A DNA stretch of 64,000 nt from Winogradskyella sp. (GCA_965659975.1 CBFHYD010000001.1:1241-65240); one strand, 5' to 3'. Shown: positions 1 to 64,000, numbered from the stretch's first letter. Made by a program: numbers and translations. The notes: generated from the letters alone by a model not told the origin.

Positions 1-2
1 GA

Positions 3-221
3 ATAATTAATAAAACACGTTATGAAGTAGAGGTTAATAGTCATATTTTTGAAGTTGATGAATTTTATGAGGACAATGAAGGATTGATCATTGCTGAAGT
101 TGAGCTTAACTCGGAAGTTGAAACTTTTGAACGACCAAAATGGCTCGGTGATGAGGTCACAGGCGACATCAAATATTATAATTCCAACTTAAGCAAACAG
201 CCATACATTACTTGGGAATAA
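3..221 (+). CDS. CYTH-domain (adenylate cyclase/triphosphatase-like) protein, 3' part, runs off the window start
   Basis: Manual translation IINKTRYEVEVNSHIFEVDEFYEDNEGLIIAEVELNSE...PKWLGDEVTGDIKYYNSNL matches the CYTH C-terminal motifs; TAA at 219-221. Confidence 0.85.
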   Translation: MINKTRYEVEVNSHIFEVDEFYEDNEGLIIAEVELNSEVETFERPKWLGDEVTGDIKYYNSNLSKQPYITWE

Positions 222-253
222 AAAAAGTGCCTAAAAACAATTTAGACACTTTT
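222..253. terminator. Bidirectional intrinsic terminator
   Basis: AAAAAAGTGCCTAAA-AACAA-TTTAGACACTTTT hairpin between convergent genes. Confidence 0.7.
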
Positions 254-274
254 ATAAATATAATTTTATTTAGG

Positions 275-2188
275 TTATTGTTGTACTGGTCCACCGCTCA
301 TGATTATAAACTCTGAACGTCTATTTTTTTGATGTTTATCTTCAGTACAATTGCTTCCACATCTAACCATTGGCTGAGATTCTCCCATACCAACAGCACT
401 TATTCTTGATTCATCAATACCTTTCGATATCACATATTGTTGCGTAGATGTCGCTCTTCGTTGTGACAATCTTTGGTTATAGTTATCATTTCCTCTCGAA
501 TCTGTATGCGAAGTTGCCTTGATAACCATGTCAGGGTATTTCTTCATAACCTGTACTAACTTATCTAGCTCATAAGCCGCGTCCGAAGTTATATTGGCCT
601 TGTCAAAATCAAAATAAATTGGTTCTAATACAATACGCTCTGCAGTTATAATTTTTTCGATAGGCTCTAAAGAAATAGTCACGTTCTGTTCTTCATCTCT
701 TTCAGTTTTTACAGATACTTTTTTGCTATCATAATTTGCTTTCACTACCTCTAATTCTTGCTGGCCTTCGCATTCTACTATGAATTCTACATTTCCATTA
801 GAATCTGTTTGCTTGGTTACAACACGATTTCCTTGAGCGTCTATAAGCGTTACTGCAGCATCGGCTATTGGTTCGCGAGTCTTATCGTCAAGCACTTGAG
901 TTATAACAAGGACATCACAAAGCGGTTGTAGTTTCTTAAACTCGTAAATATCATCACTTCCTTTACCGCCAGAACGGTTGGATGATACGTATCCAGATTC
1001 TGTTTCTTCGTCTATAACAAAAGCAAAGTCATCTGCATTAGTATTAATTGGAATTCCAACATTTCTAATTGGTGCAATACCACCATCAATTTCTTTTGTA
1101 TAAAACACATCCATACCTCCAAGACCTAAATGACCATTTGAAGAGAAATATAAAGTGCCATTAATGCTTATATACGGGAACATTTCCTGAGCTTCAGTAT
1201 TCACCTTTTGCCCAAGATTTACAGGATCTCCTAAAGAACCATCTGCATTTATAGCCGCTTTATAAATATCAAACTCACCATATCCACCAGGCATATCAGA
1301 AGCAAAATATAAGGTCTTACCATCGGCACTTACTGATGGGTTTTTCACCGAATAGTTCTCACTATTAATTTCCAAACTCTCTGCTGATTCCCAAGCAGAA
1401 CCTGCTTTTGTGGCTTTATATAAATAAAGCTGACTGTATTTTACCTTAGAGATAGAGTCTTTTTCATATACTTTTTCAAAAAAGCTCTCACGAGAAAAAT
1501 ACATAGTGTTTCCATCCGGCGAAAAGGAAGCTAATCCTTCGTGGTACCTTGTATTAATTTCGTCTCCAAGTTTTACAGCATCTAAATAAGAACCATCAGT
1601 GGTTTTCTGTACTGTGTACATGTCCAAAAATGGCTCGTTATTCCATTTATAGGTTTTTCTACTATCGTTTCTTGCAGAAGCAAAATACACGTTGTTACCA
1701 TTCATTGTACCACCAAAATCTGAGTTTTCGGAATTGAATGAAGCGTTTTGCACATTGAATTTTTTACCACGCTCTAAGATTTGTGGTAAATAATTAGGAT
1801 TACTATTAAATTCAATGGCACGATTATCTGCTGGTCGCATACTCGCAAACTTTTGCATTTGCGCGTTACTTTCTTCATACTTACCGTTCGCTTTTAGCAT
1901 CTCCGCGTAGTTATAGATAACCTCAGGATCTTGAGAGGTTTCTAACGCTTTAGCGTACCATTTTTCAGCTTCGACGGTATTAAAAATGTTGTAATAACTA
2001 TCGGCCAATCTCTTGTATACGTATTCATCGGCATTGCCATCCTCAACTATTTTAGCATAGCTTTCGGTAGCTTTGACAAACTGAAATCGATTAAATTGTT
2101 TGTCGGCTTTTGTCGTGTATTTATTCTGAGCAGTTAAGCTTAAACTACTCATCAAAGTCATAAAAAGTAATGTTTTAAAAATTTTCAT
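275..2188 (-). CDS. OmpA-family peptidoglycan-binding protein with TPR, PD40/WD40 and carboxypeptidase-regulatory-like domains (PorE-like)
   Basis: N-terminal TPR-like helices, PD40 repeats (PSVSADGKTLYFASD), C-terminal OmpA motif (SHTDSRG..YNQRLSQRRA...NRRSEF); start moved to MKIFKTLL (signal peptide). Confidence 0.9.
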   Translation of the reverse strand: MKIFKTLLFMTLMSSLSLTAQNKYTTKADKQFNRFQFVKATESYAKIVEDGNADEYVYKRLADSYYNIFNTVEAEKWYAKALETSQDPEVIYNYAEMLKANGKYEESNAQMQKFASMRPADNRAIEFNSNPNYLPQILERGKKFNVQNASFNSENSDFGGTMNGNNVYFASARNDSRKTYKWNNEPFLDMYTVQKTTDGSYLDAVKLGDEINTRYHEGLASFSPDGNTMYFSRESFFEKVYEKDSISKVKYSQLYLYKATKAGSAWESAESLEINSENYSVKNPSVSADGKTLYFASDMPGGYGEFDIYKAAINADGSLGDPVNLGQKVNTEAQEMFPYISINGTLYFSSNGHLGLGGMDVFYTKEIDGGIAPIRNVGIPINTNADDFAFVIDEETESGYVSSNRSGGKGSDDIYEFKKLQPLCDVLVITQVLDDKTREPIADAAVTLIDAQGNRVVTKQTDSNGNVEFIVECEGQQELEVVKANYDSKKVSVKTERDEEQNVTISLEPIEKIITAERIVLEPIYFDFDKANITSDAAYELDKLVQVMKKYPDMVIKATSHTDSRGNDNYNQRLSQRRATSTQQYVISKGIDESRISAVGMGESQPMVRCGSNCTEDKHQKNRRSEFIIMSGGPVQQ

Positions 2189-2207
2189 AGTGTAATAGCT
2201 TAACTGA

Positions 2208-3110
2208 TTAAAAATATCTTGGTGAACGTGATGCTCGTTTTGAGAAATTAAGATCAAACAACAACATCACCTCGTGTGATGCAGGAGCAAATTCGTTAAT
2301 ATCAGATGACACAGCATCGTAGGCATACCCGATTCTAAGTGATGGTGTAATCGCAAAATTTACCAAACCTGAAAAGGAATCATCTAATCGATACGAGGCA
2401 CCAATTTCAAACTTCTTATAAATCCTTGCATTTAAGTTTAGATCAAAAGACGTAGGAGCATCAAAAGCAGACTTCACCAAGAATGATGATTTTAATTCTG
2501 TGTTTGGTGATACGTCAAATACATAACCGCCTGAAACAAAATAATGTTGAGTTTCGGAACCTATATTATTTCCATTTTGACTTAGATGCACAGATGATAG
2601 CATGTTTGGTACAGATACGGATAAATAATATTTATCGGTATAGTAAAATGCACCAGCACCGATGTTTGGTGTTGTTTCATTTATATTTTGAAAAAATGGA
2701 TCGTTTGGATTGATTAAAGCAATATTTGCTAATCCAATATCATGAAACGTGGCTCCAGCTTTAATACCTAAGGCTAAGCGATGTTCACCACCTAAGTTTA
2801 AGGTATAAGAAAAGTCCACGTAAGCATTAGTCTCTTTTACAGGACCTAACTGATCTGCAATTACAGAAAGACCAAGCCCTAAATTGTTACCAACTGGAGA
2901 GTGAACGAAAAACGTTCCAGTCTCTGGAGCACCGTCAATTTCCGTCCATTGATTTCTGTATAGAAGTCCAAAAGAAAGATTCTCTCTTGATCCGGCATAG
3001 GCAGGATTTATAACATTCATGTTATACATGTACTGTGTATACTGCGGGTCTTGCTGCCCGTAAGATTGTATACTTAGTAATAAGATTAATATGATTATAA
3101 TTTTCTTCAT
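2208..3110 (-). CDS. Type IX secretion system PorP/SprF family membrane protein
   Basis: QQDPQYTQYMYNMNVINPAYAG and YRNQW signature; C-terminal SHEVMLLF...SPRYF; start moved to MKKIII. Confidence 0.92.
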   Translation of the reverse strand: MKKIIIILILLLSIQSYGQQDPQYTQYMYNMNVINPAYAGSRENLSFGLLYRNQWTEIDGAPETGTFFVHSPVGNNLGLGLSVIADQLGPVKETNAYVDFSYTLNLGGEHRLALGIKAGATFHDIGLANIALINPNDPFFQNINETTPNIGAGAFYYTDKYYLSVSVPNMLSSVHLSQNGNNIGSETQHYFVSGGYVFDVSPNTELKSSFLVKSAFDAPTSFDLNLNARIYKKFEIGASYRLDDSFSGLVNFAITPSLRIGYAYDAVSSDINEFAPASHEVMLLFDLNFSKRASRSPRYF

Positions 3111-3142
3111 CGAAAAGAATTTTAAAATGTGGTTAGTTAAAA

Positions 3143-5491
3143 TTAGCGTTGAATGTATACCCATCCAGTTCTCATAACGTCATTCTCTAATCTGGCGACA
3201 TAATAATAGGTGCCTACTGGCAGATCTCCATTATCTGACTGCCCAAACCATTCATCGGTGTAATCGGTTTTCTTGTAAACAGAGCGTCCGTTTCTATTAA
3301 AAATTTCGATTTCTAATACATTGAATGCACGGAGATCAAAAGTATCATTTAAGCCATCCATATTTGGTGAAATCCCTTGAGGGAAAATACAAGCTGTGTT
3401 GAGTGCTTCTATATCCTTCGCATACACACAACCATCGGAAGTTGTAATCTCTACGGTATACGTACCATCTACAGTACCTACAAATGAAGCCGAAGTATTA
3501 TTTAACGTACTTGCGCCTGGAGGTCCAAACCATTCGTATGTAACAGTATTTGGATCATAACTGTTGTTTATTGGTGAGATAGTCATTACATATTCATCAT
3601 CCATACATCCTTGTTCCACTGCTATTAAATTAACGTCAAACGACGTGACCACTAAATTAAAACTACCAGTTGAAAAACAACTTGGACTTATATTATTTAC
3701 CAACCTAAAGAAAATGGTTTGAGGGTTTGATGTGTTTTCGTAATTGGTAGGCGTTGTAATCGCATTTTGGTCATTATCTGCGTCTGCCTGAGTTTCATAA
3801 TAGGTGACACTTAAGTTTGGGTCGCCATTAAAAATGATAGCGTCCTGTGAGGTTAAATCAAAGAATGCATTTCCGTTGGCATTTTCGCAATTAACAAGAT
3901 CTTGAACTGGTCCTGGAGTTGGTGATTGGTCGATTACTGAGACCGTTACCTCATCACTAACCGTGGATTCCTGACCATTAACATCTGTATAAGTTACTGT
4001 AGCCGTATAAGTCGTTGTCTCTGTAGGGCTAACTGTAATATCAGTGTTGTTTCCTAAAGAGTTGCCGTCTTCATCAAACCATTCAAAAACATAATTTGGT
4101 GCTCCATCTGGAATAAAGCGCCAAAGCTCTTGAAATGATACAGACCAGTCACCTGTATTTCTACCTGTAGGTGTATAGCCTACTGTACCTGATGCATTTT
4201 GAACACCTATTGTTGCCAATCCATCATTCCATGTCGCACAAACAGGCTTTTCTAAAATAATAACGTCAATAACGTTAGATGACTCATATAATATAATTTG
4301 TTGTGTAGTCAATAATTCATTACAACTAAATTGTGGCACATCCACAAAACTCACTTTAAACTGTCTTTCTGGAGCAACACCAACAGTAGTATACTCTATC
4401 ATTCCACCAACACTTGGGTCGATATCATGATAAGCTCCAAATATAGCATCTGTTGGCAAGTCTGGCGTAGGTAACAACTCGTCTGGCTCAAAGCTCCATG
4501 GGCAAAAAGTTCCAGCTAAGGTCGTATTAAAACCAATAAGCCCATTCGCACCAACAACTAATTGGCTATGGGTAATTCCGAAAAACTCAAAATCAAATCC
4601 TATGTCAATAACAGATGACCATCGGTCATCAATATTTAATGCCGTAGGTGTGCCTTCTAAATTAGACACTGGACATTCTAAGTCCGTGATATTATAAACA
4701 CTTGTATTGGTTGTTAAGGCGCTTGTCATAAACGTAGCAGATAAATCTACAGACGTTACGGTATCAGCACATCCAAAGACAGCATCAGGACCCGCGTTTA
4801 TAATGTCACATTCTTGTGCAGGACAAAAATCTTGACTTAAGGCACCACTTTCTAAAACACAATTGGTGTCATCTGCATCTGCAACCGTTATATTCACTTG
4901 GGTTCCATTTGCAAATGGCCCAAAATTATAGGTTCCTGTTTCTGTAATATTCTGAACAGGACTTCCTTGGTCATCTGAAATATTAATGCTTTCTGCATCA
5001 CCGGTATCTGTTATGACAACATCAATAAAGAACTCTTCATTTCCGTTAGCACAGTTACTGATAATATCATAAGCTGCTTCTGGAGCGATACATGTTACAC
5101 ATCTGTATGTGATGTCCCATTCAGTACGAGATCCGGACTGACAACTAACACTTCCATCACTATCCACTTGGATAAAAAGAGCATCGCCACTAGAAGTGAA
5201 TGAAAGTCCTGCTAAATCACCACCGTTATCACCGGTGAATAATACAGTACCCGAATTATCGGCACTGTCATAAACAGTTATTTCATCAAAGCTACTCTCA
5301 ATCGTCCCTGAATTAAAAATTAGGAAAACAGGAGCGCCAGTATCGGACACAAAGGAAAACGATTCGTTATCATTATTTCCGTAGCAATACGTTAGGTTTT
5401 GTTCGCCAGCAGAACAGTTTACAGTGATGTCCTGTTGACTCATTCCTAAACTAATTGTAAATAAGGAAAATAGGAGTAATAATTTTTTCAT
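3143..5491 (-). CDS. T9SS type B sorting (gliding-motility-associated CTD) surface protein with CUB-like and NIDO-like domains
   Basis: Signal peptide; C-terminal FPQGISPNxDGLNDTF...IFNRNG...LPVGTYYY...GWVYIQR; directly upstream of a PorP/SprF gene. Confidence 0.88.
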   Translation of the reverse strand: MKKLLLLFSLFTISLGMSQQDITVNCSAGEQNLTYCYGNNDNESFSFVSDTGAPVFLIFNSGTIESSFDEITVYDSADNSGTVLFTGDNGGDLAGLSFTSSGDALFIQVDSDGSVSCQSGSRTEWDITYRCVTCIAPEAAYDIISNCANGNEEFFIDVVITDTGDAESINISDDQGSPVQNITETGTYNFGPFANGTQVNITVADADDTNCVLESGALSQDFCPAQECDIINAGPDAVFGCADTVTSVDLSATFMTSALTTNTSVYNITDLECPVSNLEGTPTALNIDDRWSSVIDIGFDFEFFGITHSQLVVGANGLIGFNTTLAGTFCPWSFEPDELLPTPDLPTDAIFGAYHDIDPSVGGMIEYTTVGVAPERQFKVSFVDVPQFSCNELLTTQQIILYESSNVIDVIILEKPVCATWNDGLATIGVQNASGTVGYTPTGRNTGDWSVSFQELWRFIPDGAPNYVFEWFDEDGNSLGNNTDITVSPTETTTYTATVTYTDVNGQESTVSDEVTVSVIDQSPTPGPVQDLVNCENANGNAFFDLTSQDAIIFNGDPNLSVTYYETQADADNDQNAITTPTNYENTSNPQTIFFRLVNNISPSCFSTGSFNLVVTSFDVNLIAVEQGCMDDEYVMTISPINNSYDPNTVTYEWFGPPGASTLNNTSASFVGTVDGTYTVEITTSDGCVYAKDIEALNTACIFPQGISPNMDGLNDTFDLRAFNVLEIEIFNRNGRSVYKKTDYTDEWFGQSDNGDLPVGTYYYVARLENDVMRTGWVYIQR

Positions 5492-5608
5492 TTGGTTATT
5501 GGTTTAGTCGAAATTGAAAACAAATTAATTGTTTTAACTAAACCTTAACAACAAACGGGTTACTAATAGCTGAAAGACTAATTTTTTCGACGAAGTACAT
5601 TAACGTAT

Positions 5609-6550
5609 CTATTCTTCCTTGAGAGAAATATACACTGGGAAATGATCACTGTAACCACCTTTATATTTTTTACCCACATAAGTTCTAAAAGGCTGACCTT
5701 GATATTTACCGCGATATTGAGTCAAGAATTTTGAATCGAACACATCAGCTTTGGACATACTCAATTGTGTTGAAGTGGCATCGAAAAAATTTGAAGTGAT
5801 CAAAATTTGATCAAAAACATACCATTGAAAAAAATGATTGAAGCTACCTCGATTAGAGGTGTTTATCGTTTTAAAAGGATTAAAAAGTTTCGAGGTTTCT
5901 TCGATTAATAAAAGACTATTGCTCTGAGGGGTATCGTTAAAATCTCCCATAACTATTACCTTCGGAGACTTATATTTTTTATTGAGGTTATCAATAATTT
6001 CATTCACCTTATCGGCTGCTGCAAGTCGTTTATATTCGGTTTCCTTTTAGCCTTCTCGTCGCGAAGACCAATGGTTAACAATAACATGAATTTCCTCATT
6101 AGCTAATTTGCCTGTTACTAATAAAATATCACGCGTAAAATCTTGTGTACCATCTTCTTTTTCTAAATAAATAGAGAAGGTTTCAGAGTGTAGTACTTTG
6201 AAAACATCATTATTGAATATCAAGGCTACATCAATTCCACGTTCGTCAGGTGAATCATAATGAACTATTCCGTAGTTATAGTGTTTTAGAAATTTCCCGT
6301 TAATCAAATCTTTGACAACTCTTCTGTTCTCAACTTCCGCAAGGCCCACAATGGCAGGAGGCATATCTACATCAGGTTCACCAATTTGAGAAATAGCTCG
6401 ACTGAGTTTTTTAATCTTTTTTCGGTACTTTTTTTCGGTCCAACGCTTATCGGAATAGGGTAAAAATGCATCGTCATTAGTGTGGATGTCATCTACAGTA
6501 TCAAAAAAGTTTTCGATATTTTAGAATGCAATGGTGTGACTGTTACTCAT
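5609..6550 (-). pseudogene. Endonuclease/exonuclease/phosphatase family gene with two in-frame TAA stops
   Basis: One frame from ATG 6550: MSNSHTIAF*NIENFFD...GLAEVEN...VNHWSSRREG*KETEYKR...MGDFND...FDQI...SDHFPV; stops at 6521-6523 and 6047-6049; joins ORFs 6047..6364 and 5609..6007. Confidence 0.88.
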
Positions 6551-6599
6551 AAGGTTAAAGATATAATTATTATGAATATTTTGATAGCTCGCATTTGAC

Positions 6600-6607
6600 T
6601 AAATTTG
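6600..6607 (+). promoter_or_regulatory. Bacteroidetes housekeeping promoter -7 element for hflX
   Basis: TAAATTTG matches TAnnTTTG, about 35 nt upstream of the ATG. Confidence 0.6.
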
Positions 6608-6641
6608 CAACAACAAAATCCCTAGTTCAAGAAAACAGTCT

Positions 6642-7853
6642 ATGTTAGAACAAAAAGATATCAGTTTAGAAAAAGTCGTACTTATAGGTATTATTACCAA
6701 AGACCAAGATGAAAAAACATCTAAAGAATACTTAGATGAATTAGAGTTTTTGACCTATACAGCAGGTGGTGATGTGGTAAAACGTTTTACCCAAAAAATG
6801 GATATGCCCAACGCAAAAACATTTATCGGAAGTGGGAAAATGAATGATGTTCAAGAATACGTTAAGGAAAACGAGGTTGGTACCGTAATTTTTGATGACG
6901 AATTATCTCCAGCGCAAGAGCGCAATATTAGTAAAATACTCAACTGTAAAATACTGGATAGAACCAATCTCATTCTGGATATTTTTGCGCAACGCGCACA
7001 AACAAGTTATGCACGCACACAAGTAGAACTAGCACAATGCCAATATTTGTTACCACGATTAAAAGGTATGTGGACACACTTGGAGCGTCAAAAAGGTGGA
7101 ATTGGAATGCGTGGTCCTGGTGAAACTGAGATTGAAACGGACAGACGTATAGTGCGCGATAAAATTTCATTGCTTAAAGCCAAAATAAAGACTATCGACA
7201 AGCAGATGGCTGTACAGCGTGGTAATCGAGGTAAATTGGTCAGAGTTGCACTTGTTGGTTATACAAATGTGGGTAAGTCTACCTTGATGAATGTTGTCAG
7301 CAAATCTGAAGTTTTTGCAGAAAATAAATTGTTTGCCACTTTAGACACGACCGTTAGAAAAGTTGTTGTCGGTAATTTGCCGTTTTTAGTAAGTGATACG
7401 GTAGGATTTATTAGAAAGCTGCCAACACAATTGGTAGAGTCTTTTAAGAGCACGCTTGATGAGGTACGAGAAGCCGATTTGTTATTACACGTTGTAGATA
7501 TTTCTCATAGCAATTTCGAGGAGCATATCGAATCCGTAAATCAAATCCTGGATGAAATTGACAGCAAGGATAAACCAATCATAATGGTTTTTAATAAGGT
7601 TGATGCCTACCAAGCCGAACCTTATGATGATAAAGATTTATTAACAGAGCGCACTAAGGCAAATTATTCTATTGACGAATGGAAAAAAACTTGGATGGCA
7701 AAAATTGGTGACAATGCACTATTCATTTCTGCACTTAACAAGGAGAATTTAGATGAGTTCAGAAAACGTGTATACAAAGAGGTAAGAGAAATACATGTGA
7801 CACGCTTTCCTTATAATCATTTCTTGTATCCAGACGTAGAAGATATTCAATAA
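6642..7853 (+). CDS. hflX: Ribosome rescue GTPase HflX
   Basis: GPGETEIETDRR, GYTNVGKST (G1), LFATLDTT, DTVGFI, NKVD motifs. Confidence 0.97.
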   Translation: MLEQKDISLEKVVLIGIITKDQDEKTSKEYLDELEFLTYTAGGDVVKRFTQKMDMPNAKTFIGSGKMNDVQEYVKENEVGTVIFDDELSPAQERNISKILNCKILDRTNLILDIFAQRAQTSYARTQVELAQCQYLLPRLKGMWTHLERQKGGIGMRGPGETEIETDRRIVRDKISLLKAKIKTIDKQMAVQRGNRGKLVRVALVGYTNVGKSTLMNVVSKSEVFAENKLFATLDTTVRKVVVGNLPFLVSDTVGFIRKLPTQLVESFKSTLDEVREADLLLHVVDISHSNFEEHIESVNQILDEIDSKDKPIIMVFNKVDAYQAEPYDDKDLLTERTKANYSIDEWKKTWMAKIGDNALFISALNKENLDEFRKRVYKEVREIHVTRFPYNHFLYPDVEDIQ

Positions 7854-7881
7854 AAAAAGAGGTCAATCGACCTCTTTTTTT
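7852..7881. terminator. Bidirectional intrinsic terminator
   Basis: AAAAAAAGAGGTC-AATC-GACCTCTTTTTTT. Confidence 0.85.
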
Positions 7882-7900
7882 ATTAGATATATATTTCTTC

Positions 7901-8809
7901 TTAGAAGTTATTACTTAAACCAATTGTGTAATAAGACTGTAAGTCTTTATCTGCATTTTCTAAAGTTGTACCTTGGAAGTTAGCAGCTTCTTGTCTGTTG
8001 TTACGTAAACCGAAGTCAAAACCTACACCAATTCCTTTCCATAAGGTATAGCTAAAAGAGTTTATCCAAGTCCAGTTAGATAAATCACTCGACTTGTAGC
8101 TTTTGAACGCAGAAAGGTTAGATCTTAAATTAACTTTGCCAAAACTTCTTGTGTAGTCTGCTAAAATTTTAGCACCAAAAGAAGAATCGAAAACAACGTC
8201 ATTGTCAGCAAATACAAAATTGTAGTTAGCTGGATGAATTACTACAACTAAATTATCGCTTGGCGTCCAAGTGAATCCTACTCCAAGATCTAAGTAACCT
8301 GGGTCATTAAAGTTATTTAAGATTGTAGTTCTGTATTCTAATAATCCAGAAGCAGCCCATTTGTCACTTAATCGTCTTCCATAAAGCGACGTTAAGTTAA
8401 ATACATCTACAGTAGGCTCAAAATCATCACTATCTATTGGATTGTCTTTGTCGTCTAATTTTGTCCAGTTAAGATTAACGTTAAGACCATTTCTCCAGAA
8501 ATATTTGTCTTCAATCTTGTTGGCAAATCCATTTACCGTAAATCCAATAGAACCAGAAGAGTTATTAGGAGCACCTTGAGCAAACCAATTATTAAAGTTA
8601 CTTAGACTTCCACCAATTGTACCAAAAGCACCTACGCCCCAACCTGGTAATGCATTAATCTGCACTTGAATTTCGTTAGCCTCTGCCTGATACTTAACAG
8701 CCTCAGCTTGTTTTTCTGCTTTTTGCTTTTCTAATTCTTCTTTAGTTTGTTAGTAACCTAAAGAAATAGATAAAACCATTAAAAGTGTAAAAAGTAATCT
8801 TGTTTTCAT
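7901..8809 (-). pseudogene. DUF3078 family outer-membrane beta-barrel gene with in-frame TAA at codon 20
   Basis: ATG 8809 gives MKTRLLFTLLMVLSISLGY*QTKEELEKQK..., in frame with ORF 7901..8665; stop at 8750-8752; beta-strand pattern and terminal Phe. Confidence 0.78.
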
Positions 8810-8827
8810 GTTTTAAATTTTATGCGC

Positions 8828-8835
8828 CAAAAGTA
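8828..8835 (-). promoter_or_regulatory. -7 promoter element of the DUF3078 gene
   Basis: TACTTTTG on the minus strand, 18 nt upstream of ATG 8809; supports that start. Confidence 0.55.
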
Positions 8836-8919
8836 TAACAAAAGGAGATGTTAAGGCTTATAAAAGTTAGTCAATACAGATTTAAAATAGATAAAGTGCA
8901 AAAAACACCGATAAATAGT

Positions 8920-9429
8920 TTATTTCCGTCTTTTGAAGAGAGGAACTGCAGAACATGCCTCGCCAAACATTATAGATTTGGCTATTGGTTTTAAGCGTTG
9001 AGAAAGAAAGACCAAGGCATTTGCAGGGACAGGTTTATTAGAGCATCCTTTAATGATTACGGGCATGTCTTTGTAATCTGATAAGTCTAAACCATTTATA
9101 ATTTCGGCATACAACAAAGATTCGATATCTGAAGGATTACCAATTACAGAAAGTTTGGCAATATTTTGGAGTTTCAAGGAGATAAGCATAAAAGCCCAAT
9201 CTGGTATTATGGCATTTGTAGAACAGAAAAGCGCAACATATGCATCTTGATATTGAGACCAGTCGTGGTCATTGACAAAAGCTCTAAATTCCTTTTCACG
9301 CAATACTAAACCTTCCCAAAGCCAATCTTTGATATCCAAAGAAATTCTTGCTCCAGAAGGATAGAAATCTTCAAGGTCAATCACTTTCAGTTTGCTGTTT
9401 GCAACTCTATTTACAATTTCGCCTTCCAT
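8920..9429 (-). CDS. DUF2480 family protein
   Basis: EIVNRVANSKLKVIDLEDFYP...LREKEFR...AIIPDWA...SIMFGEACSAVPL; usual neighbour of flavobacterial suf genes. Confidence 0.85.
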   Translation of the reverse strand: MEGEIVNRVANSKLKVIDLEDFYPSGARISLDIKDWLWEGLVLREKEFRAFVNDHDWSQYQDAYVALFCSTNAIIPDWAFMLISLKLQNIAKLSVIGNPSDIESLLYAEIINGLDLSDYKDMPVIIKGCSNKPVPANALVFLSQRLKPIAKSIMFGEACSAVPLFKRRK

Positions 9430-10872
9430 CTATTTTTTTACTCTGTAACGTCTCAGACCATAGTTAGTCTCTTGCTTTTCAACAAAGTCAAGTTCTATTT
9501 TACTACCTCCTAAGATAGGTTTATCAAAGTTTGAGGTATGAATTTTTTCGTAGGTATCTACATCAATTGAGGTTCTGTTTTCTAGGTATTTAAAAAGTTT
9601 GATGTCTTTTATTTTGCTGCGCCAATTCGGTTGAATCGTGCCTTCAAAAACCTTTGATTTTGATCCACTACCATAACCTATAAAACCTATATGCTGTGCT
9701 GTTATGTCATTTTCAGAATTGTACTGAATAGATAAATAACTCAATAATGACATAAAGATCGAAGCCGTATACATGTTTCCAATCTCAGAAGATGCAACTT
9801 CTCCAGCCTCAATATTTTTTACTGTGAATTCACTAAATAATTTAGACTTGTATGCAGACTTCTGCCATGATTTTGCATCTGTGTCTTCAGGATTTCCAAT
9901 TTCTTCAACAAGACTACTATAAGTATCTGTTGGTTTAATCCAGTTCAACCAGTTGTCGAAAATAATTCGTCTACCATGGTAGGCGTATGGTAAATGAAAT
10001 ATAAATTGACTCCATTGTTTGATAAAGTCTGTTTCTTTTTGTGAATTAAAATGCTCAAACGCTTCTGTAATTCGATCTGCATAGCAGCTATTTGAAAACT
10101 GACCATCAAATACGGGCTCTTCTTTAAAAACTTGTACAACCTCATTATCATCTGCCCAAAACTGATTGGATGTGGATTGAATAAAAGTCGCAACAGATTC
10201 TTCAGAAACATCAACTTTTAATTCTTTCAGTATAGATTTAAGCAACTCAGATTTTTTGTAGGTACGACGTGGTTTAAAAAAGTCGCCTTCACTCTTTGAG
10301 GCAACGCCCCAAGTCGTATCAATCGATAAAATTTCTGGGTCATGCGATATTAACATTGCCACTGCACCAGCACCTTGGGTATATTCGCCTGTGGATCTAA
10401 GGCCATATTTAGATAAATCTGAAGCAATAACAATGGCTTTTCTGTTTTCATCTTGTTTTACCCAATCCAAACTATTATGTAGTGCATCTACTGCACCAAC
10501 ACATGCAAAGGTCATATCTAATATGTCACAGTTTTTAAAACTACGCTTGCCAAACATAGAGCTTAATTCATTTTCGACAATCTCTATGGCGTATGTTGCT
10601 GTAGGTTTTGATCCATCAACTGCACTTTCTGTACCTAAATAAACTCTACCGATATTTTTAGGATCGATGTCGTTTTTAACAATAAGGTCTAATAACGCAT
10701 TGGCCGCAAAGGTGGCAGCGTCTTCGCCAATATTTGGCACTGCCATTTTTTCTAAACCTAAACCTCGTTTTAGTTTCTCGGAAGGAATCCCGCGTGCCTC
10801 AGCTAGGTTATCCATGGACACATACAGCTGTGGTACATAAAACGATATCGCATCGATTCCGGTAGTTTTCAT
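9430..10872 (-). CDS. mvaS: Hydroxymethylglutaryl-CoA synthase (mevalonate pathway)
   Basis: GTESAVD (catalytic Glu), FACVG (Cys), GEYTQGAGA, FHLPY (His), GNMYTAS, YGSGS. Confidence 0.9.
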   Translation of the reverse strand: MKTTGIDAISFYVPQLYVSMDNLAEARGIPSEKLKRGLGLEKMAVPNIGEDAATFAANALLDLIVKNDIDPKNIGRVYLGTESAVDGSKPTATYAIEIVENELSSMFGKRSFKNCDILDMTFACVGAVDALHNSLDWVKQDENRKAIVIASDLSKYGLRSTGEYTQGAGAVAMLISHDPEILSIDTTWGVASKSEGDFFKPRRTYKKSELLKSILKELKVDVSEESVATFIQSTSNQFWADDNEVVQVFKEEPVFDGQFSNSCYADRITEAFEHFNSQKETDFIKQWSQFIFHLPYAYHGRRIIFDNWLNWIKPTDTYSSLVEEIGNPEDTDAKSWQKSAYKSKLFSEFTVKNIEAGEVASSEIGNMYTASIFMSLLSYLSIQYNSENDITAQHIGFIGYGSGSKSKVFEGTIQPNWRSKIKDIKLFKYLENRTSIDVDTYEKIHTSNFDKPILGGSKIELDFVEKQETNYGLRRYRVKK

Positions 10873-10885
10873 AATATCTGGGTTT

Positions 10886-11212
10886 TTACAGCATTCCTAA
10901 CTCTAGCTTTGCTTCTTCACTCATTAAATCTTGTGACCAAGGTGGATCGAAAGTGATTTCTACTTCAGCATCTTTTACTTCATTGATGGATTTTACTTTC
11001 TCTTCCACTTCTAACGGCAAAGTTTCTGCAACAGGACAGTTAGGAGACGTTAAGGTCATTAATATTTTTACATCAAAGTTTTCATTAACAAAAACGTCAT
11101 AAATAAGACCTAATTCGTAAATATCTACAGGAATTTCTGGGTCATATATTGTTTTGAGAACACGTACTATTTTCTCACCAAGTGCAGCCGTATCTATAGT
11201 GGTTTCGCTCAT
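10886..11212 (-). CDS. sufT: SUF system DUF59/SufT-like Fe-S assembly protein
   Basis: DPEIPVDIYELGLIY...MTLTSPNCP...FDPPW. Confidence 0.9.
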   Translation of the reverse strand: MSETTIDTAALGEKIVRVLKTIYDPEIPVDIYELGLIYDVFVNENFDVKILMTLTSPNCPVAETLPLEVEEKVKSINEVKDAEVEITFDPPWSQDLMSEEAKLELGML

Positions 11213-11635
11213 CTAATTTAATTGTGTTTGGTATGCAATCGCATACATTTTTAATTGTTTAACCATACTAACAAGTCCATTAGCTCTGGTTGGAGACAAA
11301 TGCTCTTTGAGTCCAATTTTGTCAATAAAGTCCGTATTGGCCTCTATAATATCCTTAGGGTGTTGATTAGAAAACACACGTATAAGAATGGCAATAATTC
11401 CTTTTGTAATAATAGCATCACTATCTGCAGTGAATTCTACTTTATTGTCATCCATTTCTGCGTGAACCCAAACTTTACTTTGACATCCTTTGATAATATT
11501 ATTATCTGTTTTGAATTGACTATCTATAAGTGGTAAAGTTTTACCAAGATCAATCATATATTGATAGCGTTCTTCCCAGTCATCAAACATTGAGAATTCG
11601 TCAATAATTTCGTTTTGTATTTCCTCTATCGTCAT
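11213..11635 (-). CDS. sufE: Cysteine desulfuration protein SufE
   Basis: IKGCQSKVW, DSDAIITKG, LSPTRANG. Confidence 0.93.
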   Translation of the reverse strand: MTIEEIQNEIIDEFSMFDDWEERYQYMIDLGKTLPLIDSQFKTDNNIIKGCQSKVWVHAEMDDNKVEFTADSDAIITKGIIAILIRVFSNQHPKDIIEANTDFIDKIGLKEHLSPTRANGLVSMVKQLKMYAIAYQTQLN

Positions 11636-11663
11636 TCCAAAAAATATTAAAAAAGCAAAATTA

Positions 11664-12185
11664 CTACTGTTTTTTTACTTTCTCAGCTAAGGCTAACATT
11701 TTATTAACGAGTGCCTCGATTTCTGCTGGTGGAAAACCATCATCGAACGTGCTTGTCTTGTATTTAACATCACCATCTATCACTGTGAGTGTCGCATGAG
11801 GTGCGCCGTCGTAAAGGCGTTTACCAGTAGGCGCTTTTAATTCTCCAAGAGACTTGAGATTCATATTATCTGCCATAGACTTCAAAGACATCCAATCTTC
11901 GGACGCTAAGGCAAAGCTTTCCATGCGCTGTAAGTTTCTATCATTAGACAGATTTATTGTGCTTTTCGAAATACTGATGTATTTCATAGAACCACGTGAA
12001 GATGCCTCATAAATAAATGATACACCTTCTTGATCGCTTTTAGCCTTTGTATTATCTATGTTTAACTCTTGCTTTGATATGGAGGCTTCATTAGTCTCTT
12101 TATCCTCGTTAGATGTTGCAAGCTTTTGAGATTTGCAAGATCCTGTTAGAATAATTACTGCTATAAAGCTGACTAAATATTTCAT
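11664..12185 (-). CDS. Hypothetical lipoprotein
   Basis: Lipoprotein signal (ILTGSC-KSQK); 173-aa ORF co-oriented between sufS and sufE. Confidence 0.75.
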   Translation of the reverse strand: MKYLVSFIAVIILTGSCKSQKLATSNEDKETNEASISKQELNIDNTKAKSDQEGVSFIYEASSRGSMKYISISKSTINLSNDRNLQRMESFALASEDWMSLKSMADNMNLKSLGELKAPTGKRLYDGAPHATLTVIDGDVKYKTSTFDDGFPPAEIEALVNKMLALAEKVKKQ

Positions 12186-12228
12186 AATAAGTGTTTTAAA
12201 ACACTAAGGTACATTTTTGATGCCAAAC

Positions 12229-13443
12229 TTAAGAAAGCATCATCACTGCTTTTCTTAAGGCAGATATAAATGTGTCTATTTCCTCTTTTGTATTGTAGAA
12301 CATAAAGGACGCTCGGATAGTACCTGGAATTTTATAATAATCCATTATAGGTTGTGCACAATGTTGCCCAGTACGCACAGCTATGCCAATTTTGTCTAAA
12401 ATAGTACCAATATCGTACGGATGTATATTACCAACATTAAAGGAAATTACCGAAGTTTTATTGGATGCTGTTCCGTAAATTTTTAGACCTTCGATAGTTT
12501 CAAGTCGGTCCGTAGCATATTCTAACAACTCATTCTCATAAGAAGCGATGTTTTCAAAGCCAATACCATTCATATAATCCAATGCCGCTCCAAAAGCAAT
12601 GCCACCGCAGACATTCGGTGTTCCAGCTTCAAATTTGTGCGGAAGATCGGCATAAGTTGTCTTTTCGAAAGTGACCTCAGAAATCATCTCGCCACCACCT
12701 TGATAAGGTGGTAATTTTTTTAGCCATTCTTCTTTACCGTAAAGCATACCGACACCAGTTGGTCCACATATTTTATGCGCAGAACATACATAAAAATCTG
12801 CATCTAAGGCTTGCATGTCTGGTTTAATATGTGGGCATGATTGTGCGCCATCTATTAAAACTGCAGCTCCAACACTATGTGCTTTCTCAATGATATACTC
12901 AATTGGGTTGATCGTACCTAGAGCATTAGAGATATGATTAACAAAAACAAGTTTGGTATTGCTATTTAGCAGTTTTTCATATTCCGCCATTACAAGCTCA
13001 CCATCGTCATTCATAGGAATAATCTTGAGTTTTGCACCAGTACGTTCACACAGCATTTGCCATGGTACTATATTGCTATGGTGTTCTAAGGCCGAAATAA
13101 TGATCTCGTCGTCTGATGTTAATAGCGAAGAAAAGCCATTTGCCACTAAGTTAATACCATGAGTCGTACCTGAAGTATAAATAATTTCGTGAGCATGTTT
13201 TGCATTAAAGTGCTTTTGAATTTTTATACGTGCTTGCTCGTAGGCATCCGTAGCTTCTTGACTTAAGGCATGGACACCACGATGAATATTTGCATTATAA
13301 TTGCTATAATAATCTACAATGACATCTATAACCTGTTGCGGTGTTTGCGATGTTGCGGCATTATCAAAATAAACCAACGGTTTACCATTCACTATTCTTT
13401 TTAGAATTGGAAAATCGCTACGTATTTTTTCTATATCAAACAT
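12229..13443 (-). CDS. sufS: Cysteine desulfurase SufS
   Basis: DNAATSQ, EHHSN, SAHK (PLP Lys), RTGQHCAQP (catalytic Cys). Confidence 0.93.
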   Translation of the reverse strand: MFDIEKIRSDFPILKRIVNGKPLVYFDNAATSQTPQQVIDVIVDYYSNYNANIHRGVHALSQEATDAYEQARIKIQKHFNAKHAHEIIYTSGTTHGINLVANGFSSLLTSDDEIIISALEHHSNIVPWQMLCERTGAKLKIIPMNDDGELVMAEYEKLLNSNTKLVFVNHISNALGTINPIEYIIEKAHSVGAAVLIDGAQSCPHIKPDMQALDADFYVCSAHKICGPTGVGMLYGKEEWLKKLPPYQGGGEMISEVTFEKTTYADLPHKFEAGTPNVCGGIAFGAALDYMNGIGFENIASYENELLEYATDRLETIEGLKIYGTASNKTSVISFNVGNIHPYDIGTILDKIGIAVRTGQHCAQPIMDYYKIPGTIRASFMFYNTKEEIDTFISALRKAVMMLS

Positions 13444-13556
13444 ATCTATCTTTCAAGATGTAAAGATACAAAGCATACCCTTGAAATTAAAACATATAAC
13501 ACAGCATTAAGAGTAAATGATTTCGCTTTAATATCTTTACAAAAAGATGAAAAGTA

Positions 13557-13837
13557 ATGGCTAAAAAGCGAATTGTAAAATGTATTTCCTGTGGAGTTTT
13601 TAATGAAAATAGGGATATGTGCCATAATTGTGGCGCCATACTTTCGCACCGAGAAAGAAGAGAAATAAAAATAAGAGAAGAAGCTAAAAAACGTATTGAA
13701 TACCTAAAGGAAAACTTACAAAAACATCGTTTTTTGCCTACCGTATTTTAGGCTATTTACTCTATTCCGCGTTTGCTGTAGTATCTGCTATTGGTGCTTT
13801 TATTGCATGGTTGGTATTTGCAATTGCTGCAGGATAA
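13557..13837 (+). pseudogene. Zinc-ribbon membrane protein gene, frameshifted near 13728
   Basis: CISC...CHNC N-terminus; restoring 1 nt after KH continues into FFAYRILGYLLYSAFAVVSAIGAFIAWLVFAIAAG*, ending 1 nt before the next ATG. Confidence 0.7.
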
Positions 13838-13838
13838 T

Positions 13839-14189
13839 ATGAGTAGAGTCCTAAAAATATATTTTATCCTTTCTTGTTTGGTTGGACTTTTAATCTACTT
13901 GGCTCAATACTTTGGCATCAGATTACCTAGAATCATTAATAATTACTTCAATGATTTCTTAATTATTCCGATTTGTCTGACAATAAGTCTTTTCGTTTTG
14001 CAAGCAACAAAAAATGATAAAAATTATAATATTCCTTTATGGATTATTGTATTCTTGTGCTTCATGTATAGTTTCCTATTCGAATATATATTACCCAAAT
14101 ATTACATACAATACACAAGTGATTTTATAGATGTTTTGCTCTATTTTTTAGGCGGATTTCTCTTTTGTTATCTTCAAAAAAAGAAATAA
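13839..14189 (+). CDS. Small multi-pass membrane protein (hypothetical)
   Basis: Hydrophobic ORF MSRVLKIYF... with NNYFNDFL, FEYILP and D..D..LY motifs; start moved to 13839. Confidence 0.7.
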   Translation: MSRVLKIYFILSCLVGLLIYLAQYFGIRLPRIINNYFNDFLIIPICLTISLFVLQATKNDKNYNIPLWIIVFLCFMYSFLFEYILPKYYIQYTSDFIDVLLYFLGGFLFCYLQKKK

Positions 14190-14194
14190 ACCAA

Positions 14195-15508
14195 CTACAG
14201 GTCAAACCCAATATTCACATTGAGTTTTTGGGCTATAAGTTTTTTAATACGACTTTTTATTTCAGGAATAGCCACAGAGTCCAACACATTATTACTAAAA
14301 GCAAACATTAATAAACCACGAGCTTCTTTTTCCGGGATACCTCGAGAACGCAAGTAAAACATAGCACTTTCATCTAACTGACCAATCGTACAACCATGAG
14401 AACACTTTACATCATCTGCAAAGATTTCTAACTGTGGTTTTGTATTGATTGTTGCCTTATCGCTTACCAGAATGTTATTATTAGCTTGAAAGGCATTTGT
14501 TTTTTGCGCTTCCTTTTCTACGATAACTTTACCGTTAAACACACCTGTGGCATTATCATCAAAAATACCTTTGTAGTCTTGATGGCTTTCGCAATTAGGC
14601 TCTATATGATGTACTAAGGTATTGTGATCTACATGTTGTTTGTCTCCAATAATGGTAATACCCTTCATTGTAGAATCAATACGCTCACCATTTTGGTAGA
14701 AATTGAGATTATTACGTGTTAGCTTACCACCAAAAGAAAACGTGTGTACTTTGGCGATACTCTCCTGTTTTTGATTAATAAACGTATTGTCAATTAATGA
14801 GGCCGATTGTCTATCATTCTGAATTTTGTAGTAATCTACTATGGCACGTTTGTTTGCAAAAACTTCAGTTACTGAATTTGTTAAAATAGGATTATCGGTA
14901 AGACTCTGATGACGCTCTATAATTTGTACATGAGAGTTTTCATCAACAACAATTAAGTTTCGTGGTTGCAATAGAAGCGCTGCCTCATTTCCTGTAGAGA
15001 AATGTATGATTTGAATAGGCTTTTCTACAACTTTATTCTTTGGAATATGAATATATGCACCTTCTGCTGAGAAGGCTGTATTTAATGAAGACAAGCCGTC
15101 TTTCGTAGCAATCTTATTAAAGTAATTATCAATGATAATCTTATACTTTGGCTTAGAAAGTGCCGATGACATTAAACAAACATCGATACCATCGTGTGTA
15201 GTAGCGGACAAATGTGAAGAGTATTTACCATCTATAAAAATGATTTTATAGCTGTCGATATCATGGATAAAATACTTCTTTACGTCTTTATATTCTAAAG
15301 CTTCCTCATGTTTTGGAAAAACGCTATAGTCATTTTTTAGTAAAGAATTTAACGACGTATACTTCCAAGCCTCTTGTTTCTTAGTAGGAAATCCTTCTGA
15401 CTCAAAGGTTTTAATCGCATCAATTCTAATATCATGAACAGGCAAATCTACATCGACAGTATTTTCGAATGCCATGAAAGACGATACTAACTTTTCTTTT
15501 AAACTCAT
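14195..15508 (-). CDS. sufD: Fe-S cluster assembly protein SufD
   Basis: FPTKKQEAWKYT, PQLEIFADDVKCSHG, FYLRSRGI. Confidence 0.95.
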   Translation of the reverse strand: MSLKEKLVSSFMAFENTVDVDLPVHDIRIDAIKTFESEGFPTKKQEAWKYTSLNSLLKNDYSVFPKHEEALEYKDVKKYFIHDIDSYKIIFIDGKYSSHLSATTHDGIDVCLMSSALSKPKYKIIIDNYFNKIATKDGLSSLNTAFSAEGAYIHIPKNKVVEKPIQIIHFSTGNEAALLLQPRNLIVVDENSHVQIIERHQSLTDNPILTNSVTEVFANKRAIVDYYKIQNDRQSASLIDNTFINQKQESIAKVHTFSFGGKLTRNNLNFYQNGERIDSTMKGITIIGDKQHVDHNTLVHHIEPNCESHQDYKGIFDDNATGVFNGKVIVEKEAQKTNAFQANNNILVSDKATINTKPQLEIFADDVKCSHGCTIGQLDESAMFYLRSRGIPEKEARGLLMFAFSNNVLDSVAIPEIKSRIKKLIAQKLNVNIGFDL

Positions 15509-15548
15509 TTTTCTCTTAATTCAGTACTTCTTCTTTTCTCGGCTGGAT

Positions 15549-16301
15549 TTATACACCAACCTCTTCTTTAATCCAATCGTAACCTTTGGCTTCAAGCTCG
15601 TGAGCCAATTCTTTTGTTCCTGATTTTACAATCTTACCATCCATTAAAACGTGAACAAAGTCCGGTACGATATAGTCTAATAATCTTTGGTAATGCGTAA
15701 TAACGACTACGGCATTATCTTTTGACTTTAGCTTATTAACACCATTTGCTACGATTCTAAGTGCATCGATGTCTAATCCTGAGTCTGTTTCATCAAGAAT
15801 AGCCAATTTTGGTTCTAACATGGCCATCTGAAAAATCTCGTTACGTTTCTTTTCTCCTCCAGAAAATCCTTCGTTTAATGAACGTGATAAGAACTTACGG
15901 TCAATCTCTAAAAGCTCAGACTTTTCTCGAATTAATTTCAGCATTTCGTTTGCTGGCATTTCTTCTAATCCTTTTGCTTTACGTGTTTCGTTAATGGCAG
16001 TTTTCATGAAGTTAGTCACGGAAACCCCAGGAATTTCTACTGGATATTGAAAAGATAAAAACACACCTTTATGTGCACGTTCTTCGGCACTTAGCTCATC
16101 TAAATCTTCACCATTTAAAAGAATATTTCCTTCTTCTACTTCATATTCTTCTTTACCGGCAACAACAGAAGCTAAGGTACTTTTACCTGATCCGTTAGGT
16201 CCCATAATTGCATGAACCTCTCCTGGTTTTACATGGAGGTTAATGCCTTTTAATATAGGCTTATCCTCAACATTAGCGTGTAAATTATTTATTTGTAACA
16301 T
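15549..16301 (-). CDS. sufC: Fe-S cluster assembly ATPase SufC
   Basis: [43 protein letters not shown]. Confidence 0.97.
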
Positions 16302-16304
16302 ATC

Positions 16305-16718
16305 TTAATTTTCAATTTTAATAACGTCCTTAGGATTTTCTTCTGGGGCTTCAACCTTTAATGTTTCTTTTATTTCTAAAAAGAATGGCCAAGTATTTTC
16401 TTTGGTGCTTGCAATGCGCTTTACTCTCACAGTTACTGGAACCATATCTGTCGCGTCCTTTTTATAGGCTTTCACCTTTTCATTTAAGTCCTTCATGCCG
16501 TCATCAATGACAACACCATAGACTTGGTTTGTTGTTTGGATAACGGCAGCATTTTGGGCTTCATCATAAATAAAATCGCCTTTAAGCGTTATCAAACCAT
16601 CATTCTGATCGTAAGATTTTGATGTTTCACCAACAGATACTTCATCAGTTTTAGCATCATTTCTACAAGAGGATAACGCCAAACAAAAAAGGACTATGTA
16701 GTATATTTTTTTCATCAC
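16305..16718 (-). CDS. Hypothetical lipoprotein between sufB and sufC
   Basis: Lipobox LSSC; 3-9 nt gaps to neighbouring suf genes. Confidence 0.75.
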   Translation of the reverse strand: MMKKIYYIVLFCLALSSCRNDAKTDEVSVGETSKSYDQNDGLITLKGDFIYDEAQNAAVIQTTNQVYGVVIDDGMKDLNEKVKAYKKDATDMVPVTVRVKRIASTKENTWPFFLEIKETLKVEAPEENPKDVIKIEN

Positions 16719-16727
16719 TTACAAAGT

Positions 16728-18179
16728 TTATCCAACAGATCCTTCTAATGAAATCTCCAGTAATTTCTGAGCTTCAACTGCAAATTCCATTGGTAGTTTG
16801 TTCAATACTTCTTTGCTAAAACCATTTACAATAAGCGCAATAGCTTTTTCGGTATCAATACCACGTTGGTTACAGTAAAAAATTTGGTCTTCACCAATCT
16901 TACTTGTCGTTGCTTCGTGCTCTATTTGAGCCGACTTATTTTTTGCTTCTATATATGGGAAGGTATGTGCACCACATTCGTTACCCATTAATAAACTATC
17001 ACACTGAGAGAAGTTACGGGCATTTTCCGCATGCGGACTTATCTGCACTAATCCACGATAACTATTCTGAGATTTCCCAGCAGAAATACCTTTAGAGATA
17101 ATGGTTGACTTGGTGTTTTTACCTAAGTGAATCATTTTGGTTCCTGTATCTGCTTGTTGGAAATTATTAGTCACAGCGATAGAGTAAAACTCACCAATAG
17201 AGTTATCACCTTTTAGCACACATGACGGATATTTCCATGTAACGGCACTACCAGTCTCCACCTGTGTCCAAGAAATTTTAGCATTCTTCTCACACAAACC
17301 ACGCTTTGTTACGAAGTTATAAACACCACCTTTACCGTCTGCTGTTCCAGGGAACCAGTTTTGTACTGTACTGTATTTTATTTCTGCATCTTCTAAAGCG
17401 ATAAGCTCAACCACTGCAGCGTGAAGCTGATTTTCATCACGACTTGGTGCTGTACATCCTTCAAGATAACTGACATAACTACCTTCGTCTGCGATAACCA
17501 AGGTGCGCTCAAACTGTCCAGTACCAGCCTGATTAATTCTAAAGTATGTCGATAGTTCCATTGGACATTTCACACCTTTTGGGATGTAACAGAACGATCC
17601 ATCACTAAAGACTGCAGAGTTTAAAGCCGCATAGAAGTTATCTTTTTGTGGCACAACAGTACCTATATGTTTACGTACAAGCTCAGGATGTTCTTGGATG
17701 GCTTCAGATATACTCATAAATATGATACCTTTCTCTGCCAAAGTTTTTTTGAAGGTTGTCGCAACAGAAACAGAATCGACAACAACATCCATTGCTACAC
17801 CTGCTAATTTCTTTTGTTCGTCTAATGAAATCCCGAGTTTTTCGAAAGTTGCCAGAAGCTCTGGATCAACTTTATCTAAGCTGTCATACTTTGGCTTGCT
17901 ATTAGGAGCTGAATAATAAGAGATAGCTTGAAAATCTGGTTTTTCGTACTTGACGTTTGGCCAATCTGGCTCGGTCATTTCTTTCCAAACTTTAAAAGCC
18001 TCTAATCGCCATTCTGTCATCCATTCTGGCTCATTTTTCTTTTTAGAAATAGCCCTAACAATATCTTCATTAAGCCCAACAGGAAACGTTTCAGATTCTA
18101 TATCTGTATAAAAACCATACTCGTATTCTTTGGTTTTTAATTCTTCCCTTAAATCATCTTCTGTATACTTTGTTGACAT
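16728..18179 (-). CDS. sufB: Fe-S cluster assembly protein SufB
   Basis: [35 protein letters not shown]; normal length, no intein. Confidence 0.97.
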
Positions 18180-18194
18180 ACGTTTTAATTGAAT

Positions 18195-18524
18195 TTAGAG
18201 TGAAAAAGATTCACCACATCCACAAGTTCTGTTTGCGTTTGGATTATTAAATACAAATCCAGTTCCATTAAGACCTCCAGAATATTCTAAGGTGGTACCA
18301 ATAAGGTAGAGAAAACTCTTCTTGTCAACAATAATTTTCACACCATTGTCTTCAAAAACTTTATCGCCATCTTCTTGAGACTTGTCAAATTTCAAATCAT
18401 AAGACAAACCAGAGCAGCCGCCGCTTTTTACACCAACGCGAATATAATCTGAAGCAATATCAAAGCCGTCTTCGCTCATAAGCTGAATGACTTTTTCTTT
18501 AGCCGTGTCAGAAACCTTTATCAT
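18195..18524 (-). CDS. sufA: A-type Fe-S carrier (HesB/IscA/SufA)
   Basis: GGCSGLSY and TCGCGESFS. Confidence 0.92.
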   Translation of the reverse strand: MIKVSDTAKEKVIQLMSEDGFDIASDYIRVGVKSGGCSGLSYDLKFDKSQEDGDKVFEDNGVKIIVDKKSFLYLIGTTLEYSGGLNGTGFVFNNPNANRTCGCGESFSL

Positions 18525-18531
18525 AGTCTTT

Positions 18532-18550
18532 AATTAGATTTAATCTAAAT
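18532..18550. promoter_or_regulatory. Putative Fur box between the suf promoter and sufA start
   Basis: AATTAGATTTAATCTAAAT (minus strand ATTTAGA-TTAAA-TCTAATT), 7-5-7 palindrome. Confidence 0.72.
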
Positions 18551-18555
18551 GTGTG

Positions 18556-18563
18556 CAAAGATA
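18556..18563 (-). promoter_or_regulatory. -7 promoter element of the sufA-sufB-sufC-sufD unit
   Basis: TATCTTTG on the minus strand. Confidence 0.65.
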
Positions 18564-18667
18564 CATTATAGGTGGTGTTTAACAATATTTGCTAACATTA
18601 TATTAGCAAATTGTATGATAGATTATAGCTATTCTAATTCAATGAGTTGGAATTGAAAAATTTGAAA

Positions 18668-18889
18668 CTAATACTTAGAGTTGAGACGTCTATTTAAAAG
18701 GAATAGTTGACGAAACGCACTTTCAACGGTTATACTATATGATAATTCTGATACGATGTCTCCGTTCGTATCAATTTTTGCCTCGAAACCACAATGTCTA
18801 CATGAAATTTTATCAGATGTATTAGAAACGGATTTATAGAAATTATGGCCAAGAGTAAGGCGCCTCATATTCAGTGTAGTAGGTTTCAT
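18668..18889 (-). CDS. Small GH...CxxC putative zinc-binding protein (DUF1660-like, divergent)
   Basis: LGHNFYK...CRHC...IDTNGD resembles the ORFs at 26255 and 26695. Confidence 0.55.
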   Translation of the reverse strand: MKPTTLNMRRLTLGHNFYKSVSNTSDKISCRHCGFEAKIDTNGDIVSELSYSITVESAFRQLFLLNRRLNSKY

Positions 18890-18997
18890 AGGTTGGATTA
18901 CTGGGGGGCACCTAATATAGAAATACTAATAAAAAATCAAGTTGAACTAAGAATATTTTCGATGAAATGCATATATTTTTATATAATATTAGAACTT

Positions 18998-20056
18998 TTA
19001 GTTCTGAAAGTCTGGATTTGTCAGAAAAGAAGGATCAGAAAGTGTCAATAGAAAGGCAATAAGATCTGCCTTATCTGAAGCCGAAAGTTGAGCTCCACCA
19101 TCATCAACATTTTTCATTAAAGGATCAATGGTTGGTGAATCTTGAAGGCCTTCACTGTAAAAATCAATTACCTCTTCTAAGGTTTCAAAACGCCCGTCAT
19201 GCATATAAGGTGCGGTATAGGCTAAGTTACGTAAAGAAGGTGATTTAAAACGTCCATTGTCGTTCGGGTCACCTGTTACAGCACCCAATCCTAAATCTGT
19301 AAAGGTGGCATCCAAACCATTATTATGAAAATCATTATCTGTCCATAACGGATTATTTGGATTTCCGTGACAATGGAAACAATCACCTTTGTCTTCTCTT
19401 AAAAATACATCGAGACCATTTAATTCTTGAGGTGTAAGTGTTGCTTGGCCAAGTGTATATCTGTCAAATTTAGAGTTTGCTGAAATTAGAGTACGTTCAA
19501 ATTGTGCCAAAGCGCGTGCTACTAATTCTTTTGTCATAGTTTCTGTGCCAAAGGCTGCTAAAAATAACTCTGGGTAATCAGGATGGCTACTTAATCTATT
19601 AACAATATTGTCCCAATTACTATGCATCTCCACTGGATTTTCAACTGGTTCCAACGCTTGGCGTTCCAAACTCAATTCTTTGCCATCCCATGCAAAGCGT
19701 TCATTATAGTTCCAAGCCAAATTGAATAATGGCATTGAATTGCGTGTGCCTAAAGCGCCATTAACGCCTGCACTCAATGCGTTGTTATCTGTAAATGCAC
19801 TTTGTGGTGCATGACAACTTGCACATGCTATTGAGTTATCACTTGACAGAATCCTATCGAAAAATAAACGCTTCCCTAAAGCAATGCCTTCCTCAGTTTG
19901 TGGATTGTCGTTAGGAATAACTGGTGGTATAATGTTATCCGAAAATATCTGAGGAATGTCTATGTCTATTGCCACAGGTGTATATCCGTTATCTTCTTCG
20001 TTGGAACAAGAAAGTATTAGAAGTGGTATTACTATTAGACTAAGATATTTTCTCAT
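18998..20056 (-). CDS. Di-heme cytochrome c peroxidase superfamily lipoprotein, MbnH/MauG-like
   Basis: Two CxxCH motifs (CASCH, CFHCH), FAWDG, FKSPSLRN..TAPYMHDG, EVIDFY; lipobox ILSC; directly downstream of an MbnP gene. Confidence 0.88.
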   Translation of the reverse strand: MRKYLSLIVIPLLILSCSNEEDNGYTPVAIDIDIPQIFSDNIIPPVIPNDNPQTEEGIALGKRLFFDRILSSDNSIACASCHAPQSAFTDNNALSAGVNGALGTRNSMPLFNLAWNYNERFAWDGKELSLERQALEPVENPVEMHSNWDNIVNRLSSHPDYPELFLAAFGTETMTKELVARALAQFERTLISANSKFDRYTLGQATLTPQELNGLDVFLREDKGDCFHCHGNPNNPLWTDNDFHNNGLDATFTDLGLGAVTGDPNDNGRFKSPSLRNLAYTAPYMHDGRFETLEEVIDFYSEGLQDSPTIDPLMKNVDDGGAQLSASDKADLIAFLLTLSDPSFLTNPDFQN

Positions 20057-20059
20057 GCT

Positions 20060-20830
20060 TTATTGTGTTATTGTACCCAAACTAAACACCGTTTCTACAT
20101 TGTCCTGCATCATTTTTTGAGCCATATAATTTGGCATTAAAGGTGTATCCAAAACATTCAAATCCCATTGGTGCGGATTTTTGAAAAATTCAGCGATGTT
20201 CATTTCAACCTCAATGACAGCATTATTTGTTATAGTTATGTTATTAGGCAATTCAATGACTGCGAAATTTTGTTCAAAAACATCTGGATTGGTACTGGCT
20301 CTGGCAGTACCATTATGGAAATTAAATGGAGCAGATGAGGTGTTTACATTGTAAAACCCATCAAACTGTAAGAAATGGTATCCACCACCAAGCATTGGAG
20401 GCCAATTCCAAGATGCACTATTTAAATCTACGTAACCACCATCGATATTATCAGCTTCGTTAAATCCCCAAACAAACCTTAAGGTATAATTTCCTGAAGG
20501 AATTGTATTGTTCATTGGTGTGAAATTATAAGTCTGTGGATCTGATAAGTCCGTAAACTTATAACCATCGAAACTGTAGGTAACTCCGTTTTGAGACACA
20601 AGTTCAAATCTGGAAACAAGATAACGTAACCTCGAGAATTCCATGGTTTCACCATTTTGATTTGTTACTGTGGTACTCATTAAATTTTGATCATTAATCA
20701 CAGTTCCATCCCAATTATGAGTAAAGGCAAATGACACCTCTAACTGTGCTTGATTGTCATCATTATCTTCGCAAGCCAAAGCCAATAGACTTAAAGTTAA
20801 AACAGCAATTAATTGTAATGTCTTTTTCAT
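20060..20830 (-). CDS. MbnP family copper-binding lipoprotein
   Basis: Lipobox ALAC; LRYLVSRFEL, SWNW (WxW), GYHFLQFDG, FHNG. Confidence 0.82.
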   Translation of the reverse strand: MKKTLQLIAVLTLSLLALACEDNDDNQAQLEVSFAFTHNWDGTVINDQNLMSTTVTNQNGETMEFSRLRYLVSRFELVSQNGVTYSFDGYKFTDLSDPQTYNFTPMNNTIPSGNYTLRFVWGFNEADNIDGGYVDLNSASWNWPPMLGGGYHFLQFDGFYNVNTSSAPFNFHNGTARASTNPDVFEQNFAVIELPNNITITNNAVIEVEMNIAEFFKNPHQWDLNVLDTPLMPNYMAQKMMQDNVETVFSLGTITQ

Positions 20831-20834
20831 TTTT

Positions 20835-22178
20835 TTAATTGATCTTAATTACTAATAGGTCCGAAAACCCTTTATTTTCAATAATATCTCCATCATCACT
20901 TGTGGTATCTCCAACAGCAACAATAGAACGGTCGTTTAGTTGAGCAACGCCATAGGCAAAGTCGATATTGCTTCCACCAGCAGAAATTTCCCATTCCAAA
21001 TCACCATTACTATCTATTTTAACAATCCAGGCATCGTTTTGTCCTTTGTTTTCAGAAACGTCACCATCACTACTTCTTGAACTTCCGGTTAAAATTAATC
21101 CGTTGTCTTGAGTTAATTTTATATCTCTTGAAACATCAAAACTGGTACCTCCTAAAGTTTTTTGCCAAAGTAATTCACCATCGGTATTAATTTTTATAAA
21201 CCACATATCCGCCGCACCATTATTCCCAGAAACATCAGTGTTATCGCTTCTTGTATCACCAGCAATCACAAAATTTCCATCGTTTGATTTTATAATAGCT
21301 CTCGCTTCGTCTATCTGATCGCCACCAAATGACTTTTCCCATATAAAGTCACCATTACTTGCAATTTTTATGACCCAAAAGTCGTAAGTGCCTTTGTTGT
21401 TTGTGATATCAGTATCGGCACTATCACTGCCACCTGCAATGATAAAATCACCTTGCTCACTCTCGACAGCACCCTCAGGCGTATCTGTGAAATTTCCACC
21501 GAAATAACGACTCCATTCCAAACTGCCAGAACTGTCTACTTTAATTGCCCAATAATCACCACCAGCATGACGTTCTAATACTCTACCTGTATTTCCTTGA
21601 CCACCAGAGGCTGTAACGTCTAAAACACCTGTTAGTAGATATCCTAAATCTGAGGTTTGTAATACTGAAATTCCTGTATCATTCCCAGAAAAACCAAACA
21701 CCTCTTGCCATTCTATATTTCCTTGTGCATCCAGTTTGGCCAACCAAAAATCTTGACCGCCATTATTGTCTGTTAAATCACCATCGGTGCTTTGACTAGA
21801 GCCAATAATGGCAAAGCCACCATCTTGAGTTTGGATAATATTGCGTCCGCGTTCATCTAATGAGCCTCCGTAGGTTTTTTGCCATTGGATATTATTTTGA
21901 GCATCATATTTAAGCAGCCAGAAATCAAAACTGGTATCTAATTTGTCCGTAATATCAAGATCGTTACTTTGTGTATAACCGAGAACTGCATAGCCACCAT
22001 CATTAGTCGCCACAACAGATTGGGCACTCTCGTTATTGCTGCCTCCAAAGGTGTTAATGTTAATCGTTTCAGGAATTAATGGTGATTGTATCGGTGTTTC
22101 CGATAGGTCTTCTAAGCCACTACAGCCAAAAAAGCTAATCGCCAAAAGCAATAAAAATATGTATGATAGGCTTTTCAT
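20835..22178 (-). CDS. Beta-propeller repeat lipoprotein
   Basis: Lipobox FFGC; about 7 repeats of GG..D......T.DGG....G...S....D.W..K.D..G...W. Confidence 0.8.
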   Translation of the reverse strand: MKSLSYIFLLLLAISFFGCSGLEDLSETPIQSPLIPETININTFGGSNNESAQSVVATNDGGYAVLGYTQSNDLDITDKLDTSFDFWLLKYDAQNNIQWQKTYGGSLDERGRNIIQTQDGGFAIIGSSQSTDGDLTDNNGGQDFWLAKLDAQGNIEWQEVFGFSGNDTGISVLQTSDLGYLLTGVLDVTASGGQGNTGRVLERHAGGDYWAIKVDSSGSLEWSRYFGGNFTDTPEGAVESEQGDFIIAGGSDSADTDITNNKGTYDFWVIKIASNGDFIWEKSFGGDQIDEARAIIKSNDGNFVIAGDTRSDNTDVSGNNGAADMWFIKINTDGELLWQKTLGGTSFDVSRDIKLTQDNGLILTGSSRSSDGDVSENKGQNDAWIVKIDSNGDLEWEISAGGSNIDFAYGVAQLNDRSIVAVGDTTSDDGDIIENKGFSDLLVIKIN

Positions 22179-22188
22179 ACACTATGGA

Positions 22189-23658
22189 TTAATTACTCTT
22201 TCTGACAACGAAAAGACCACTTTCGATATCATTAATGATAACATTACCGCTTGCAAAGTATGGATAGATACTCCAAACACCATTAAATGCTGCACCATCA
22301 CTTGCAGGGAAAGTATCAATGAAATGTGTTTCTGTCATTGGATCAGTTGCCGAACTAATGTTTGAAATGTCTAAAATTCGCACCCCAGCTCTATAATTGG
22401 CTAAGAAGTATTCATTTCCTTTTACGTAGCCATTGTGATCAATCGCAGGAGTCGGTCCAAAATAGGTCGACGAAAGTGTTGGATTATCTAAGTCGGTAAA
22501 ATCAAAAACTAAAGTTTTTGTATTAAACCCAAATCCTATTTCATCCGTTTCGTCACCTAAGATAAAGTACCTTTGGTCTTCAGTAAACCAGCCTTGGTGC
22601 GCATAAGATGCATCAGGATATGTAAAATCACTAATCGGGATTACATTTGTTTTGTCTGTAACATCCAATATTACAATACGATCTGTATTCCCGTTACTAC
22701 CGATATATATTTCCTTTCCTGTATAATCACCATCAGGACCATTATAGGTTACAACCTGAGCATCATGGGAATATCCACCAGCAGTATAGTCACCTAAAAA
22801 TGTTGGATTTAATGGGTTAGAAATGTCTACAAAAATTGGACCTCCACCATTTGTAGAGCTACATCCTACCAAATAAGCAACACCTTCACTTTCATTGATA
22901 ACAATATTATGACAACTTCCAACGCCTGTATAAATAGCATCTGCCGTAAAGGTTTCTGGAGCGTTAGTAACATTTCTTAATCGCGCAAGATCGAATACCT
23001 GCATACCGTGGTTTCCAACACCATCAGCAACGATAAAGGCATAATCATTATAAACTTTAACATCTCTCCAAAAGTTAGTACCTGCATTTGAATTTAAACG
23101 CCCTAAGAATATAGGGTCTAATGGATTTGATACATCAACAAAAGCGGTACTATTGGTTAAGCAAACCAACGCATATTCCCTGTTGGTTGTTGGGTCTGTC
23201 CATCCCCAAATATCACTACCTTCTATATTTGAGGCAGTACTACCACCAAGGGTTGCATTATCAATTGCAGACATAACATCGATACCATCACAAGGATATG
23301 GTCCAGCCATACCGTTATTACATTCAAAAAGAGGAACTATTGGATCATCACAAACATCTCCAATACCATCGTTGTCTATATCCTCTTGATTTGGGTTTGG
23401 TGTTAATGGACAATTATCGTCAACATCTAAAACGCCATCATCGTCATCGTCCGTATCACATACATCACCTTCGCCATCATTATCGGTGTCTAATTGGTCT
23501 GTGTTGGCTGTAGTAGGACAGTTGTCATTTTCATCGAAAAAGCCATCATTATCGGTGTCCGTAGAATTTATTTGAGGCGCATCTTCTTCTTTACAACTTA
23601 GGGTTACAGATACTAAGCCGAATAAGGCCATAAAACATAGGAATTTTAATAGTTTCAT
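22189..23658 (-). CDS. Choice-of-anchor B (LVIVD-repeat) lipoprotein with thrombospondin type-3 repeats
   Basis: Lipobox TLSC; DxDxDG..D.CDNCP repeats; [46 protein letters not shown]. Confidence 0.87.
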
Positions 23659-23724
23659 TTGGGAGAATTTTTTTAGTAATTTAACCATTTAATCGCAATT
23701 CATTAAACGGAAAATAAATACTGA

Positions 23725-25161
23725 TTATTTTACTACAATTTTTTTTGTAAGGCTATTATTAATTTTCACGAGGTAAATACCACTTTTATTTTGAGAAAAT
23801 GGAATAGTGAATTGGTCCTCATTTAAATTTTGAAAGTCGTATAATTTCTGCCTTAATAAATTATATACTTCAACAGCATTGATTGGAGTACTTCCACTGG
23901 AAGTTATTGTGGTATCGGCTTGTGTCGGATTTGGAGACACATTGAAAGTTCCAATAGTATTCTGATTTGTCGATAGATTACTAATTTTTCCAACAACAAA
24001 TAAACCGCGTTCTATATCATTAATCACAATATTACCACTTGGGAAATAAGGATAAACACTCCAAGCGCCATTAAATGAAGTTGCATCATTTTCGGGTCTT
24101 GTATCGAAAAAACCAATTTCTTGCATTGGGTTCGATGCATTGGAAATATTGGTAATGTCTAAAACGCGAAGGCCAGCTGAATAATTTGCCAAATAATATT
24201 TGTTACCATTCACATAGCCATTATGATCTATAGCACCAGTTGGGCCAAAATAGGTTGCGTGAAGTGTAGGTGATGTTAAGTCAGATAAATCGAAAATAAG
24301 CGCTCTTGAATTAAATCCAATCCCGATTTCATCGGTTTCATCTCCGAGAATGAAATACCGTTGATCATCTGTAAACCAACCTTGGTGCGTGGAGCCAATT
24401 TGAGGATATATTACTTCGGATATTTTAGTAACATTTGTCTTATCGGTAACGTCTAAAATCACAACTTCATTCTCATTACTACCAATATAAATCTCCTTAC
24501 CAGTGTAATTTGTATCAGGACCAGTATAGGTGATTACTTGCGCATCATGAGAGTAGCCTTCTGCCGAATAACTGCCTAAACTTACAGGGTTTGTAGGCGT
24601 AGAAATATCTACAAACACAGGACCGCCATTAGAAGTATTACAACCAACCAAATAAGCAACTGCTTCACTTTCATTAATGACAATATTATGGCAACTATTA
24701 ACTCCTGTAAAGACAGTATCAGCCGTAAAAGTTGCTGGAGGACTTGTTACACTTCTCAGTTTTTTAAGGTCAAAAACCTGCATGCCGTGCGCACCTACAT
24801 TATCTGCAACAATAAAAGCATAGTCATTATAAACTTTAACGTCACGCCAAAAGTTGTTTCCAGAGTTACTGTCCAAACGTCCAAGGAAAACAGGATTGAC
24901 AGGATTCGAAACGCCAACAAAAGCGGTACTATTGGTCATGGCACAGATTGCATATTCTTTACCAGTCATTGAGTCAGTCCATCCCCAAATGTCGCTGCCT
25001 TCAGGATTACCATTGGTATTGGCTAAGGTAGCAACAGGGATATTTGATAAAAGATCGAAATCGTCACAAGGATAAGCACCGGCAAAACCGCCTGTGCAAG
25101 ATGTTTGGGACAGCACATTTAGGGTTCCGATGAAAAAGAAAAGTAGGTTAATTTTTTTCAT
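23725..25161 (-). CDS. Choice-of-anchor B protein with T9SS type A C-terminal sorting domain
   Basis: Same choice-of-anchor B motifs; C-terminal VSPNPT...VEVYNLL.QK...SGIYLVKI...KKIVVK; start moved to MKKINLL. Confidence 0.9.
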   Translation of the reverse strand: MKKINLLFFFIGTLNVLSQTSCTGGFAGAYPCDDFDLLSNIPVATLANTNGNPEGSDIWGWTDSMTGKEYAICAMTNSTAFVGVSNPVNPVFLGRLDSNSGNNFWRDVKVYNDYAFIVADNVGAHGMQVFDLKKLRSVTSPPATFTADTVFTGVNSCHNIVINESEAVAYLVGCNTSNGGPVFVDISTPTNPVSLGSYSAEGYSHDAQVITYTGPDTNYTGKEIYIGSNENEVVILDVTDKTNVTKISEVIYPQIGSTHQGWFTDDQRYFILGDETDEIGIGFNSRALIFDLSDLTSPTLHATYFGPTGAIDHNGYVNGNKYYLANYSAGLRVLDITNISNASNPMQEIGFFDTRPENDATSFNGAWSVYPYFPSGNIVINDIERGLFVVGKISNLSTNQNTIGTFNVSPNPTQADTTITSSGSTPINAVEVYNLLRQKLYDFQNLNEDQFTIPFSQNKSGIYLVKINNSLTKKIVVK

Positions 25162-25242
25162 AAAAGATGTAAAGATAATATATATAAAATGCAATCGCAC
25201 TTTGTATTGTTAAATACTAATCTTTAGATGTACCTTTGCAGC

Positions 25243-26289
25243 ATGTTAGAAGATAAAAACCCACAACGTACGCCATTGGATAAGTTGGGCGAGTTTAAAC
25301 TCATTGAACACTTAACCAATAATTTCAAGCTAAGTCATAAGTCTTCAATCAAAGGTATTGGAGACGATGCGGCAATTTTGGATCACGGTAAGAAACAAAT
25401 TGTAGTTACAACAGATTTGTTGGTCGAAGGTGTGCATTTTGATTTAAGTTATGTGCCGCTTAAGCACCTTGGATATAAATCGGTGATGGTCAATTTATCT
25501 GATGTCTACGCGATGAATGCCAAGGCTACTCAAATTACAATATCAATCGCGGTTTCTAACCGATTTCCTTTAGAAGCTTTGGAAGAATTATATGCTGGTA
25601 TTGAAACCGCAGCAAAACTATATAATATTGATGTTGTAGGTGGCGATACCACATCGTCAACCTCTGGACTGATAATATCCATTACTGCCATTGGCGAAGT
25701 TGATAAAGACAAAGTCGTAGAACGATCTGGTGCTAAGCCAAACGATTTATTAGTTGTTACTGGTGATTTAGGCGGTGCCTATATGGGCTTACAAGTTTTG
25801 GAACGTGAGAAGGAAGTTTTTAAAGTCAATCCTCAAAACCAGCCAGATTTATCTATGTACACCTATATTGTAGAACGTCAACTAAAGCCTGAAGCCCGAA
25901 AAGATATCATTGAATTGTTGGAAAAATTGGAAGTTAAACCAACAAGTATGATTGACATTAGTGATGGGTTATCTTCTGAAGTGATACATCTCTGTAAAAA
26001 CAGTAATGTTGGTGTGGATCTTTATGAAAATAAAATCCCATTAGATCCTCAAGTGATTAGCACTTGCGAAGAATTTGATATCGATAGCACAACAATTGCG
26101 CTTAATGGTGGCGAAGATTATGAATTGCTTCTGACGGTTTCCCAAGACGACTATCCAAAAATAAAAGGCAATCCTAATTTAACGGTTATCGGTTATATTA
26201 CAGAAGCCGAACGTGGTATGCATTTAGTAACGCGAGCAGAAACCAAAGTGCCTATTATTGCGAAAGGATGGAAGAATTTTGAAGGCTAA
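25243..26289 (+). CDS. thiL: Thiamine-monophosphate kinase
   Basis: GEFKLI, GIGDDAA, NLSDVYAM, GGDTT, DISDGL, GGEDYELL; start MLEDK placed just after TACCTTTG (25231-25238). Confidence 0.95.
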   Translation: MLEDKNPQRTPLDKLGEFKLIEHLTNNFKLSHKSSIKGIGDDAAILDHGKKQIVVTTDLLVEGVHFDLSYVPLKHLGYKSVMVNLSDVYAMNAKATQITISIAVSNRFPLEALEELYAGIETAAKLYNIDVVGGDTTSSTSGLIISITAIGEVDKDKVVERSGAKPNDLLVVTGDLGGAYMGLQVLEREKEVFKVNPQNQPDLSMYTYIVERQLKPEARKDIIELLEKLEVKPTSMIDISDGLSSEVIHLCKNSNVGVDLYENKIPLDPQVISTCEEFDIDSTTIALNGGEDYELLLTVSQDDYPKIKGNPNLTVIGYITEAERGMHLVTRAETKVPIIAKGWKNFEG

Positions 26290-26530
26290 TATTGTTAAAC
26301 CTTTGTCGCTTTTTCCGATTCTTAAACATCTTTTCCAAGATTACATTTCTTTCCTTTTGATGCGGCGTTAAGTCTGTTAATGTACCGTTAGTCGTAGTTG
26401 TAAATTCCGAATGACAGCGCTTACATTTATATTCTTTAACACCTTCCGTAATTTCTTTTGTGACCTCCAAATCATGACCAACTAAACGAGATGTTAGTTT
26501 GTTGGTGACCATCATAGCTAATTTTCCCAT
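26255..26530 (-). CDS. Small GH...CxxC protein (DUF1660-like), overlapping the thiL 3' end
   Basis: VGHDLEVTKEIT..VKEYKCKRC...NGTLTDLTP; paralog of 26695..26958. Confidence 0.72.
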   Translation of the reverse strand: MGKLAMMVTNKLTSRLVGHDLEVTKEITEGVKEYKCKRCHSEFTTTTNGTLTDLTPHQKERNVILEKMFKNRKKRQRFNNISLQNSSILSQ

Positions 26531-26633
26531 AGTCTAAAACTATGAATAGAAGTCAAGATGTTTTATACCGTTTTTACCAATACCATTTGGTTCTCGTTAA
26601 AATGCAAGAATTAAACGATAAGGCGAAAAATTC

Positions 26634-26684
26634 TAATTCAGGATCGTGAATTCCTATGATTTTTGAAAACTGCATCCTGAATTA
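26634..26684. repeat. 11-bp perfect inverted repeat with 29-nt spacer (terminator or RNA structure candidate)
   Basis: TAATTCAGGAT-N29-ATCCTGAATTA. Confidence 0.6.
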
Positions 26685-26694
26685 AAACTTATGC

Positions 26695-26958
26695 TCAGGC
26701 TGCGCCAACATGGTAGCGACGCTTATTTAATCTTACGATTTTGTTAGTGTATATTTTTTCAAGTAGAGAATTTATAGCACGATGTTTGGGCGTGAGTTCG
26801 GTTAATTTTCCATTGCTGTCAATTGTGACTTGTTTTTTACAACAACTGCAGGTGTGCTCCTTTACATGATGTGTAATTTGTTTGGTTTGTTCGTACTTAT
26901 GACCAAAAAAGTAGCAGTAGGTTTTCAATAGACTAATAGCAGAAATAATTGTTTTCAT
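26695..26958 (-). CDS. Small C..FGH...CxxC protein (DUF1660-like)
   Basis: YCYFFGHKYEQTKQITHHVKEHTCSCC...DSNGKLTELTP. Confidence 0.75.
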   Translation of the reverse strand: MKTIISAISLLKTYCYFFGHKYEQTKQITHHVKEHTCSCCKKQVTIDSNGKLTELTPKHRAINSLLEKIYTNKIVRLNKRRYHVGAA

Positions 26959-27020
26959 GATCTATTAGATTTGGGAATCTAAATGTAATCAAAAAGGTAA
27001 ATAAAATAAGATAAAAAGTT

Positions 27021-27797
27021 TTATTTTTCGCTGAAACGTAATAAAAAGTAAGTTAATTCTGATTTATTCTCAATGTGACTCATATGGCCTTCAGATAAAA
27101 ATACAATTTCGGTGTCTGTGTTTTTAGTTTTTTCGACTATTAAATCTTCATTAACAATCCAATCTTTTTTCCCAATGACAATTGCTTTTTTGCCTTTGAT
27201 ATTTACGAATGCATCAAATCGATTTGGCCGAATAGCCATACCTTTATGACCCGCAATAAAACCTTGCACAGATGTTTGCAATCCTAATTCCAATGCGATT
27301 TGAATCTCTGATTTGAACTTCTCTTTACTTTCAGGCGCAAACAAATTCACAAAAGACATTCGGACTAAATTCTCGTAATTAGTGGTTGCCATTTGTGCTG
27401 CTCTTGCACGTAGTATTTTACGCTCGTTATCATCGGCTTCAAATGTGGAATTCATCAAACACAAATCATCGATTAAGTCGGGATACTTTTCTATTAAGGC
27501 CAAAGCCACATAGCCACCCATAGAATGTCCAACACAAGAAATCGTATCAAAATTTAAAGAATTGATTACAGCATAAACGGCATCTGCCATATCTTCCATG
27601 GAATGGATGTAACCCAAACATCCAGTTTCCCCATGACCTAAAAGCTCAATGCAAACCACTTTTGTTTTTTGGGAAAGTTGAGGTATAAATGGAAGCCACA
27701 TAGCGTTATTTTCTAAAAAACCGTGTAGTAAGATGAGTGGCGCACCTTCACCTTCAACCGTATAGTTAATCGAAATATTTTTATAATCGAGTGTCAT
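27021..27797 (-). CDS. Alpha/beta hydrolase fold protein
   Basis: LHGFLE, GHSMGG nucleophile elbow, GHMSH; start moved to MTLDYK after TATCTTTG (27803-27810). Confidence 0.9.
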   Translation of the reverse strand: MTLDYKNISINYTVEGEGAPLILLHGFLENNAMWLPFIPQLSQKTKVVCIELLGHGETGCLGYIHSMEDMADAVYAVINSLNFDTISCVGHSMGGYVALALIEKYPDLIDDLCLMNSTFEADDNERKILRARAAQMATTNYENLVRMSFVNLFAPESKEKFKSEIQIALELGLQTSVQGFIAGHKGMAIRPNRFDAFVNIKGKKAIVIGKKDWIVNEDLIVEKTKNTDTEIVFLSEGHMSHIENKSELTYFLLRFSEK

Positions 27798-27872
27798 TGT
27801 CGCAAAGATATATTTTGAACTCGAGCTTACAATGATCAGTAGCACGAGTTCATTATATTTACGAACAACTAA

Positions 27873-29435
27873 ATGACAAATAAAATGAGGACTAAATATT
27901 TCATTTTCCTATCCCTTTTGGTTTTTGGCTTTACTATTCAGGCTCAAATTGAAGAAAAGCAACTCGACGAACTCATCCAAAAAACCTTAACGACGTTTGA
28001 TGTCCCTGGTATTTCTGTTGGGATTCTTAAAGACAATCAAATCATCTATTCCCGAGGTTTTGGTGTACGATCGTTGAACACCCAAAAACCAATGAATGCT
28101 GAGACCAAAGTAGGTGTTGCTTCTAATAGTAAAGGCTTTACCTGTTTTGCATTGGCGATGTTGGTCGATGAAGGAAAACTCAATTGGGATGATAAAGTGA
28201 GGAAACATATTCCAGAATTTCAGTTGCATGATCCTTATGTAACCGAAGCATTTACGGTCCGTGATTTAGTAACACATCGTAGTGGATTAGGATTAGGCAC
28301 AGGAGATTTAATGTTCTTCCCAGAAGGCAGCGATTTTACAGTTCAGGATATTATAGATAACCAGAAATATTTAGAGTCTCAGAGTAAATTCCGCACAGAT
28401 TTTAGATACAATAACAACATGTACATTATTGCTGGTGAAGTTTTAGAGCGTGTTAGCGGAATGTCTTGGGAAGAGTTTATCGAAAACCGCATTATGAAAC
28501 CTGTTGGAATGGTAAATAGTAAGGCGTCTTACAATCGTGTCAAAGACAAATCCAATATCATAGAAGCACACGTCAGAACTGAAGGAAGGGTAATTCAAAT
28601 TCCGCATGATTGGAGTGAAACTGCCAATGCTGCTGGTGGTATTGTAAGCAACGTTAGAGATATGCTCACATGGGCACAGTTTCTTATGAATGACGCTGTA
28701 ACCGTGGATGATACACGTCTTTTGAGCAAGGAACAATTTCACCAATTATGGCAATTGCAAACGCCGTTAAATGTACGCCCAGGCGATTGGTACGATTCAA
28801 ATTTTAGAGGCTACGGATTGGGTTGGTTTGTCACGGATGTCAAAGGTGGACATAAGCAAGTTTATCATACAGGTGGTTTGTTAGGGACGGTGACGCAGTT
28901 TACCATGATTCCTGATTTGGACTTAGCTATAGTGGTGTTGACAAATCAGATGATTGGTTCGGCTTTTAATACAATTACAAATACCATTAAAGATTCTTAT
29001 TTAGGTTACGAAAGCAGAAATTGGCTTGGGATGTATGGCAAGCGAAATGACGATTTTATTAAGTATAATGACAGTATAAAATCTGCTGTTTACAGTCAAG
29101 TAAAGTCCATGAAGGGCATCAAAGTATTGCCGCAACCAGAACAAATCACAGGTACGTATAAAGACAATTGGTTTGGGAATATGACCATTACGCATAATGG
29201 TTCTGATTATACGATAAAGAGTGAACGTAATCCACAAATCAAAGGACAATTGCTACCATACTCAGCAACAAGTTATGTGGCCAAATGGGACAACCGAAGT
29301 TTCGATGCTGATGTGTTTGTCAACTTTGTTTTTGATGAAACTAGGAAAGCACAATCAGCAACCCTAAAGTTTGTAGCACCCATAACAGATTTTAGTTTCG
29401 ATTTTGAAGATTTAGAACTCATCAAGGTAGACTAA
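27873..29435 (+). CDS. Serine hydrolase, beta-lactamase class C/PBP-like, with C-terminal DUF3471-like domain
   Basis: ASNSK (SxxK), YNN, HTGG, signal peptide. Confidence 0.88.
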   Translation: MTNKMRTKYFIFLSLLVFGFTIQAQIEEKQLDELIQKTLTTFDVPGISVGILKDNQIIYSRGFGVRSLNTQKPMNAETKVGVASNSKGFTCFALAMLVDEGKLNWDDKVRKHIPEFQLHDPYVTEAFTVRDLVTHRSGLGLGTGDLMFFPEGSDFTVQDIIDNQKYLESQSKFRTDFRYNNNMYIIAGEVLERVSGMSWEEFIENRIMKPVGMVNSKASYNRVKDKSNIIEAHVRTEGRVIQIPHDWSETANAAGGIVSNVRDMLTWAQFLMNDAVTVDDTRLLSKEQFHQLWQLQTPLNVRPGDWYDSNFRGYGLGWFVTDVKGGHKQVYHTGGLLGTVTQFTMIPDLDLAIVVLTNQMIGSAFNTITNTIKDSYLGYESRNWLGMYGKRNDDFIKYNDSIKSAVYSQVKSMKGIKVLPQPEQITGTYKDNWFGNMTITHNGSDYTIKSERNPQIKGQLLPYSATSYVAKWDNRSFDADVFVNFVFDETRKAQSATLKFVAPITDFSFDFEDLELIKVD

Positions 29436-30748
29436 TGGACATAAAACGTAAGGAACTATTAGTCACGAGCTTTGCGCTATTCTCGTTATTTTTTGGTGCT
29501 GGCAATTTATTATTGCCGCCATTATTAGGTTATAACGCAGGCGAAAACTGGTTTTGGGTAAGCATTGGATTTATGATTACTGCAGTGCTTATTCCCATTT
29601 TAGGAATTTTGGCACATGCCAAATTGCAAGGCACGATGTACGACTTTGCAAAGAAAGTTGCGCCTTGGTTTAGTTCGGTATATTGTGTGGTGGTCTATCT
29701 TATTTCGGTAGCTATTCCATCACCAAGAACAGCATCTGCCACGCACGAAATTGCTATTTATCCAGCATTTGGGACATCACCACTACTTACAAGTACCATT
29801 TACTTTGTATTGGTTTTGATTTTTGTGCTTAATCGTTCAAAAATTCTGAATCTTATCGGGAAGTACCTCACACCTTTTATTGTCCTTATGCTATTAGCGG
29901 TAATAGGTATTGGATTAACATCCTCGAGTCTAACTACTGGAAATTCGGTATTTGAGACGCCTATGGTTTTAGGTATTCTTGAAGGTTACCAAACCTTTGA
30001 TGCCATTGGTGCTGTGGTTGTCGGTGCTGTAATTATTGTGTCTCTGAACTTTAGTACCATGCAAGTCAGTAAGTTTGAATCTAAGCGCAAATTGATAAGA
30101 CAATCTGGTTTTATTGCTGGTTCTGTACTGTTTGTAATTTATGCTGGACTCATTGCCGTAGGCGCTTATTTTGGATCGGATATTACCGTAGATAGTACCT
30201 TAAGTAACGATATGCAACGGGCTAATTTGTTGAGAGGCATAAGTATCGCCGCTTTAGGGAATTTTGGAAACACAGTTTTAAGTATCCTTATTTCTTTGGC
30301 CTGTTTTACAACTGCGGTTGGGATTGTTGCTGGAACGGCAGATTATTTTAGAGGCTTATTTAATAAATCAAATACTGTTTTTGTGGTAACTGCGATTGTA
30401 GCATGTTTAGTTGGTATTGGAGTTGGTCAGTTAGACTTTCACTCTATAATAATTATCGCATATCCAATTCTATTATTTATCTATCCAATCACCATTGTGC
30501 TTATTATTCTCAATGTGTTGCCTGAACGCTATGCATCAGAATTGGTATTTAGAGCTGTTGTGATTGTTACCTTTTTATTCAGTATTCCAGATGTCATTGG
30601 GTTTGTGAGTCCTTCTGAAAGTTTAGAGACGTTCATCATTTATACTCCTTTAGCCAAACATAGTTTGGGTTGGGTATTGCCAGCGATAGCTACACTTATT
30701 GTGTTGAATCTAATTCCTAATTCTACAGCTAAGCATTCAAATCCTTAA
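29435..30748 (+). CDS. brnQ: Branched-chain amino acid:cation symporter BrnQ
   Basis: FSLFFGAGNLLLPP, GYQTFDAIGA, LACFTTAVG; about 12 TM segments. Confidence 0.92.
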   Translation: MDIKRKELLVTSFALFSLFFGAGNLLLPPLLGYNAGENWFWVSIGFMITAVLIPILGILAHAKLQGTMYDFAKKVAPWFSSVYCVVVYLISVAIPSPRTASATHEIAIYPAFGTSPLLTSTIYFVLVLIFVLNRSKILNLIGKYLTPFIVLMLLAVIGIGLTSSSLTTGNSVFETPMVLGILEGYQTFDAIGAVVVGAVIIVSLNFSTMQVSKFESKRKLIRQSGFIAGSVLFVIYAGLIAVGAYFGSDITVDSTLSNDMQRANLLRGISIAALGNFGNTVLSILISLACFTTAVGIVAGTADYFRGLFNKSNTVFVVTAIVACLVGIGVGQLDFHSIIIIAYPILLFIYPITIVLIILNVLPERYASELVFRAVVIVTFLFSIPDVIGFVSPSESLETFIIYTPLAKHSLGWVLPAIATLIVLNLIPNSTAKHSNP

Positions 30749-30866
30749 TGGCTGAAAAGGCTTGATCTACCAAATGGCTTTCTACTAAAACGGTGAATTC
30801 GTTAGTAGTAGATTTCACTTCGTAGAGTGAAATACCTTGGGTTTTTTGTAAGATGGTTTGTGGCAT
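30729..30866 (-). pseudogene. 3' remnant of a Bacteroidetes aspartate-kinase-like ACT-domain gene, fused to an unrelated 5' stub
   Basis: Manual translation MPQTILQKTQGISLYEVKSTTNEFTVLVESHLVDQAFSAIKDLNA*; GISLYEV.STTNEFT is recalled as the C-terminus of that family. Confidence 0.55.
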
Positions 30867-30918
30867 GGTGGTGAGATTAGTCCACTAAAGCTATAGAAAA
30901 AACAAGTGCTTTACAACA

Positions 30919-31205
30919 CTAATCGCCAAAACTTATCCGATCTCGGATGCCACCACTTTCGCGATGGATAATCACATCTGCTTTTTTGCGCATGGCCAGA
31001 ACCTTGGCCTTGTTAATGGCGGTACTTTGCTTGCGGTGTTTAGAGGTAATGCGTTTATTGCCTTCGCGTCGCACGGCCCAACCATCTTCGTAAGGTACTA
31101 CATGTTGGTGCCAAGTCCTTTTTTATTGGATTTGCTAAAGGCTTCAAGGATTACCTTAATGATATCGGTAATAGCATTAATCCAGGATTTTGAGGAGTTG
31201 CTCAT
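30919..31205 (-). pseudogene. DUF2188 family gene frameshifted in an A6 tract
   Basis: MSNSSKSWINAITDIIK...SNKK, then +1 A gives RTWHQHVVPYEDGWAVRREGNKR...IIHRESGGIRDRISFGD*; T6 run at 31119-31124. Confidence 0.8.
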
Positions 31206-31209
31206 CGGT

Positions 31210-32502
31210 TTAGCTATTCATCAAATCCTCAATCTCTTCAACCTCAATTGGGATATTACGCATTAAGTTAAATGGTTCACCGCTTTCTTGGATAACCACA
31301 TCGTCTTCCAAGCGGATGCCAAAACCTTCATCTGGGATATAAATTCCAGGTTCTACCGTAAAGACCATATTGGCTTGCATTGGTTCGTGTAATAAACCAT
31401 AATCGTGCGTGTCTAAACCGATATGGTGGCTTGTACCGTGCATAAAGTATTTTTTGTAGGCTGGCCAATCTGGATTTTCGTTTTGTACATCGGCTTTATC
31501 TAATAAACCAAGACCTAATAATTCAGACGTCATGAGTTTGCCAACCTCGACATGATAAGCTTCCCAAAGTGTTCCTGGCACTAAGAGTTTTGTAGCTTCT
31601 TCTTTCACACAATTAACTGCATTGTACACCGCTTTTTGTCGGTCGGTAAATCGGCCACTTACAGGAATGGTACGACTCATATCACTAGAGTAATTGGCAT
31701 ACTCTGCACCAACATCCATAAGAATAAGATCGCCAGCTTTGCATTGCTGATTGTTTTCGATATAATGTAAAACATTGGCGTTATTGCCTGAGGCAATAAT
31801 AGGTGTATAGGCAAATCCTTTAGAGCGATTGTTGAGGAACTCGTGCATGAATTCAGCCTCAATATTATACTCCCAAACATCTGGTTTTACAAAATTAAGC
31901 ACACGACGAAAGCCTTTTTCGGTGATGTCACATGCTTTTTGCATGATGTCCAGTTCAACTTTATCTTTTACAGAACGTAAACGTTGTAGAATTGGGTTGC
32001 TCTTGGCAACACTGTGTGCTGGGTATTTATTTTTTAGCCATTTGGTAAAACGGTCTTCGCGCGTTTCGGTTTCTACATTGGCACGGTAATGTTCGTTAGT
32101 ATTGATATACACAGTGTCACACTGCGTCATTAGCTCAAACATAACCTTTTCCATGTCTTGTAACCAATACACGGTTTTAACGCCAGAAGTTTCAAAGGCT
32201 TTTTCTTTGGTGAGTTTTTCACCTTCCCAAACTGCAATATGTTCGTTGGTCTCTTTTAGGAATAAAATCTCACGGTGTTTTTCTTTTGGGCAATCCGGAA
32301 AAATAACCAAGATACTTTCTTCTTGGTCTACACCACTTAGATAGAAGATATCTCGGTGCTGTGCAAAAGGTAAAGTACTATCGGCACTTACAGGATAAAT
32401 ATCATTAGAGTTAAATACCGCCAAGCTGTTAGCTTGCATTGCCGAGGCAAAGTTTTTTCTATTTTTTATAAAGAGGTTACGATCTATTGGGTTGTACTTC
32501 AT
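31210..32502 (-). CDS. pepP: Xaa-Pro aminopeptidase (aminopeptidase P, M24B)
   Basis: DVGAEYANYSSD, HGTSHHIGLDTHD, TVEPGIY, GIRLEDD; start MKYNPID, since the longer ORF start lies inside a REP element. Confidence 0.92.
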   Translation of the reverse strand: MKYNPIDRNLFIKNRKNFASAMQANSLAVFNSNDIYPVSADSTLPFAQHRDIFYLSGVDQEESILVIFPDCPKEKHREILFLKETNEHIAVWEGEKLTKEKAFETSGVKTVYWLQDMEKVMFELMTQCDTVYINTNEHYRANVETETREDRFTKWLKNKYPAHSVAKSNPILQRLRSVKDKVELDIMQKACDITEKGFRRVLNFVKPDVWEYNIEAEFMHEFLNNRSKGFAYTPIIASGNNANVLHYIENNQQCKAGDLILMDVGAEYANYSSDMSRTIPVSGRFTDRQKAVYNAVNCVKEEATKLLVPGTLWEAYHVEVGKLMTSELLGLGLLDKADVQNENPDWPAYKKYFMHGTSHHIGLDTHDYGLLHEPMQANMVFTVEPGIYIPDEGFGIRLEDDVVIQESGEPFNLMRNIPIEVEEIEDLMNS

Positions 32503-32526
32503 CGGGAATTTATTTTCATTTCTACC

Positions 32527-32623
32527 TGTCACACTGAGCTTTGCCTGTCCTGAGCGGAGTCGAAGGGTCGAAGTGCCCACATAAATTGGGATTCGATAGC
32601 TTTCGACTCCGCTCAAGCTGACA
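32527..32623. repeat. Nested REP-like palindromic element (flavobacterial GTCxxxCTGAGC...GTCGAAG type)
   Basis: GTCACACTGAGC...GTCGAAGTG unit interrupted by CCTGTCCTGAGCGGAGTCGAAGG, then the inverted copy TTCGACTCCGCTC; 13-bp perfect stem 32552-32564/32602-32614. Confidence 0.78.
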
Positions 32624-32670
32624 AATGGGTAAATTTATTACTTCCTCAAAAATACCAAATCAATAGGCAT

Positions 32671-32704
32671 AAAAAAAGCAATCTTTTGTAAAGACTGCTT
32701 TTTT
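32671..32704. terminator. Intrinsic terminator
   Basis: AAAAAAAGCAATCTTT-TGT-AAAGACTGCTTTTTT. Confidence 0.75.
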
Positions 32705-32724
32705 AAAAAGATGTGTATGTTACC

Positions 32725-33024
32725 TTATTTGGCCATGGCCTTTTTAACGACACCAATTATGGCCATTAAAATTCCACCGCCAACACCACCGCCAGCGACA
32801 TTACCGAGAATACTTGTGAGGTCCATACTCGTCGATGCTTCTGCTGCAGCAACACCGCCAAGGCCTAACATAGATAAGACTTGACCGCCTAAACCACCAC
32901 CGAGGATACCGGCTACGGAATTCCATAATGTTCCTAATGAGGAACCTTTCATTAATTTACCAGCTATGTTGCCACCAACGGCACCACTTACGAGCTGAAT
33001 AATTAGAGGTAAATACTCTCCTAT
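32725..33024 (-). CDS. Glycine-rich small membrane protein; apparent start codon ATA
   Basis: Frame stays open upstream of the called Met: (ATA)GEYLPLIIQLVSGAVGGNIAGKLMKGSSLG... Confidence 0.6.
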   Translation of the reverse strand: MGEYLPLIIQLVSGAVGGNIAGKLMKGSSLGTLWNSVAGILGGGLGGQVLSMLGLGGVAAAEASTSMDLTSILGNVAGGGVGGGILMAIIGVVKKAMAK

Positions 33025-33217
33025 AATATTGATTTTATTAGTTAGTTCGCTAAAAATAATAAATAATGAAATAAAACTGTTAAAAAATGAAGGACATTAT
33101 TAATATTTAATAAATGAATTGTTGATAACGCAATTAAAGCATCCTGTTAAACTTTTATTAGCAATTTTGAAGCTCAAGCCATAATAGTTACTTTCATAGC
33201 TCTAAAAACAAACCATA

Positions 33218-36061
33218 ATGAATCATTCGAAAGTCTTCGGGTTTTTATTAAGCCTTTTTTCAATTTCTCTTTTTGCACAACAACCTGCAACATCAGCAGA
33301 CATTGTAAAACAAGCATTGGCTCAAAAACAGCAAATGCATGAAACCTCTTTGGTGAAAAATGTACCGTTTAAAAATATTGGGCCAACGATAATGAGTGGC
33401 CGTGTTGTCGATGTCGATGTGAATCCAGATATGCCGTCAGAGTTTTATGTCGGTTACGCTTCTGGAGGTGTTTGGCACACAAACAATAACGGGACAACCT
33501 TTAATCCCATATTAGATTCGTCAGACACTCAAAACGTGGGTGACATTGCTGTGCATTGGCCAACCAGAACCATTTATGTAGGTACTGGAGAAAACAATGC
33601 ATCACGATCGTCTTACGCCGGAATTGGTATTTTAAAATCGACTGACAACGGTAAGACTTGGGAAAATATGGGACTTATGGATGCGCATCATTTTGCGCCG
33701 ATTTTGATTCACCCAGATAATCCAGATGTTGTTACAGTTGGCGTTACAGGTCATTTATATTCTGCCAATAACCAACGCGGTGTTTATAAAACTACTGATG
33801 GTGGTAGGACTTGGAAACAGACCTTATTTGTAAATGATATGAGTGGTATTATTGATTTACAAGTCAACCCAAATAATTACAACACCATGTTTGCCACCTC
33901 ATGGACTAAGGATCGTAAGGCTTGGAATTTTACAGGTAATGGAAGCAACTCAGCCATTTATAAAAGTACAGATGCTGGCGAATCTTGGACCAAAGTATCC
34001 ACTGAGAAAAGTGGTTTCCCAACTGGTGAAGGCGTTGGCCGAATTGGTATCGCTGTTTTTGATGACAATACGGTTTATGCAATTCACGATAGTCAGTTTA
34101 GACGACCAGATACGGGCAAATCTTCTGATAAACGCGGATTAGAAAAAGATGATTTTAAAACCATGTCTACTGCGGAATTTTTGGCATTAGATGATAAAAA
34201 GCTGAATCGATTTCTTAAGACCAACGGTTTCCAGGAAAAATACCGTGCCGAAAATGTAAAGCAAATGGTTCGTAGCGGCAATGTGAAACCAATAGATTTG
34301 GCCAAATATCTCGAGGATGCCAATTCATTATTATTTGATACACCAGTTGTTGGAGCAGAAATTTATAAAAGTACCGATGGCGGACAAAGTTGGTCAAAAA
34401 CGCACGTCGATTATTTGGATGGTATCTATTTTAGTTATGGCTATTATTTTGGACATATTCATGTCTCTCCAGCAGATGCCAATCATATCTATATTTATGG
34501 TGTACCTATTTTAAAATCCAAAGATGGTGGAAAATCCTTTTCATCTATCAGTGCAGAAAATGTGCATGCAGATCATCATGCGCTTTGGATTAATCCAAAA
34601 AACCCAAATCATTTGGTTAATGGAAATGATGGCGGTGTGAATATTACTTATGACGATGGTGAGAATTGGATAAAAAATAACTCACCGTCAGTTGGGCAGT
34701 TTTATGCGATTAATGTTGACAACGAATCGCCTTATAATGTGTATGGTGGATTACAAGATAATGGCGTTTGGAAAGGTGCAAATAATGCCCGTGAAAATAA
34801 AGCATGGCATCAGCAAGGTCAGTATCCTTGGGAATCTATTATGGGTGGCGATGGTATGCAAATTCAGATTGATAATCGAGATGTTAATACCGTCTATACA
34901 GGATATCAGTTTGGAAATTATTTTAGACTCAATCTGGAAACAGGCGAGCAAACTTACATTCAGCCGAAGCATACTTTAGGGGAAAACCCATACCGTTTTA
35001 ATTGGCAAACGCCGATTTTATTATCACCACACAATCAAGACATTCTTTATCTCGGAGGTAATAAATTAATGCGAAGTATGAATCAAGGTGACGATTGGGA
35101 AGCCATAAGTGCAGACTTGACTAACGGCGGAAGAAGAGGAAATGTAGCTTATGGTACAATTTCAACCATTAGTGAAAGTCCATTTAAATTCGGGTTGATT
35201 TACGTTGGTAGTGACGATGGATTAGTGAATGTGACTAAGGATGCTGGTGGTAGCTGGACAACGATTTCAAGTTCCTTTCCTAAAGATTTATGGGTAAGTC
35301 GTGTTGTAGCCTCGAAGCATAAGAAACAACGCGTGTATGTAACGCTCAATGGCTATCGTTGGGACGACTTCAGCGTTTATGCATATATGAGTGACGATTA
35401 TGGTAAGACTTGGACCGGTATCAGCGGCAATATTCCTGCGTCTCCAGTTAATGTCATCGCCGAAGATTCTGAAAATGAAAACATCTTGTATTTAGGTACA
35501 GATAACGGTGCTTACGTGTCTTTTGACAATGGTAAAAATTGGGACTTATTTTCAAGTGGTGTCCCGAATGTTGCTGTGCATGATATTGTGATTCAGCCAA
35601 AGGCGAAAGACTTATTATTGGGTACACATGGGCGTAGTATTTACAAAGCTAATATTGCGCCACTACAAGGCATGAATGAAAAGGTGATGTCATCGCCGAT
35701 TACTATGTTTGATATGCAACCAATGCGTCATTCATCGCGTTGGGGAAGCTCTTGGAGCAAGTGGCTCGATGCTTACGAACCAGAGACAACTATAAAGTTT
35801 TTCAGTAATTCTGCAGGAAGTAAATCCATTAAAGTTCTTTCACAAAATGGCACCGAACTTAATACAATCAAGGTGAATGCCGACAAAGGATTCAACTACG
35901 TGGATTATAATTTAGAGATAACCGAAAAAGGTCGTAAAGCTTTACTAAAAGAAGATACTTCGATTGACATAAACATAGCCAGTAATGGAAAATATTTTTT
36001 ACCAAAAGGCGTTTACACGATAAAGTTGGGAGATGCAAAAACTCAGTTGGAGATAAAGTAA
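33218..36061 (+). CDS. VPS10/sortilin-like BNR-repeat protein (annotated glycosyl hydrolase family)
   Basis: GPTIMSGRVVD, repeated S.D.G.TW BNR motifs, HADHHALWI, GGLQDNG, GGDG, GTHGRS. Confidence 0.88.
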   Translation: MNHSKVFGFLLSLFSISLFAQQPATSADIVKQALAQKQQMHETSLVKNVPFKNIGPTIMSGRVVDVDVNPDMPSEFYVGYASGGVWHTNNNGTTFNPILDSSDTQNVGDIAVHWPTRTIYVGTGENNASRSSYAGIGILKSTDNGKTWENMGLMDAHHFAPILIHPDNPDVVTVGVTGHLYSANNQRGVYKTTDGGRTWKQTLFVNDMSGIIDLQVNPNNYNTMFATSWTKDRKAWNFTGNGSNSAIYKSTDAGESWTKVSTEKSGFPTGEGVGRIGIAVFDDNTVYAIHDSQFRRPDTGKSSDKRGLEKDDFKTMSTAEFLALDDKKLNRFLKTNGFQEKYRAENVKQMVRSGNVKPIDLAKYLEDANSLLFDTPVVGAEIYKSTDGGQSWSKTHVDYLDGIYFSYGYYFGHIHVSPADANHIYIYGVPILKSKDGGKSFSSISAENVHADHHALWINPKNPNHLVNGNDGGVNITYDDGENWIKNNSPSVGQFYAINVDNESPYNVYGGLQDNGVWKGANNARENKAWHQQGQYPWESIMGGDGMQIQIDNRDVNTVYTGYQFGNYFRLNLETGEQTYIQPKHTLGENPYRFNWQTPILLSPHNQDILYLGGNKLMRSMNQGDDWEAISADLTNGGRRGNVAYGTISTISESPFKFGLIYVGSDDGLVNVTKDAGGSWTTISSSFPKDLWVSRVVASKHKKQRVYVTLNGYRWDDFSVYAYMSDDYGKTWTGISGNIPASPVNVIAEDSENENILYLGTDNGAYVSFDNGKNWDLFSSGVPNVAVHDIVIQPKAKDLLLGTHGRSIYKANIAPLQGMNEKVMSSPITMFDMQPMRHSSRWGSSWSKWLDAYEPETTIKFFSNSAGSKSIKVLSQNGTELNTIKVNADKGFNYVDYNLEITEKGRKALLKEDTSIDINIASNGKYFLPKGVYTIKLGDAKTQLEIK

Positions 36062-36171
36062 TATTCTCTTTAGCATTATTATTAACCAAAATTTGTTAAA
36101 ACAAACTAAAATATAGGGCATAGCGTTTTGTAAGTGATTAGGTTTGTGAATCTATCAATCATTAGGAGTCT

Positions 36172-37422
36172 ATGCTTTATCGTTATTTTTTAGCACTATT
36201 TCTTTTTGCGACTCTATTCTCTTACTCTCAAGAAACATCTAATGAAGAAGTCAAGATTTTTTTAGACTGTGGTCGATGTGATCAAGAATTCTTAAGACAG
36301 AACTTGGGTAATGTTCAGTTTGTGCGTGACCAAGACTTAGGCGATGTGCATATTTTTGTGGTGACACAACGCAATGGTGCTGGCGGCCGAAGTTTTGAGA
36401 TGGATTTTATAGGAAAGAAAGATCTTGAGGCTATCAATTACAAGCTCACCTTTTCTACCGATGCGAATATGACACGCGACGAAGAACGTCGCCGTGTTAT
36501 GGAATATCTCAAATTGGGCTTGGTGCGTTTTTGGATTGCACGTGGGACTTTGGATGAGGTCGTTGTTAGCGTACCGTCACCAGAAAATGAAGAAGTAAAA
36601 GAAGAGGAAAAAGATCCTTGGGATTATTGGCTGTTTAGTGTTGGTGCCAATGGCTTTTTTAATGGGCAAGAATTAAGCAGCAGAAGTAACATTAATTTTA
36701 ATGCATCTGCACGACGCGTTACTGAGAAGAATAAATTTAGATTCTTTGCACGTTATGGTGAAAACAGATCTACATTCACCTTTATCAATGAAAATGACGA
36801 GGAAGAAGATTTCAAAGTTTTTAATAATAACAAGCGAATTAACGTAAGTGATATTCTCAGTATAAACGATCATTGGTCTTATGGATTCTTTGGTAGTGTA
36901 GGAACATCAACCTTTAGTAATTTTGATTTGTTCTGGACGTTTAGACCAGCGATTGAATACAGTTTCTTTGATTACGTAGATTCAGCAAAAAAGCAATTGA
37001 CTATTTCCTACAGAAACGGTATCAGGTATAATGACTACATCGAGAGTACTGTTTTTGGAGAAGATGCTGAGTGTTTTTGGGAACATGGAGTGCAACTAGG
37101 TGGACGTATCAATCAAGAATGGGGAAATCTAAATGCTGAGGTATCCTTTAATCAGTTTTTGGATGACACATCATTGTATGCTGTAAACTTCTTTTTAGGA
37201 ACGAATGTCCGCTTGTTCAAAGGATTTAATTTTAATGTAAGCGGTAGTTATTCAATTACACGAAACCAGGTGAATATACCTGGTGGCGACTTATCTGTAG
37301 AAGAATTACTATTGCAGCAACAGCAGCTACAATCGGGCTTTGATTACTTTGTAAGTGTAGGATTTAATTATGCCTTTGGATCCATCTACAACACGATTGT
37401 AAATCCACGTTTTGATTTTTAA
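36172..37422 (+). CDS. Hypothetical outer-membrane beta-barrel protein
   Basis: Signal peptide, FLDCGRCD N-domain, amphipathic strands, C-terminal FGSIYNTIVNPRFDF. Confidence 0.72.
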   Translation: MLYRYFLALFLFATLFSYSQETSNEEVKIFLDCGRCDQEFLRQNLGNVQFVRDQDLGDVHIFVVTQRNGAGGRSFEMDFIGKKDLEAINYKLTFSTDANMTRDEERRRVMEYLKLGLVRFWIARGTLDEVVVSVPSPENEEVKEEEKDPWDYWLFSVGANGFFNGQELSSRSNINFNASARRVTEKNKFRFFARYGENRSTFTFINENDEEEDFKVFNNNKRINVSDILSINDHWSYGFFGSVGTSTFSNFDLFWTFRPAIEYSFFDYVDSAKKQLTISYRNGIRYNDYIESTVFGEDAECFWEHGVQLGGRINQEWGNLNAEVSFNQFLDDTSLYAVNFFLGTNVRLFKGFNFNVSGSYSITRNQVNIPGGDLSVEELLLQQQQLQSGFDYFVSVGFNYAFGSIYNTIVNPRFDF

Positions 37423-37439
37423 TTAAAACCATTCTAAAT
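37421..37439. promoter_or_regulatory. Putative Fur box upstream of the sdhC promoter
   Basis: Minus strand ATTTAGA-ATGGT-TTTAATT (12/14 arm positions). Confidence 0.5.
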
Positions 37440-37450
37440 AAGTATATACA

Positions 37451-37470
37451 TATTGCCATAGTTGGCAATA
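37451..37470. promoter_or_regulatory. Perfect palindrome overlapping the -33 region of sdhC (candidate operator)
   Basis: TATTGCCA-TAGT-TGGCAATA; no U-tract on either strand. Confidence 0.5.
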
Positions 37471-37484
37471 AAACGTTTGCGCAG

Positions 37485-37492
37485 TATCTTTG
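37485..37492 (+). promoter_or_regulatory. -7 promoter element of the sdh operon
   Basis: TATCTTTG, 28 nt before the ATG. Confidence 0.65.
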
Positions 37493-37520
37493 TAGGAATA
37501 ATTAAAAGTTATATTCTACA

Positions 37521-38210
37521 ATGAGCGGAATTTTAAGTTCGTCGATAGGAAGAAAGTTCGCCATGGCACTTTCGGCACTCTTCCTTATGGTATTTTTACT
37601 TCAGCATTTTGCGATAAATATACTTTCAGTATTTAGTCCAGACACCTTTAACGAAGCTTCCCATTTTATGGGGACATTTTGGGCTGTACAATACATTTTA
37701 CAACCTGTTTTAATTTTTGGGGTCATCTTTCATTTTGTTATGGGATTTGTTTTGGAGATTAAAAACAATAGTGCAAGAAAAGTAAGCTATGCTAAAAATA
37801 ATGGTGGTGCAAATTCAACTTGGATGAGTAGAAACATGATCTGGAGTGGCTTAGTCATTTTAGTGTTTTTAGTGATTCATATGATAGATTTCTGGGTAAA
37901 CGAAATGAATGTAAAATATGTAGCTGGTGATATGACTGGTTTGGTAAATCCAGAAGATCCAGCAAGTGGTTTTAGATACTACGAAGAACTTGTAGTGAAG
38001 TTTAGACCAATGTGGCGCGTAGCGCTTTATAGTTTAGGATTCGTGTTCTTAGCATTACACTTATTACATGGCTTTAACTCGGCATTCCAATCTGTTGGTG
38101 CAAATAACAAGTACACGAAAGCGTTACAAGGATTTTCAAAAGTGTATGCTATTGGACTTCCGTTAGGCTTCATATTTATAGCATTATTTCATCATTTTAG
38201 TGGACATTAA
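37521..38210 (+). CDS. sdhC: Succinate dehydrogenase cytochrome b subunit
   Basis: [12 protein letters not shown], conserved His residues, SAFQSVG; leads the sdh operon. Confidence 0.92.
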
Positions 38211-38221
38211 AAATTAGAAGT

Positions 38222-40219
38222 ATGGCATTAGATTCAAAAATACCTCAAGGTCCATTAGCTGATAAATGGACAAATCATAAAAATACAATCAACCTTGTAA
38301 ACCCAGCCAACAAGCGTCTTATTGATGTTATTGTTGTTGGTACAGGTTTGGCAGGTGGTTCTGCAGCTGCAACCTTGGCTGAGCTTGGTTATAACGTTAA
38401 AGCATTTTGTTTTCAGGATTCACCAAGACGTGCGCACTCCATAGCAGCACAAGGTGGAATTAACGCAGCAAAGAACTATCAAGGTGATGGTGACTCGACT
38501 TACAGATTATTCTACGATACTGTAAAAGGTGGCGATTACCGTTCTCGCGAAGCAAATGTTTATCGATTAGCAGAAGTATCTGCAAATATTATAGACCAAT
38601 GTGTGGCACAAGGTGTACCTTTTGCACGTGACTATGGTGGATTATTAGATAACCGTTCGTTTGGTGGTGTATTAGTATCACGTACGTTTTATGCTAAGGG
38701 ACAAACAGGACAGCAATTATTGTTAGGTGCTTACTCAGCAATGAACCGTCAGATTGGACGTGGAAAGATTAAAATGTATAATCGACATGAAATGTTAGAC
38801 GTTGTTATTGTCGATGGTAAAGCACGCGGAATTATTTCACGTAATTTAGTGACTGGAGAAATCGAAAGACATTCGGCACACGCTGTAGTTTTAGGTACAG
38901 GTGGTTATGGTAATGTATTCTTCTTATCAACAAATGCAATGGGAAGTAATGTTACTGCAGCCTGGAAAGCACATAAACGTGGTGCGTATTTTGCAAATCC
39001 ATGTTACACGCAGATTCATCCAACATGTATACCAGTTTCTGGAGATCACCAATCAAAATTAACTTTGATGTCTGAGTCTCTGCGAAATGATGGTCGTATT
39101 TGGGTGCCAAAACACCTTAAAGATGTTGAGGCCATCAGAAATAAAACCCTGAAGCCAACAGACCTAAAAGAAGAAGATAGAGATTACTATTTAGAGCGTC
39201 GTTATCCAGCCTTTGGTAACTTAGTGCCTCGAGATGTTGCCTCTCGTGCTGCTAAAGAACGATGTGATGCGGGTTATGGTGTTAACGCAACAGGTGAGGC
39301 TGTGTACTTAGACTTTGCAGCAGCTATTGAGCGTTATGGTAAAGAACAGGCAATCGTAAAAGGATTAGATATTAATGACGCTGCACTTGTAAAGAAGTTG
39401 GGTCAAGAAGTTGTAAAAACCAAATACGGAAACTTATTCCAGATGTATGAGAAAATCGTAGACGAGAATCCATACGAAACACCGATGATGATATATCCTG
39501 CTGTACATTATACTATGGGTGGAATTTGGGTAGATTATAATCTTCAGACAACTGTACCAGGATTATATGCAATTGGTGAAGCCAATTTCTCTGATCATGG
39601 TGCTAACCGATTGGGAGCTTCTGCATTAATGCAAGGATTAGCAGATGGTTATTTTGTGTTACCATATACAATTGGAGATTACTTATCTGATGATATACGT
39701 ACAGGACCAATTTCTACAGACACTAAGGAGTTTGAAGAAGCAGAGAATAAAGTAAAGTCAGAAATTGACCACTTAGTAAATAATAATGGAACTAAGGCTG
39801 TAGATTATTTCCACAAAAGATTAGGAAAAATCATGTGGAACAAATGCGGAATGGCTCGTAACGAACAAGGATTAAAAGAAGCTATTGAAGAAATTTCTGC
39901 GTTACGCGCAGAGTTTTGGAAAGATGTTCGTGTACCTGGAGAAGCTAATGAGTATAATGAAGAATTGGCAAAAGCAGGTCGTGTAGCGGACTTCTTAGAA
40001 TTAGGTGAGTTGTTTGCTAAAGATGCTTTACAACGTGAAGAATCTGCCGGCGGACACTTTAGAGAAGAACACCAAACTCCAGAAGGAGAAGCGAAGCGTC
40101 GTAAAGAGTTTCAGTATGTTTCTGCTTGGGAATATAAAGGCGAACCAAAGGATGCCGTACTTCATAAAGAAGACTTAGTCTACGAAAATATTGAAGTAAA
40201 AGAGCGTTCTTACAAATAA
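38222..40219 (+). CDS. sdhA: Succinate dehydrogenase/fumarate reductase flavoprotein
   Basis: [34 protein letters not shown]. Confidence 0.97.
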
Positions 40220-40248
40220 AAACCAACTAACTAAACAATTATATAATT

Positions 40249-40617
40249 ATGAATTCAAACGTATTAAAATTAAAACTTAAAAGAGTAGATCCTGTAAAAT
40301 ATGCTATTATAGCATCCTTGACTACAATGCTAATTATGCTTGTTGTATTTGTACCATTTTTCTTCCTGTTTTCGGCAATCGGGTTAGGTGCCTCAGGTGA
40401 TTCATTAGGTGCTGCTGGGGCAATATTTGGTGGTGGAATTGCAATGGTGATTATAGTACCACTCTTTTATGGGATTTTAGTTTTTATACTAACATTAATA
40501 ACAACTTCACTCCTCAATTTTATTTTGAAGAAAGCAGGAGGACTGGATATCGATTTTGAGAAAGTAGGTATTGACGCATCTGTCAACTATAGTTCTCAGG
40601 ATCGAATAGAACAATAA
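40249..40617 (+). CDS. Small membrane protein, DUF3566-like, inserted between sdhA and sdhB
   Basis: KLKRVDP...two hydrophobic segments...LLNFILKKAGGLDIDF. Confidence 0.65.
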   Translation: MNSNVLKLKLKRVDPVKYAIIASLTTMLIMLVVFVPFFFLFSAIGLGASGDSLGAAGAIFGGGIAMVIIVPLFYGILVFILTLITTSLLNFILKKAGGLDIDFEKVGIDASVNYSSQDRIEQ

Positions 40618-40629
40618 AAAAAACTTGCT

Positions 40630-41376
40630 ATGAATTTAACCTTAAAAATTTGGCGCCAAAAAGGTGCAAACGCTAAAGGTAAAATGGTGGATTATCAAAT
40701 TAGTGATATATCACCAGACATGTCATTTTTGGAAATGTTGGATGTATTAAACACTCAACTTATAGAAAAAGGAGATGAGCCAGTAGCTTTTGACCACGAT
40801 TGTCGCGAAGGTATCTGTGGATCATGTTCATTATATATCAACGGAGAAGCACATGGACCAGATCGTTTGATTACAACATGTCAATTGCACATACGTAAGT
40901 TCAAAGATGGCGATACTATTTATATAGAGCCATGGAGAGCAAGCGCGTTCCCAGTAATTAAAGATTTAATTGTAGACCGAAGTGCTTTCGACCGTATCCA
41001 ACACGCTGGAGGATTTGTTTCTGTAAACACCTCAGGTAATACACAAGACGCTAACTCTATACCTATCGAAAAGGCAAATGCAGATAAAGCGTTCGACGCA
41101 GCAACTTGTATTGGTTGTGGTGCTTGTGTTGCCAGTTGTAAAAACTCTTCTGCAATGTTATTTGTAGGCGCAAAAGTGTCTCAATTTGCATTATTACCAC
41201 AAGGTCAAGTAGAAGCTACAGATCGTGTATTAAATATGGTAAATCAAATGGACGAAGAAGGATTTGGTAACTGTACAAATACAGGTGCATGTGAGGTTGA
41301 GTGTCCTAAAGGAATTTCATTAGAGAATATTGCACGTATGAATAGAGAATATCTATCTGCGAGCCTTAAAGGATAA
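40630..41376 (+). CDS. sdhB: Succinate dehydrogenase iron-sulfur subunit
   Basis: [32 protein letters not shown]. Confidence 0.97.
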
Positions 41377-41398
41377 AACTATCTAAATACAAATATTC

Positions 41399-41434
41399 AA
41401 TCCCAAGATATCTATTATCTTGGGGTTTTATTTT
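41399..41434 (+). terminator. Intrinsic terminator after sdhB
   Basis: AATCCCAAGATA-TCTAT-TATCTTGGGGTT followed by a T-tract. Confidence 0.78.
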
Positions 41435-41449
41435 CTATAGCCTACACCT

Positions 41450-43222
41450 ATGCATAATCATATTCAGTTTTATAAGCAGGAGCTTGAAACCTATTCGGCT
41501 AAAGTAGCCGCACTTTTTAAAACCTTAGGATTATATAGTATTCTGAGATTAGGTGTTTTTGTTCTAACGGCCATGGGAGTTTATTTTGCCATAAATGATT
41601 GGCGAATTGCTCTCGGAATTGGTGTCCTTGGTTGCGCAGTGTTTCTATTTCTATTATCGCGCTATACAGACTACAAATTAGAACGCCAGCGCTATAAACG
41701 ATTGGTTAAGATTAATGAAGAAGAACTTAAAATAGCCAAAGGTGATTTTTTTCATAGAAAAGATGGTCGCGAATTTCAAGACCCAAAACACTTCTTCAGC
41801 TTAGACATTGATTTATTTGGCAAAGGTTCCTTTTTTCAGTTTGTCAATAGAACTGCCGTAAAAGAAGGCACGGAGAAATTAGTGGAATTGCTTTTAGCAA
41901 ATGACATTGAGGAAATTGAAAACCGACAAAAAGCTGTCAAAGAGTTATCTCAAAAACCACAATGGCGCCAGAATTACATGGCAATTGCTCAAGTCGTAGA
42001 GGTAGAGCGATCGGCTTCAGAAATTATTAATTGGCTAAAGGGTTATAAGCCCTTTCTCAAGGGTATTTGGAAATTTGTTCCTCTAATTTTCACGCTATTA
42101 TCGTTGAGTATTCTGGTATTGACCATTGTTGAAGTTTTACCAATAGATTATTTAGGGTATTGGTTGTTGGTAGGATTAGGGATTACTGGGATATATGTAA
42201 AAAAGGTAAATATCTTATCACTTAATACATCCAGAGCAAAAGACACGTTTAGGCAATATGCCCAATTATTGGATGCTATTGAGAATGAAACATTCCAATC
42301 TACACTTTTGCGTCAACAGCAGACCAAAATTGAAGGAGTTGTAATTAAAGCTTCGCAAATCTTTTCACAATTTTCAAAGTATATCGATGCCTTAGATAAT
42401 AGGAATAATCTGATTTCTGCCATACTTGGTAATGGTTACTTTTTATGGGATTTACGTCAAGCCTATAAAATTGAAAAATGGATAGAAAATTATGCAGACA
42501 AAGTAGACGATTGGTTCGATGTGGTTACCTTTTTTGATGCTTATAACACTTTAGGTAATTATGCATTTAATCATCAAAATTTTGTTTATCCAGAAATATC
42601 TAATGATACACATACCATTTCAGCTAATGATTTAGGGCATCCACTTTTAGATTCAGAAAAACGTGTTGATAGTGATTTAGATATTGAACAATCACAGTTT
42701 TTCATCATCACAGGCGCGAATATGGCCGGTAAAAGTACCTTCTTGCGAACTGTAGCATTACATATTGTTATGGCCAACATTGGTTTACCTTTATGCGCAA
42801 AGCGAAGTATTTACAAGCCCATAAAATTGGTAACAAGTATGCGCACTACCGATTCCTTGACGGATGATAGTAGCTACTTTTTTAGCGAACTCACACGCCT
42901 AAAATTTGTTGTAGATACAATTGAAAAGGATAACAACTACTTTATCATTCTGGATGAAATCCTAAAAGGAACTAATAGTACAGATAAAGCCATTGGTTCA
43001 CGACAATTCGTAGAGCGATTGGTAAAACTAAAAGCTACAGGAATTATAGCAACTCACGATTTGAGCTTAACCGAAATTGAATCGAATTTGGAGCCAGTTA
43101 AGAATTATTATTTCGATGCAGAAATAGTCAATGACGAGTTGTATTTTGACTATAAACTCAAGCAAGGTGTTTGTCAAAATATGAATGCAAGCTTTTTGTT
43201 GAAGAAGATGGATATTGTATAA
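41450..43222 (+). CDS. MutS-related protein (domain V ATPase only, with TM helices)
   Basis: TGANMAGKSTFLR, SSYFFSEL, ILDEILKGTNS, ATHDL; N-terminal hydrophobic helices; no mismatch-binding domain. Confidence 0.88.
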   Translation: MHNHIQFYKQELETYSAKVAALFKTLGLYSILRLGVFVLTAMGVYFAINDWRIALGIGVLGCAVFLFLLSRYTDYKLERQRYKRLVKINEEELKIAKGDFFHRKDGREFQDPKHFFSLDIDLFGKGSFFQFVNRTAVKEGTEKLVELLLANDIEEIENRQKAVKELSQKPQWRQNYMAIAQVVEVERSASEIINWLKGYKPFLKGIWKFVPLIFTLLSLSILVLTIVEVLPIDYLGYWLLVGLGITGIYVKKVNILSLNTSRAKDTFRQYAQLLDAIENETFQSTLLRQQQTKIEGVVIKASQIFSQFSKYIDALDNRNNLISAILGNGYFLWDLRQAYKIEKWIENYADKVDDWFDVVTFFDAYNTLGNYAFNHQNFVYPEISNDTHTISANDLGHPLLDSEKRVDSDLDIEQSQFFIITGANMAGKSTFLRTVALHIVMANIGLPLCAKRSIYKPIKLVTSMRTTDSLTDDSSYFFSELTRLKFVVDTIEKDNNYFIILDEILKGTNSTDKAIGSRQFVERLVKLKATGIIATHDLSLTEIESNLEPVKNYYFDAEIVNDELYFDYKLKQGVCQNMNASFLLKKMDIV

Positions 43223-43223
43223 C

Positions 43224-43253
43224 AAAAAACCCACTCAGATGAGTGGGTTTTTT
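43224..43253. terminator. Bidirectional intrinsic terminator
   Basis: AAAAAACCCACTC-AGAT-GAGTGGGTTTTTT. Confidence 0.88.
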
Positions 43254-43272
43254 AAAATCTTCGAAAAAATTC

Positions 43273-43533
43273 TTAAGCCTCAAATGGCTCTATAGAAACA
43301 TAAGACTTATCGTCTTTTTTCTTTGTGAATTTTACGATACCATCAACTTTAGCATGTAAAGTGTGGTCTTTTCCTTGGTACACGTTTTCACCTGGGTGAT
43401 GTGTGTTACCTCTTTGTCTTACTAAGATGTTCCCTGCGATAGCAGCTTGTCCACCAAATATCTTAACACCTAAGCGTTTCGATTCTGATTCTCTACCGTT
43501 TTTAGAACTACCAACTCCTTTTTTATGAGCCAT
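43273..43533 (-). CDS. rpmA: 50S ribosomal protein L27
   Basis: [24 protein letters not shown]. Confidence 0.98.
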
Positions 43534-43574
43534 TGTCTTAAGGTTTTATATTGTTAAACTTAAGTGGTTGCTAA

Positions 43575-44231
43575 TTAAGCTTTACCACCATCTAATTCGT
43601 CTTGCCATTTTTTAAGCTCGTCCCATTGTCCTGCAGCAGCCATTTCAGCTTGCTTAGGCCATGTGTCTGTAACATGGTTACCACGAACTCCAGCGATTAT
43701 TTCAGAAATTTTTTCTGGGCTTGTTTTAGCTAACTCAGCGAAAGTAGTAATACCTGCTTCTGCAATTGTAGAAGCAATTTTTGGTCCAATACCTTCAATT
43801 TTCTTGAAATCATCTGCTTTTGCTTTTTTAGCTGGGGCAGCTTTTTTTGCAGCTGGTTTTGCTGCAGCTTTAGGCTCAGCTTTCTTTGCTTCTTTCTTAG
43901 GAGCAGCTTTTTTAGCTCCAGAAGCTTTGATACCTTCGATTACGATTTCAGAAAGTGCTTGACGGTGACCATTTTTTACACGGTAACCTTTACGTCTTTT
44001 CTTTTTGAAAACAATAACCTTGTCACCTTTAAGGTGCTTTAAGACTTTAGCACTTACTTGTGCTCCGTCTATAGCTGGGGCGCCTACAGTAACTTTGTCA
44101 CCGTCACCTATAAGAAGAACATTGTCAAAATCAACTTTCTTACCTTCTTCAGTAGATAAACGATTAACAAAAACCTTTTGGTCTTTCTCAACTTTAAATT
44201 GATGCCCTGCTATCTCTACAATTGCGTACAT
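43575..44231 (-). CDS. rplU: 50S ribosomal protein L21 with Ala/Lys-rich linker and C-terminal helix-hairpin-helix (DUF4332-like) extension
   Basis: MYAIVEIAG...KKKRRKGY..KNGHRQ, then DDFKKIEGIGPKIA...W..QA. Confidence 0.95.
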   Translation of the reverse strand: MYAIVEIAGHQFKVEKDQKVFVNRLSTEEGKKVDFDNVLLIGDGDKVTVGAPAIDGAQVSAKVLKHLKGDKVIVFKKKRRKGYRVKNGHRQALSEIVIEGIKASGAKKAAPKKEAKKAEPKAAAKPAAKKAAPAKKAKADDFKKIEGIGPKIASTIAEAGITTFAELAKTSPEKISEIIAGVRGNHVTDTWPKQAEMAAAGQWDELKKWQDELDGGKA

Positions 44232-44293
44232 AGCGTAACGTTTTTATTAATTTGTTTCTTAATTATAACAGCCTTCTTCTCAGAAAGCGGATG

Positions 44294-44301
44294 CAAATAT
44301 A
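44294..44301 (-). promoter_or_regulatory. -7 promoter element of rplU-rpmA
   Basis: TATATTTG on the minus strand, followed by a short leader hairpin. Confidence 0.6.
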
Positions 44302-44532
44302 CGCTTAAATTCCTAATGCACAAACGTTTTAAGGCTTTTGAGCCATTAATTTTAAAGGTGATTTATGGATTATTAGAATAAGTCAATCCTAAATTGATGA
44401 ATTAAGTATTTATTTCACAAATAATTTAGAAATAAAAGCGGATTACTTCCCTATTTTTGTGGGAATTGCTGTAACAATATTATGTTAAGCGAGACTAAGC
44501 TTTTGAAACTTTTTTTAAAAACAAAAAACAAA

Positions 44533-45864
44533 ATGAGAAAAAACGTATTAGGTCTATTGTTTTTGATGCTTGTCGCTACGGCTGCCAATGCTCAAAAAGT
44601 AGAGTTTGAAGAATTTGATTTAGATAATGGCTTGCACGTTATCCTACATCAAGATAATACTGCACCAGTGGTAATTACATCCGTAATGTATGATGTTGGA
44701 GGTAAGGACTTAGGTGGAAAACCAGAAACTGGTCTTAGAACCGGATTTGCCCACTTCTTTGAGCATTTATTATTCGAAGGTTCAGAAAATATTGAGCGTG
44801 GTGAATTTATGAAGATCATTCCTGCTAATGGAGGTACTTTTAATGCAAACACATCGCAAGATAGAACCTATTACTATGAAATATTTCCTTCTAACAAGTT
44901 GGAGTTAGGCTTATGGTTAGAGTCGGAGCGTATGTTGCACCCAGTAATCGACCAAGTTGGTGTTGACACACAGAACGAGGTTGTAAAAGAAGAAAAGCGT
45001 CAACGTTACGATGCACCTTATGGAAAACTTTTAGAAGTTATTGGAGAAAATTTATTTGACGCGCATCCATACAAATATCCAAATATTGGTTTTATGGAGG
45101 ATCTCGATGCATCTACGTTAGAAGAATTTTATGCGTATTTCGATAAATACTACTCTCCAAGTAATGCTGTATTGATTGTAGCTGGAGATATAGATTCGGG
45201 TGAAACCAAAGAATTGGTGAAAAAATATTTTAGCGCTGTTAAAAGAAGACCTGACTTTGTTAGAGATTTTCCTAAAGAAAAACTAATTACAGAAACTAAG
45301 AAAGTAACTGCGTACGATGCAAATATTCAGATTCCAGCAATAATTGCAGCATACAAATTACCAGGACAAGCAGAAAGAGATGCTTATGTATTAGATATGA
45401 TTTCTACGTATTTAAGTGGTGGTAAAAGTTCGGTGCTTTATAAGAAAATCATTGATGAGCAGAAGCAAGCTTTAACAGTACAAGCTGTAAATCTTGGTCA
45501 AGTAGATCATAACATATTTGCTCTGTTTGCTTTACCTCAAGGTAATATATCATTAGATACACTTTTAGGAGAAATGGACGAGGAGATTGCAAAAATACAG
45601 TCAGAATTAATTTCTGAGCGTGATTACCAAAAATTATTGAACCAATACGAAAATCAATTCGTGAACTCAAATTCAAGTGTTGCAGGTATCGCTAATTCTT
45701 TAGCTAGATATTACATGTTATATGGTGATGTTAATCTAATAAACACACAATTAGATTTATACAGATCTATCACAAGAGAAGAAATTAGAGATGTGGCTAA
45801 GAAATATTTAAGCCCAAATCAGAGAGTTGAAATTCAGTACTTACCTAAAAAAGATGAAGAATAA
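44533..45864 (+). CDS. M16B family metallopeptidase, catalytic subunit
   Basis: HFFEH (HxxEH), NANTSQDRTYY, EEKRQR; start moved to MRKNVLG. Confidence 0.92.
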   Translation: MRKNVLGLLFLMLVATAANAQKVEFEEFDLDNGLHVILHQDNTAPVVITSVMYDVGGKDLGGKPETGLRTGFAHFFEHLLFEGSENIERGEFMKIIPANGGTFNANTSQDRTYYYEIFPSNKLELGLWLESERMLHPVIDQVGVDTQNEVVKEEKRQRYDAPYGKLLEVIGENLFDAHPYKYPNIGFMEDLDASTLEEFYAYFDKYYSPSNAVLIVAGDIDSGETKELVKKYFSAVKRRPDFVRDFPKEKLITETKKVTAYDANIQIPAIIAAYKLPGQAERDAYVLDMISTYLSGGKSSVLYKKIIDEQKQALTVQAVNLGQVDHNIFALFALPQGNISLDTLLGEMDEEIAKIQSELISERDYQKLLNQYENQFVNSNSSVAGIANSLARYYMLYGDVNLINTQLDLYRSITREEIRDVAKKYLSPNQRVEIQYLPKKDEE

Positions 45865-45865
45865 G

Positions 45866-47953
45866 ATGAAGAATTTTAAAATAAAATTAGCTGCATTTAT
45901 TGGTATTGCGTTAATCACATTTAGTGCAAACGCCCAATTAGACAGGTCCAAAATGCCAGAAGCAGGACCAGAACCAACCATTAATTTAGAAAAGCCATCT
46001 GAATTTCAATTGAAAAACGGCATTAATGTAATGGTGGTGGAGAATAATAAACTTCCAAGAGTATCTTACCAATTATCAATAGACAATAAACCAAACAGAG
46101 AAGGAGATAAAGCAGGAGTTGCAAGTATCTTATCGGCGATGTTAGGTAATGGTACGACTTCTATTTCTAAGGATGAGTTTAATGATGAGGTAGATTTTTT
46201 AGGAGCTAATATCAGTTTTGGCTCAAGTGGCGGTTTTGGAAGTGGATTAGTCAAATATTCTGATCGAATCGTAGAATTAATGGCAGATGCCGCTATAAAT
46301 CCGTTGTTAACCGAAGAAGAATTTGAGAAAGAAAAGGACAAGTTATTAGAGAATCTAAAAGCAGATAAAAAGAGTTTAGATGCAGTTTCTGGACGTGTTG
46401 GTGGTGCTTTATCTTATGGTAAAGATCATGTTTATGGCGAGTATGTGACAGGAGAAACCGTTAATAATGTCACTTTCGATGATGTTTTAGACTTGTATAA
46501 AATCCGTTTTGCTCCAAACAATGCCGACATTGTAGTCGTTGGAGACATTGATGTAAAAACGGTAAAGAAACAAATGAAAAAATATTTTGGTGTTTGGGAA
46601 AAGGTTGATTTAGCTGAAATGCCTGCACCAGAATTAACACCAAATGCATCTGGTGCACAAATTAATTTTGTGGATATGCCAAATGCTACACAATCTGTTA
46701 TTACAGTAACAAATAATGTTGACCTTAAGCAAAATGATGAAGATTATTTCGCAGCTTTAATGGCAAATAATATCCTTGGTGGTGGTGGCGAAGGTTATTT
46801 ATTTAAGAACCTACGTGAGGATAAAGGATATACCTATGGCGCTTATTCAAGTTTAGGTGCCAGTAGATACGGTGTTTCTCGTTTTACTGCAAGTGCAAAA
46901 GTCCGTAACGCAGTTACAGATAGTGCCGTAGTTGAGTTCTTAAAGGAAATTAAACGTATAAGAACTGAACCTGTGGAGGCATTAACACTAAAGAATGCTA
47001 AGGCTAAATATGTCGGTAATTTTGTAATGGCCCTAGAAAGACCACAGACTATTGCTAATTATGCACTTAATATTAAGCGTAACAAATTGCCGGAAGATTT
47101 CTATGCTAACTATCTTGACAACATAAACAAAGTATCTATAGAAGATGTTCAGCGTGTTGCTAATAAATACTTTGACATAGATAACGCAAGAGTTATTGTT
47201 GTTGGGAAAGGAAGTGATGTTATAGATAATTTAGAAAAGGTAGGATTACCAATAAATTACTATGATGCATATGCAAATGAGACTGAAAAACCAGTTTTTT
47301 CTAAACCATTACCGGAAGGTTTAACAGTTGTAGATGTTGTTAAGCGATATGTAGATGTTATAGGTGGCGAAGCAAAGTTAAAAGAAGTAGAGTCAATGTT
47401 GACTATGGCAGACGTCACTATAGCTGGAGCTCCATTTAAGCCAAAAGCAACTATAAAGCAAATGGCTCCAAATAAGTACTCAATGGAAATGTCTATTGAA
47501 GGAATGGGAACCATCATGAAGCAGAAGTTTGATGGTAATAATGGATATGCTGAGCAGCAAGGACAAAAAATTCCTATGACAGAGGATGAGGTCGAAAAAC
47601 GTAAGATCGAAAAAGGATTATTCCCTGAAATCTATATGGAGGCTGCAAACCTCACACTTGAAAGTTTAACGGACGTTAATGGTGTAAGTGCTTATAAAAT
47701 CGTTGAAGAAAAAGACGGTAAAAAAACAGTAAGATATTATGCTGTAGACACTGGCTACTTAATAAGAACTGAGGAAACCACAGAACAACAAGGACAAGAG
47801 ATAACTTCGGTTACAGATATTTCAAACTATAAAGAAGTTAACGGCGTTAAAGTGCCTTATAAAATGTCTATTACTGCTGGACCGCAGGTTATAGAAATGA
47901 ATTCAACCACTGTTAAAATTAATGAAGGTGTAAAAGCTGAAGATTTTAACTAA
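45866..47953 (+). CDS. M16B family peptidase, non-catalytic partner with extra C-terminal domain
   Basis: M16 fold, NLREDKGYTYG, no HxxEH; about 230 extra aa at the C-terminus. Confidence 0.88.
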   Translation: MKNFKIKLAAFIGIALITFSANAQLDRSKMPEAGPEPTINLEKPSEFQLKNGINVMVVENNKLPRVSYQLSIDNKPNREGDKAGVASILSAMLGNGTTSISKDEFNDEVDFLGANISFGSSGGFGSGLVKYSDRIVELMADAAINPLLTEEEFEKEKDKLLENLKADKKSLDAVSGRVGGALSYGKDHVYGEYVTGETVNNVTFDDVLDLYKIRFAPNNADIVVVGDIDVKTVKKQMKKYFGVWEKVDLAEMPAPELTPNASGAQINFVDMPNATQSVITVTNNVDLKQNDEDYFAALMANNILGGGGEGYLFKNLREDKGYTYGAYSSLGASRYGVSRFTASAKVRNAVTDSAVVEFLKEIKRIRTEPVEALTLKNAKAKYVGNFVMALERPQTIANYALNIKRNKLPEDFYANYLDNINKVSIEDVQRVANKYFDIDNARVIVVGKGSDVIDNLEKVGLPINYYDAYANETEKPVFSKPLPEGLTVVDVVKRYVDVIGGEAKLKEVESMLTMADVTIAGAPFKPKATIKQMAPNKYSMEMSIEGMGTIMKQKFDGNNGYAEQQGQKIPMTEDEVEKRKIEKGLFPEIYMEAANLTLESLTDVNGVSAYKIVEEKDGKKTVRYYAVDTGYLIRTEETTEQQGQEITSVTDISNYKEVNGVKVPYKMSITAGPQVIEMNSTTVKINEGVKAEDFN

Positions 47954-47973
47954 GAGTAGAATCTTTAAATATC

Positions 47974-48006
47974 AAAAAGCCGAAGTCATTGATCTTCGGC
48001 TTTTTT
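47974..48006. terminator. Bidirectional intrinsic terminator
   Basis: AAAAAGCCGAAG-TCATTGAT-CTTCGGCTTTTTT. Confidence 0.85.
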
Positions 48007-48880
48007 ATTTTTTAGAGTTGGCAATATAGACTCCTGCAAGTATGATTACTGTTGCTAGACCTTGCAGTGCAGTGAATCGTTCGCCGTCTAATAAACCCCA
48101 AACAAGTGCAACTACCGGCATCAAATAGGTGACAGAAGTCGCAAAGACAGGAGTAGATATCTGAATGAGTTGATTGAACAATATTTTGGCCAAGGCAGTT
48201 CCAAATACAGCAAGAATACAAACACAAAGAAACGACAACATAAAGGTATCTTTCTGAAAGGTTTCTACCTTAAAAAAATCAGTAAATAGTAATACTATAA
48301 AGGCTGGTAATATGATAAAGACATAGTTTCCTGCGGCAATAGTAAGTGGTTTTACAGTTTGTAAGTGACGTTTAATAATATTCACGTTTGTAGCATACAT
48401 AAGAGTAGATGCTATAATAAAACCTGCGTACAAATAATTTTGATCTGGATTAATGTCTTGTCCTCTAAGAATTAGAAATACTGTACCAATAAAACCAATA
48501 ACCACACCCAAAACTTGACGTTTGGTAGACGCAATCTTAAAAACAGCAGTACCAATTAAAATGGCATTTAATGGAACTAAAGAATTTAAAACCGAAGTAA
48601 TCGCACTTCCTATTTGTGTCTCTGCGATAGCAAAGAAAAATGCCGGAAAAAACGAACCCAGAAAACCGGAAATAGCTATCCATTTCCATTGGTGTTTTTT
48701 AATATCCTTAAGTCCACTGTAACCAAAACCTAATAAAATTATTCCTGTGAGGACATTTCTTAGACCACCAATTTGATAAGGTGAAAAACCTGTTAATGCC
48801 TTTTTAATTAGAATGAATGAACTCCCCCAAATTATCGATAGAATAATAAGAAACAGCCATTTTCTGTTAAGGTTTTTCAT
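48005..48880 (-). CDS. DMT/EamA family transporter
   Basis: IWGSSFILIK, two EamA repeats, about 10 TM segments. Confidence 0.9.
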   Translation of the reverse strand: MKNLNRKWLFLIILSIIWGSSFILIKKALTGFSPYQIGGLRNVLTGIILLGFGYSGLKDIKKHQWKWIAISGFLGSFFPAFFFAIAETQIGSAITSVLNSLVPLNAILIGTAVFKIASTKRQVLGVVIGFIGTVFLILRGQDINPDQNYLYAGFIIASTLMYATNVNIIKRHLQTVKPLTIAAGNYVFIILPAFIVLLFTDFFKVETFQKDTFMLSFLCVCILAVFGTALAKILFNQLIQISTPVFATSVTYLMPVVALVWGLLDGERFTALQGLATVIILAGVYIANSKK

Positions 48881-48974
48881 AATTGGAGCTTTGAGATCAC
48901 AAAATTCGTTAATTATTTTTCAAGAAACTGGGCTTTTAGTAGTTTTGTTTTCAATACAGATAGAGATAAAAACT

Positions 48975-49367
48975 ATGAAAAATTTATATAGAAGTTTAAG
49001 TGTAATAGTCCTGGTATTTTGTTTAGTATCCTGTAAGAATACTGCTGAGCCAGAAGTTAAAACTGTTGATATAGCTGTTTCAGAAAATCCAACGGAGTCA
49101 AATAATAATGCATCCTACGCAAAGGTTGAATTCAATATTAAAGGTATGACCTGTGCAATGGGTTGTGCAAAAACTATTGAAAAGAAAATGGCACAAATGG
49201 ATGGTGTAAAAATGGCTAAAGTAGATTTTGAGAAAGAGTTGGCTATGGTAGAATATGATGAAGCAAAGGTAACTCCAAAAACTTTAGAAGAAACAGTAAC
49301 CAAGGTAAGCGAAGCTTATAAAGTAGAAGACATTAAAACTGTTGAGCAATTCTCAACAGATAAGTAA
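48975..49367 (+). CDS. Heavy-metal-associated (HMA) domain lipoprotein
   Basis: Lipobox LVSC; GMTCAMGCAKTIE; start moved to MKNLYRS. Confidence 0.85.
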   Translation: MKNLYRSLSVIVLVFCLVSCKNTAEPEVKTVDIAVSENPTESNNNASYAKVEFNIKGMTCAMGCAKTIEKKMAQMDGVKMAKVDFEKELAMVEYDEAKVTPKTLEETVTKVSEAYKVEDIKTVEQFSTDK

Positions 49368-49387
49368 TACACCCAAAAAATAAAACT

Positions 49388-50368
49388 TTAAGACGTTATC
49401 CAATCGGGTAACGTTTTTTTATTGAAGTCTTTATCCAAATTGGAGAGCATCTCGAAAGTAATGTCTTCTAAGTTAAATTCAGGGTTCCAATTCCAATGTT
49501 CTCGCGCGGCACTATCATCAATCGATGAAGGCCAAGAATCGGCAATACTTTGCCTAAAATCTGGCTCGTAATTAATCTTAAAATCTGGCTTATATTTTTT
49601 AATGCTATGGTATATATCTTTTGGGGTAAATGAAATAGATGCCAAGTTATAAGATGAACGTATTTTAATTGATTCTGCTGGTGCTTCCATTAGGTTTATA
49701 GTAGCATTAATAGCATCCTCCATATACATCATTGGAAGTTCTGTATTTTCGGATAAGAAACAATCATATGCGCCTTTTTGAATAGCTTCATGATATATTT
49801 CTACGGCATAATCTGTGGTGCCGCCACCTGGTAATGCCTTGTAACTAATAATTCCTGGATAACGAATACTCCTAACATCCACACCATACTTTGCATGATA
49901 ATATTCGCACCAGCGCTCACCAACCTGTTTGGTTATACCATATACAGTTGTCGGTTCACAAATCGTATGCTGAGGTGTATTATGTTTTGGGGTTGTTGGT
50001 CCAAAAACAGCAATACTACTTGGCCAATATACTTTTTTAATAGTGCCGCCTTTAGCAAGATTTAAGACGTGGAACAAAGAATTCATATTTAATTCCCATG
50101 CTTCCATTGGATATTTCTCACCAGTAGCACTCAGCAATGCAGCCATTAAGTAAATGGTATCGATATTGTAATTTTTACAGCAATCTTTTATAGCATTGAA
50201 GTTTTTTGCATCTAAAATTTCGAAAGGTCCTGATTTTACAAGTGCTAGGTTACGTGTGTTTATATCACTTGTAATGACGTTATCAGTTCCATATTTTTTA
50301 CGTAATTTGGTGGTGAGTTCTGTACCAATTTGGCCACAAGCACCAATTATTAAAATCTTAGAGGACAT
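49388..50368 (-). CDS. tdh: L-threonine 3-dehydrogenase (extended SDR type)
   Basis: IIGACGQIG, WPSSIAVFG, YGITK, PGGGTTDYA, SWPSSIDD. Confidence 0.88.
   Translation of the reverse strand: MSSKILIIGACGQIGTELTTKLRKKYGTDNVITSDINTRNLALVKSGPFEILDAKNFNAIKDCCKNYNIDTIYLMAALLSATGEKYPMEAWELNMNSLFHVLNLAKGGTIKKVYWPSSIAVFGPTTPKHNTPQHTICEPTTVYGITKQVGERWCEYYHAKYGVDVRSIRYPGIISYKALPGGGTTDYAVEIYHEAIQKGAYDCFLSENTELPMMYMEDAINATINLMEAPAESIKIRSSYNLASISFTPKDIYHSIKKYKPDFKINYEPDFRQSIADSWPSSIDDSAAREHWNWNPEFNLEDITFEMLSNLDKDFNKKTLPDWITS
49391..49421. terminator. Intrinsic terminator
   Basis: ACGTTATC-CAATC-GGGTAACGTTTTTTT. Confidence 0.7.
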
Positions 50369-50496
50369 AGCTATATTTGAGTTTTATCAAAAATACTAAG
50401 AAATAGCAGTGTCTTTTTAATAATTTATTAAAATATTAACCGTTTTGTAAGAATATCTTACAATTGAGAAATGCACAGTTTAGTTAACTTTATCGC

Positions 50497-51081
50497 ATGA
50501 AATTTGAAAATAAAATAAGACCACTTTTTATAATTACCGCAATTGTTTTTTTTGTTAGTATAGCATGCAACGATAAAAATCAAGATGATAAAGTCAAAGA
50601 TTATCAAACCGAGATTTCTGCTAAAAAGGAAATATCAGCCAAGGCTATAGAACGATTTAATTACAATGATTATACCCTAAGTCCTGATGCTGAAAAGGAA
50701 GTGCAATCTTGGACAAAGTTTTTGGAATTGGAGACTCAGATTACTTATCTAAAAACAGCAGATATTGCCTTTTTTACTGAAGAAAAGGATACACTGAAAA
50801 ACTTTATTGATAGCTTACGTGTTAGTGTGCCGGAGAATATTAAAACAAATCCGGTAAATGCACGAATTACCGCTTTAGAAACAACTCTACTTAAATTAAA
50901 TAACGACTTAAATTTGGATAATTATCCTGCAGAGAAAAAGTTGAAAAGTATCAAAGAGTTTCTTATTGCTAACTCCAACCTCATTTTTGTGATAAATAAG
51001 AAATTAGAATTTGATAAAAATGATATTGGAAGACCCGAAGGCGAAGGGCAAAAAGAAACATTTATTGAAGAAGACAAATAG
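50497..51081 (+). CDS. Hypothetical lipoprotein
   Basis: Lipobox SIAC; helical ORF of 194 aa. Confidence 0.72.
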   Translation: MKFENKIRPLFIITAIVFFVSIACNDKNQDDKVKDYQTEISAKKEISAKAIERFNYNDYTLSPDAEKEVQSWTKFLELETQITYLKTADIAFFTEEKDTLKNFIDSLRVSVPENIKTNPVNARITALETTLLKLNNDLNLDNYPAEKKLKSIKEFLIANSNLIFVINKKLEFDKNDIGRPEGEGQKETFIEEDK

Positions 51082-51085
51082 AAAC

Positions 51086-51115
51086 AAAAAAGCAACTCAA
51101 TTGAGTTGCTTTTTT
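51086..51115. terminator. Bidirectional terminator (30-bp perfect palindrome)
   Basis: AAAAAAGCAACTCAATTGAGTTGCTTTTTT. Confidence 0.85.
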
Positions 51116-51133
51116 AATTCGATTTTAATTCTT

Positions 51134-51823
51134 TTAGTTTTTTGGCTCTGCCTTTTTCTTTTCTAGAGCTTCTCTAGCATTTTTGGCCAAATTGAAGTTT
51201 GGATCTATTACTAAGGCATCGTTAACCAACTTTAATGCACCATCGAGATTAGATTGATTCTGCTGGAAGGTTGCTAAGGCTTTCATATAAAGTAATGCTG
51301 CCTTTAAAGAGGTTTCGTATGGACGTTGTGTCTCATAAAAGGCACGTTTCATGTCATCTGTTACATTTTTTAGACCATATTCGATTTTTGCCATAGCATT
51401 CGGGATATCCTTGTTTTGCAAAGATAAATCAGCTATTTGGTACGCTAATGATGGGTTGGGTTTACGTGAATAAAGTACTTCGTATTGCTCTAAAGCTTTT
51501 GCAACTTCGTTGATATTTTGTAGTGAAATTGCCTTAACTTCAACATTTAAATCTGAGTCCGTTGCATTTTTATCAATACCAATCGTATTAAGAGCTTGGA
51601 TATAGTTATTATTACTCATGTATAGATAAGCAATAGTGTCCTTTCGTGCTTGAGAAGGTTCTAAAATATCCAAGTGTGTTAATGCATTAATTACACCTTG
51701 AACATCAGCTTGCGCTTTCATTTTTTTGTAATAAGCTTCGTAGTGAGCCTTTAAATCTGAGTTTGTCTGTGCAAATGCTGCTACAGAAATTAGCATTGCC
51801 AATGCTAAAGTTATCTTCTTCAT
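51134..51823 (-). CDS. Secreted TPR-like protein
   Basis: Signal peptide; TPR-like helices (ALVIDPNFNLA); -7 element TAGTTTTG upstream. Confidence 0.75.
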   Translation of the reverse strand: MKKITLALAMLISVAAFAQTNSDLKAHYEAYYKKMKAQADVQGVINALTHLDILEPSQARKDTIAYLYMSNNNYIQALNTIGIDKNATDSDLNVEVKAISLQNINEVAKALEQYEVLYSRKPNPSLAYQIADLSLQNKDIPNAMAKIEYGLKNVTDDMKRAFYETQRPYETSLKAALLYMKALATFQQNQSNLDGALKLVNDALVIDPNFNLAKNAREALEKKKAEPKN

Positions 51824-51893
51824 TATTAATATAATTTAGTGCGCCAAAACTAAGAAAATTAATAACATTATTACTTAAATAGTTCTTAATTCT

Positions 51894-52736
51894 CTAAAGG
51901 CTAATTCGATACCTATATGACAATAGTTGTGCCACGTTAGTACCATTTATAATTTTTCCTTTTGATGGTGTTTGGGAATCGAACTCTGGAATTTCTATTC
52001 CAACGGATTTACAATAGTCAATATAATAGTCTTCTTTTTTGGGATGATAAGGAAAGGCGGCATTGAATGTTTTTCCCCAAATGGAATTTTTAATAAGCTC
52101 TGAGATAAGAGAAATACAATCTTCTTTGTGAATAAGATTTACGGGTGCGTTTTGATTTTTAATGTTTGTTCTGCCTGATAATATTTTACCTGGATGCCTA
52201 ACATCATCAAAAAGGCCAGCAAAGCGCAAGATTGTTGTGTTGTATTTAGGGTTGCTTTTTATTGCCTCTTCAATGGCCTGTAGCTGTTTTGCAGAATTTG
52301 TAATACCATCTGGTTTTGTCTCATCTAAAATCTCATGAAAATCCAAAGTGTCTTGAAATACTGAAGTAGAGCTAACATATAATATGTTTTTTATGTTACT
52401 CTTGTCGCTTTCCATCATTAGAGCCACAATTTCTTTCACATGGTTTTTCGTTGGATTTTTTCGTAATCCAGGCGGAATATTCAGGATAAGCGTTTCGCTT
52501 TGAGATAAAAACCCTTTTATATCACCTACTACTTTTTGCTTATTCAGCTCAATTAAATATGGTTGAATACCTTCAGATTTTAGTAATTCGAATTTATCAG
52601 AAGTGGTCGTTGATCCCTTAATGGTAAAGCCAAATTTTTGAAGATGTTTGGCAAGAGGTAGGCCTAACCAACCACAACCTAAAACACTTATTTGAGAAGA
52701 TTTCAAAATAATTTTGAGTATAAGTTTGTGTTGCAA
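51894..52736 (-). CDS. NAD(P)-binding SDR (YeeZ-like atypical)
   Basis: ISVLGCGWLG, GSTTT, SSTSV, LRFAGL, VNLIH; true start may be a few codons downstream. Confidence 0.85.
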   Translation of the reverse strand: MQHKLILKIILKSSQISVLGCGWLGLPLAKHLQKFGFTIKGSTTTSDKFELLKSEGIQPYLIELNKQKVVGDIKGFLSQSETLILNIPPGLRKNPTKNHVKEIVALMMESDKSNIKNILYVSSTSVFQDTLDFHEILDETKPDGITNSAKQLQAIEEAIKSNPKYNTTILRFAGLFDDVRHPGKILSGRTNIKNQNAPVNLIHKEDCISLISELIKNSIWGKTFNAAFPYHPKKEDYYIDYCKSVGIEIPEFDSQTPSKGKIINGTNVAQLLSYRYRISL

Positions 52737-52815
52737 AGATAGTGTGTAAGGCCCAACATGTAGGTTAACTCACTAATTTTAAGTAACTTTAGTTTCAACG
52801 TTAAATTCTTCGGTT

Positions 52816-52959
52816 ATGGGTGTCAAAAGTTTTCAAGGTGCTAGAAAGCAACAAAGCACAACATTAGATAAGGCATTAAAAGTCAAGGATTATATGTCAA
52901 CGTATTTCTTGTATAAAAAAAGAGAAGCTATTCGGCTTCCCTTTTTGTTTGCTATTTAA
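52816..52959 (+). pseudogene. 5' remnant of a CBS-domain protein gene, truncated into a terminator
   Basis: MGVKSFQGARKQQSTT...VKDYMST is recalled as the N-terminus of flavobacterial CBS proteins; the frame then reads through a terminator hairpin. Confidence 0.65.
52915..52946. terminator. Intrinsic terminator
   Basis: AAAAAAAGAGAAGC-TATTCG-GCTTCCCTTTTT. Confidence 0.72.
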
Positions 52960-52965
52960 AAACCT

Positions 52966-54348
52966 TTAGTTTTTAATAATCTTTTTAGTTATTCTTAAGT
53001 CAGTTGAAGCACTTTCAATAGTTAAGAAATATAATCCTGAAGTTAAGTTTTTCAGATTTGAAATAGTCACTTTATTTGAGTTTACTGAACTATCACTTAA
53101 AATAACTTTGCCATTGATGTCTACAATAGAAAAATCGAGTGTATCATTGACTAACTGTTGCGGTAAATCTACAGTTATTGTTTCCAAAAATGGATTTGGT
53201 GAAACCTTAAAGTCTTCTGCATTAAAATTATCTGAACTTAATACACGATCACAAATCGTCCATCCCATATCTTGCATAAATGCTAAGGTAACATCACCTG
53301 GGTCATATACTGTTTCTCCTGGACCTAAGAATGGTGTCATAAGTGCAAAGTCGGTTCCATTGATGGTATCTTCATTCCAGTGACTGTAACTCGAGCCATT
53401 TGTGAAACCTCCATTGAGTGCCCCCTCAATTCTTAATTCTTCACCACTGGTGTTCTCGGCGATAGCAGCAGGGGAATTACAAGTCAAAAAACTTGTTTGT
53501 TGTTCCATAGCAGCTAATAAAACTGTAGATGGGTCTGGAAAACTATTTTCATCCGTTAATGGTAGTGGTTGTCCAAAAATATCAGATCCATCTATAAAAG
53601 TATCCCAAGGTGAAAGAAATGTGGCATTTGGATTATCAACCGAGATACCACCATTTGATAAACGCCTTAATATACCAATATCTTGGCCTTCACCATTTTG
53701 CACCTGTCTTCCAAAACCAGCAATTCCTAATCCATGGCCAATTTCATGTAACACTACAGCTGTAAAATTAAATTGACCACCTGGAGTAACATCACTTGTG
53801 CTTGTTGGGAAAAACCAATCCGACCTGTTAGAATTAAATGTGCAAAAAATATCAAAGCCTCCAGGGTTAGCATCGGCGCCGATTAATTTTTCATATAAAG
53901 GAGCAGGATAGATTACGTTATCTGTACTACCAGGTAATCCCTGAAAATATGTTGCCGCAGCACCACCTAAACTTCCACCAGCTGCAGGTGCCCAATTGGC
54001 ATCTATTCTAATGGTTACAGGAGTATCGATTAGATTTTCCCAAATATCCATAGCTAATTGAAATGCTTCTTGCTCTGGTCCAGGACCTCCAAAAATATCT
54101 GTTGGAAATCCGGTGTAAGTAACTTCAATATTAGCACAAGGTGCTATTCTGCTTTCCATTTTTTGCCTTACCGATTCTCTTACCCCGATGAAAAGATCAC
54201 TTGGTTCACCAGTATCTGGCATAATGCAAGTTAATTCAAGTCCGTTAGGTCCATACAAACGATCTTGATTATGAGTTTGAGAATAAATCGATAGGCAAAA
54301 GCTAAAAAGACCTATTGCAAAAATTGGTTTTAGGTAATTTTTCATCAT
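52966..54348 (-). CDS. T9SS type A-sorted zinc metalloprotease-like protein
   Basis: LHEIGHGLG (HExxH), GSSYSHW, LMTP; CTD VSPNPF...SGLYFL...TKKIIKN; start moved to MMKNYLK. Confidence 0.85.
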   Translation of the reverse strand: MMKNYLKPIFAIGLFSFCLSIYSQTHNQDRLYGPNGLELTCIMPDTGEPSDLFIGVRESVRQKMESRIAPCANIEVTYTGFPTDIFGGPGPEQEAFQLAMDIWENLIDTPVTIRIDANWAPAAGGSLGGAAATYFQGLPGSTDNVIYPAPLYEKLIGADANPGGFDIFCTFNSNRSDWFFPTSTSDVTPGGQFNFTAVVLHEIGHGLGIAGFGRQVQNGEGQDIGILRRLSNGGISVDNPNATFLSPWDTFIDGSDIFGQPLPLTDENSFPDPSTVLLAAMEQQTSFLTCNSPAAIAENTSGEELRIEGALNGGFTNGSSYSHWNEDTINGTDFALMTPFLGPGETVYDPGDVTLAFMQDMGWTICDRVLSSDNFNAEDFKVSPNPFLETITVDLPQQLVNDTLDFSIVDINGKVILSDSSVNSNKVTISNLKNLTSGLYFLTIESASTDLRITKKIIKN

Positions 54349-54463
54349 TTCTTCTTTTTTTGGGCAACAAAAATAACTAAACACTCACGTTTTTTTTGTT
54401 TGTTTAACATAAAAAGGACGCTTTTTATAGAAAAAACCTCCTTTTTTTGACACTTTAGCAATC

Positions 54464-54847
54464 TTACTTCACCACCAAACTATACTGAGGTGTCTTATTG
54501 AGAGGACAAAAGTAAACGTACTCACCTTTTGAAAGTTTCGTAGTACGCGTCTTCTGAGTTTCACCATTTTTAACAATTTGAGTTACATAAGCTGTTTGTA
54601 TATGATTCTCTGGATTGCTAGCATCTTTCCCTTTAGAAACTAATACAAAACCTACATCTATACCTGCATGATTTGTAACCTCAAAAATGTAAGTTCCTTG
54701 AGATAAGGTAACGGACTTTTGAGTAAACTCTCCTTTGGTTTGTTCTAAAGCTACTGTCTTTACATTATCTTTCATCATTGTGTCTTGTGCGTTTCCAGTT
54801 AATGTAAATGCCAAAACTACTACTAAAATTGAAATTATTTTTTTCAT
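54464..54847 (-). CDS. Secreted cupredoxin-like domain protein
   Basis: Signal peptide; GEYVYFCPLNKTP C-terminal cupredoxin-type strand. Confidence 0.72.
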   Translation of the reverse strand: MKKIISILVVVLAFTLTGNAQDTMMKDNVKTVALEQTKGEFTQKSVTLSQGTYIFEVTNHAGIDVGFVLVSKGKDASNPENHIQTAYVTQIVKNGETQKTRTTKLSKGEYVYFCPLNKTPQYSLVVK

Positions 54848-54876
54848 CTTTTTTGTTTTTTAATTTATTATTTGAT

Positions 54877-55428
54877 TTATACTGTTTCTAATTCTAAAGG
54901 TTGGGCAACTGGAAAATCTACAGGTACTTTTGTAGTGTTGTGGATATAGTTAGAAATTGTTTTTTCACCCACAAGAACAAGTGTGTCGATAAGATTTGCT
55001 TTAGTGTATCCAGCATTAAAGAAATTTTTTAATACCGATTGTTCAGTGTTTACTCTGTTTTCAGTTGCGTTTTTGGCAAGTTTTGCCAGTGCGTCTAACT
55101 TGTTATTAATCGAAGAATAACCCGCTCTAAGCTCTAATATTTGTTCTCCATCAAAACCATTCATTTGGGCAATAGCAGTATGTGCAGATAAGCAATAGAT
55201 ACAATCATTAACTTGGCTTACGGCTAAGTTTACTACTTCTTTTTCTTTGGCAGTTAATGATGATTTGGCATTTGCAAAGTTTAAGTAGTTCTCTAATGCC
55301 GTATCACTATTTGCATAAGTGGCATATAGGTTCGGTACAAAGCCTAAGGCGTTGTTTAGATTGTCAAAAATAGCCTGATTGTTTGGGCTAACTTCTTCTC
55401 CTTTTTCTTTTTGCCCATCTTTCTTCAT
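54877..55428 (-). CDS. Carboxymuconolactone decarboxylase/AhpD-like peroxidase-related protein; N-terminus atypical
   Basis: GFVPNLY, VSQVNDCIYCLSAH (CxxC..H). Confidence 0.85.
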   Translation of the reverse strand: MKKDGQKEKGEEVSPNNQAIFDNLNNALGFVPNLYATYANSDTALENYLNFANAKSSLTAKEKEVVNLAVSQVNDCIYCLSAHTAIAQMNGFDGEQILELRAGYSSINNKLDALAKLAKNATENRVNTEQSVLKNFFNAGYTKANLIDTLVLVGEKTISNYIHNTTKVPVDFPVAQPLELETV

Positions 55429-55476
55429 CTTTAATAGCAGAAATTAATCCACTATTGTTTGACTCAAAAAACTGAG

Positions 55477-55484
55477 CAAAAATA
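55477..55484 (-). promoter_or_regulatory. -7 promoter element upstream of the CMD-cupredoxin genes
   Basis: TATTTTTG on the minus strand. Confidence 0.55.
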
Positions 55485-55488
55485 GATT

Positions 55489-55507
55489 ATTTAAATTTAA
55501 TCTAAAT
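55489..55507. promoter_or_regulatory. Putative Fur box in the promoter spacer
   Basis: TT-ATTTAAA-TTTAA-TCTAAAT-AA; 13/14 arm positions plus palindromic flanks. Confidence 0.72.
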
Positions 55508-55519
55508 AAACTTTAACAA

Positions 55520-56041
55520 TTAATTTTCAGGTGTAATTGCCGCAGAACTTACCACGGTAAGTTGTTGTATATCGCGATCGAATAAGTACAAACCACCTTT
55601 GTCATCACCAATCATACTTATCTTATCAAGTATTGTTCTTGCCACAGCTTCTTCTTCGATTTGCTCGGCCACATACCATTGTAAGAAATTATGAGTTGCA
55701 TAATCTTTTTCTTGAAGTGAGATATGCACCAACTCATTAATACTTTGTGATACAAAGATTTCATGCTCTAATAATTTCTCAAACATTTCTTGAAAAGAAT
55801 TGAAGGAAAGACTCGGTGCGTTAAGCTCACTAACATGAGCATGGCCACCACGTTCGTTTACAAACTTTACCAATTTAAGCATGTGTTCTCTTTCTTCATC
55901 ACTCTGGTCATACATAAAATTTGAGATACCTTCAAGACCTTTAACTTCTGCCCACACAGCCATTGCCAAATAGACTTGAGATGATTCTGCCTCTATACGT
56001 ATCTGCTTATTTAAAGCATTTTCAATAGTTTTTGATAGCAT
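55520..56041 (-). CDS. ftnA: Non-heme ferritin
   Basis: QIRIEAESSQVYL, EEREH, HEIFV, QWYVAEQIEEE ferroxidase ligands; start MLSK; -7 element TATCTTTG at 56057-56064. Confidence 0.93.
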   Translation of the reverse strand: MLSKTIENALNKQIRIEAESSQVYLAMAVWAEVKGLEGISNFMYDQSDEEREHMLKLVKFVNERGGHAHVSELNAPSLSFNSFQEMFEKLLEHEIFVSQSINELVHISLQEKDYATHNFLQWYVAEQIEEEAVARTILDKISMIGDDKGGLYLFDRDIQQLTVVSSAAITPEN

Positions 56042-56121
56042 AATTTTAATTTTTCTCAAAGATAATGAGATATAATCTCAAATAAAATAATTCCAAGGTG
56101 CAAGTCGTTGATTTTAGTACA

Positions 56122-56140
56122 ATTCAGAAGATTTCTAAAT
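56122..56140. promoter_or_regulatory. Putative Fur box between divergent ftnA and ppc
   Basis: ATTCAGA-AGATT-TCTAAAT; 13/14 arm positions. Confidence 0.62.
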
Positions 56141-56174
56141 AGAGTTTTATAACTTTATAAAAAATTGTGAGTAC

Positions 56175-58757
56175 ATGTCCACCAAGCCAAAATTAGAACG
56201 TTTTAATTCTGAAGTTTTACACAAATACCAAGTCTATAATGGTATTTTTATGAATTTACCTTTTGAGACTCTTTCTAAAACTGTTGCCCTTTTACCTTTA
56301 TTCTATGAGACCTGTAAAAAAGGATTTGCTAATGGTGAAAACCCAACAGAAATAGTAAATACGTTTTTTAAAAAATATCAGGCAAGACGTGATGACAAAA
56401 GCCAAATCAATCTATTATTTCGATTTATACAATATATAGAGCGTCAAGTGGTCCTTTTTGATGCTATCGAAGACGCTGCTTTTCCTATTGTAAACAATAT
56501 GGACGGTTTAGGAACATTGCGTAACTTAACGGAAAATGCCAAGAACGACCATAAGCTTGATGATCTGAGAAACTATCTAAATGATTTTAAAGTGCGAATC
56601 GTTCTCACCGCACATCCAACACAATTTTATCCAGATAGTGTATTAGTGATTATTACAGATTTAGCAGAAGCAGTTAAGACTAATGATTTAGAGACCATAA
56701 ATGATTTGTTAGCCCAATTGGGTAAGACGCCATTTTTTAATGAACAGAAACCGACACCTTATGATGAAGCCGTAAGTTTAATCTGGTATCTAGAGCATGT
56801 ATTTTACCATTCGTTCGGAAAAATTTATGATTACATTCAGTATAATATTTATGATGGTATAGAAATGACTAATGATATCATGAATATTGGTTTTTGGCCT
56901 GGAGGTGATCGAGACGGTAATCCTTTTGTAACGCCAGAAATAACACTAAGAGTTGCTAAACGATTAAAACAAGCGATACTAAGATCCTATTATAAGGATA
57001 TTATAAAGCTCAAACGTAAATTAACCTTTAAAGGTGTCGATGATATTGTTACTAAACTTTATAACGCACTATACGATGCCTTACAAAATGTAAATGCCCC
57101 AGAAAATATAACGGAATCAGAGTTTTTAAGTGCGCTTAACGACATAAAAAATATTGTTATCGAGAAGCATCAATCCTTATACCTTAATGAGATTGTCAGT
57201 CTTATAAATAAGGTTAAACTCTTTGGTTTCCGGTTTGCGACATTGGATATAAGACAAGATAGTAGAAAGCATAATGAGGTTTTTGAAGACTTGGTAGCAA
57301 CGCTACAAAATAATGGCAGTACCATTTTTCCGATGGATTACGGTAGTAAATCGCCTCAAGAGCAGGTTGTATTTTTATCCACAGTCAAGGGTCAAGTTGA
57401 TTTGGCAGATTTTAAAAACGAGTTTACTTATCGTACTTTAAAAACTATGCAAATCATTAAAGACATTCAAAATTCTAATGGGCAACGTGGTGCAAACAGA
57501 TATATTATTAGTAATAACCAAACCGCGCTTAATTTAATGCAATTATTTGCTATGCTTAACCTCGTTGGATTTGACGATAATTTACCAATAGATATAGCGC
57601 CACTTTTTGAAACTGTACCAGATTTAGAGAACGCCCATTTGGTAATGGAGGAGTTGTACAGTAACTCTCAATACCGAATGCACCTTGAGCAGCGAGGCAA
57701 TAAGCAGGATATTATGCTTGGTTTTAGTGACGGCACCAAAGATGGTGGTTATCTCATGGCCAATTGGGCGATTTTCAAGGCAAAAGAACGCCTAACCAAA
57801 ATTTCGAGAGAATATGGTATTAAAGTTGTCTTTTTTGATGGTCGTGGTGGACCTCCAGCACGTGGTGGTGGAAAAACACACCAGTTCTATGCATCTCTTG
57901 GCCCAACTGTAGAGGATAAGGAAATACAACTTACCATTCAAGGACAAACCATAAGTTCAAATTTTGGAACTTTAGATTCGTCGCAGTACAATTTAGAACA
58001 GCTTATAAGTTCAGGAATATCTAATCGATTAAATGATACAAATCTAAAGTTGTCTGATGAAGACAAGGCCGTTATGGATGACTTGGCCCAAACGAGTTAT
58101 CAAGCCTATGTGGACTTTAAAAAACATCCTAAGTTCTTATCTTATTTGGAGCGCATGAGTACATTAAAGTATTATGCCAAAACAAATATTGGAAGTCGTC
58201 CGTCCAAAAGAGGGAAATCGACCGAATTAGTTTTTTCTGATTTAAGAGCCATACCATTTGTTGGAAGTTGGAGTCAATTAAAACAAAATGTTCCTGGATT
58301 TTTTGGTGTAGGTACTGCTTTAAAAATGTATGAAGACCAAGGAAAATTTAATGAGGTAGAACAACTCTATAAGAATTCGAAGTTCTTTAAAACCCTTATT
58401 GAAAACAGTATGATGTCCTTATCGAAATCCTTTTTCGATTTGACCAAGTATATGGCAGATGACGAGGAATTTGGTGAATTTTGGAAACTTATTTATAACG
58501 AATTTGAAACCTCAAAACGACTCATTCTTAAACTTACTGGTTACAAAACTTTAATGGAAGAAGAGCCTGCTGGTAAAGCCTCGATTGAGGTACGTGAGTC
58601 AATTGTATTACCATTACTCACCATACAGCAGTTTGCTTTGAAAAAAATTCAGGATATAGAAAAAGGAAAAATACCAGATACACAGAAGGAAATCTATGAG
58701 AAGGTCGTGACACGTTCCTTATTCGGTAATATTAATGCGAGTCGTAATTCGGCTTAA
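56175..58757 (+). CDS. ppc: Phosphoenolpyruvate carboxylase
   Basis: VLTAHPTQF, GGDRDGNP, MLGFSDGTKDGG, GRGG..RGGG, LRAIPFV. Confidence 0.96.
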   Translation: MSTKPKLERFNSEVLHKYQVYNGIFMNLPFETLSKTVALLPLFYETCKKGFANGENPTEIVNTFFKKYQARRDDKSQINLLFRFIQYIERQVVLFDAIEDAAFPIVNNMDGLGTLRNLTENAKNDHKLDDLRNYLNDFKVRIVLTAHPTQFYPDSVLVIITDLAEAVKTNDLETINDLLAQLGKTPFFNEQKPTPYDEAVSLIWYLEHVFYHSFGKIYDYIQYNIYDGIEMTNDIMNIGFWPGGDRDGNPFVTPEITLRVAKRLKQAILRSYYKDIIKLKRKLTFKGVDDIVTKLYNALYDALQNVNAPENITESEFLSALNDIKNIVIEKHQSLYLNEIVSLINKVKLFGFRFATLDIRQDSRKHNEVFEDLVATLQNNGSTIFPMDYGSKSPQEQVVFLSTVKGQVDLADFKNEFTYRTLKTMQIIKDIQNSNGQRGANRYIISNNQTALNLMQLFAMLNLVGFDDNLPIDIAPLFETVPDLENAHLVMEELYSNSQYRMHLEQRGNKQDIMLGFSDGTKDGGYLMANWAIFKAKERLTKISREYGIKVVFFDGRGGPPARGGGKTHQFYASLGPTVEDKEIQLTIQGQTISSNFGTLDSSQYNLEQLISSGISNRLNDTNLKLSDEDKAVMDDLAQTSYQAYVDFKKHPKFLSYLERMSTLKYYAKTNIGSRPSKRGKSTELVFSDLRAIPFVGSWSQLKQNVPGFFGVGTALKMYEDQGKFNEVEQLYKNSKFFKTLIENSMMSLSKSFFDLTKYMADDEEFGEFWKLIYNEFETSKRLILKLTGYKTLMEEEPAGKASIEVRESIVLPLLTIQQFALKKIQDIEKGKIPDTQKEIYEKVVTRSLFGNINASRNSA

Positions 58758-59656
58758 AAGAAGAGTTCTTGTGCCAGACGAAACGTATTTGCGTGTGCAT
58801 CTACTATAATTCTTATATCCTCGGAATAACCACCACCCATACTACACATCACTGGGATATTGTTGTCCTTGCATAGTTGTAGTACAAAACGGTCACGCTC
58901 TTTGCATCCAGCAATGCTCATGCCTAATTTTCCCAATTTATCAGTGGCAATAATATCAACACCACATAGATAATAGATAAAGTCCGGTTGTTGTTCCTCT
59001 ATAAGTTTAGGAAGTGTGTCTTTAAGTATGGCTAAATAATCTTCATCGGTTGTATCATTCTTAAGAGCAATATCCAAGTCGCTTTTTTCTTTTTTAAAAG
59101 GATAGTTACTCGCACCATGCATTGAGAAGGTAAAAACAGACGCATCATTTTGAAATATTTCGGCAGTACCATTACCTTGATGAACGTCTAAATCCACTAT
59201 CAATACTTTGTTTACCAAACCTTTATTTTGGAGATACCTTGCTCCAATAGCCTGATCATTCAGCATACAAAAGGCTTCACCTCTATTTGTATAAGCGTGA
59301 TGCGTGCCTCCAGCGATATTCATGGCAATCCCATGTTCGAGTGCATACAGGCTTGCCTTTATGGTACCATCTGCAATGATGCGTTCGCGTTCAACCAAAA
59401 CTTCACTTAAAGGGAAGCCAATTTTTCGAGCTGCATGTTGATCTAAAGTAATATTGAGTAAGTCGTAATAGTACTCAGGTTCGTGGACAGCAACTAAATA
59501 TTTATCATTTGGGAGTTGCGGCTCAAAGAAATTATCATAATCACAAGTGCCTTCGTGAAGCAGTTGTTGCGGCAAAAGGTCATATTTTTCCATAGGAAAA
59601 CGATGACCTTTGGGTAAGGGATGCTTGTAAATAGTATGGTAGGCTATCTTGAGCAC
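58754..59656 (-). CDS. Histone deacetylase family protein
   Basis: HRFPMEKY, GGTHHA, DLDVHQGNG, GGGY. Confidence 0.93.
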   Translation of the reverse strand: MLKIAYHTIYKHPLPKGHRFPMEKYDLLPQQLLHEGTCDYDNFFEPQLPNDKYLVAVHEPEYYYDLLNITLDQHAARKIGFPLSEVLVERERIIADGTIKASLYALEHGIAMNIAGGTHHAYTNRGEAFCMLNDQAIGARYLQNKGLVNKVLIVDLDVHQGNGTAEIFQNDASVFTFSMHGASNYPFKKEKSDLDIALKNDTTDEDYLAILKDTLPKLIEEQQPDFIYYLCGVDIIATDKLGKLGMSIAGCKERDRFVLQLCKDNNIPVMCSMGGGYSEDIRIIVDAHANTFRLAQELFF

Positions 59657-59660
59657 CTAC

Positions 59661-62051
59661 CTAATTATTACTCATTTTTAACTCCTGTGATATAAGTGTA
59701 TTTCCGTTTATAACACCTTCTACAAATAGAGAGATATTTTCTGTTTTTGTATTTGGTATTTTAAAGCTAATATCACCATTTGCATCAAAACTAAGGCTCG
59801 ATTTCCAATCGATTACGCCGTAGTTAAGAAAGAAATCTGAGTTGTAATATTTATACTTAGGCGCATAAAACGTTTTATCACCAGAAAACTTTAGAGGAAT
59901 TTCATAGGTAGTTGTATTGTCTACACGGCCTTTTGGAGCTGCACCAGGAGATGTGTAAATTTTAATGTATCCTGCGTTACCTCTTACACCACCATTAACA
60001 CCATAAAATTCGTGTTCTATATAATCTATATCTCCCATATTCAAGAACGTAAGTAAACTAAAATCTGAATTGATGCCAGCACCAGATAACAAGGCATCGT
60101 CTACATAAACTAATGGAACAGGATTTCCCCAATTAACACGGGGATTTGTTATACTCAAAGTTCCTGCAAAATAATCGAATTGCGTCACCCAGCCTAACCG
60201 TTGTAAATACAGATCTAGACGCAAATTTCTAAGTTTTATATTATCGTCAATTAAGTCTACACGTCCGTAACGTGCCTTTTTTTCTAAGGCCTCTAATCGG
60301 CTTTTACGTTTTTCAGCTTTAATGACAACTTCGTCTAACTCCGTTATTTCTTTGTTTTTATTGGATGACTCTTCAACTTCACCAGAGTCTATATTTATGT
60401 CGGTGTCTCTAAATGTTTCTACGATTCTATTTGCAGCATTGTTATAAGAAGGAAATTCCGAAGGAAAGAATTGCAAGTACAGTGAAGGCTTCTCATTAAA
60501 TTTTTTCTTAGCGGTATTAATGTATCCAATTCTAAAAAGATCGTCTTCAGTTGGGAATGTTGTTTTGATTGTAAACGTATCTTCATTTTTTGGAACATCA
60601 AAAAGCTGAGTGTTGTTTTTGGCCAACGGATATACAACGTAAGATCCAACCTTGTTTTTATTAACATTAGCAACGATATCTATACCACGTTCAAAAGCAA
60701 ATTTGTACTCTCTTTCACTATTGGTTAAAATCGTGTTCCAATTATAGCTGGACCATCCTTGCGTGAGCATCAATAAGTCTAAATTATAATTTGTTCTTCT
60801 ATCATCTGATTTAAAGTAACTCGAACCATTTTCAATTAAACCCTTTAAATACGGTTGTAGATAAAGTTGAGAAACTATAGAATTATGATGACTGTATGAC
60901 TTTGATGCCGTAGGCAATACCGAAATACTAATGTTTGAGCTTTTGATGGCGTCACTGCTTGCAGGATTTAAAGAAATAGAGATACTATCATTTGTAGCTT
61001 TAGCACCAACCAAAGACAAAGAAGACATATTAATATTCTTCTTATTAAAAAATAAGCGTTCTAATATTGGCTGATTCTGAGAGTTGAAAATTGTAAAAAT
61101 GTTTACCCCAGAAAAAAGTTCGTCTTGTAAAAAAGACAGTATTGCAGTGCCATCACTTTTAAATTGAAATTCGCTTGTAATAATTTGCGAACCATTGTGT
61201 AGTGCAACTTTATAAACTTCATTTGTAGCGTTAGTATTTGAGTTAATAAAAAGCCTAACAACATCTGATAAGGTGCTTAAACTAAGAGAATATCCAACGT
61301 TTTTTATGTCTCTTATTGGAGTGGTTATTGTCTTTTGATTAAAATTGATATTTGCTTTATAGGTTTTCCCTTGTTCTGGATTAAAAATGGTTTTCCCTAA
61401 TCCATACTCGCTAAGTGTAAAGTCTGTGATCACTTTCTCAGAACTATCAGTAATAGTACCCGAGATATTTTTTATCCCATTACCAAATTGGTTCTTAGCA
61501 ATGATTCCGACTGTGTTAGGAATACCATAAACAATATGTCCGCCTTCTCCCAAAACTTGTAAATCGATTTTATAATCGGAAGGTTTTACCGTAGTAATAA
61601 CATCATTGTTATCAGCATCTACGACCTTGAATGTTTGCTCAAAATGATTTTGCTCATCGAAATTTCGCATCCAGTTTGTATAAGCTTTAAATGTAAAGAC
61701 TCCAGAAGCTAATGTGCTATCTACATCAAAGACATTGTGGCTGATACCATTCTCTACTTGAAGTAATTTCTTTTTAATCACATTACCTTTTTCATCTGTA
61801 ATTATACAGTACAGATTTTTAGTCATTTGTGATATCTCCTTGGTGTACTTATCAAAGATGTAAGTCGTAAAACCCATTAATTCACCTTCGATATAGGTAC
61901 TTTTATTTAGGTGTGCAAATGCGATTTCGCGTGGTGCTTCCGTGTAATTTTTGTAAGACTCTAGCACGAGATCGTCTTGTGCGTTTGAGGTGTAAAAAGA
62001 AAAAATAAATAGTAGAGGAAATAATAGAAGAGAAGGAGTAACTTTTTTCAT
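59661..62051 (-). CDS. Large secreted protein with Ig/MG2-like N-terminal region and a TonB-plug-like segment, no beta-barrel
   Basis: Signal peptide; E.....HLNKS.Y..GE; LDLLMLTQGW; LDEVVIKA; PLVYVDD...DIDYIE...G.IKIYT; FYAPKY. Confidence 0.65.
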   Translation of the reverse strand: MKKVTPSLLLFPLLFIFSFYTSNAQDDLVLESYKNYTEAPREIAFAHLNKSTYIEGELMGFTTYIFDKYTKEISQMTKNLYCIITDEKGNVIKKKLLQVENGISHNVFDVDSTLASGVFTFKAYTNWMRNFDEQNHFEQTFKVVDADNNDVITTVKPSDYKIDLQVLGEGGHIVYGIPNTVGIIAKNQFGNGIKNISGTITDSSEKVITDFTLSEYGLGKTIFNPEQGKTYKANINFNQKTITTPIRDIKNVGYSLSLSTLSDVVRLFINSNTNATNEVYKVALHNGSQIITSEFQFKSDGTAILSFLQDELFSGVNIFTIFNSQNQPILERLFFNKKNINMSSLSLVGAKATNDSISISLNPASSDAIKSSNISISVLPTASKSYSHHNSIVSQLYLQPYLKGLIENGSSYFKSDDRRTNYNLDLLMLTQGWSSYNWNTILTNSEREYKFAFERGIDIVANVNKNKVGSYVVYPLAKNNTQLFDVPKNEDTFTIKTTFPTEDDLFRIGYINTAKKKFNEKPSLYLQFFPSEFPSYNNAANRIVETFRDTDINIDSGEVEESSNKNKEITELDEVVIKAEKRKSRLEALEKKARYGRVDLIDDNIKLRNLRLDLYLQRLGWVTQFDYFAGTLSITNPRVNWGNPVPLVYVDDALLSGAGINSDFSLLTFLNMGDIDYIEHEFYGVNGGVRGNAGYIKIYTSPGAAPKGRVDNTTTYEIPLKFSGDKTFYAPKYKYYNSDFFLNYGVIDWKSSLSFDANGDISFKIPNTKTENISLFVEGVINGNTLISQELKMSNN

Positions 62052-62101
62052 ATCAAATATTTAATACAAAAATCCTCAAAAAACGTACCTTAAGCTAATA
62101 T

Positions 62102-64000
62102 TTAACTAATCTTTAATCCATTATTAACACCTTCTTCAGAAGGATTAACAAAGACTAAATTACCAGAATCGTCTTCTGTCATTAAAATCATTCCTTGGCT
62201 TTCTACACCACGAAGTTTTCTTGGTGCAAGATTAACTAAAACAGTGACTTGTTTTCCTATTATATCCTCAGGTTTAAAACTTTCGGCTATTCCTGATACT
62301 ATAATTCTTACATCGATACCAGTATCTACTTTAAGTACTAATAACTTTTTGGTTTTTGGCATTTTTTCAGCCTCGATAATTGTGCCAACACGAAGATCTA
62401 ATTTTGTGAAATCATCAAATGAAATCTCTTCTTTTTGGGGTTCTATGGTTTTATTAGCAGCTTCGTTTGCTTTTTTACTTGCTTCAAGTTTTTCTAATTG
62501 AATCTGAATTGCCGAATCTTCAATTTTTGAAAATAGTAATTCTGGCTTTCCAAGTTGAATAACGTGACCTGAAGGTAGAAGCACGTCTTTTTCAGAAACA
62601 TCTTTCCACGAATTACTTGTTGAGTTTAAAATGCCTTTTAATTTATTTGAAGTAAATGGTAAAAACGGTTCACTCAGTACAGCTAATGCCGCAGATATTT
62701 GTAATGCTACAAACATAATGGTTTGTACCCTTTCTGGATCTTCTTTAATTTTTTTCCAAGGTTCTTCGTCGGCCAGATATTTGTTACCCAACCTTGCCAA
62801 GTTCATTAATTCTTGACTTGCCTCTCTGAATCTATAGCGTTCAATTGAACTTGAGATGACTGAAGGATAGGCTTTAACGGTTGCTAAAGTCTGTTCATCT
62901 ATTTTTGCATAATCCGATGGTTCGGGAACAACACCGTCGTAATATTTATTTGTTAATACAGCAACGCGATTAATGAAGTTACCAAATATAGCTACGAGCT
63001 CGTTATTATTTCTGGCTTGGAAATCTTTCCAAGTAAAGTCATTATCTTTTGTTTCTGGAGCGTTTGCTGTTAATGCATAGCGTAATACATCTTGCTGGTT
63101 CGGGAAGTCGATTAAATAATCTGGTAACCAAACCGCCCAATTCTTTGATGTGGATAGTTTATTGCCCTCTAAGTTCAAAAATTCATTTGCCGGCACATTT
63201 TCTGGAAGTATATAAGATCCTTCTGCTTTAAGCATTGAAGGGAAAATAATACAGTGAAATACGATGTTATCCTTACCAATAAAATGAACCAACTTAGTAT
63301 CCTCATTCTTCCAATAATCCTCCCAATTTTTATTTTCTCGTTGCGCCCATTCTTTAGTAGCAGATATGTAGCCAATTGGTGCATCAAACCAAACATAAAG
63401 TACTTTGCCTTCACCGCCTTCAACAGGTACAGGAATACCCCAATCCAAATCTCTTGTCACTGCACGTGGACGCAAGCCATCGTCGACCCAAGATTTTACT
63501 TGTCCATAAACATTAGGTTTCCAATCTTTTTTGTGACCTTCAAGAATCCACTCTTTTAGAAACTCTTCATGTTTATTTAATGGTAAAAACCAATGCTTTG
63601 TTTCTTTTAAGGTTGGTATATTACCTGTTATTGCAGATTTTGGATTTATTAAATCCGTTGCGTTATGACTTGTGCCGCAGTTTTCGCATTGGTCGCCATA
63701 AGCTTCTTCATAACCACATTTAGGACACGTTCCAATAACAAAACGATCTGCTAAAAACTGATTTGCTTCAGCATCGTAAAGTTGCTCAGAGACTTCTTCT
63801 ACAAATTCATTTTTATCATATAGCGTTTTAAAGAATTCCGAAGCTGTTTCATGATGGATCTTTGCTGAGGTCCTCGAGTAGTTATCGAAAGAAATTCCAA
63901 AATCCTCAAACGATTGTTTGATAATGTTGTGATACTTATCTACAATGTCTTGTGGTGTTACACCTTCTTTCTTTGCCTTAATGGTTATTGGCACACCGTG
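62102..64000 (-). CDS. metG: Methionine--tRNA ligase; 5' end lies beyond the window
   Basis: CPKC..CENC zinc knuckle, YVWFDA, FIGKDNI, KLSTS, C-terminal tRNA-binding OB domain. Confidence 0.97.

Follow-up and report, generated by a model that had tools for sequence, protein, structure and literature searches.

Four 19-bp palindromes located between positions 18532 and 56140 of the window (i.e., the whole stretch of 64,000 nucleotides of Winogradskyella sp. DNA analysed here) represent the same motif as the published Fur box of Riemerella anatipestifer, and by sequence and conservation all four appear to be real Fur-type sites, at which we infer binding of Fur in Winogradskyella sp. They would all be operators of a single Fur-family regulator which, loaded with Fe2+, would bind the 19-bp palindrome ATTTAGAAT-N-ATTCTAAAT, and would split by geometry into two classes, proximal repressor sites and distal sites in activator-type position; this model as a whole we consider slightly on the probable side. 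From a distal site of the type found at sdhC, Fur probably switches respiratory genes on when iron is plentiful. The features concerned are listed in Table 1.

Table 1. Features at the four Fur-type boxes (-33 and -7 elements as read from the sequence; mismatches to ATTTAGA-N5-TCTAAAT over its 14 specified positions)
Feature	Position	Strand	Sequence	Remarks
sufA, first gene of the suf operon, followed by sufB	18195..18524	-		Pfam Fe-S_biosyn 1.4e-20
sufA Fur box	18532..18550	.	AATTAGATTTAATCTAAAT	1 mismatch; repressor position over the transcription start region
sufA -7 element	18556..18563	-	TATCTTTG	TAnnTTTG type; TTG 19 nt upstream
Second conserved element upstream of sufA -33	18592..18606	-	CTAATATAATGTTAG	kept in 27/30 genera
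Distal Fur box ahead of the sdhCAB promoter	37421..37439	.	AATTAAAACCATTCTAAAT	2 mismatches; activator-type position, centre about -68
sdhC core promoter	37462..37492	+	-33 TTG (37462-64), -7 TATCTTTG (37485-92)	
sdhC, cytochrome b subunit (b558-type), followed by sdhA	37521..38210	+		orthologue in 81/81 genomes of the family; SdhA Pfam 3.7e-55
CMD (AhpD-like; 54877-55428) and cupredoxin (54464-54847)	54464..55428	-		Pfam CMD 2.8e-15, Cupredoxin_1 7.6e-07; CMD: NCBIfam AhpD core domain
20-codon remnant of a small Lys/Cys-rich ORF	55356..55418	-	MGKKKKEKKLAQTIRLFLTI	out of frame within the CMD start
-7 element of CMD-cupredoxin (in the ancestral state, of the small ORF)	55477..55484	-	TATTTTTG	
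Fur box in the promoter spacer following ftnA	55489..55507	.	ATTTAAATTTAATCTAAAT	1 mismatch; drives CMD-cupredoxin here
ftnA (ferritin)	55520..56041	-		Pfam Ferritin 4.4e-40
Putative ftnA -7 element	56057..56064	-	TATCTTTG	
Fur box in the ftnA/ppc divergent region	56122..56140	.	ATTCAGAAGATTTCTAAAT	1 mismatch
Putative ppc -7 element	56150..56157	+	TAACTTTA	

A preliminary description of the window had reported these four palindromes as adjoining iron-related genes; the coordinates hold, and the gene calls are confirmed by Pfam, including that of ppc, the PEP carboxylase gene. Its remark that no full match was noticed at other promoters in the window stands for matches with at most one mismatch and has to be amended for those with two, of which two more exist, at 9271 (within a coding region) and at 54875 (at the CMD/cupredoxin junction), equalling the number predicted by chance. 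In total, the window contains six matches with at most two mismatches versus 1.31 expected, and none of 100 shuffles reaches six. Genome-wide, 11 matches with at most one mismatch are found, 10 of them in intergenic DNA, which makes up 10% of the genome. The genome-wide matrix scan proposed in the same description, with a weight matrix built from the published Riemerella sites alone, yielded 9 intergenic hits scoring 14 bits or more versus 1.3 expected, with a maximum of 4 in 60 simulations. With this matrix, the sufA box scores 14.8 bits, the box at 55489 14.6 bits, the box at 56122 12.8 bits, and the sdhC site of the Winogradskyella sp. genome less than 12.5 bits; the family consensus of the sdhC box is identical at 17 of 19 positions to the gel-shifted hmuR box of Riemerella. 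The resemblance to the Riemerella palindrome noted earlier is one of motif identity, and for the Riemerella box ATTTAGAATTATTCTAAAT a gel shift and Mn-dependent binding (Kd 4.3 nM) are described (PMC5609570; PMC10986502); when fur is mutated, rhuB is derepressed more than 20-fold (rhuB study 2024, PMC10986502). Among the 30 genera sampled for the comparison of orthologous promoters, a box is found at sufA in 26, at sdhC in 29 and after ftnA in 28, but before ftnA in only about 10.

Chance resemblance within AT-rich intergenic sequence is hardly credible as an explanation of the sites: the right half TCTAAAT is common at the genome-wide GC content of 35%, and the two extra matches in the window look random, but the enrichment goes beyond shuffles and simulations, and sequence and spacing are conserved over 30 genera and outside the family. 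At sufA, sdhC and 55489, the conservation data already rule chance matches out. Concerning the regulator, the genome possesses one Fur-family gene (a single PF01475 match, 93 bits), the product of which exhibits 57% identity to the sole Fur-family protein of Riemerella and lies under the cut-offs of both the Fur and the PerR model of NCBIfam, with similar scores that do not tell the two apart. A PerR-like protein, with sites sensing peroxide instead of, or besides, iron, would agree with these scores, with the core TTAGAAT-N-ATTCTAA, each half-site of which is one substitution away from the PerR box of Bacillus (TTATAAT-N-ATTATAA), and with a regulon that comprises an AhpD-like gene, the region of hemA and ferritin, all of them typical PerR targets. 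Nevertheless we regard it as improbable, given that in Riemerella the protein represses haem receptors in response to iron and in a metal-dependent manner, and that the predicted regulon contains suf and a TonB-dependent receptor whose promoter carries two boxes.

Promoters and transcription starts were predicted from -7 motifs, and relative to these the positions previously assigned to the boxes were all recovered. The sufA box is situated between the -7 element and the ATG (5 nt past the former and 7 nt ahead of the latter), the box at 55489 lies in the promoter spacer of CMD in repressor-type position, 4 nt short of the -7 element, and the boxes of sdhC and ftnA are found upstream of the promoters, ending 45 nt (in activator-type position) and 57 nt before the respective -7 elements. 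At sdhC, the box also ends 22 nt before the -33 TTG, such that it does not overlap the core promoter. It reads nTTTAAAAYCATTCTAAAT in 29/30 genera, with an almost invariant right half; the -7 element is conserved at the sdhC position in 29/30 genera, and the distance from box end to -7 element amounts to 44-47 nt, likewise in 29/30. In Winogradskyella sp. the left half is degenerate and contains both mismatches, and Riemerella possesses ATTTAGAAAGATTATAAAC, ending 45 nt from the -7 element. Being deeply conserved at a fixed spacing upstream of the promoter, the sdhC box is as expected of an activator site.

The same geometry is found at two further respiratory loci outside the window, as the box lies 45-46 nt from the -7 element in 29/29 genera at the operon of alternative complex III (ACIII) and 43-46 nt from it in 18/30 genera at nqrA; in Winogradskyella sp. 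itself, the distances at sdhC, ACIII and nqrA are 45, 46 and 46 nt. Distances outside these ranges group around 33 and 57 nt. In other families of the class, the sdhC box lies 32-35, 44-46 or 55-59 nt from the -7 element, suggestive of a periodicity of about 11 bp, a pattern spotted post hoc. From distal boxes ending 45-46 bp upstream of the -7 element and centred near -68, as at sdhCAB, nqrA and ACIII, holo-Fur would most likely aid RNA polymerase by acting on a single side of the helix, and the iron-rich respiratory complexes would thus be made only when iron is available, i.e., by a direct iron-sparing switch. More generally, and with slightly less than even confidence, we propose for aerobic Bacteroidia that Fur acts as a stereospecific activator of the Bacteroidota-type RNA polymerase at SDH, Na+-NQR and ACIII, with the box end 45-46 bp upstream of the -7 element, or shifted by one helical turn in either direction, and that it replaces an RyhB-like sRNA in the iron sparing of this phylum. 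Bacteroidota have unusual promoters of -33/-7 type, for which the distal sites add to a short list of candidate geometries of activator sites, and a Fur box at fixed distance at sdh, nqr and ACIII offers a simple and directly testable hypothesis for iron sparing, a response displayed by the transcriptomes of Riemerella and Elizabethkingia. It also gives an indication of which respiratory and storage genes respond to iron in marine flavobacteria of iron-poor waters.

The box at 56122 is upstream of both ftnA and ppc, separated by 57 nt from the putative -7 element of the former and by 9 nt from that of the latter. Both elements have counterparts among relatives, which exhibit TAACTTTA/G about 20 nt ahead of the ftnA ATG, and among ppc orthologues, in which a TAnnTTTA is equally far from the ATG. 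By its distribution, the 56122 site appears lineage-specific. Seen from ftnA (57 bp), it is a helical turn more distant than the sdhC-type sites, and it falls within the ppc promoter; its probable role is repression of ppc, with activation of ftnA as a conceivable second one. The case for direct Fur activation of ferritin is a weak one; in Riemerella, ferritin rose in low iron, opposite to sdh and ACIII. Repression of ppc explains the box equally well, because the box sits inside the ppc promoter.

Two readings without activation have to be weighed, one for the 56122 site and one for the distal boxes. At 56122, it is quite conceivable, though we would not favour it, that the box serves ppc only, with Fur repressing PEP carboxylase when iron is replete and ferritin being no direct target here. 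The short distance to the ppc -7-like element TAACTTTA implies overlap with the -33 region, a box-like palindrome, spaced identically on both sides, occurs in the closest relative with ppc and ftnA in this order, the one relative sharing that arrangement, about 20 of the 30 genera lack a box before ftnA, and none was found at the ferritin gene of Riemerella. On the other hand, no box was found at the ppc promoters of the other 28 genera, whereas roughly 10 genera with other neighbours carry a box ahead of ftnA, at 21, 35, 45 or 57 nt from the -7 element, three of them at 45 nt, the spacing of the sdh class; 57 nt corresponds to that spacing plus about one helical turn. At sdhC, nqrA and ACIII, the distal boxes might bind Fur without activation, Fur dampening or fine-tuning expression, e.g., by competing with an activator or a UP-like element or by oligomerising towards the promoter, and iron sparing proceeding via another iron sensor (transcription factor or sRNA). 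This would accommodate RNA-seq data of Riemerella RA-YM, in which sdhCAB still drops in low iron in the fur mutant, together with aconitase, fumarase and cytochromes, and in which sdhCAB is unaffected by the fur mutation in high iron. Furthermore, TTTCTAAAAT, resembling a Fur half-site, is present in the -33 region of ACIII, and an AraC-family regulator gene beside hemA, directly on which a Fur box lies, could encode an intermediary. We nonetheless consider such a role of Fur rather unlikely. For the physiology of the cell, it would be senseless to shut down iron-using complexes when iron is high, and the level of their transcripts increases with iron: those of sdh and ACIII are higher in iron-rich Elizabethkingia and lower in iron-restricted Riemerella. 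In the RA-YM dataset, ACIII is 2.23 log2 lower in the fur mutant than in wild type in low iron, and sdh does not change significantly. This dataset is internally odd, as the Fur-repressed hmuR is still iron-responsive by 8 log2 in the fur mutant, unlike in a later CH-1 fur mutant with full derepression; with canonical Fur targets also iron-responsive in that mutant, the RNA-seq cannot separate Fur-dependent from Fur-independent effects. The rigid 45-46 bp at three unrelated promoters is a prediction of stereospecific contact with RNA polymerase, and activation is the sign of regulation that we infer for the distal sites. Concerning small RNAs, an Rfam scan gave no match within the window, and we know of no searchable iron sRNA family of Bacteroidota.

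In Escherichia coli (Fur-RyhB), sufficient iron raises sdh and ferritin, and starvation raises suf, sdh being controlled post-transcriptionally through the Fur-repressed sRNA RyhB, and at ftnA, Fur antagonises H-NS from sites far upstream of the promoter. The predicted physiological outcome in Winogradskyella sp. and the distant upstream Fur sites of ftnA are similar, whereas its Fur boxes lie at the target promoters themselves, including that of sdh; to our knowledge, no H-NS-type silencer exists in Bacteroidota. Riemerella shares with Winogradskyella sp. the consensus, an orthologous regulator and the repressor position on iron-uptake promoters (Guo et al. 2017, PMC5609570; PMC10986502), but its published sites are all within 100 nt of the start codons of Fur-repressed genes; distal sites with fixed spacing at sdhC and ACIII, which its genome also holds, are not described in these two publications. 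Direct Fur activation of sdh is plausible, with a precedent in Caulobacter crescentus, the Fur of which is a dual regulator with a 19-bp palindrome of like architecture (ATTGAGAAC-N-GTTCTCAAT) upstream of the -35 of sdhCDAB and of the NADH dehydrogenase operon (da Silva Neto et al. 2009, PMC2724300). There, Fur directly activates sdhCDAB and nuo, an effect of about 2-fold that is abolished by mutation of the box, the boxes of uptake genes overlap the promoter, and iron sparing works without an sRNA (PMC2724300). Despite this similarity, Caulobacter belongs to another phylum with -35/-10 promoters instead of the -33/-7 promoters of Bacteroidota, its target is nuo instead of Na+-NQR and alternative complex III, and activation is proven there, whereas in Winogradskyella sp. 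it is predicted. Neisseria meningitidis, as far as it is treated in the work cited in PMC2724300, equally possesses Fur boxes upstream of the promoters of genes directly activated by Fur (norB, pan1, nuoA), but regulates sdh indirectly through the sRNA NrrF.

Judged from the sequence, the sufA box is in the ordinary position of a repressor. It covers the transcription start and would block RNA polymerase when iron is replete; in starvation the box would be released and Fe-S assembly switched on. In 26/30 genera, the box of sufA orthologues follows 5-7 nt after the -7 element, regardless of a 5'UTR length between 29 and 98 nt, and relatives carry TATATTTG at the place of this element. The second conserved element, CTAATATAATGTTAG, is always situated exactly 28 nt upstream of the sufA -7 element in the genera that keep it. 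A search for an Rrf2/IscR-family gene in the Winogradskyella sp. genome (92% complete) found none.

The second proximal box, at 55489, fills the -33/-7 spacer and would block RNA polymerase in iron-replete cells. A box and a -7 element, the latter conserved in relatives as (T)TATTTTTG, follow the ftnA stop codon in 28/30 genera, and a full small Lys/Cys-rich ORF of 52-64 aa is present in 27/29 other genera; no copy of this ORF was found elsewhere in the Winogradskyella sp. genome. In six other genera, the CMD-cupredoxin pair is situated upstream of ftnA and lacks a Fur box; it is not an ancestral Fur target. In Winogradskyella sp., CMD-cupredoxin replaced the small ORF and took over its promoter, and an AhpD-like enzyme together with a copper protein would in this way have come under iron control. 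In this lineage, release of the box in starvation would switch on the AhpD-like/cupredoxin pair. The arrangement recurs in independent metagenome assemblies.

The 19-mers tabulated here were all found at the positions assigned to them in the preliminary description, which had also named their neighbours correctly (sufA-sufB, sdhC-sdhA, the CMD/AhpD-like and cupredoxin genes, the ferritin gene and the PEP carboxylase gene are all present). The motif itself is already published. A 19-bp Fur box of Riemerella had been cited in that description, and rightly so: the Riemerella anatipestifer box, ATTTAGAATTATTCTAAAT, was derived by Guo et al. 2017, who gel-shifted four promoters with Fur (PMC5609570). 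The rhuB promoter box ATTTAGAATTATCCTAAAT is bound in a Mn-dependent manner with a Kd of 4.3 nM, and a fur mutation derepresses rhuB more than 20-fold and abolishes the response to chelator (PMC10986502). A literature search for the motif returned only Riemerella work. The metagenome-assembled genome studied here (2.17 Mb, 35% GC, 92% complete) contains one Fur-family gene, with 57% identity to the only one of Riemerella.

Positions of the Fur boxes and of the ferritin start codon in the window
Feature	Position	Sequence
Fur box, sufA	18532	AATTAGATTTAATCTAAAT
Fur box, sdhC	37421	AATTAAAACCATTCTAAAT
Fur box, CMD-cupredoxin promoter after ftnA	55489	ATTTAAATTTAATCTAAAT
Fur box, ftnA/ppc	56122	ATTCAGAAGATTTCTAAAT
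Ferritin ATG	56041	

With up to two mismatches allowed, the window contains six occurrences of ATTTAGA-N5-TCTAAAT where 1.31 would be expected, and 0 of 100 shuffles reach six; the two additional matches, at 9271 (within a gene) and 54875 (at the CMD/cupredoxin junction), are as many as chance predicts. Genome-wide, there are 11 sites with at most one mismatch, 10 of them within the intergenic DNA that makes up 10% of the genome. The matrix scan proposed beforehand, built from published Riemerella sites only and scored against intergenic composition, gave nine intergenic matches of at least 14 bits against 1.3 expected (maximum of 60 simulations: four); in these genome-wide tallies the nqrA box is counted twice, owing to the overlapping ends of contigs C2 (68305) and C96 (5485) at an assembly break, which place its region on both. 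Shuffles, simulations and conservation thus rule out that the boxes are chance matches. Beyond the window, where genes were called by a simple ORF heuristic, matches precede a TonB-dependent receptor gene, nqrA, the first gene of alternative complex III (ACIII), an AraC-family regulator gene adjoining hemA, a flavin oxidoreductase gene and several genes without known function. The junction match, ATTTATACTGTTTCTAATT (54875-54893), overlaps the stop codon of CMD and lies 27 nt 5' of the cupredoxin ATG; 17 of its 19 positions agree with the RAYM_09824 box of Riemerella, which was gel-shifted. Either chance or weak Fur binding, at what would be a fifth site, could account for it.

Conservation was assessed in one genome per genus from 80 genera of the same family, using the best 30 orthologous loci per gene; the genera are related, such that the counts do not represent independent trials. 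Promoters were inferred from TTG-N19-TAnnTTTG, the flavobacterial consensus cited in PMC5609570, and the genome of Riemerella, which belongs to another family, was located by an exact-match scan with a published box. By their position relative to the promoter elements, the boxes fall into a proximal and a distal class.

Proximal boxes overlap the core promoter and are found at sufA, at the promoter after ftnA, at the TonB-dependent receptor gene and at the AraC-family gene; ordinary repression by Fe-Fur would be the straightforward reading. At sufA, the repressor position described earlier holds across the family: 26 of the 30 best loci have a box whose start lies 5-7 nt past the -7 element (6 nt in 24), while the distance from -7 to the ATG, i.e., the 5'UTR, varies between 29 and 98 nt. 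Being fixed to the -7 element and not to the ATG, the site is tied to the promoter in the manner of a DNA operator, which excludes an RNA hairpin acting on translation. The same promoter carries CTAATATAATGTTAG exactly 28 nt upstream of -7 in 27 of 30 genera (window 18592-18606, reverse strand; loci L063-L091), which is predicted to be the site of a second regulator. IscR was considered for this role and rejected, as a search of this genome (92% complete) yielded no Rrf2/IscR-family gene.

Distal boxes lie upstream of the core promoter at a nearly constant distance. In this genome, they end 46 nt (nqrA and ACIII) or 45 nt (sdhC) before the -7 element, and this spacing is 44-47 nt at sdhC in 29 of the 30 best loci, 45-46 nt at ACIII in 29 of 29 genera and 43-46 nt at nqrA in 18 of the 30 best loci, which bears out the activator-type position proposed for the sdhC box. 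The sdhC box reads nTTTAAAAYCATTCTAAAT in 29 of the 30 best loci, with a nearly invariant right half (the left half is weaker in the copy of the window), and its family consensus is identical at 17 of 19 positions to the gel-shifted Riemerella hmuR box. In Riemerella itself, ATTTAGAAAGATTATAAAC precedes the -7 element of sdhC by 45 nt, and ACIII has a strong box before it. When 20 genomes of other families within the class were inspected, box-like sites at sdhC ended at 32-35, 44-46 or 55-59 nt; these spacings differ by about 11 bp, as predicted if a regulator acts from a single helix face, a pattern that was noticed post hoc. The distant fumarate-reductase-type homologues in the other-family genomes exhibit no box-like site. 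To judge from the searchable literature, this conserved class of distal boxes, set at a fixed distance before sdh, nqr and ACIII in Flavobacteriaceae and further afield, is new. Over the -33 element of sdhC in the window there is a further palindrome, ATTGCCATAGTTGGCAAT (37452-37469), which is not conserved in relatives.

For the distal sites, direct activation by Fur is the favoured reading, since they do not overlap the promoter, keep a rigid spacing at three unrelated promoters and precede genes of iron-rich respiratory complexes, whose transcripts (sdh, ACIII) increase with iron in Elizabethkingia and decrease under iron restriction in Riemerella. In Caulobacter crescentus, similarly built boxes are situated upstream of the -35 element of sdhCDAB and nuo and confer about 2-fold, box-dependent activation (PMC2724300); an alphaproteobacterium provides an established case of a dual-mode Fur that activates sdh and NADH dehydrogenase directly. 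An alternative, in which the distal boxes serve a divergent promoter or one lying further upstream, was rejected at sdhC: the box is adjoined by a conserved -7 element on neither strand, and the genes upstream of it vary among genera. At ACIII, the box may have a second target in a divergent SPOR-like gene.

The main evidence against activation comes from RNA-seq of Riemerella strain RA-YM, in which sdhCAB remained iron-responsive in the fur mutant and, in high iron, was not altered by the mutation; this leaves room for a second iron sensor. However, hmuR, which is Fur-repressed, was likewise iron-responsive (8 log2) in that mutant, in conflict with the later mutant of strain CH-1. As Fur-repressed genes stay iron-responsive in the RA-YM mutant, its data are not taken as a decisive refutation of activation by Fur. 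In low iron, ACIII and fumarase transcripts were lower in this mutant by 2.2 and 1.5 log2, respectively.

The case for direct Fur activation of ferritin, which had been proposed together with that of sdh, is weak. The box before ftnA does lie upstream of the -7 element, ending 57 nt from it in this genome and in its closest relative, but it is specific to this lineage and at the same time a site of the ppc promoter. Box-like sequences precede ftnA in only about 10 of the 30 best loci, ending 21 nt (four genera), 35 nt (one) or 45 nt (three) before -7. The Riemerella ferritin gene, at which no Fur box was found, is reported to be up in low iron. In two genomes ppc is divergent from ftnA, and in both the box ends 9 nt before a -7-like element of ppc; no box was found at the ppc promoter in the other 28 genera. 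A conserved Fur target can thus not be seen in ppc, the box being limited to the two genomes with this arrangement. In several genera (L178, L182, L185-L187, L189, L191-L195), a weak box-like TTTTTTAATTATTCNCAAT precedes the -7 element of ppc by about 68 nt, and the palindrome TGAGATATAATCTCA (window 56066-56080), not conserved in relatives, abuts the ftnA -7 element.

Concerning the box after ftnA, its repressor-type overlap with the core promoter was described correctly, but the CMD-cupredoxin pair is not a conserved target. In 28 of the 30 best loci, a box of this type, followed by (T)TATTTTTG, is situated about 20 nt past the stop codon of ftnA, and in relatives this promoter serves a Lys-rich ORF of 52-64 aa, present in 27 of 29 other genera (L003-L031), with the C-terminus CCxKFKKGExKRCKKCPCFDLIKKVA and without match to any Pfam or NCBIfam family. 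In this genome the small ORF is lost except for a 20-codon remnant (55356-55418, reverse strand), and CMD-cupredoxin (54464-55428) occupies its place, an arrangement found again in independent metagenome assemblies. In six other genera (L004, L005, L007, L009, L011, L014) CMD-cupredoxin lies upstream of ftnA without a Fur box, behind a different conserved element, GGAAAAATTGACAAG ... CACCTTTGTA. Since the pair is box-free elsewhere and the box is native to the small-ORF promoter, CMD-cupredoxin has moved downstream of ftnA and acquired an existing Fur-controlled promoter. Two points here are new as far as the literature can be searched: the "CMD" site belongs, as its promoter, to a conserved small ORF after ftnA, and CMD-cupredoxin has been rewired in this lineage. 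By analogy to bfd beside bfr, which the small ORF resembles in its position next to a ferritin gene and its predicted low-iron induction, its product may help to release iron from ferritin.

A -7 element follows the genome's only perfect palindrome, ATTTAGAAAAATTCTAAAT (contig C69, 4706-4724), at a distance of 26 nt; the gene behind it encodes a 122-aa membrane protein without family match. The TonB-dependent receptor gene, a classical iron-uptake member of the predicted regulon, has two boxes on its promoter (contig C36, 14245-14335), one 3 nt 5' of the ATG and the other 27 nt upstream of the -7 element. The AraC-family regulator gene and hemA, which encodes glutamyl-tRNA reductase, are divergent, and the box at 17596-17614 of contig C40 lies 15 nt 5' of the regulator's ATG; if repressed by Fur, this regulator beside haem synthesis could constitute a second tier of iron control.
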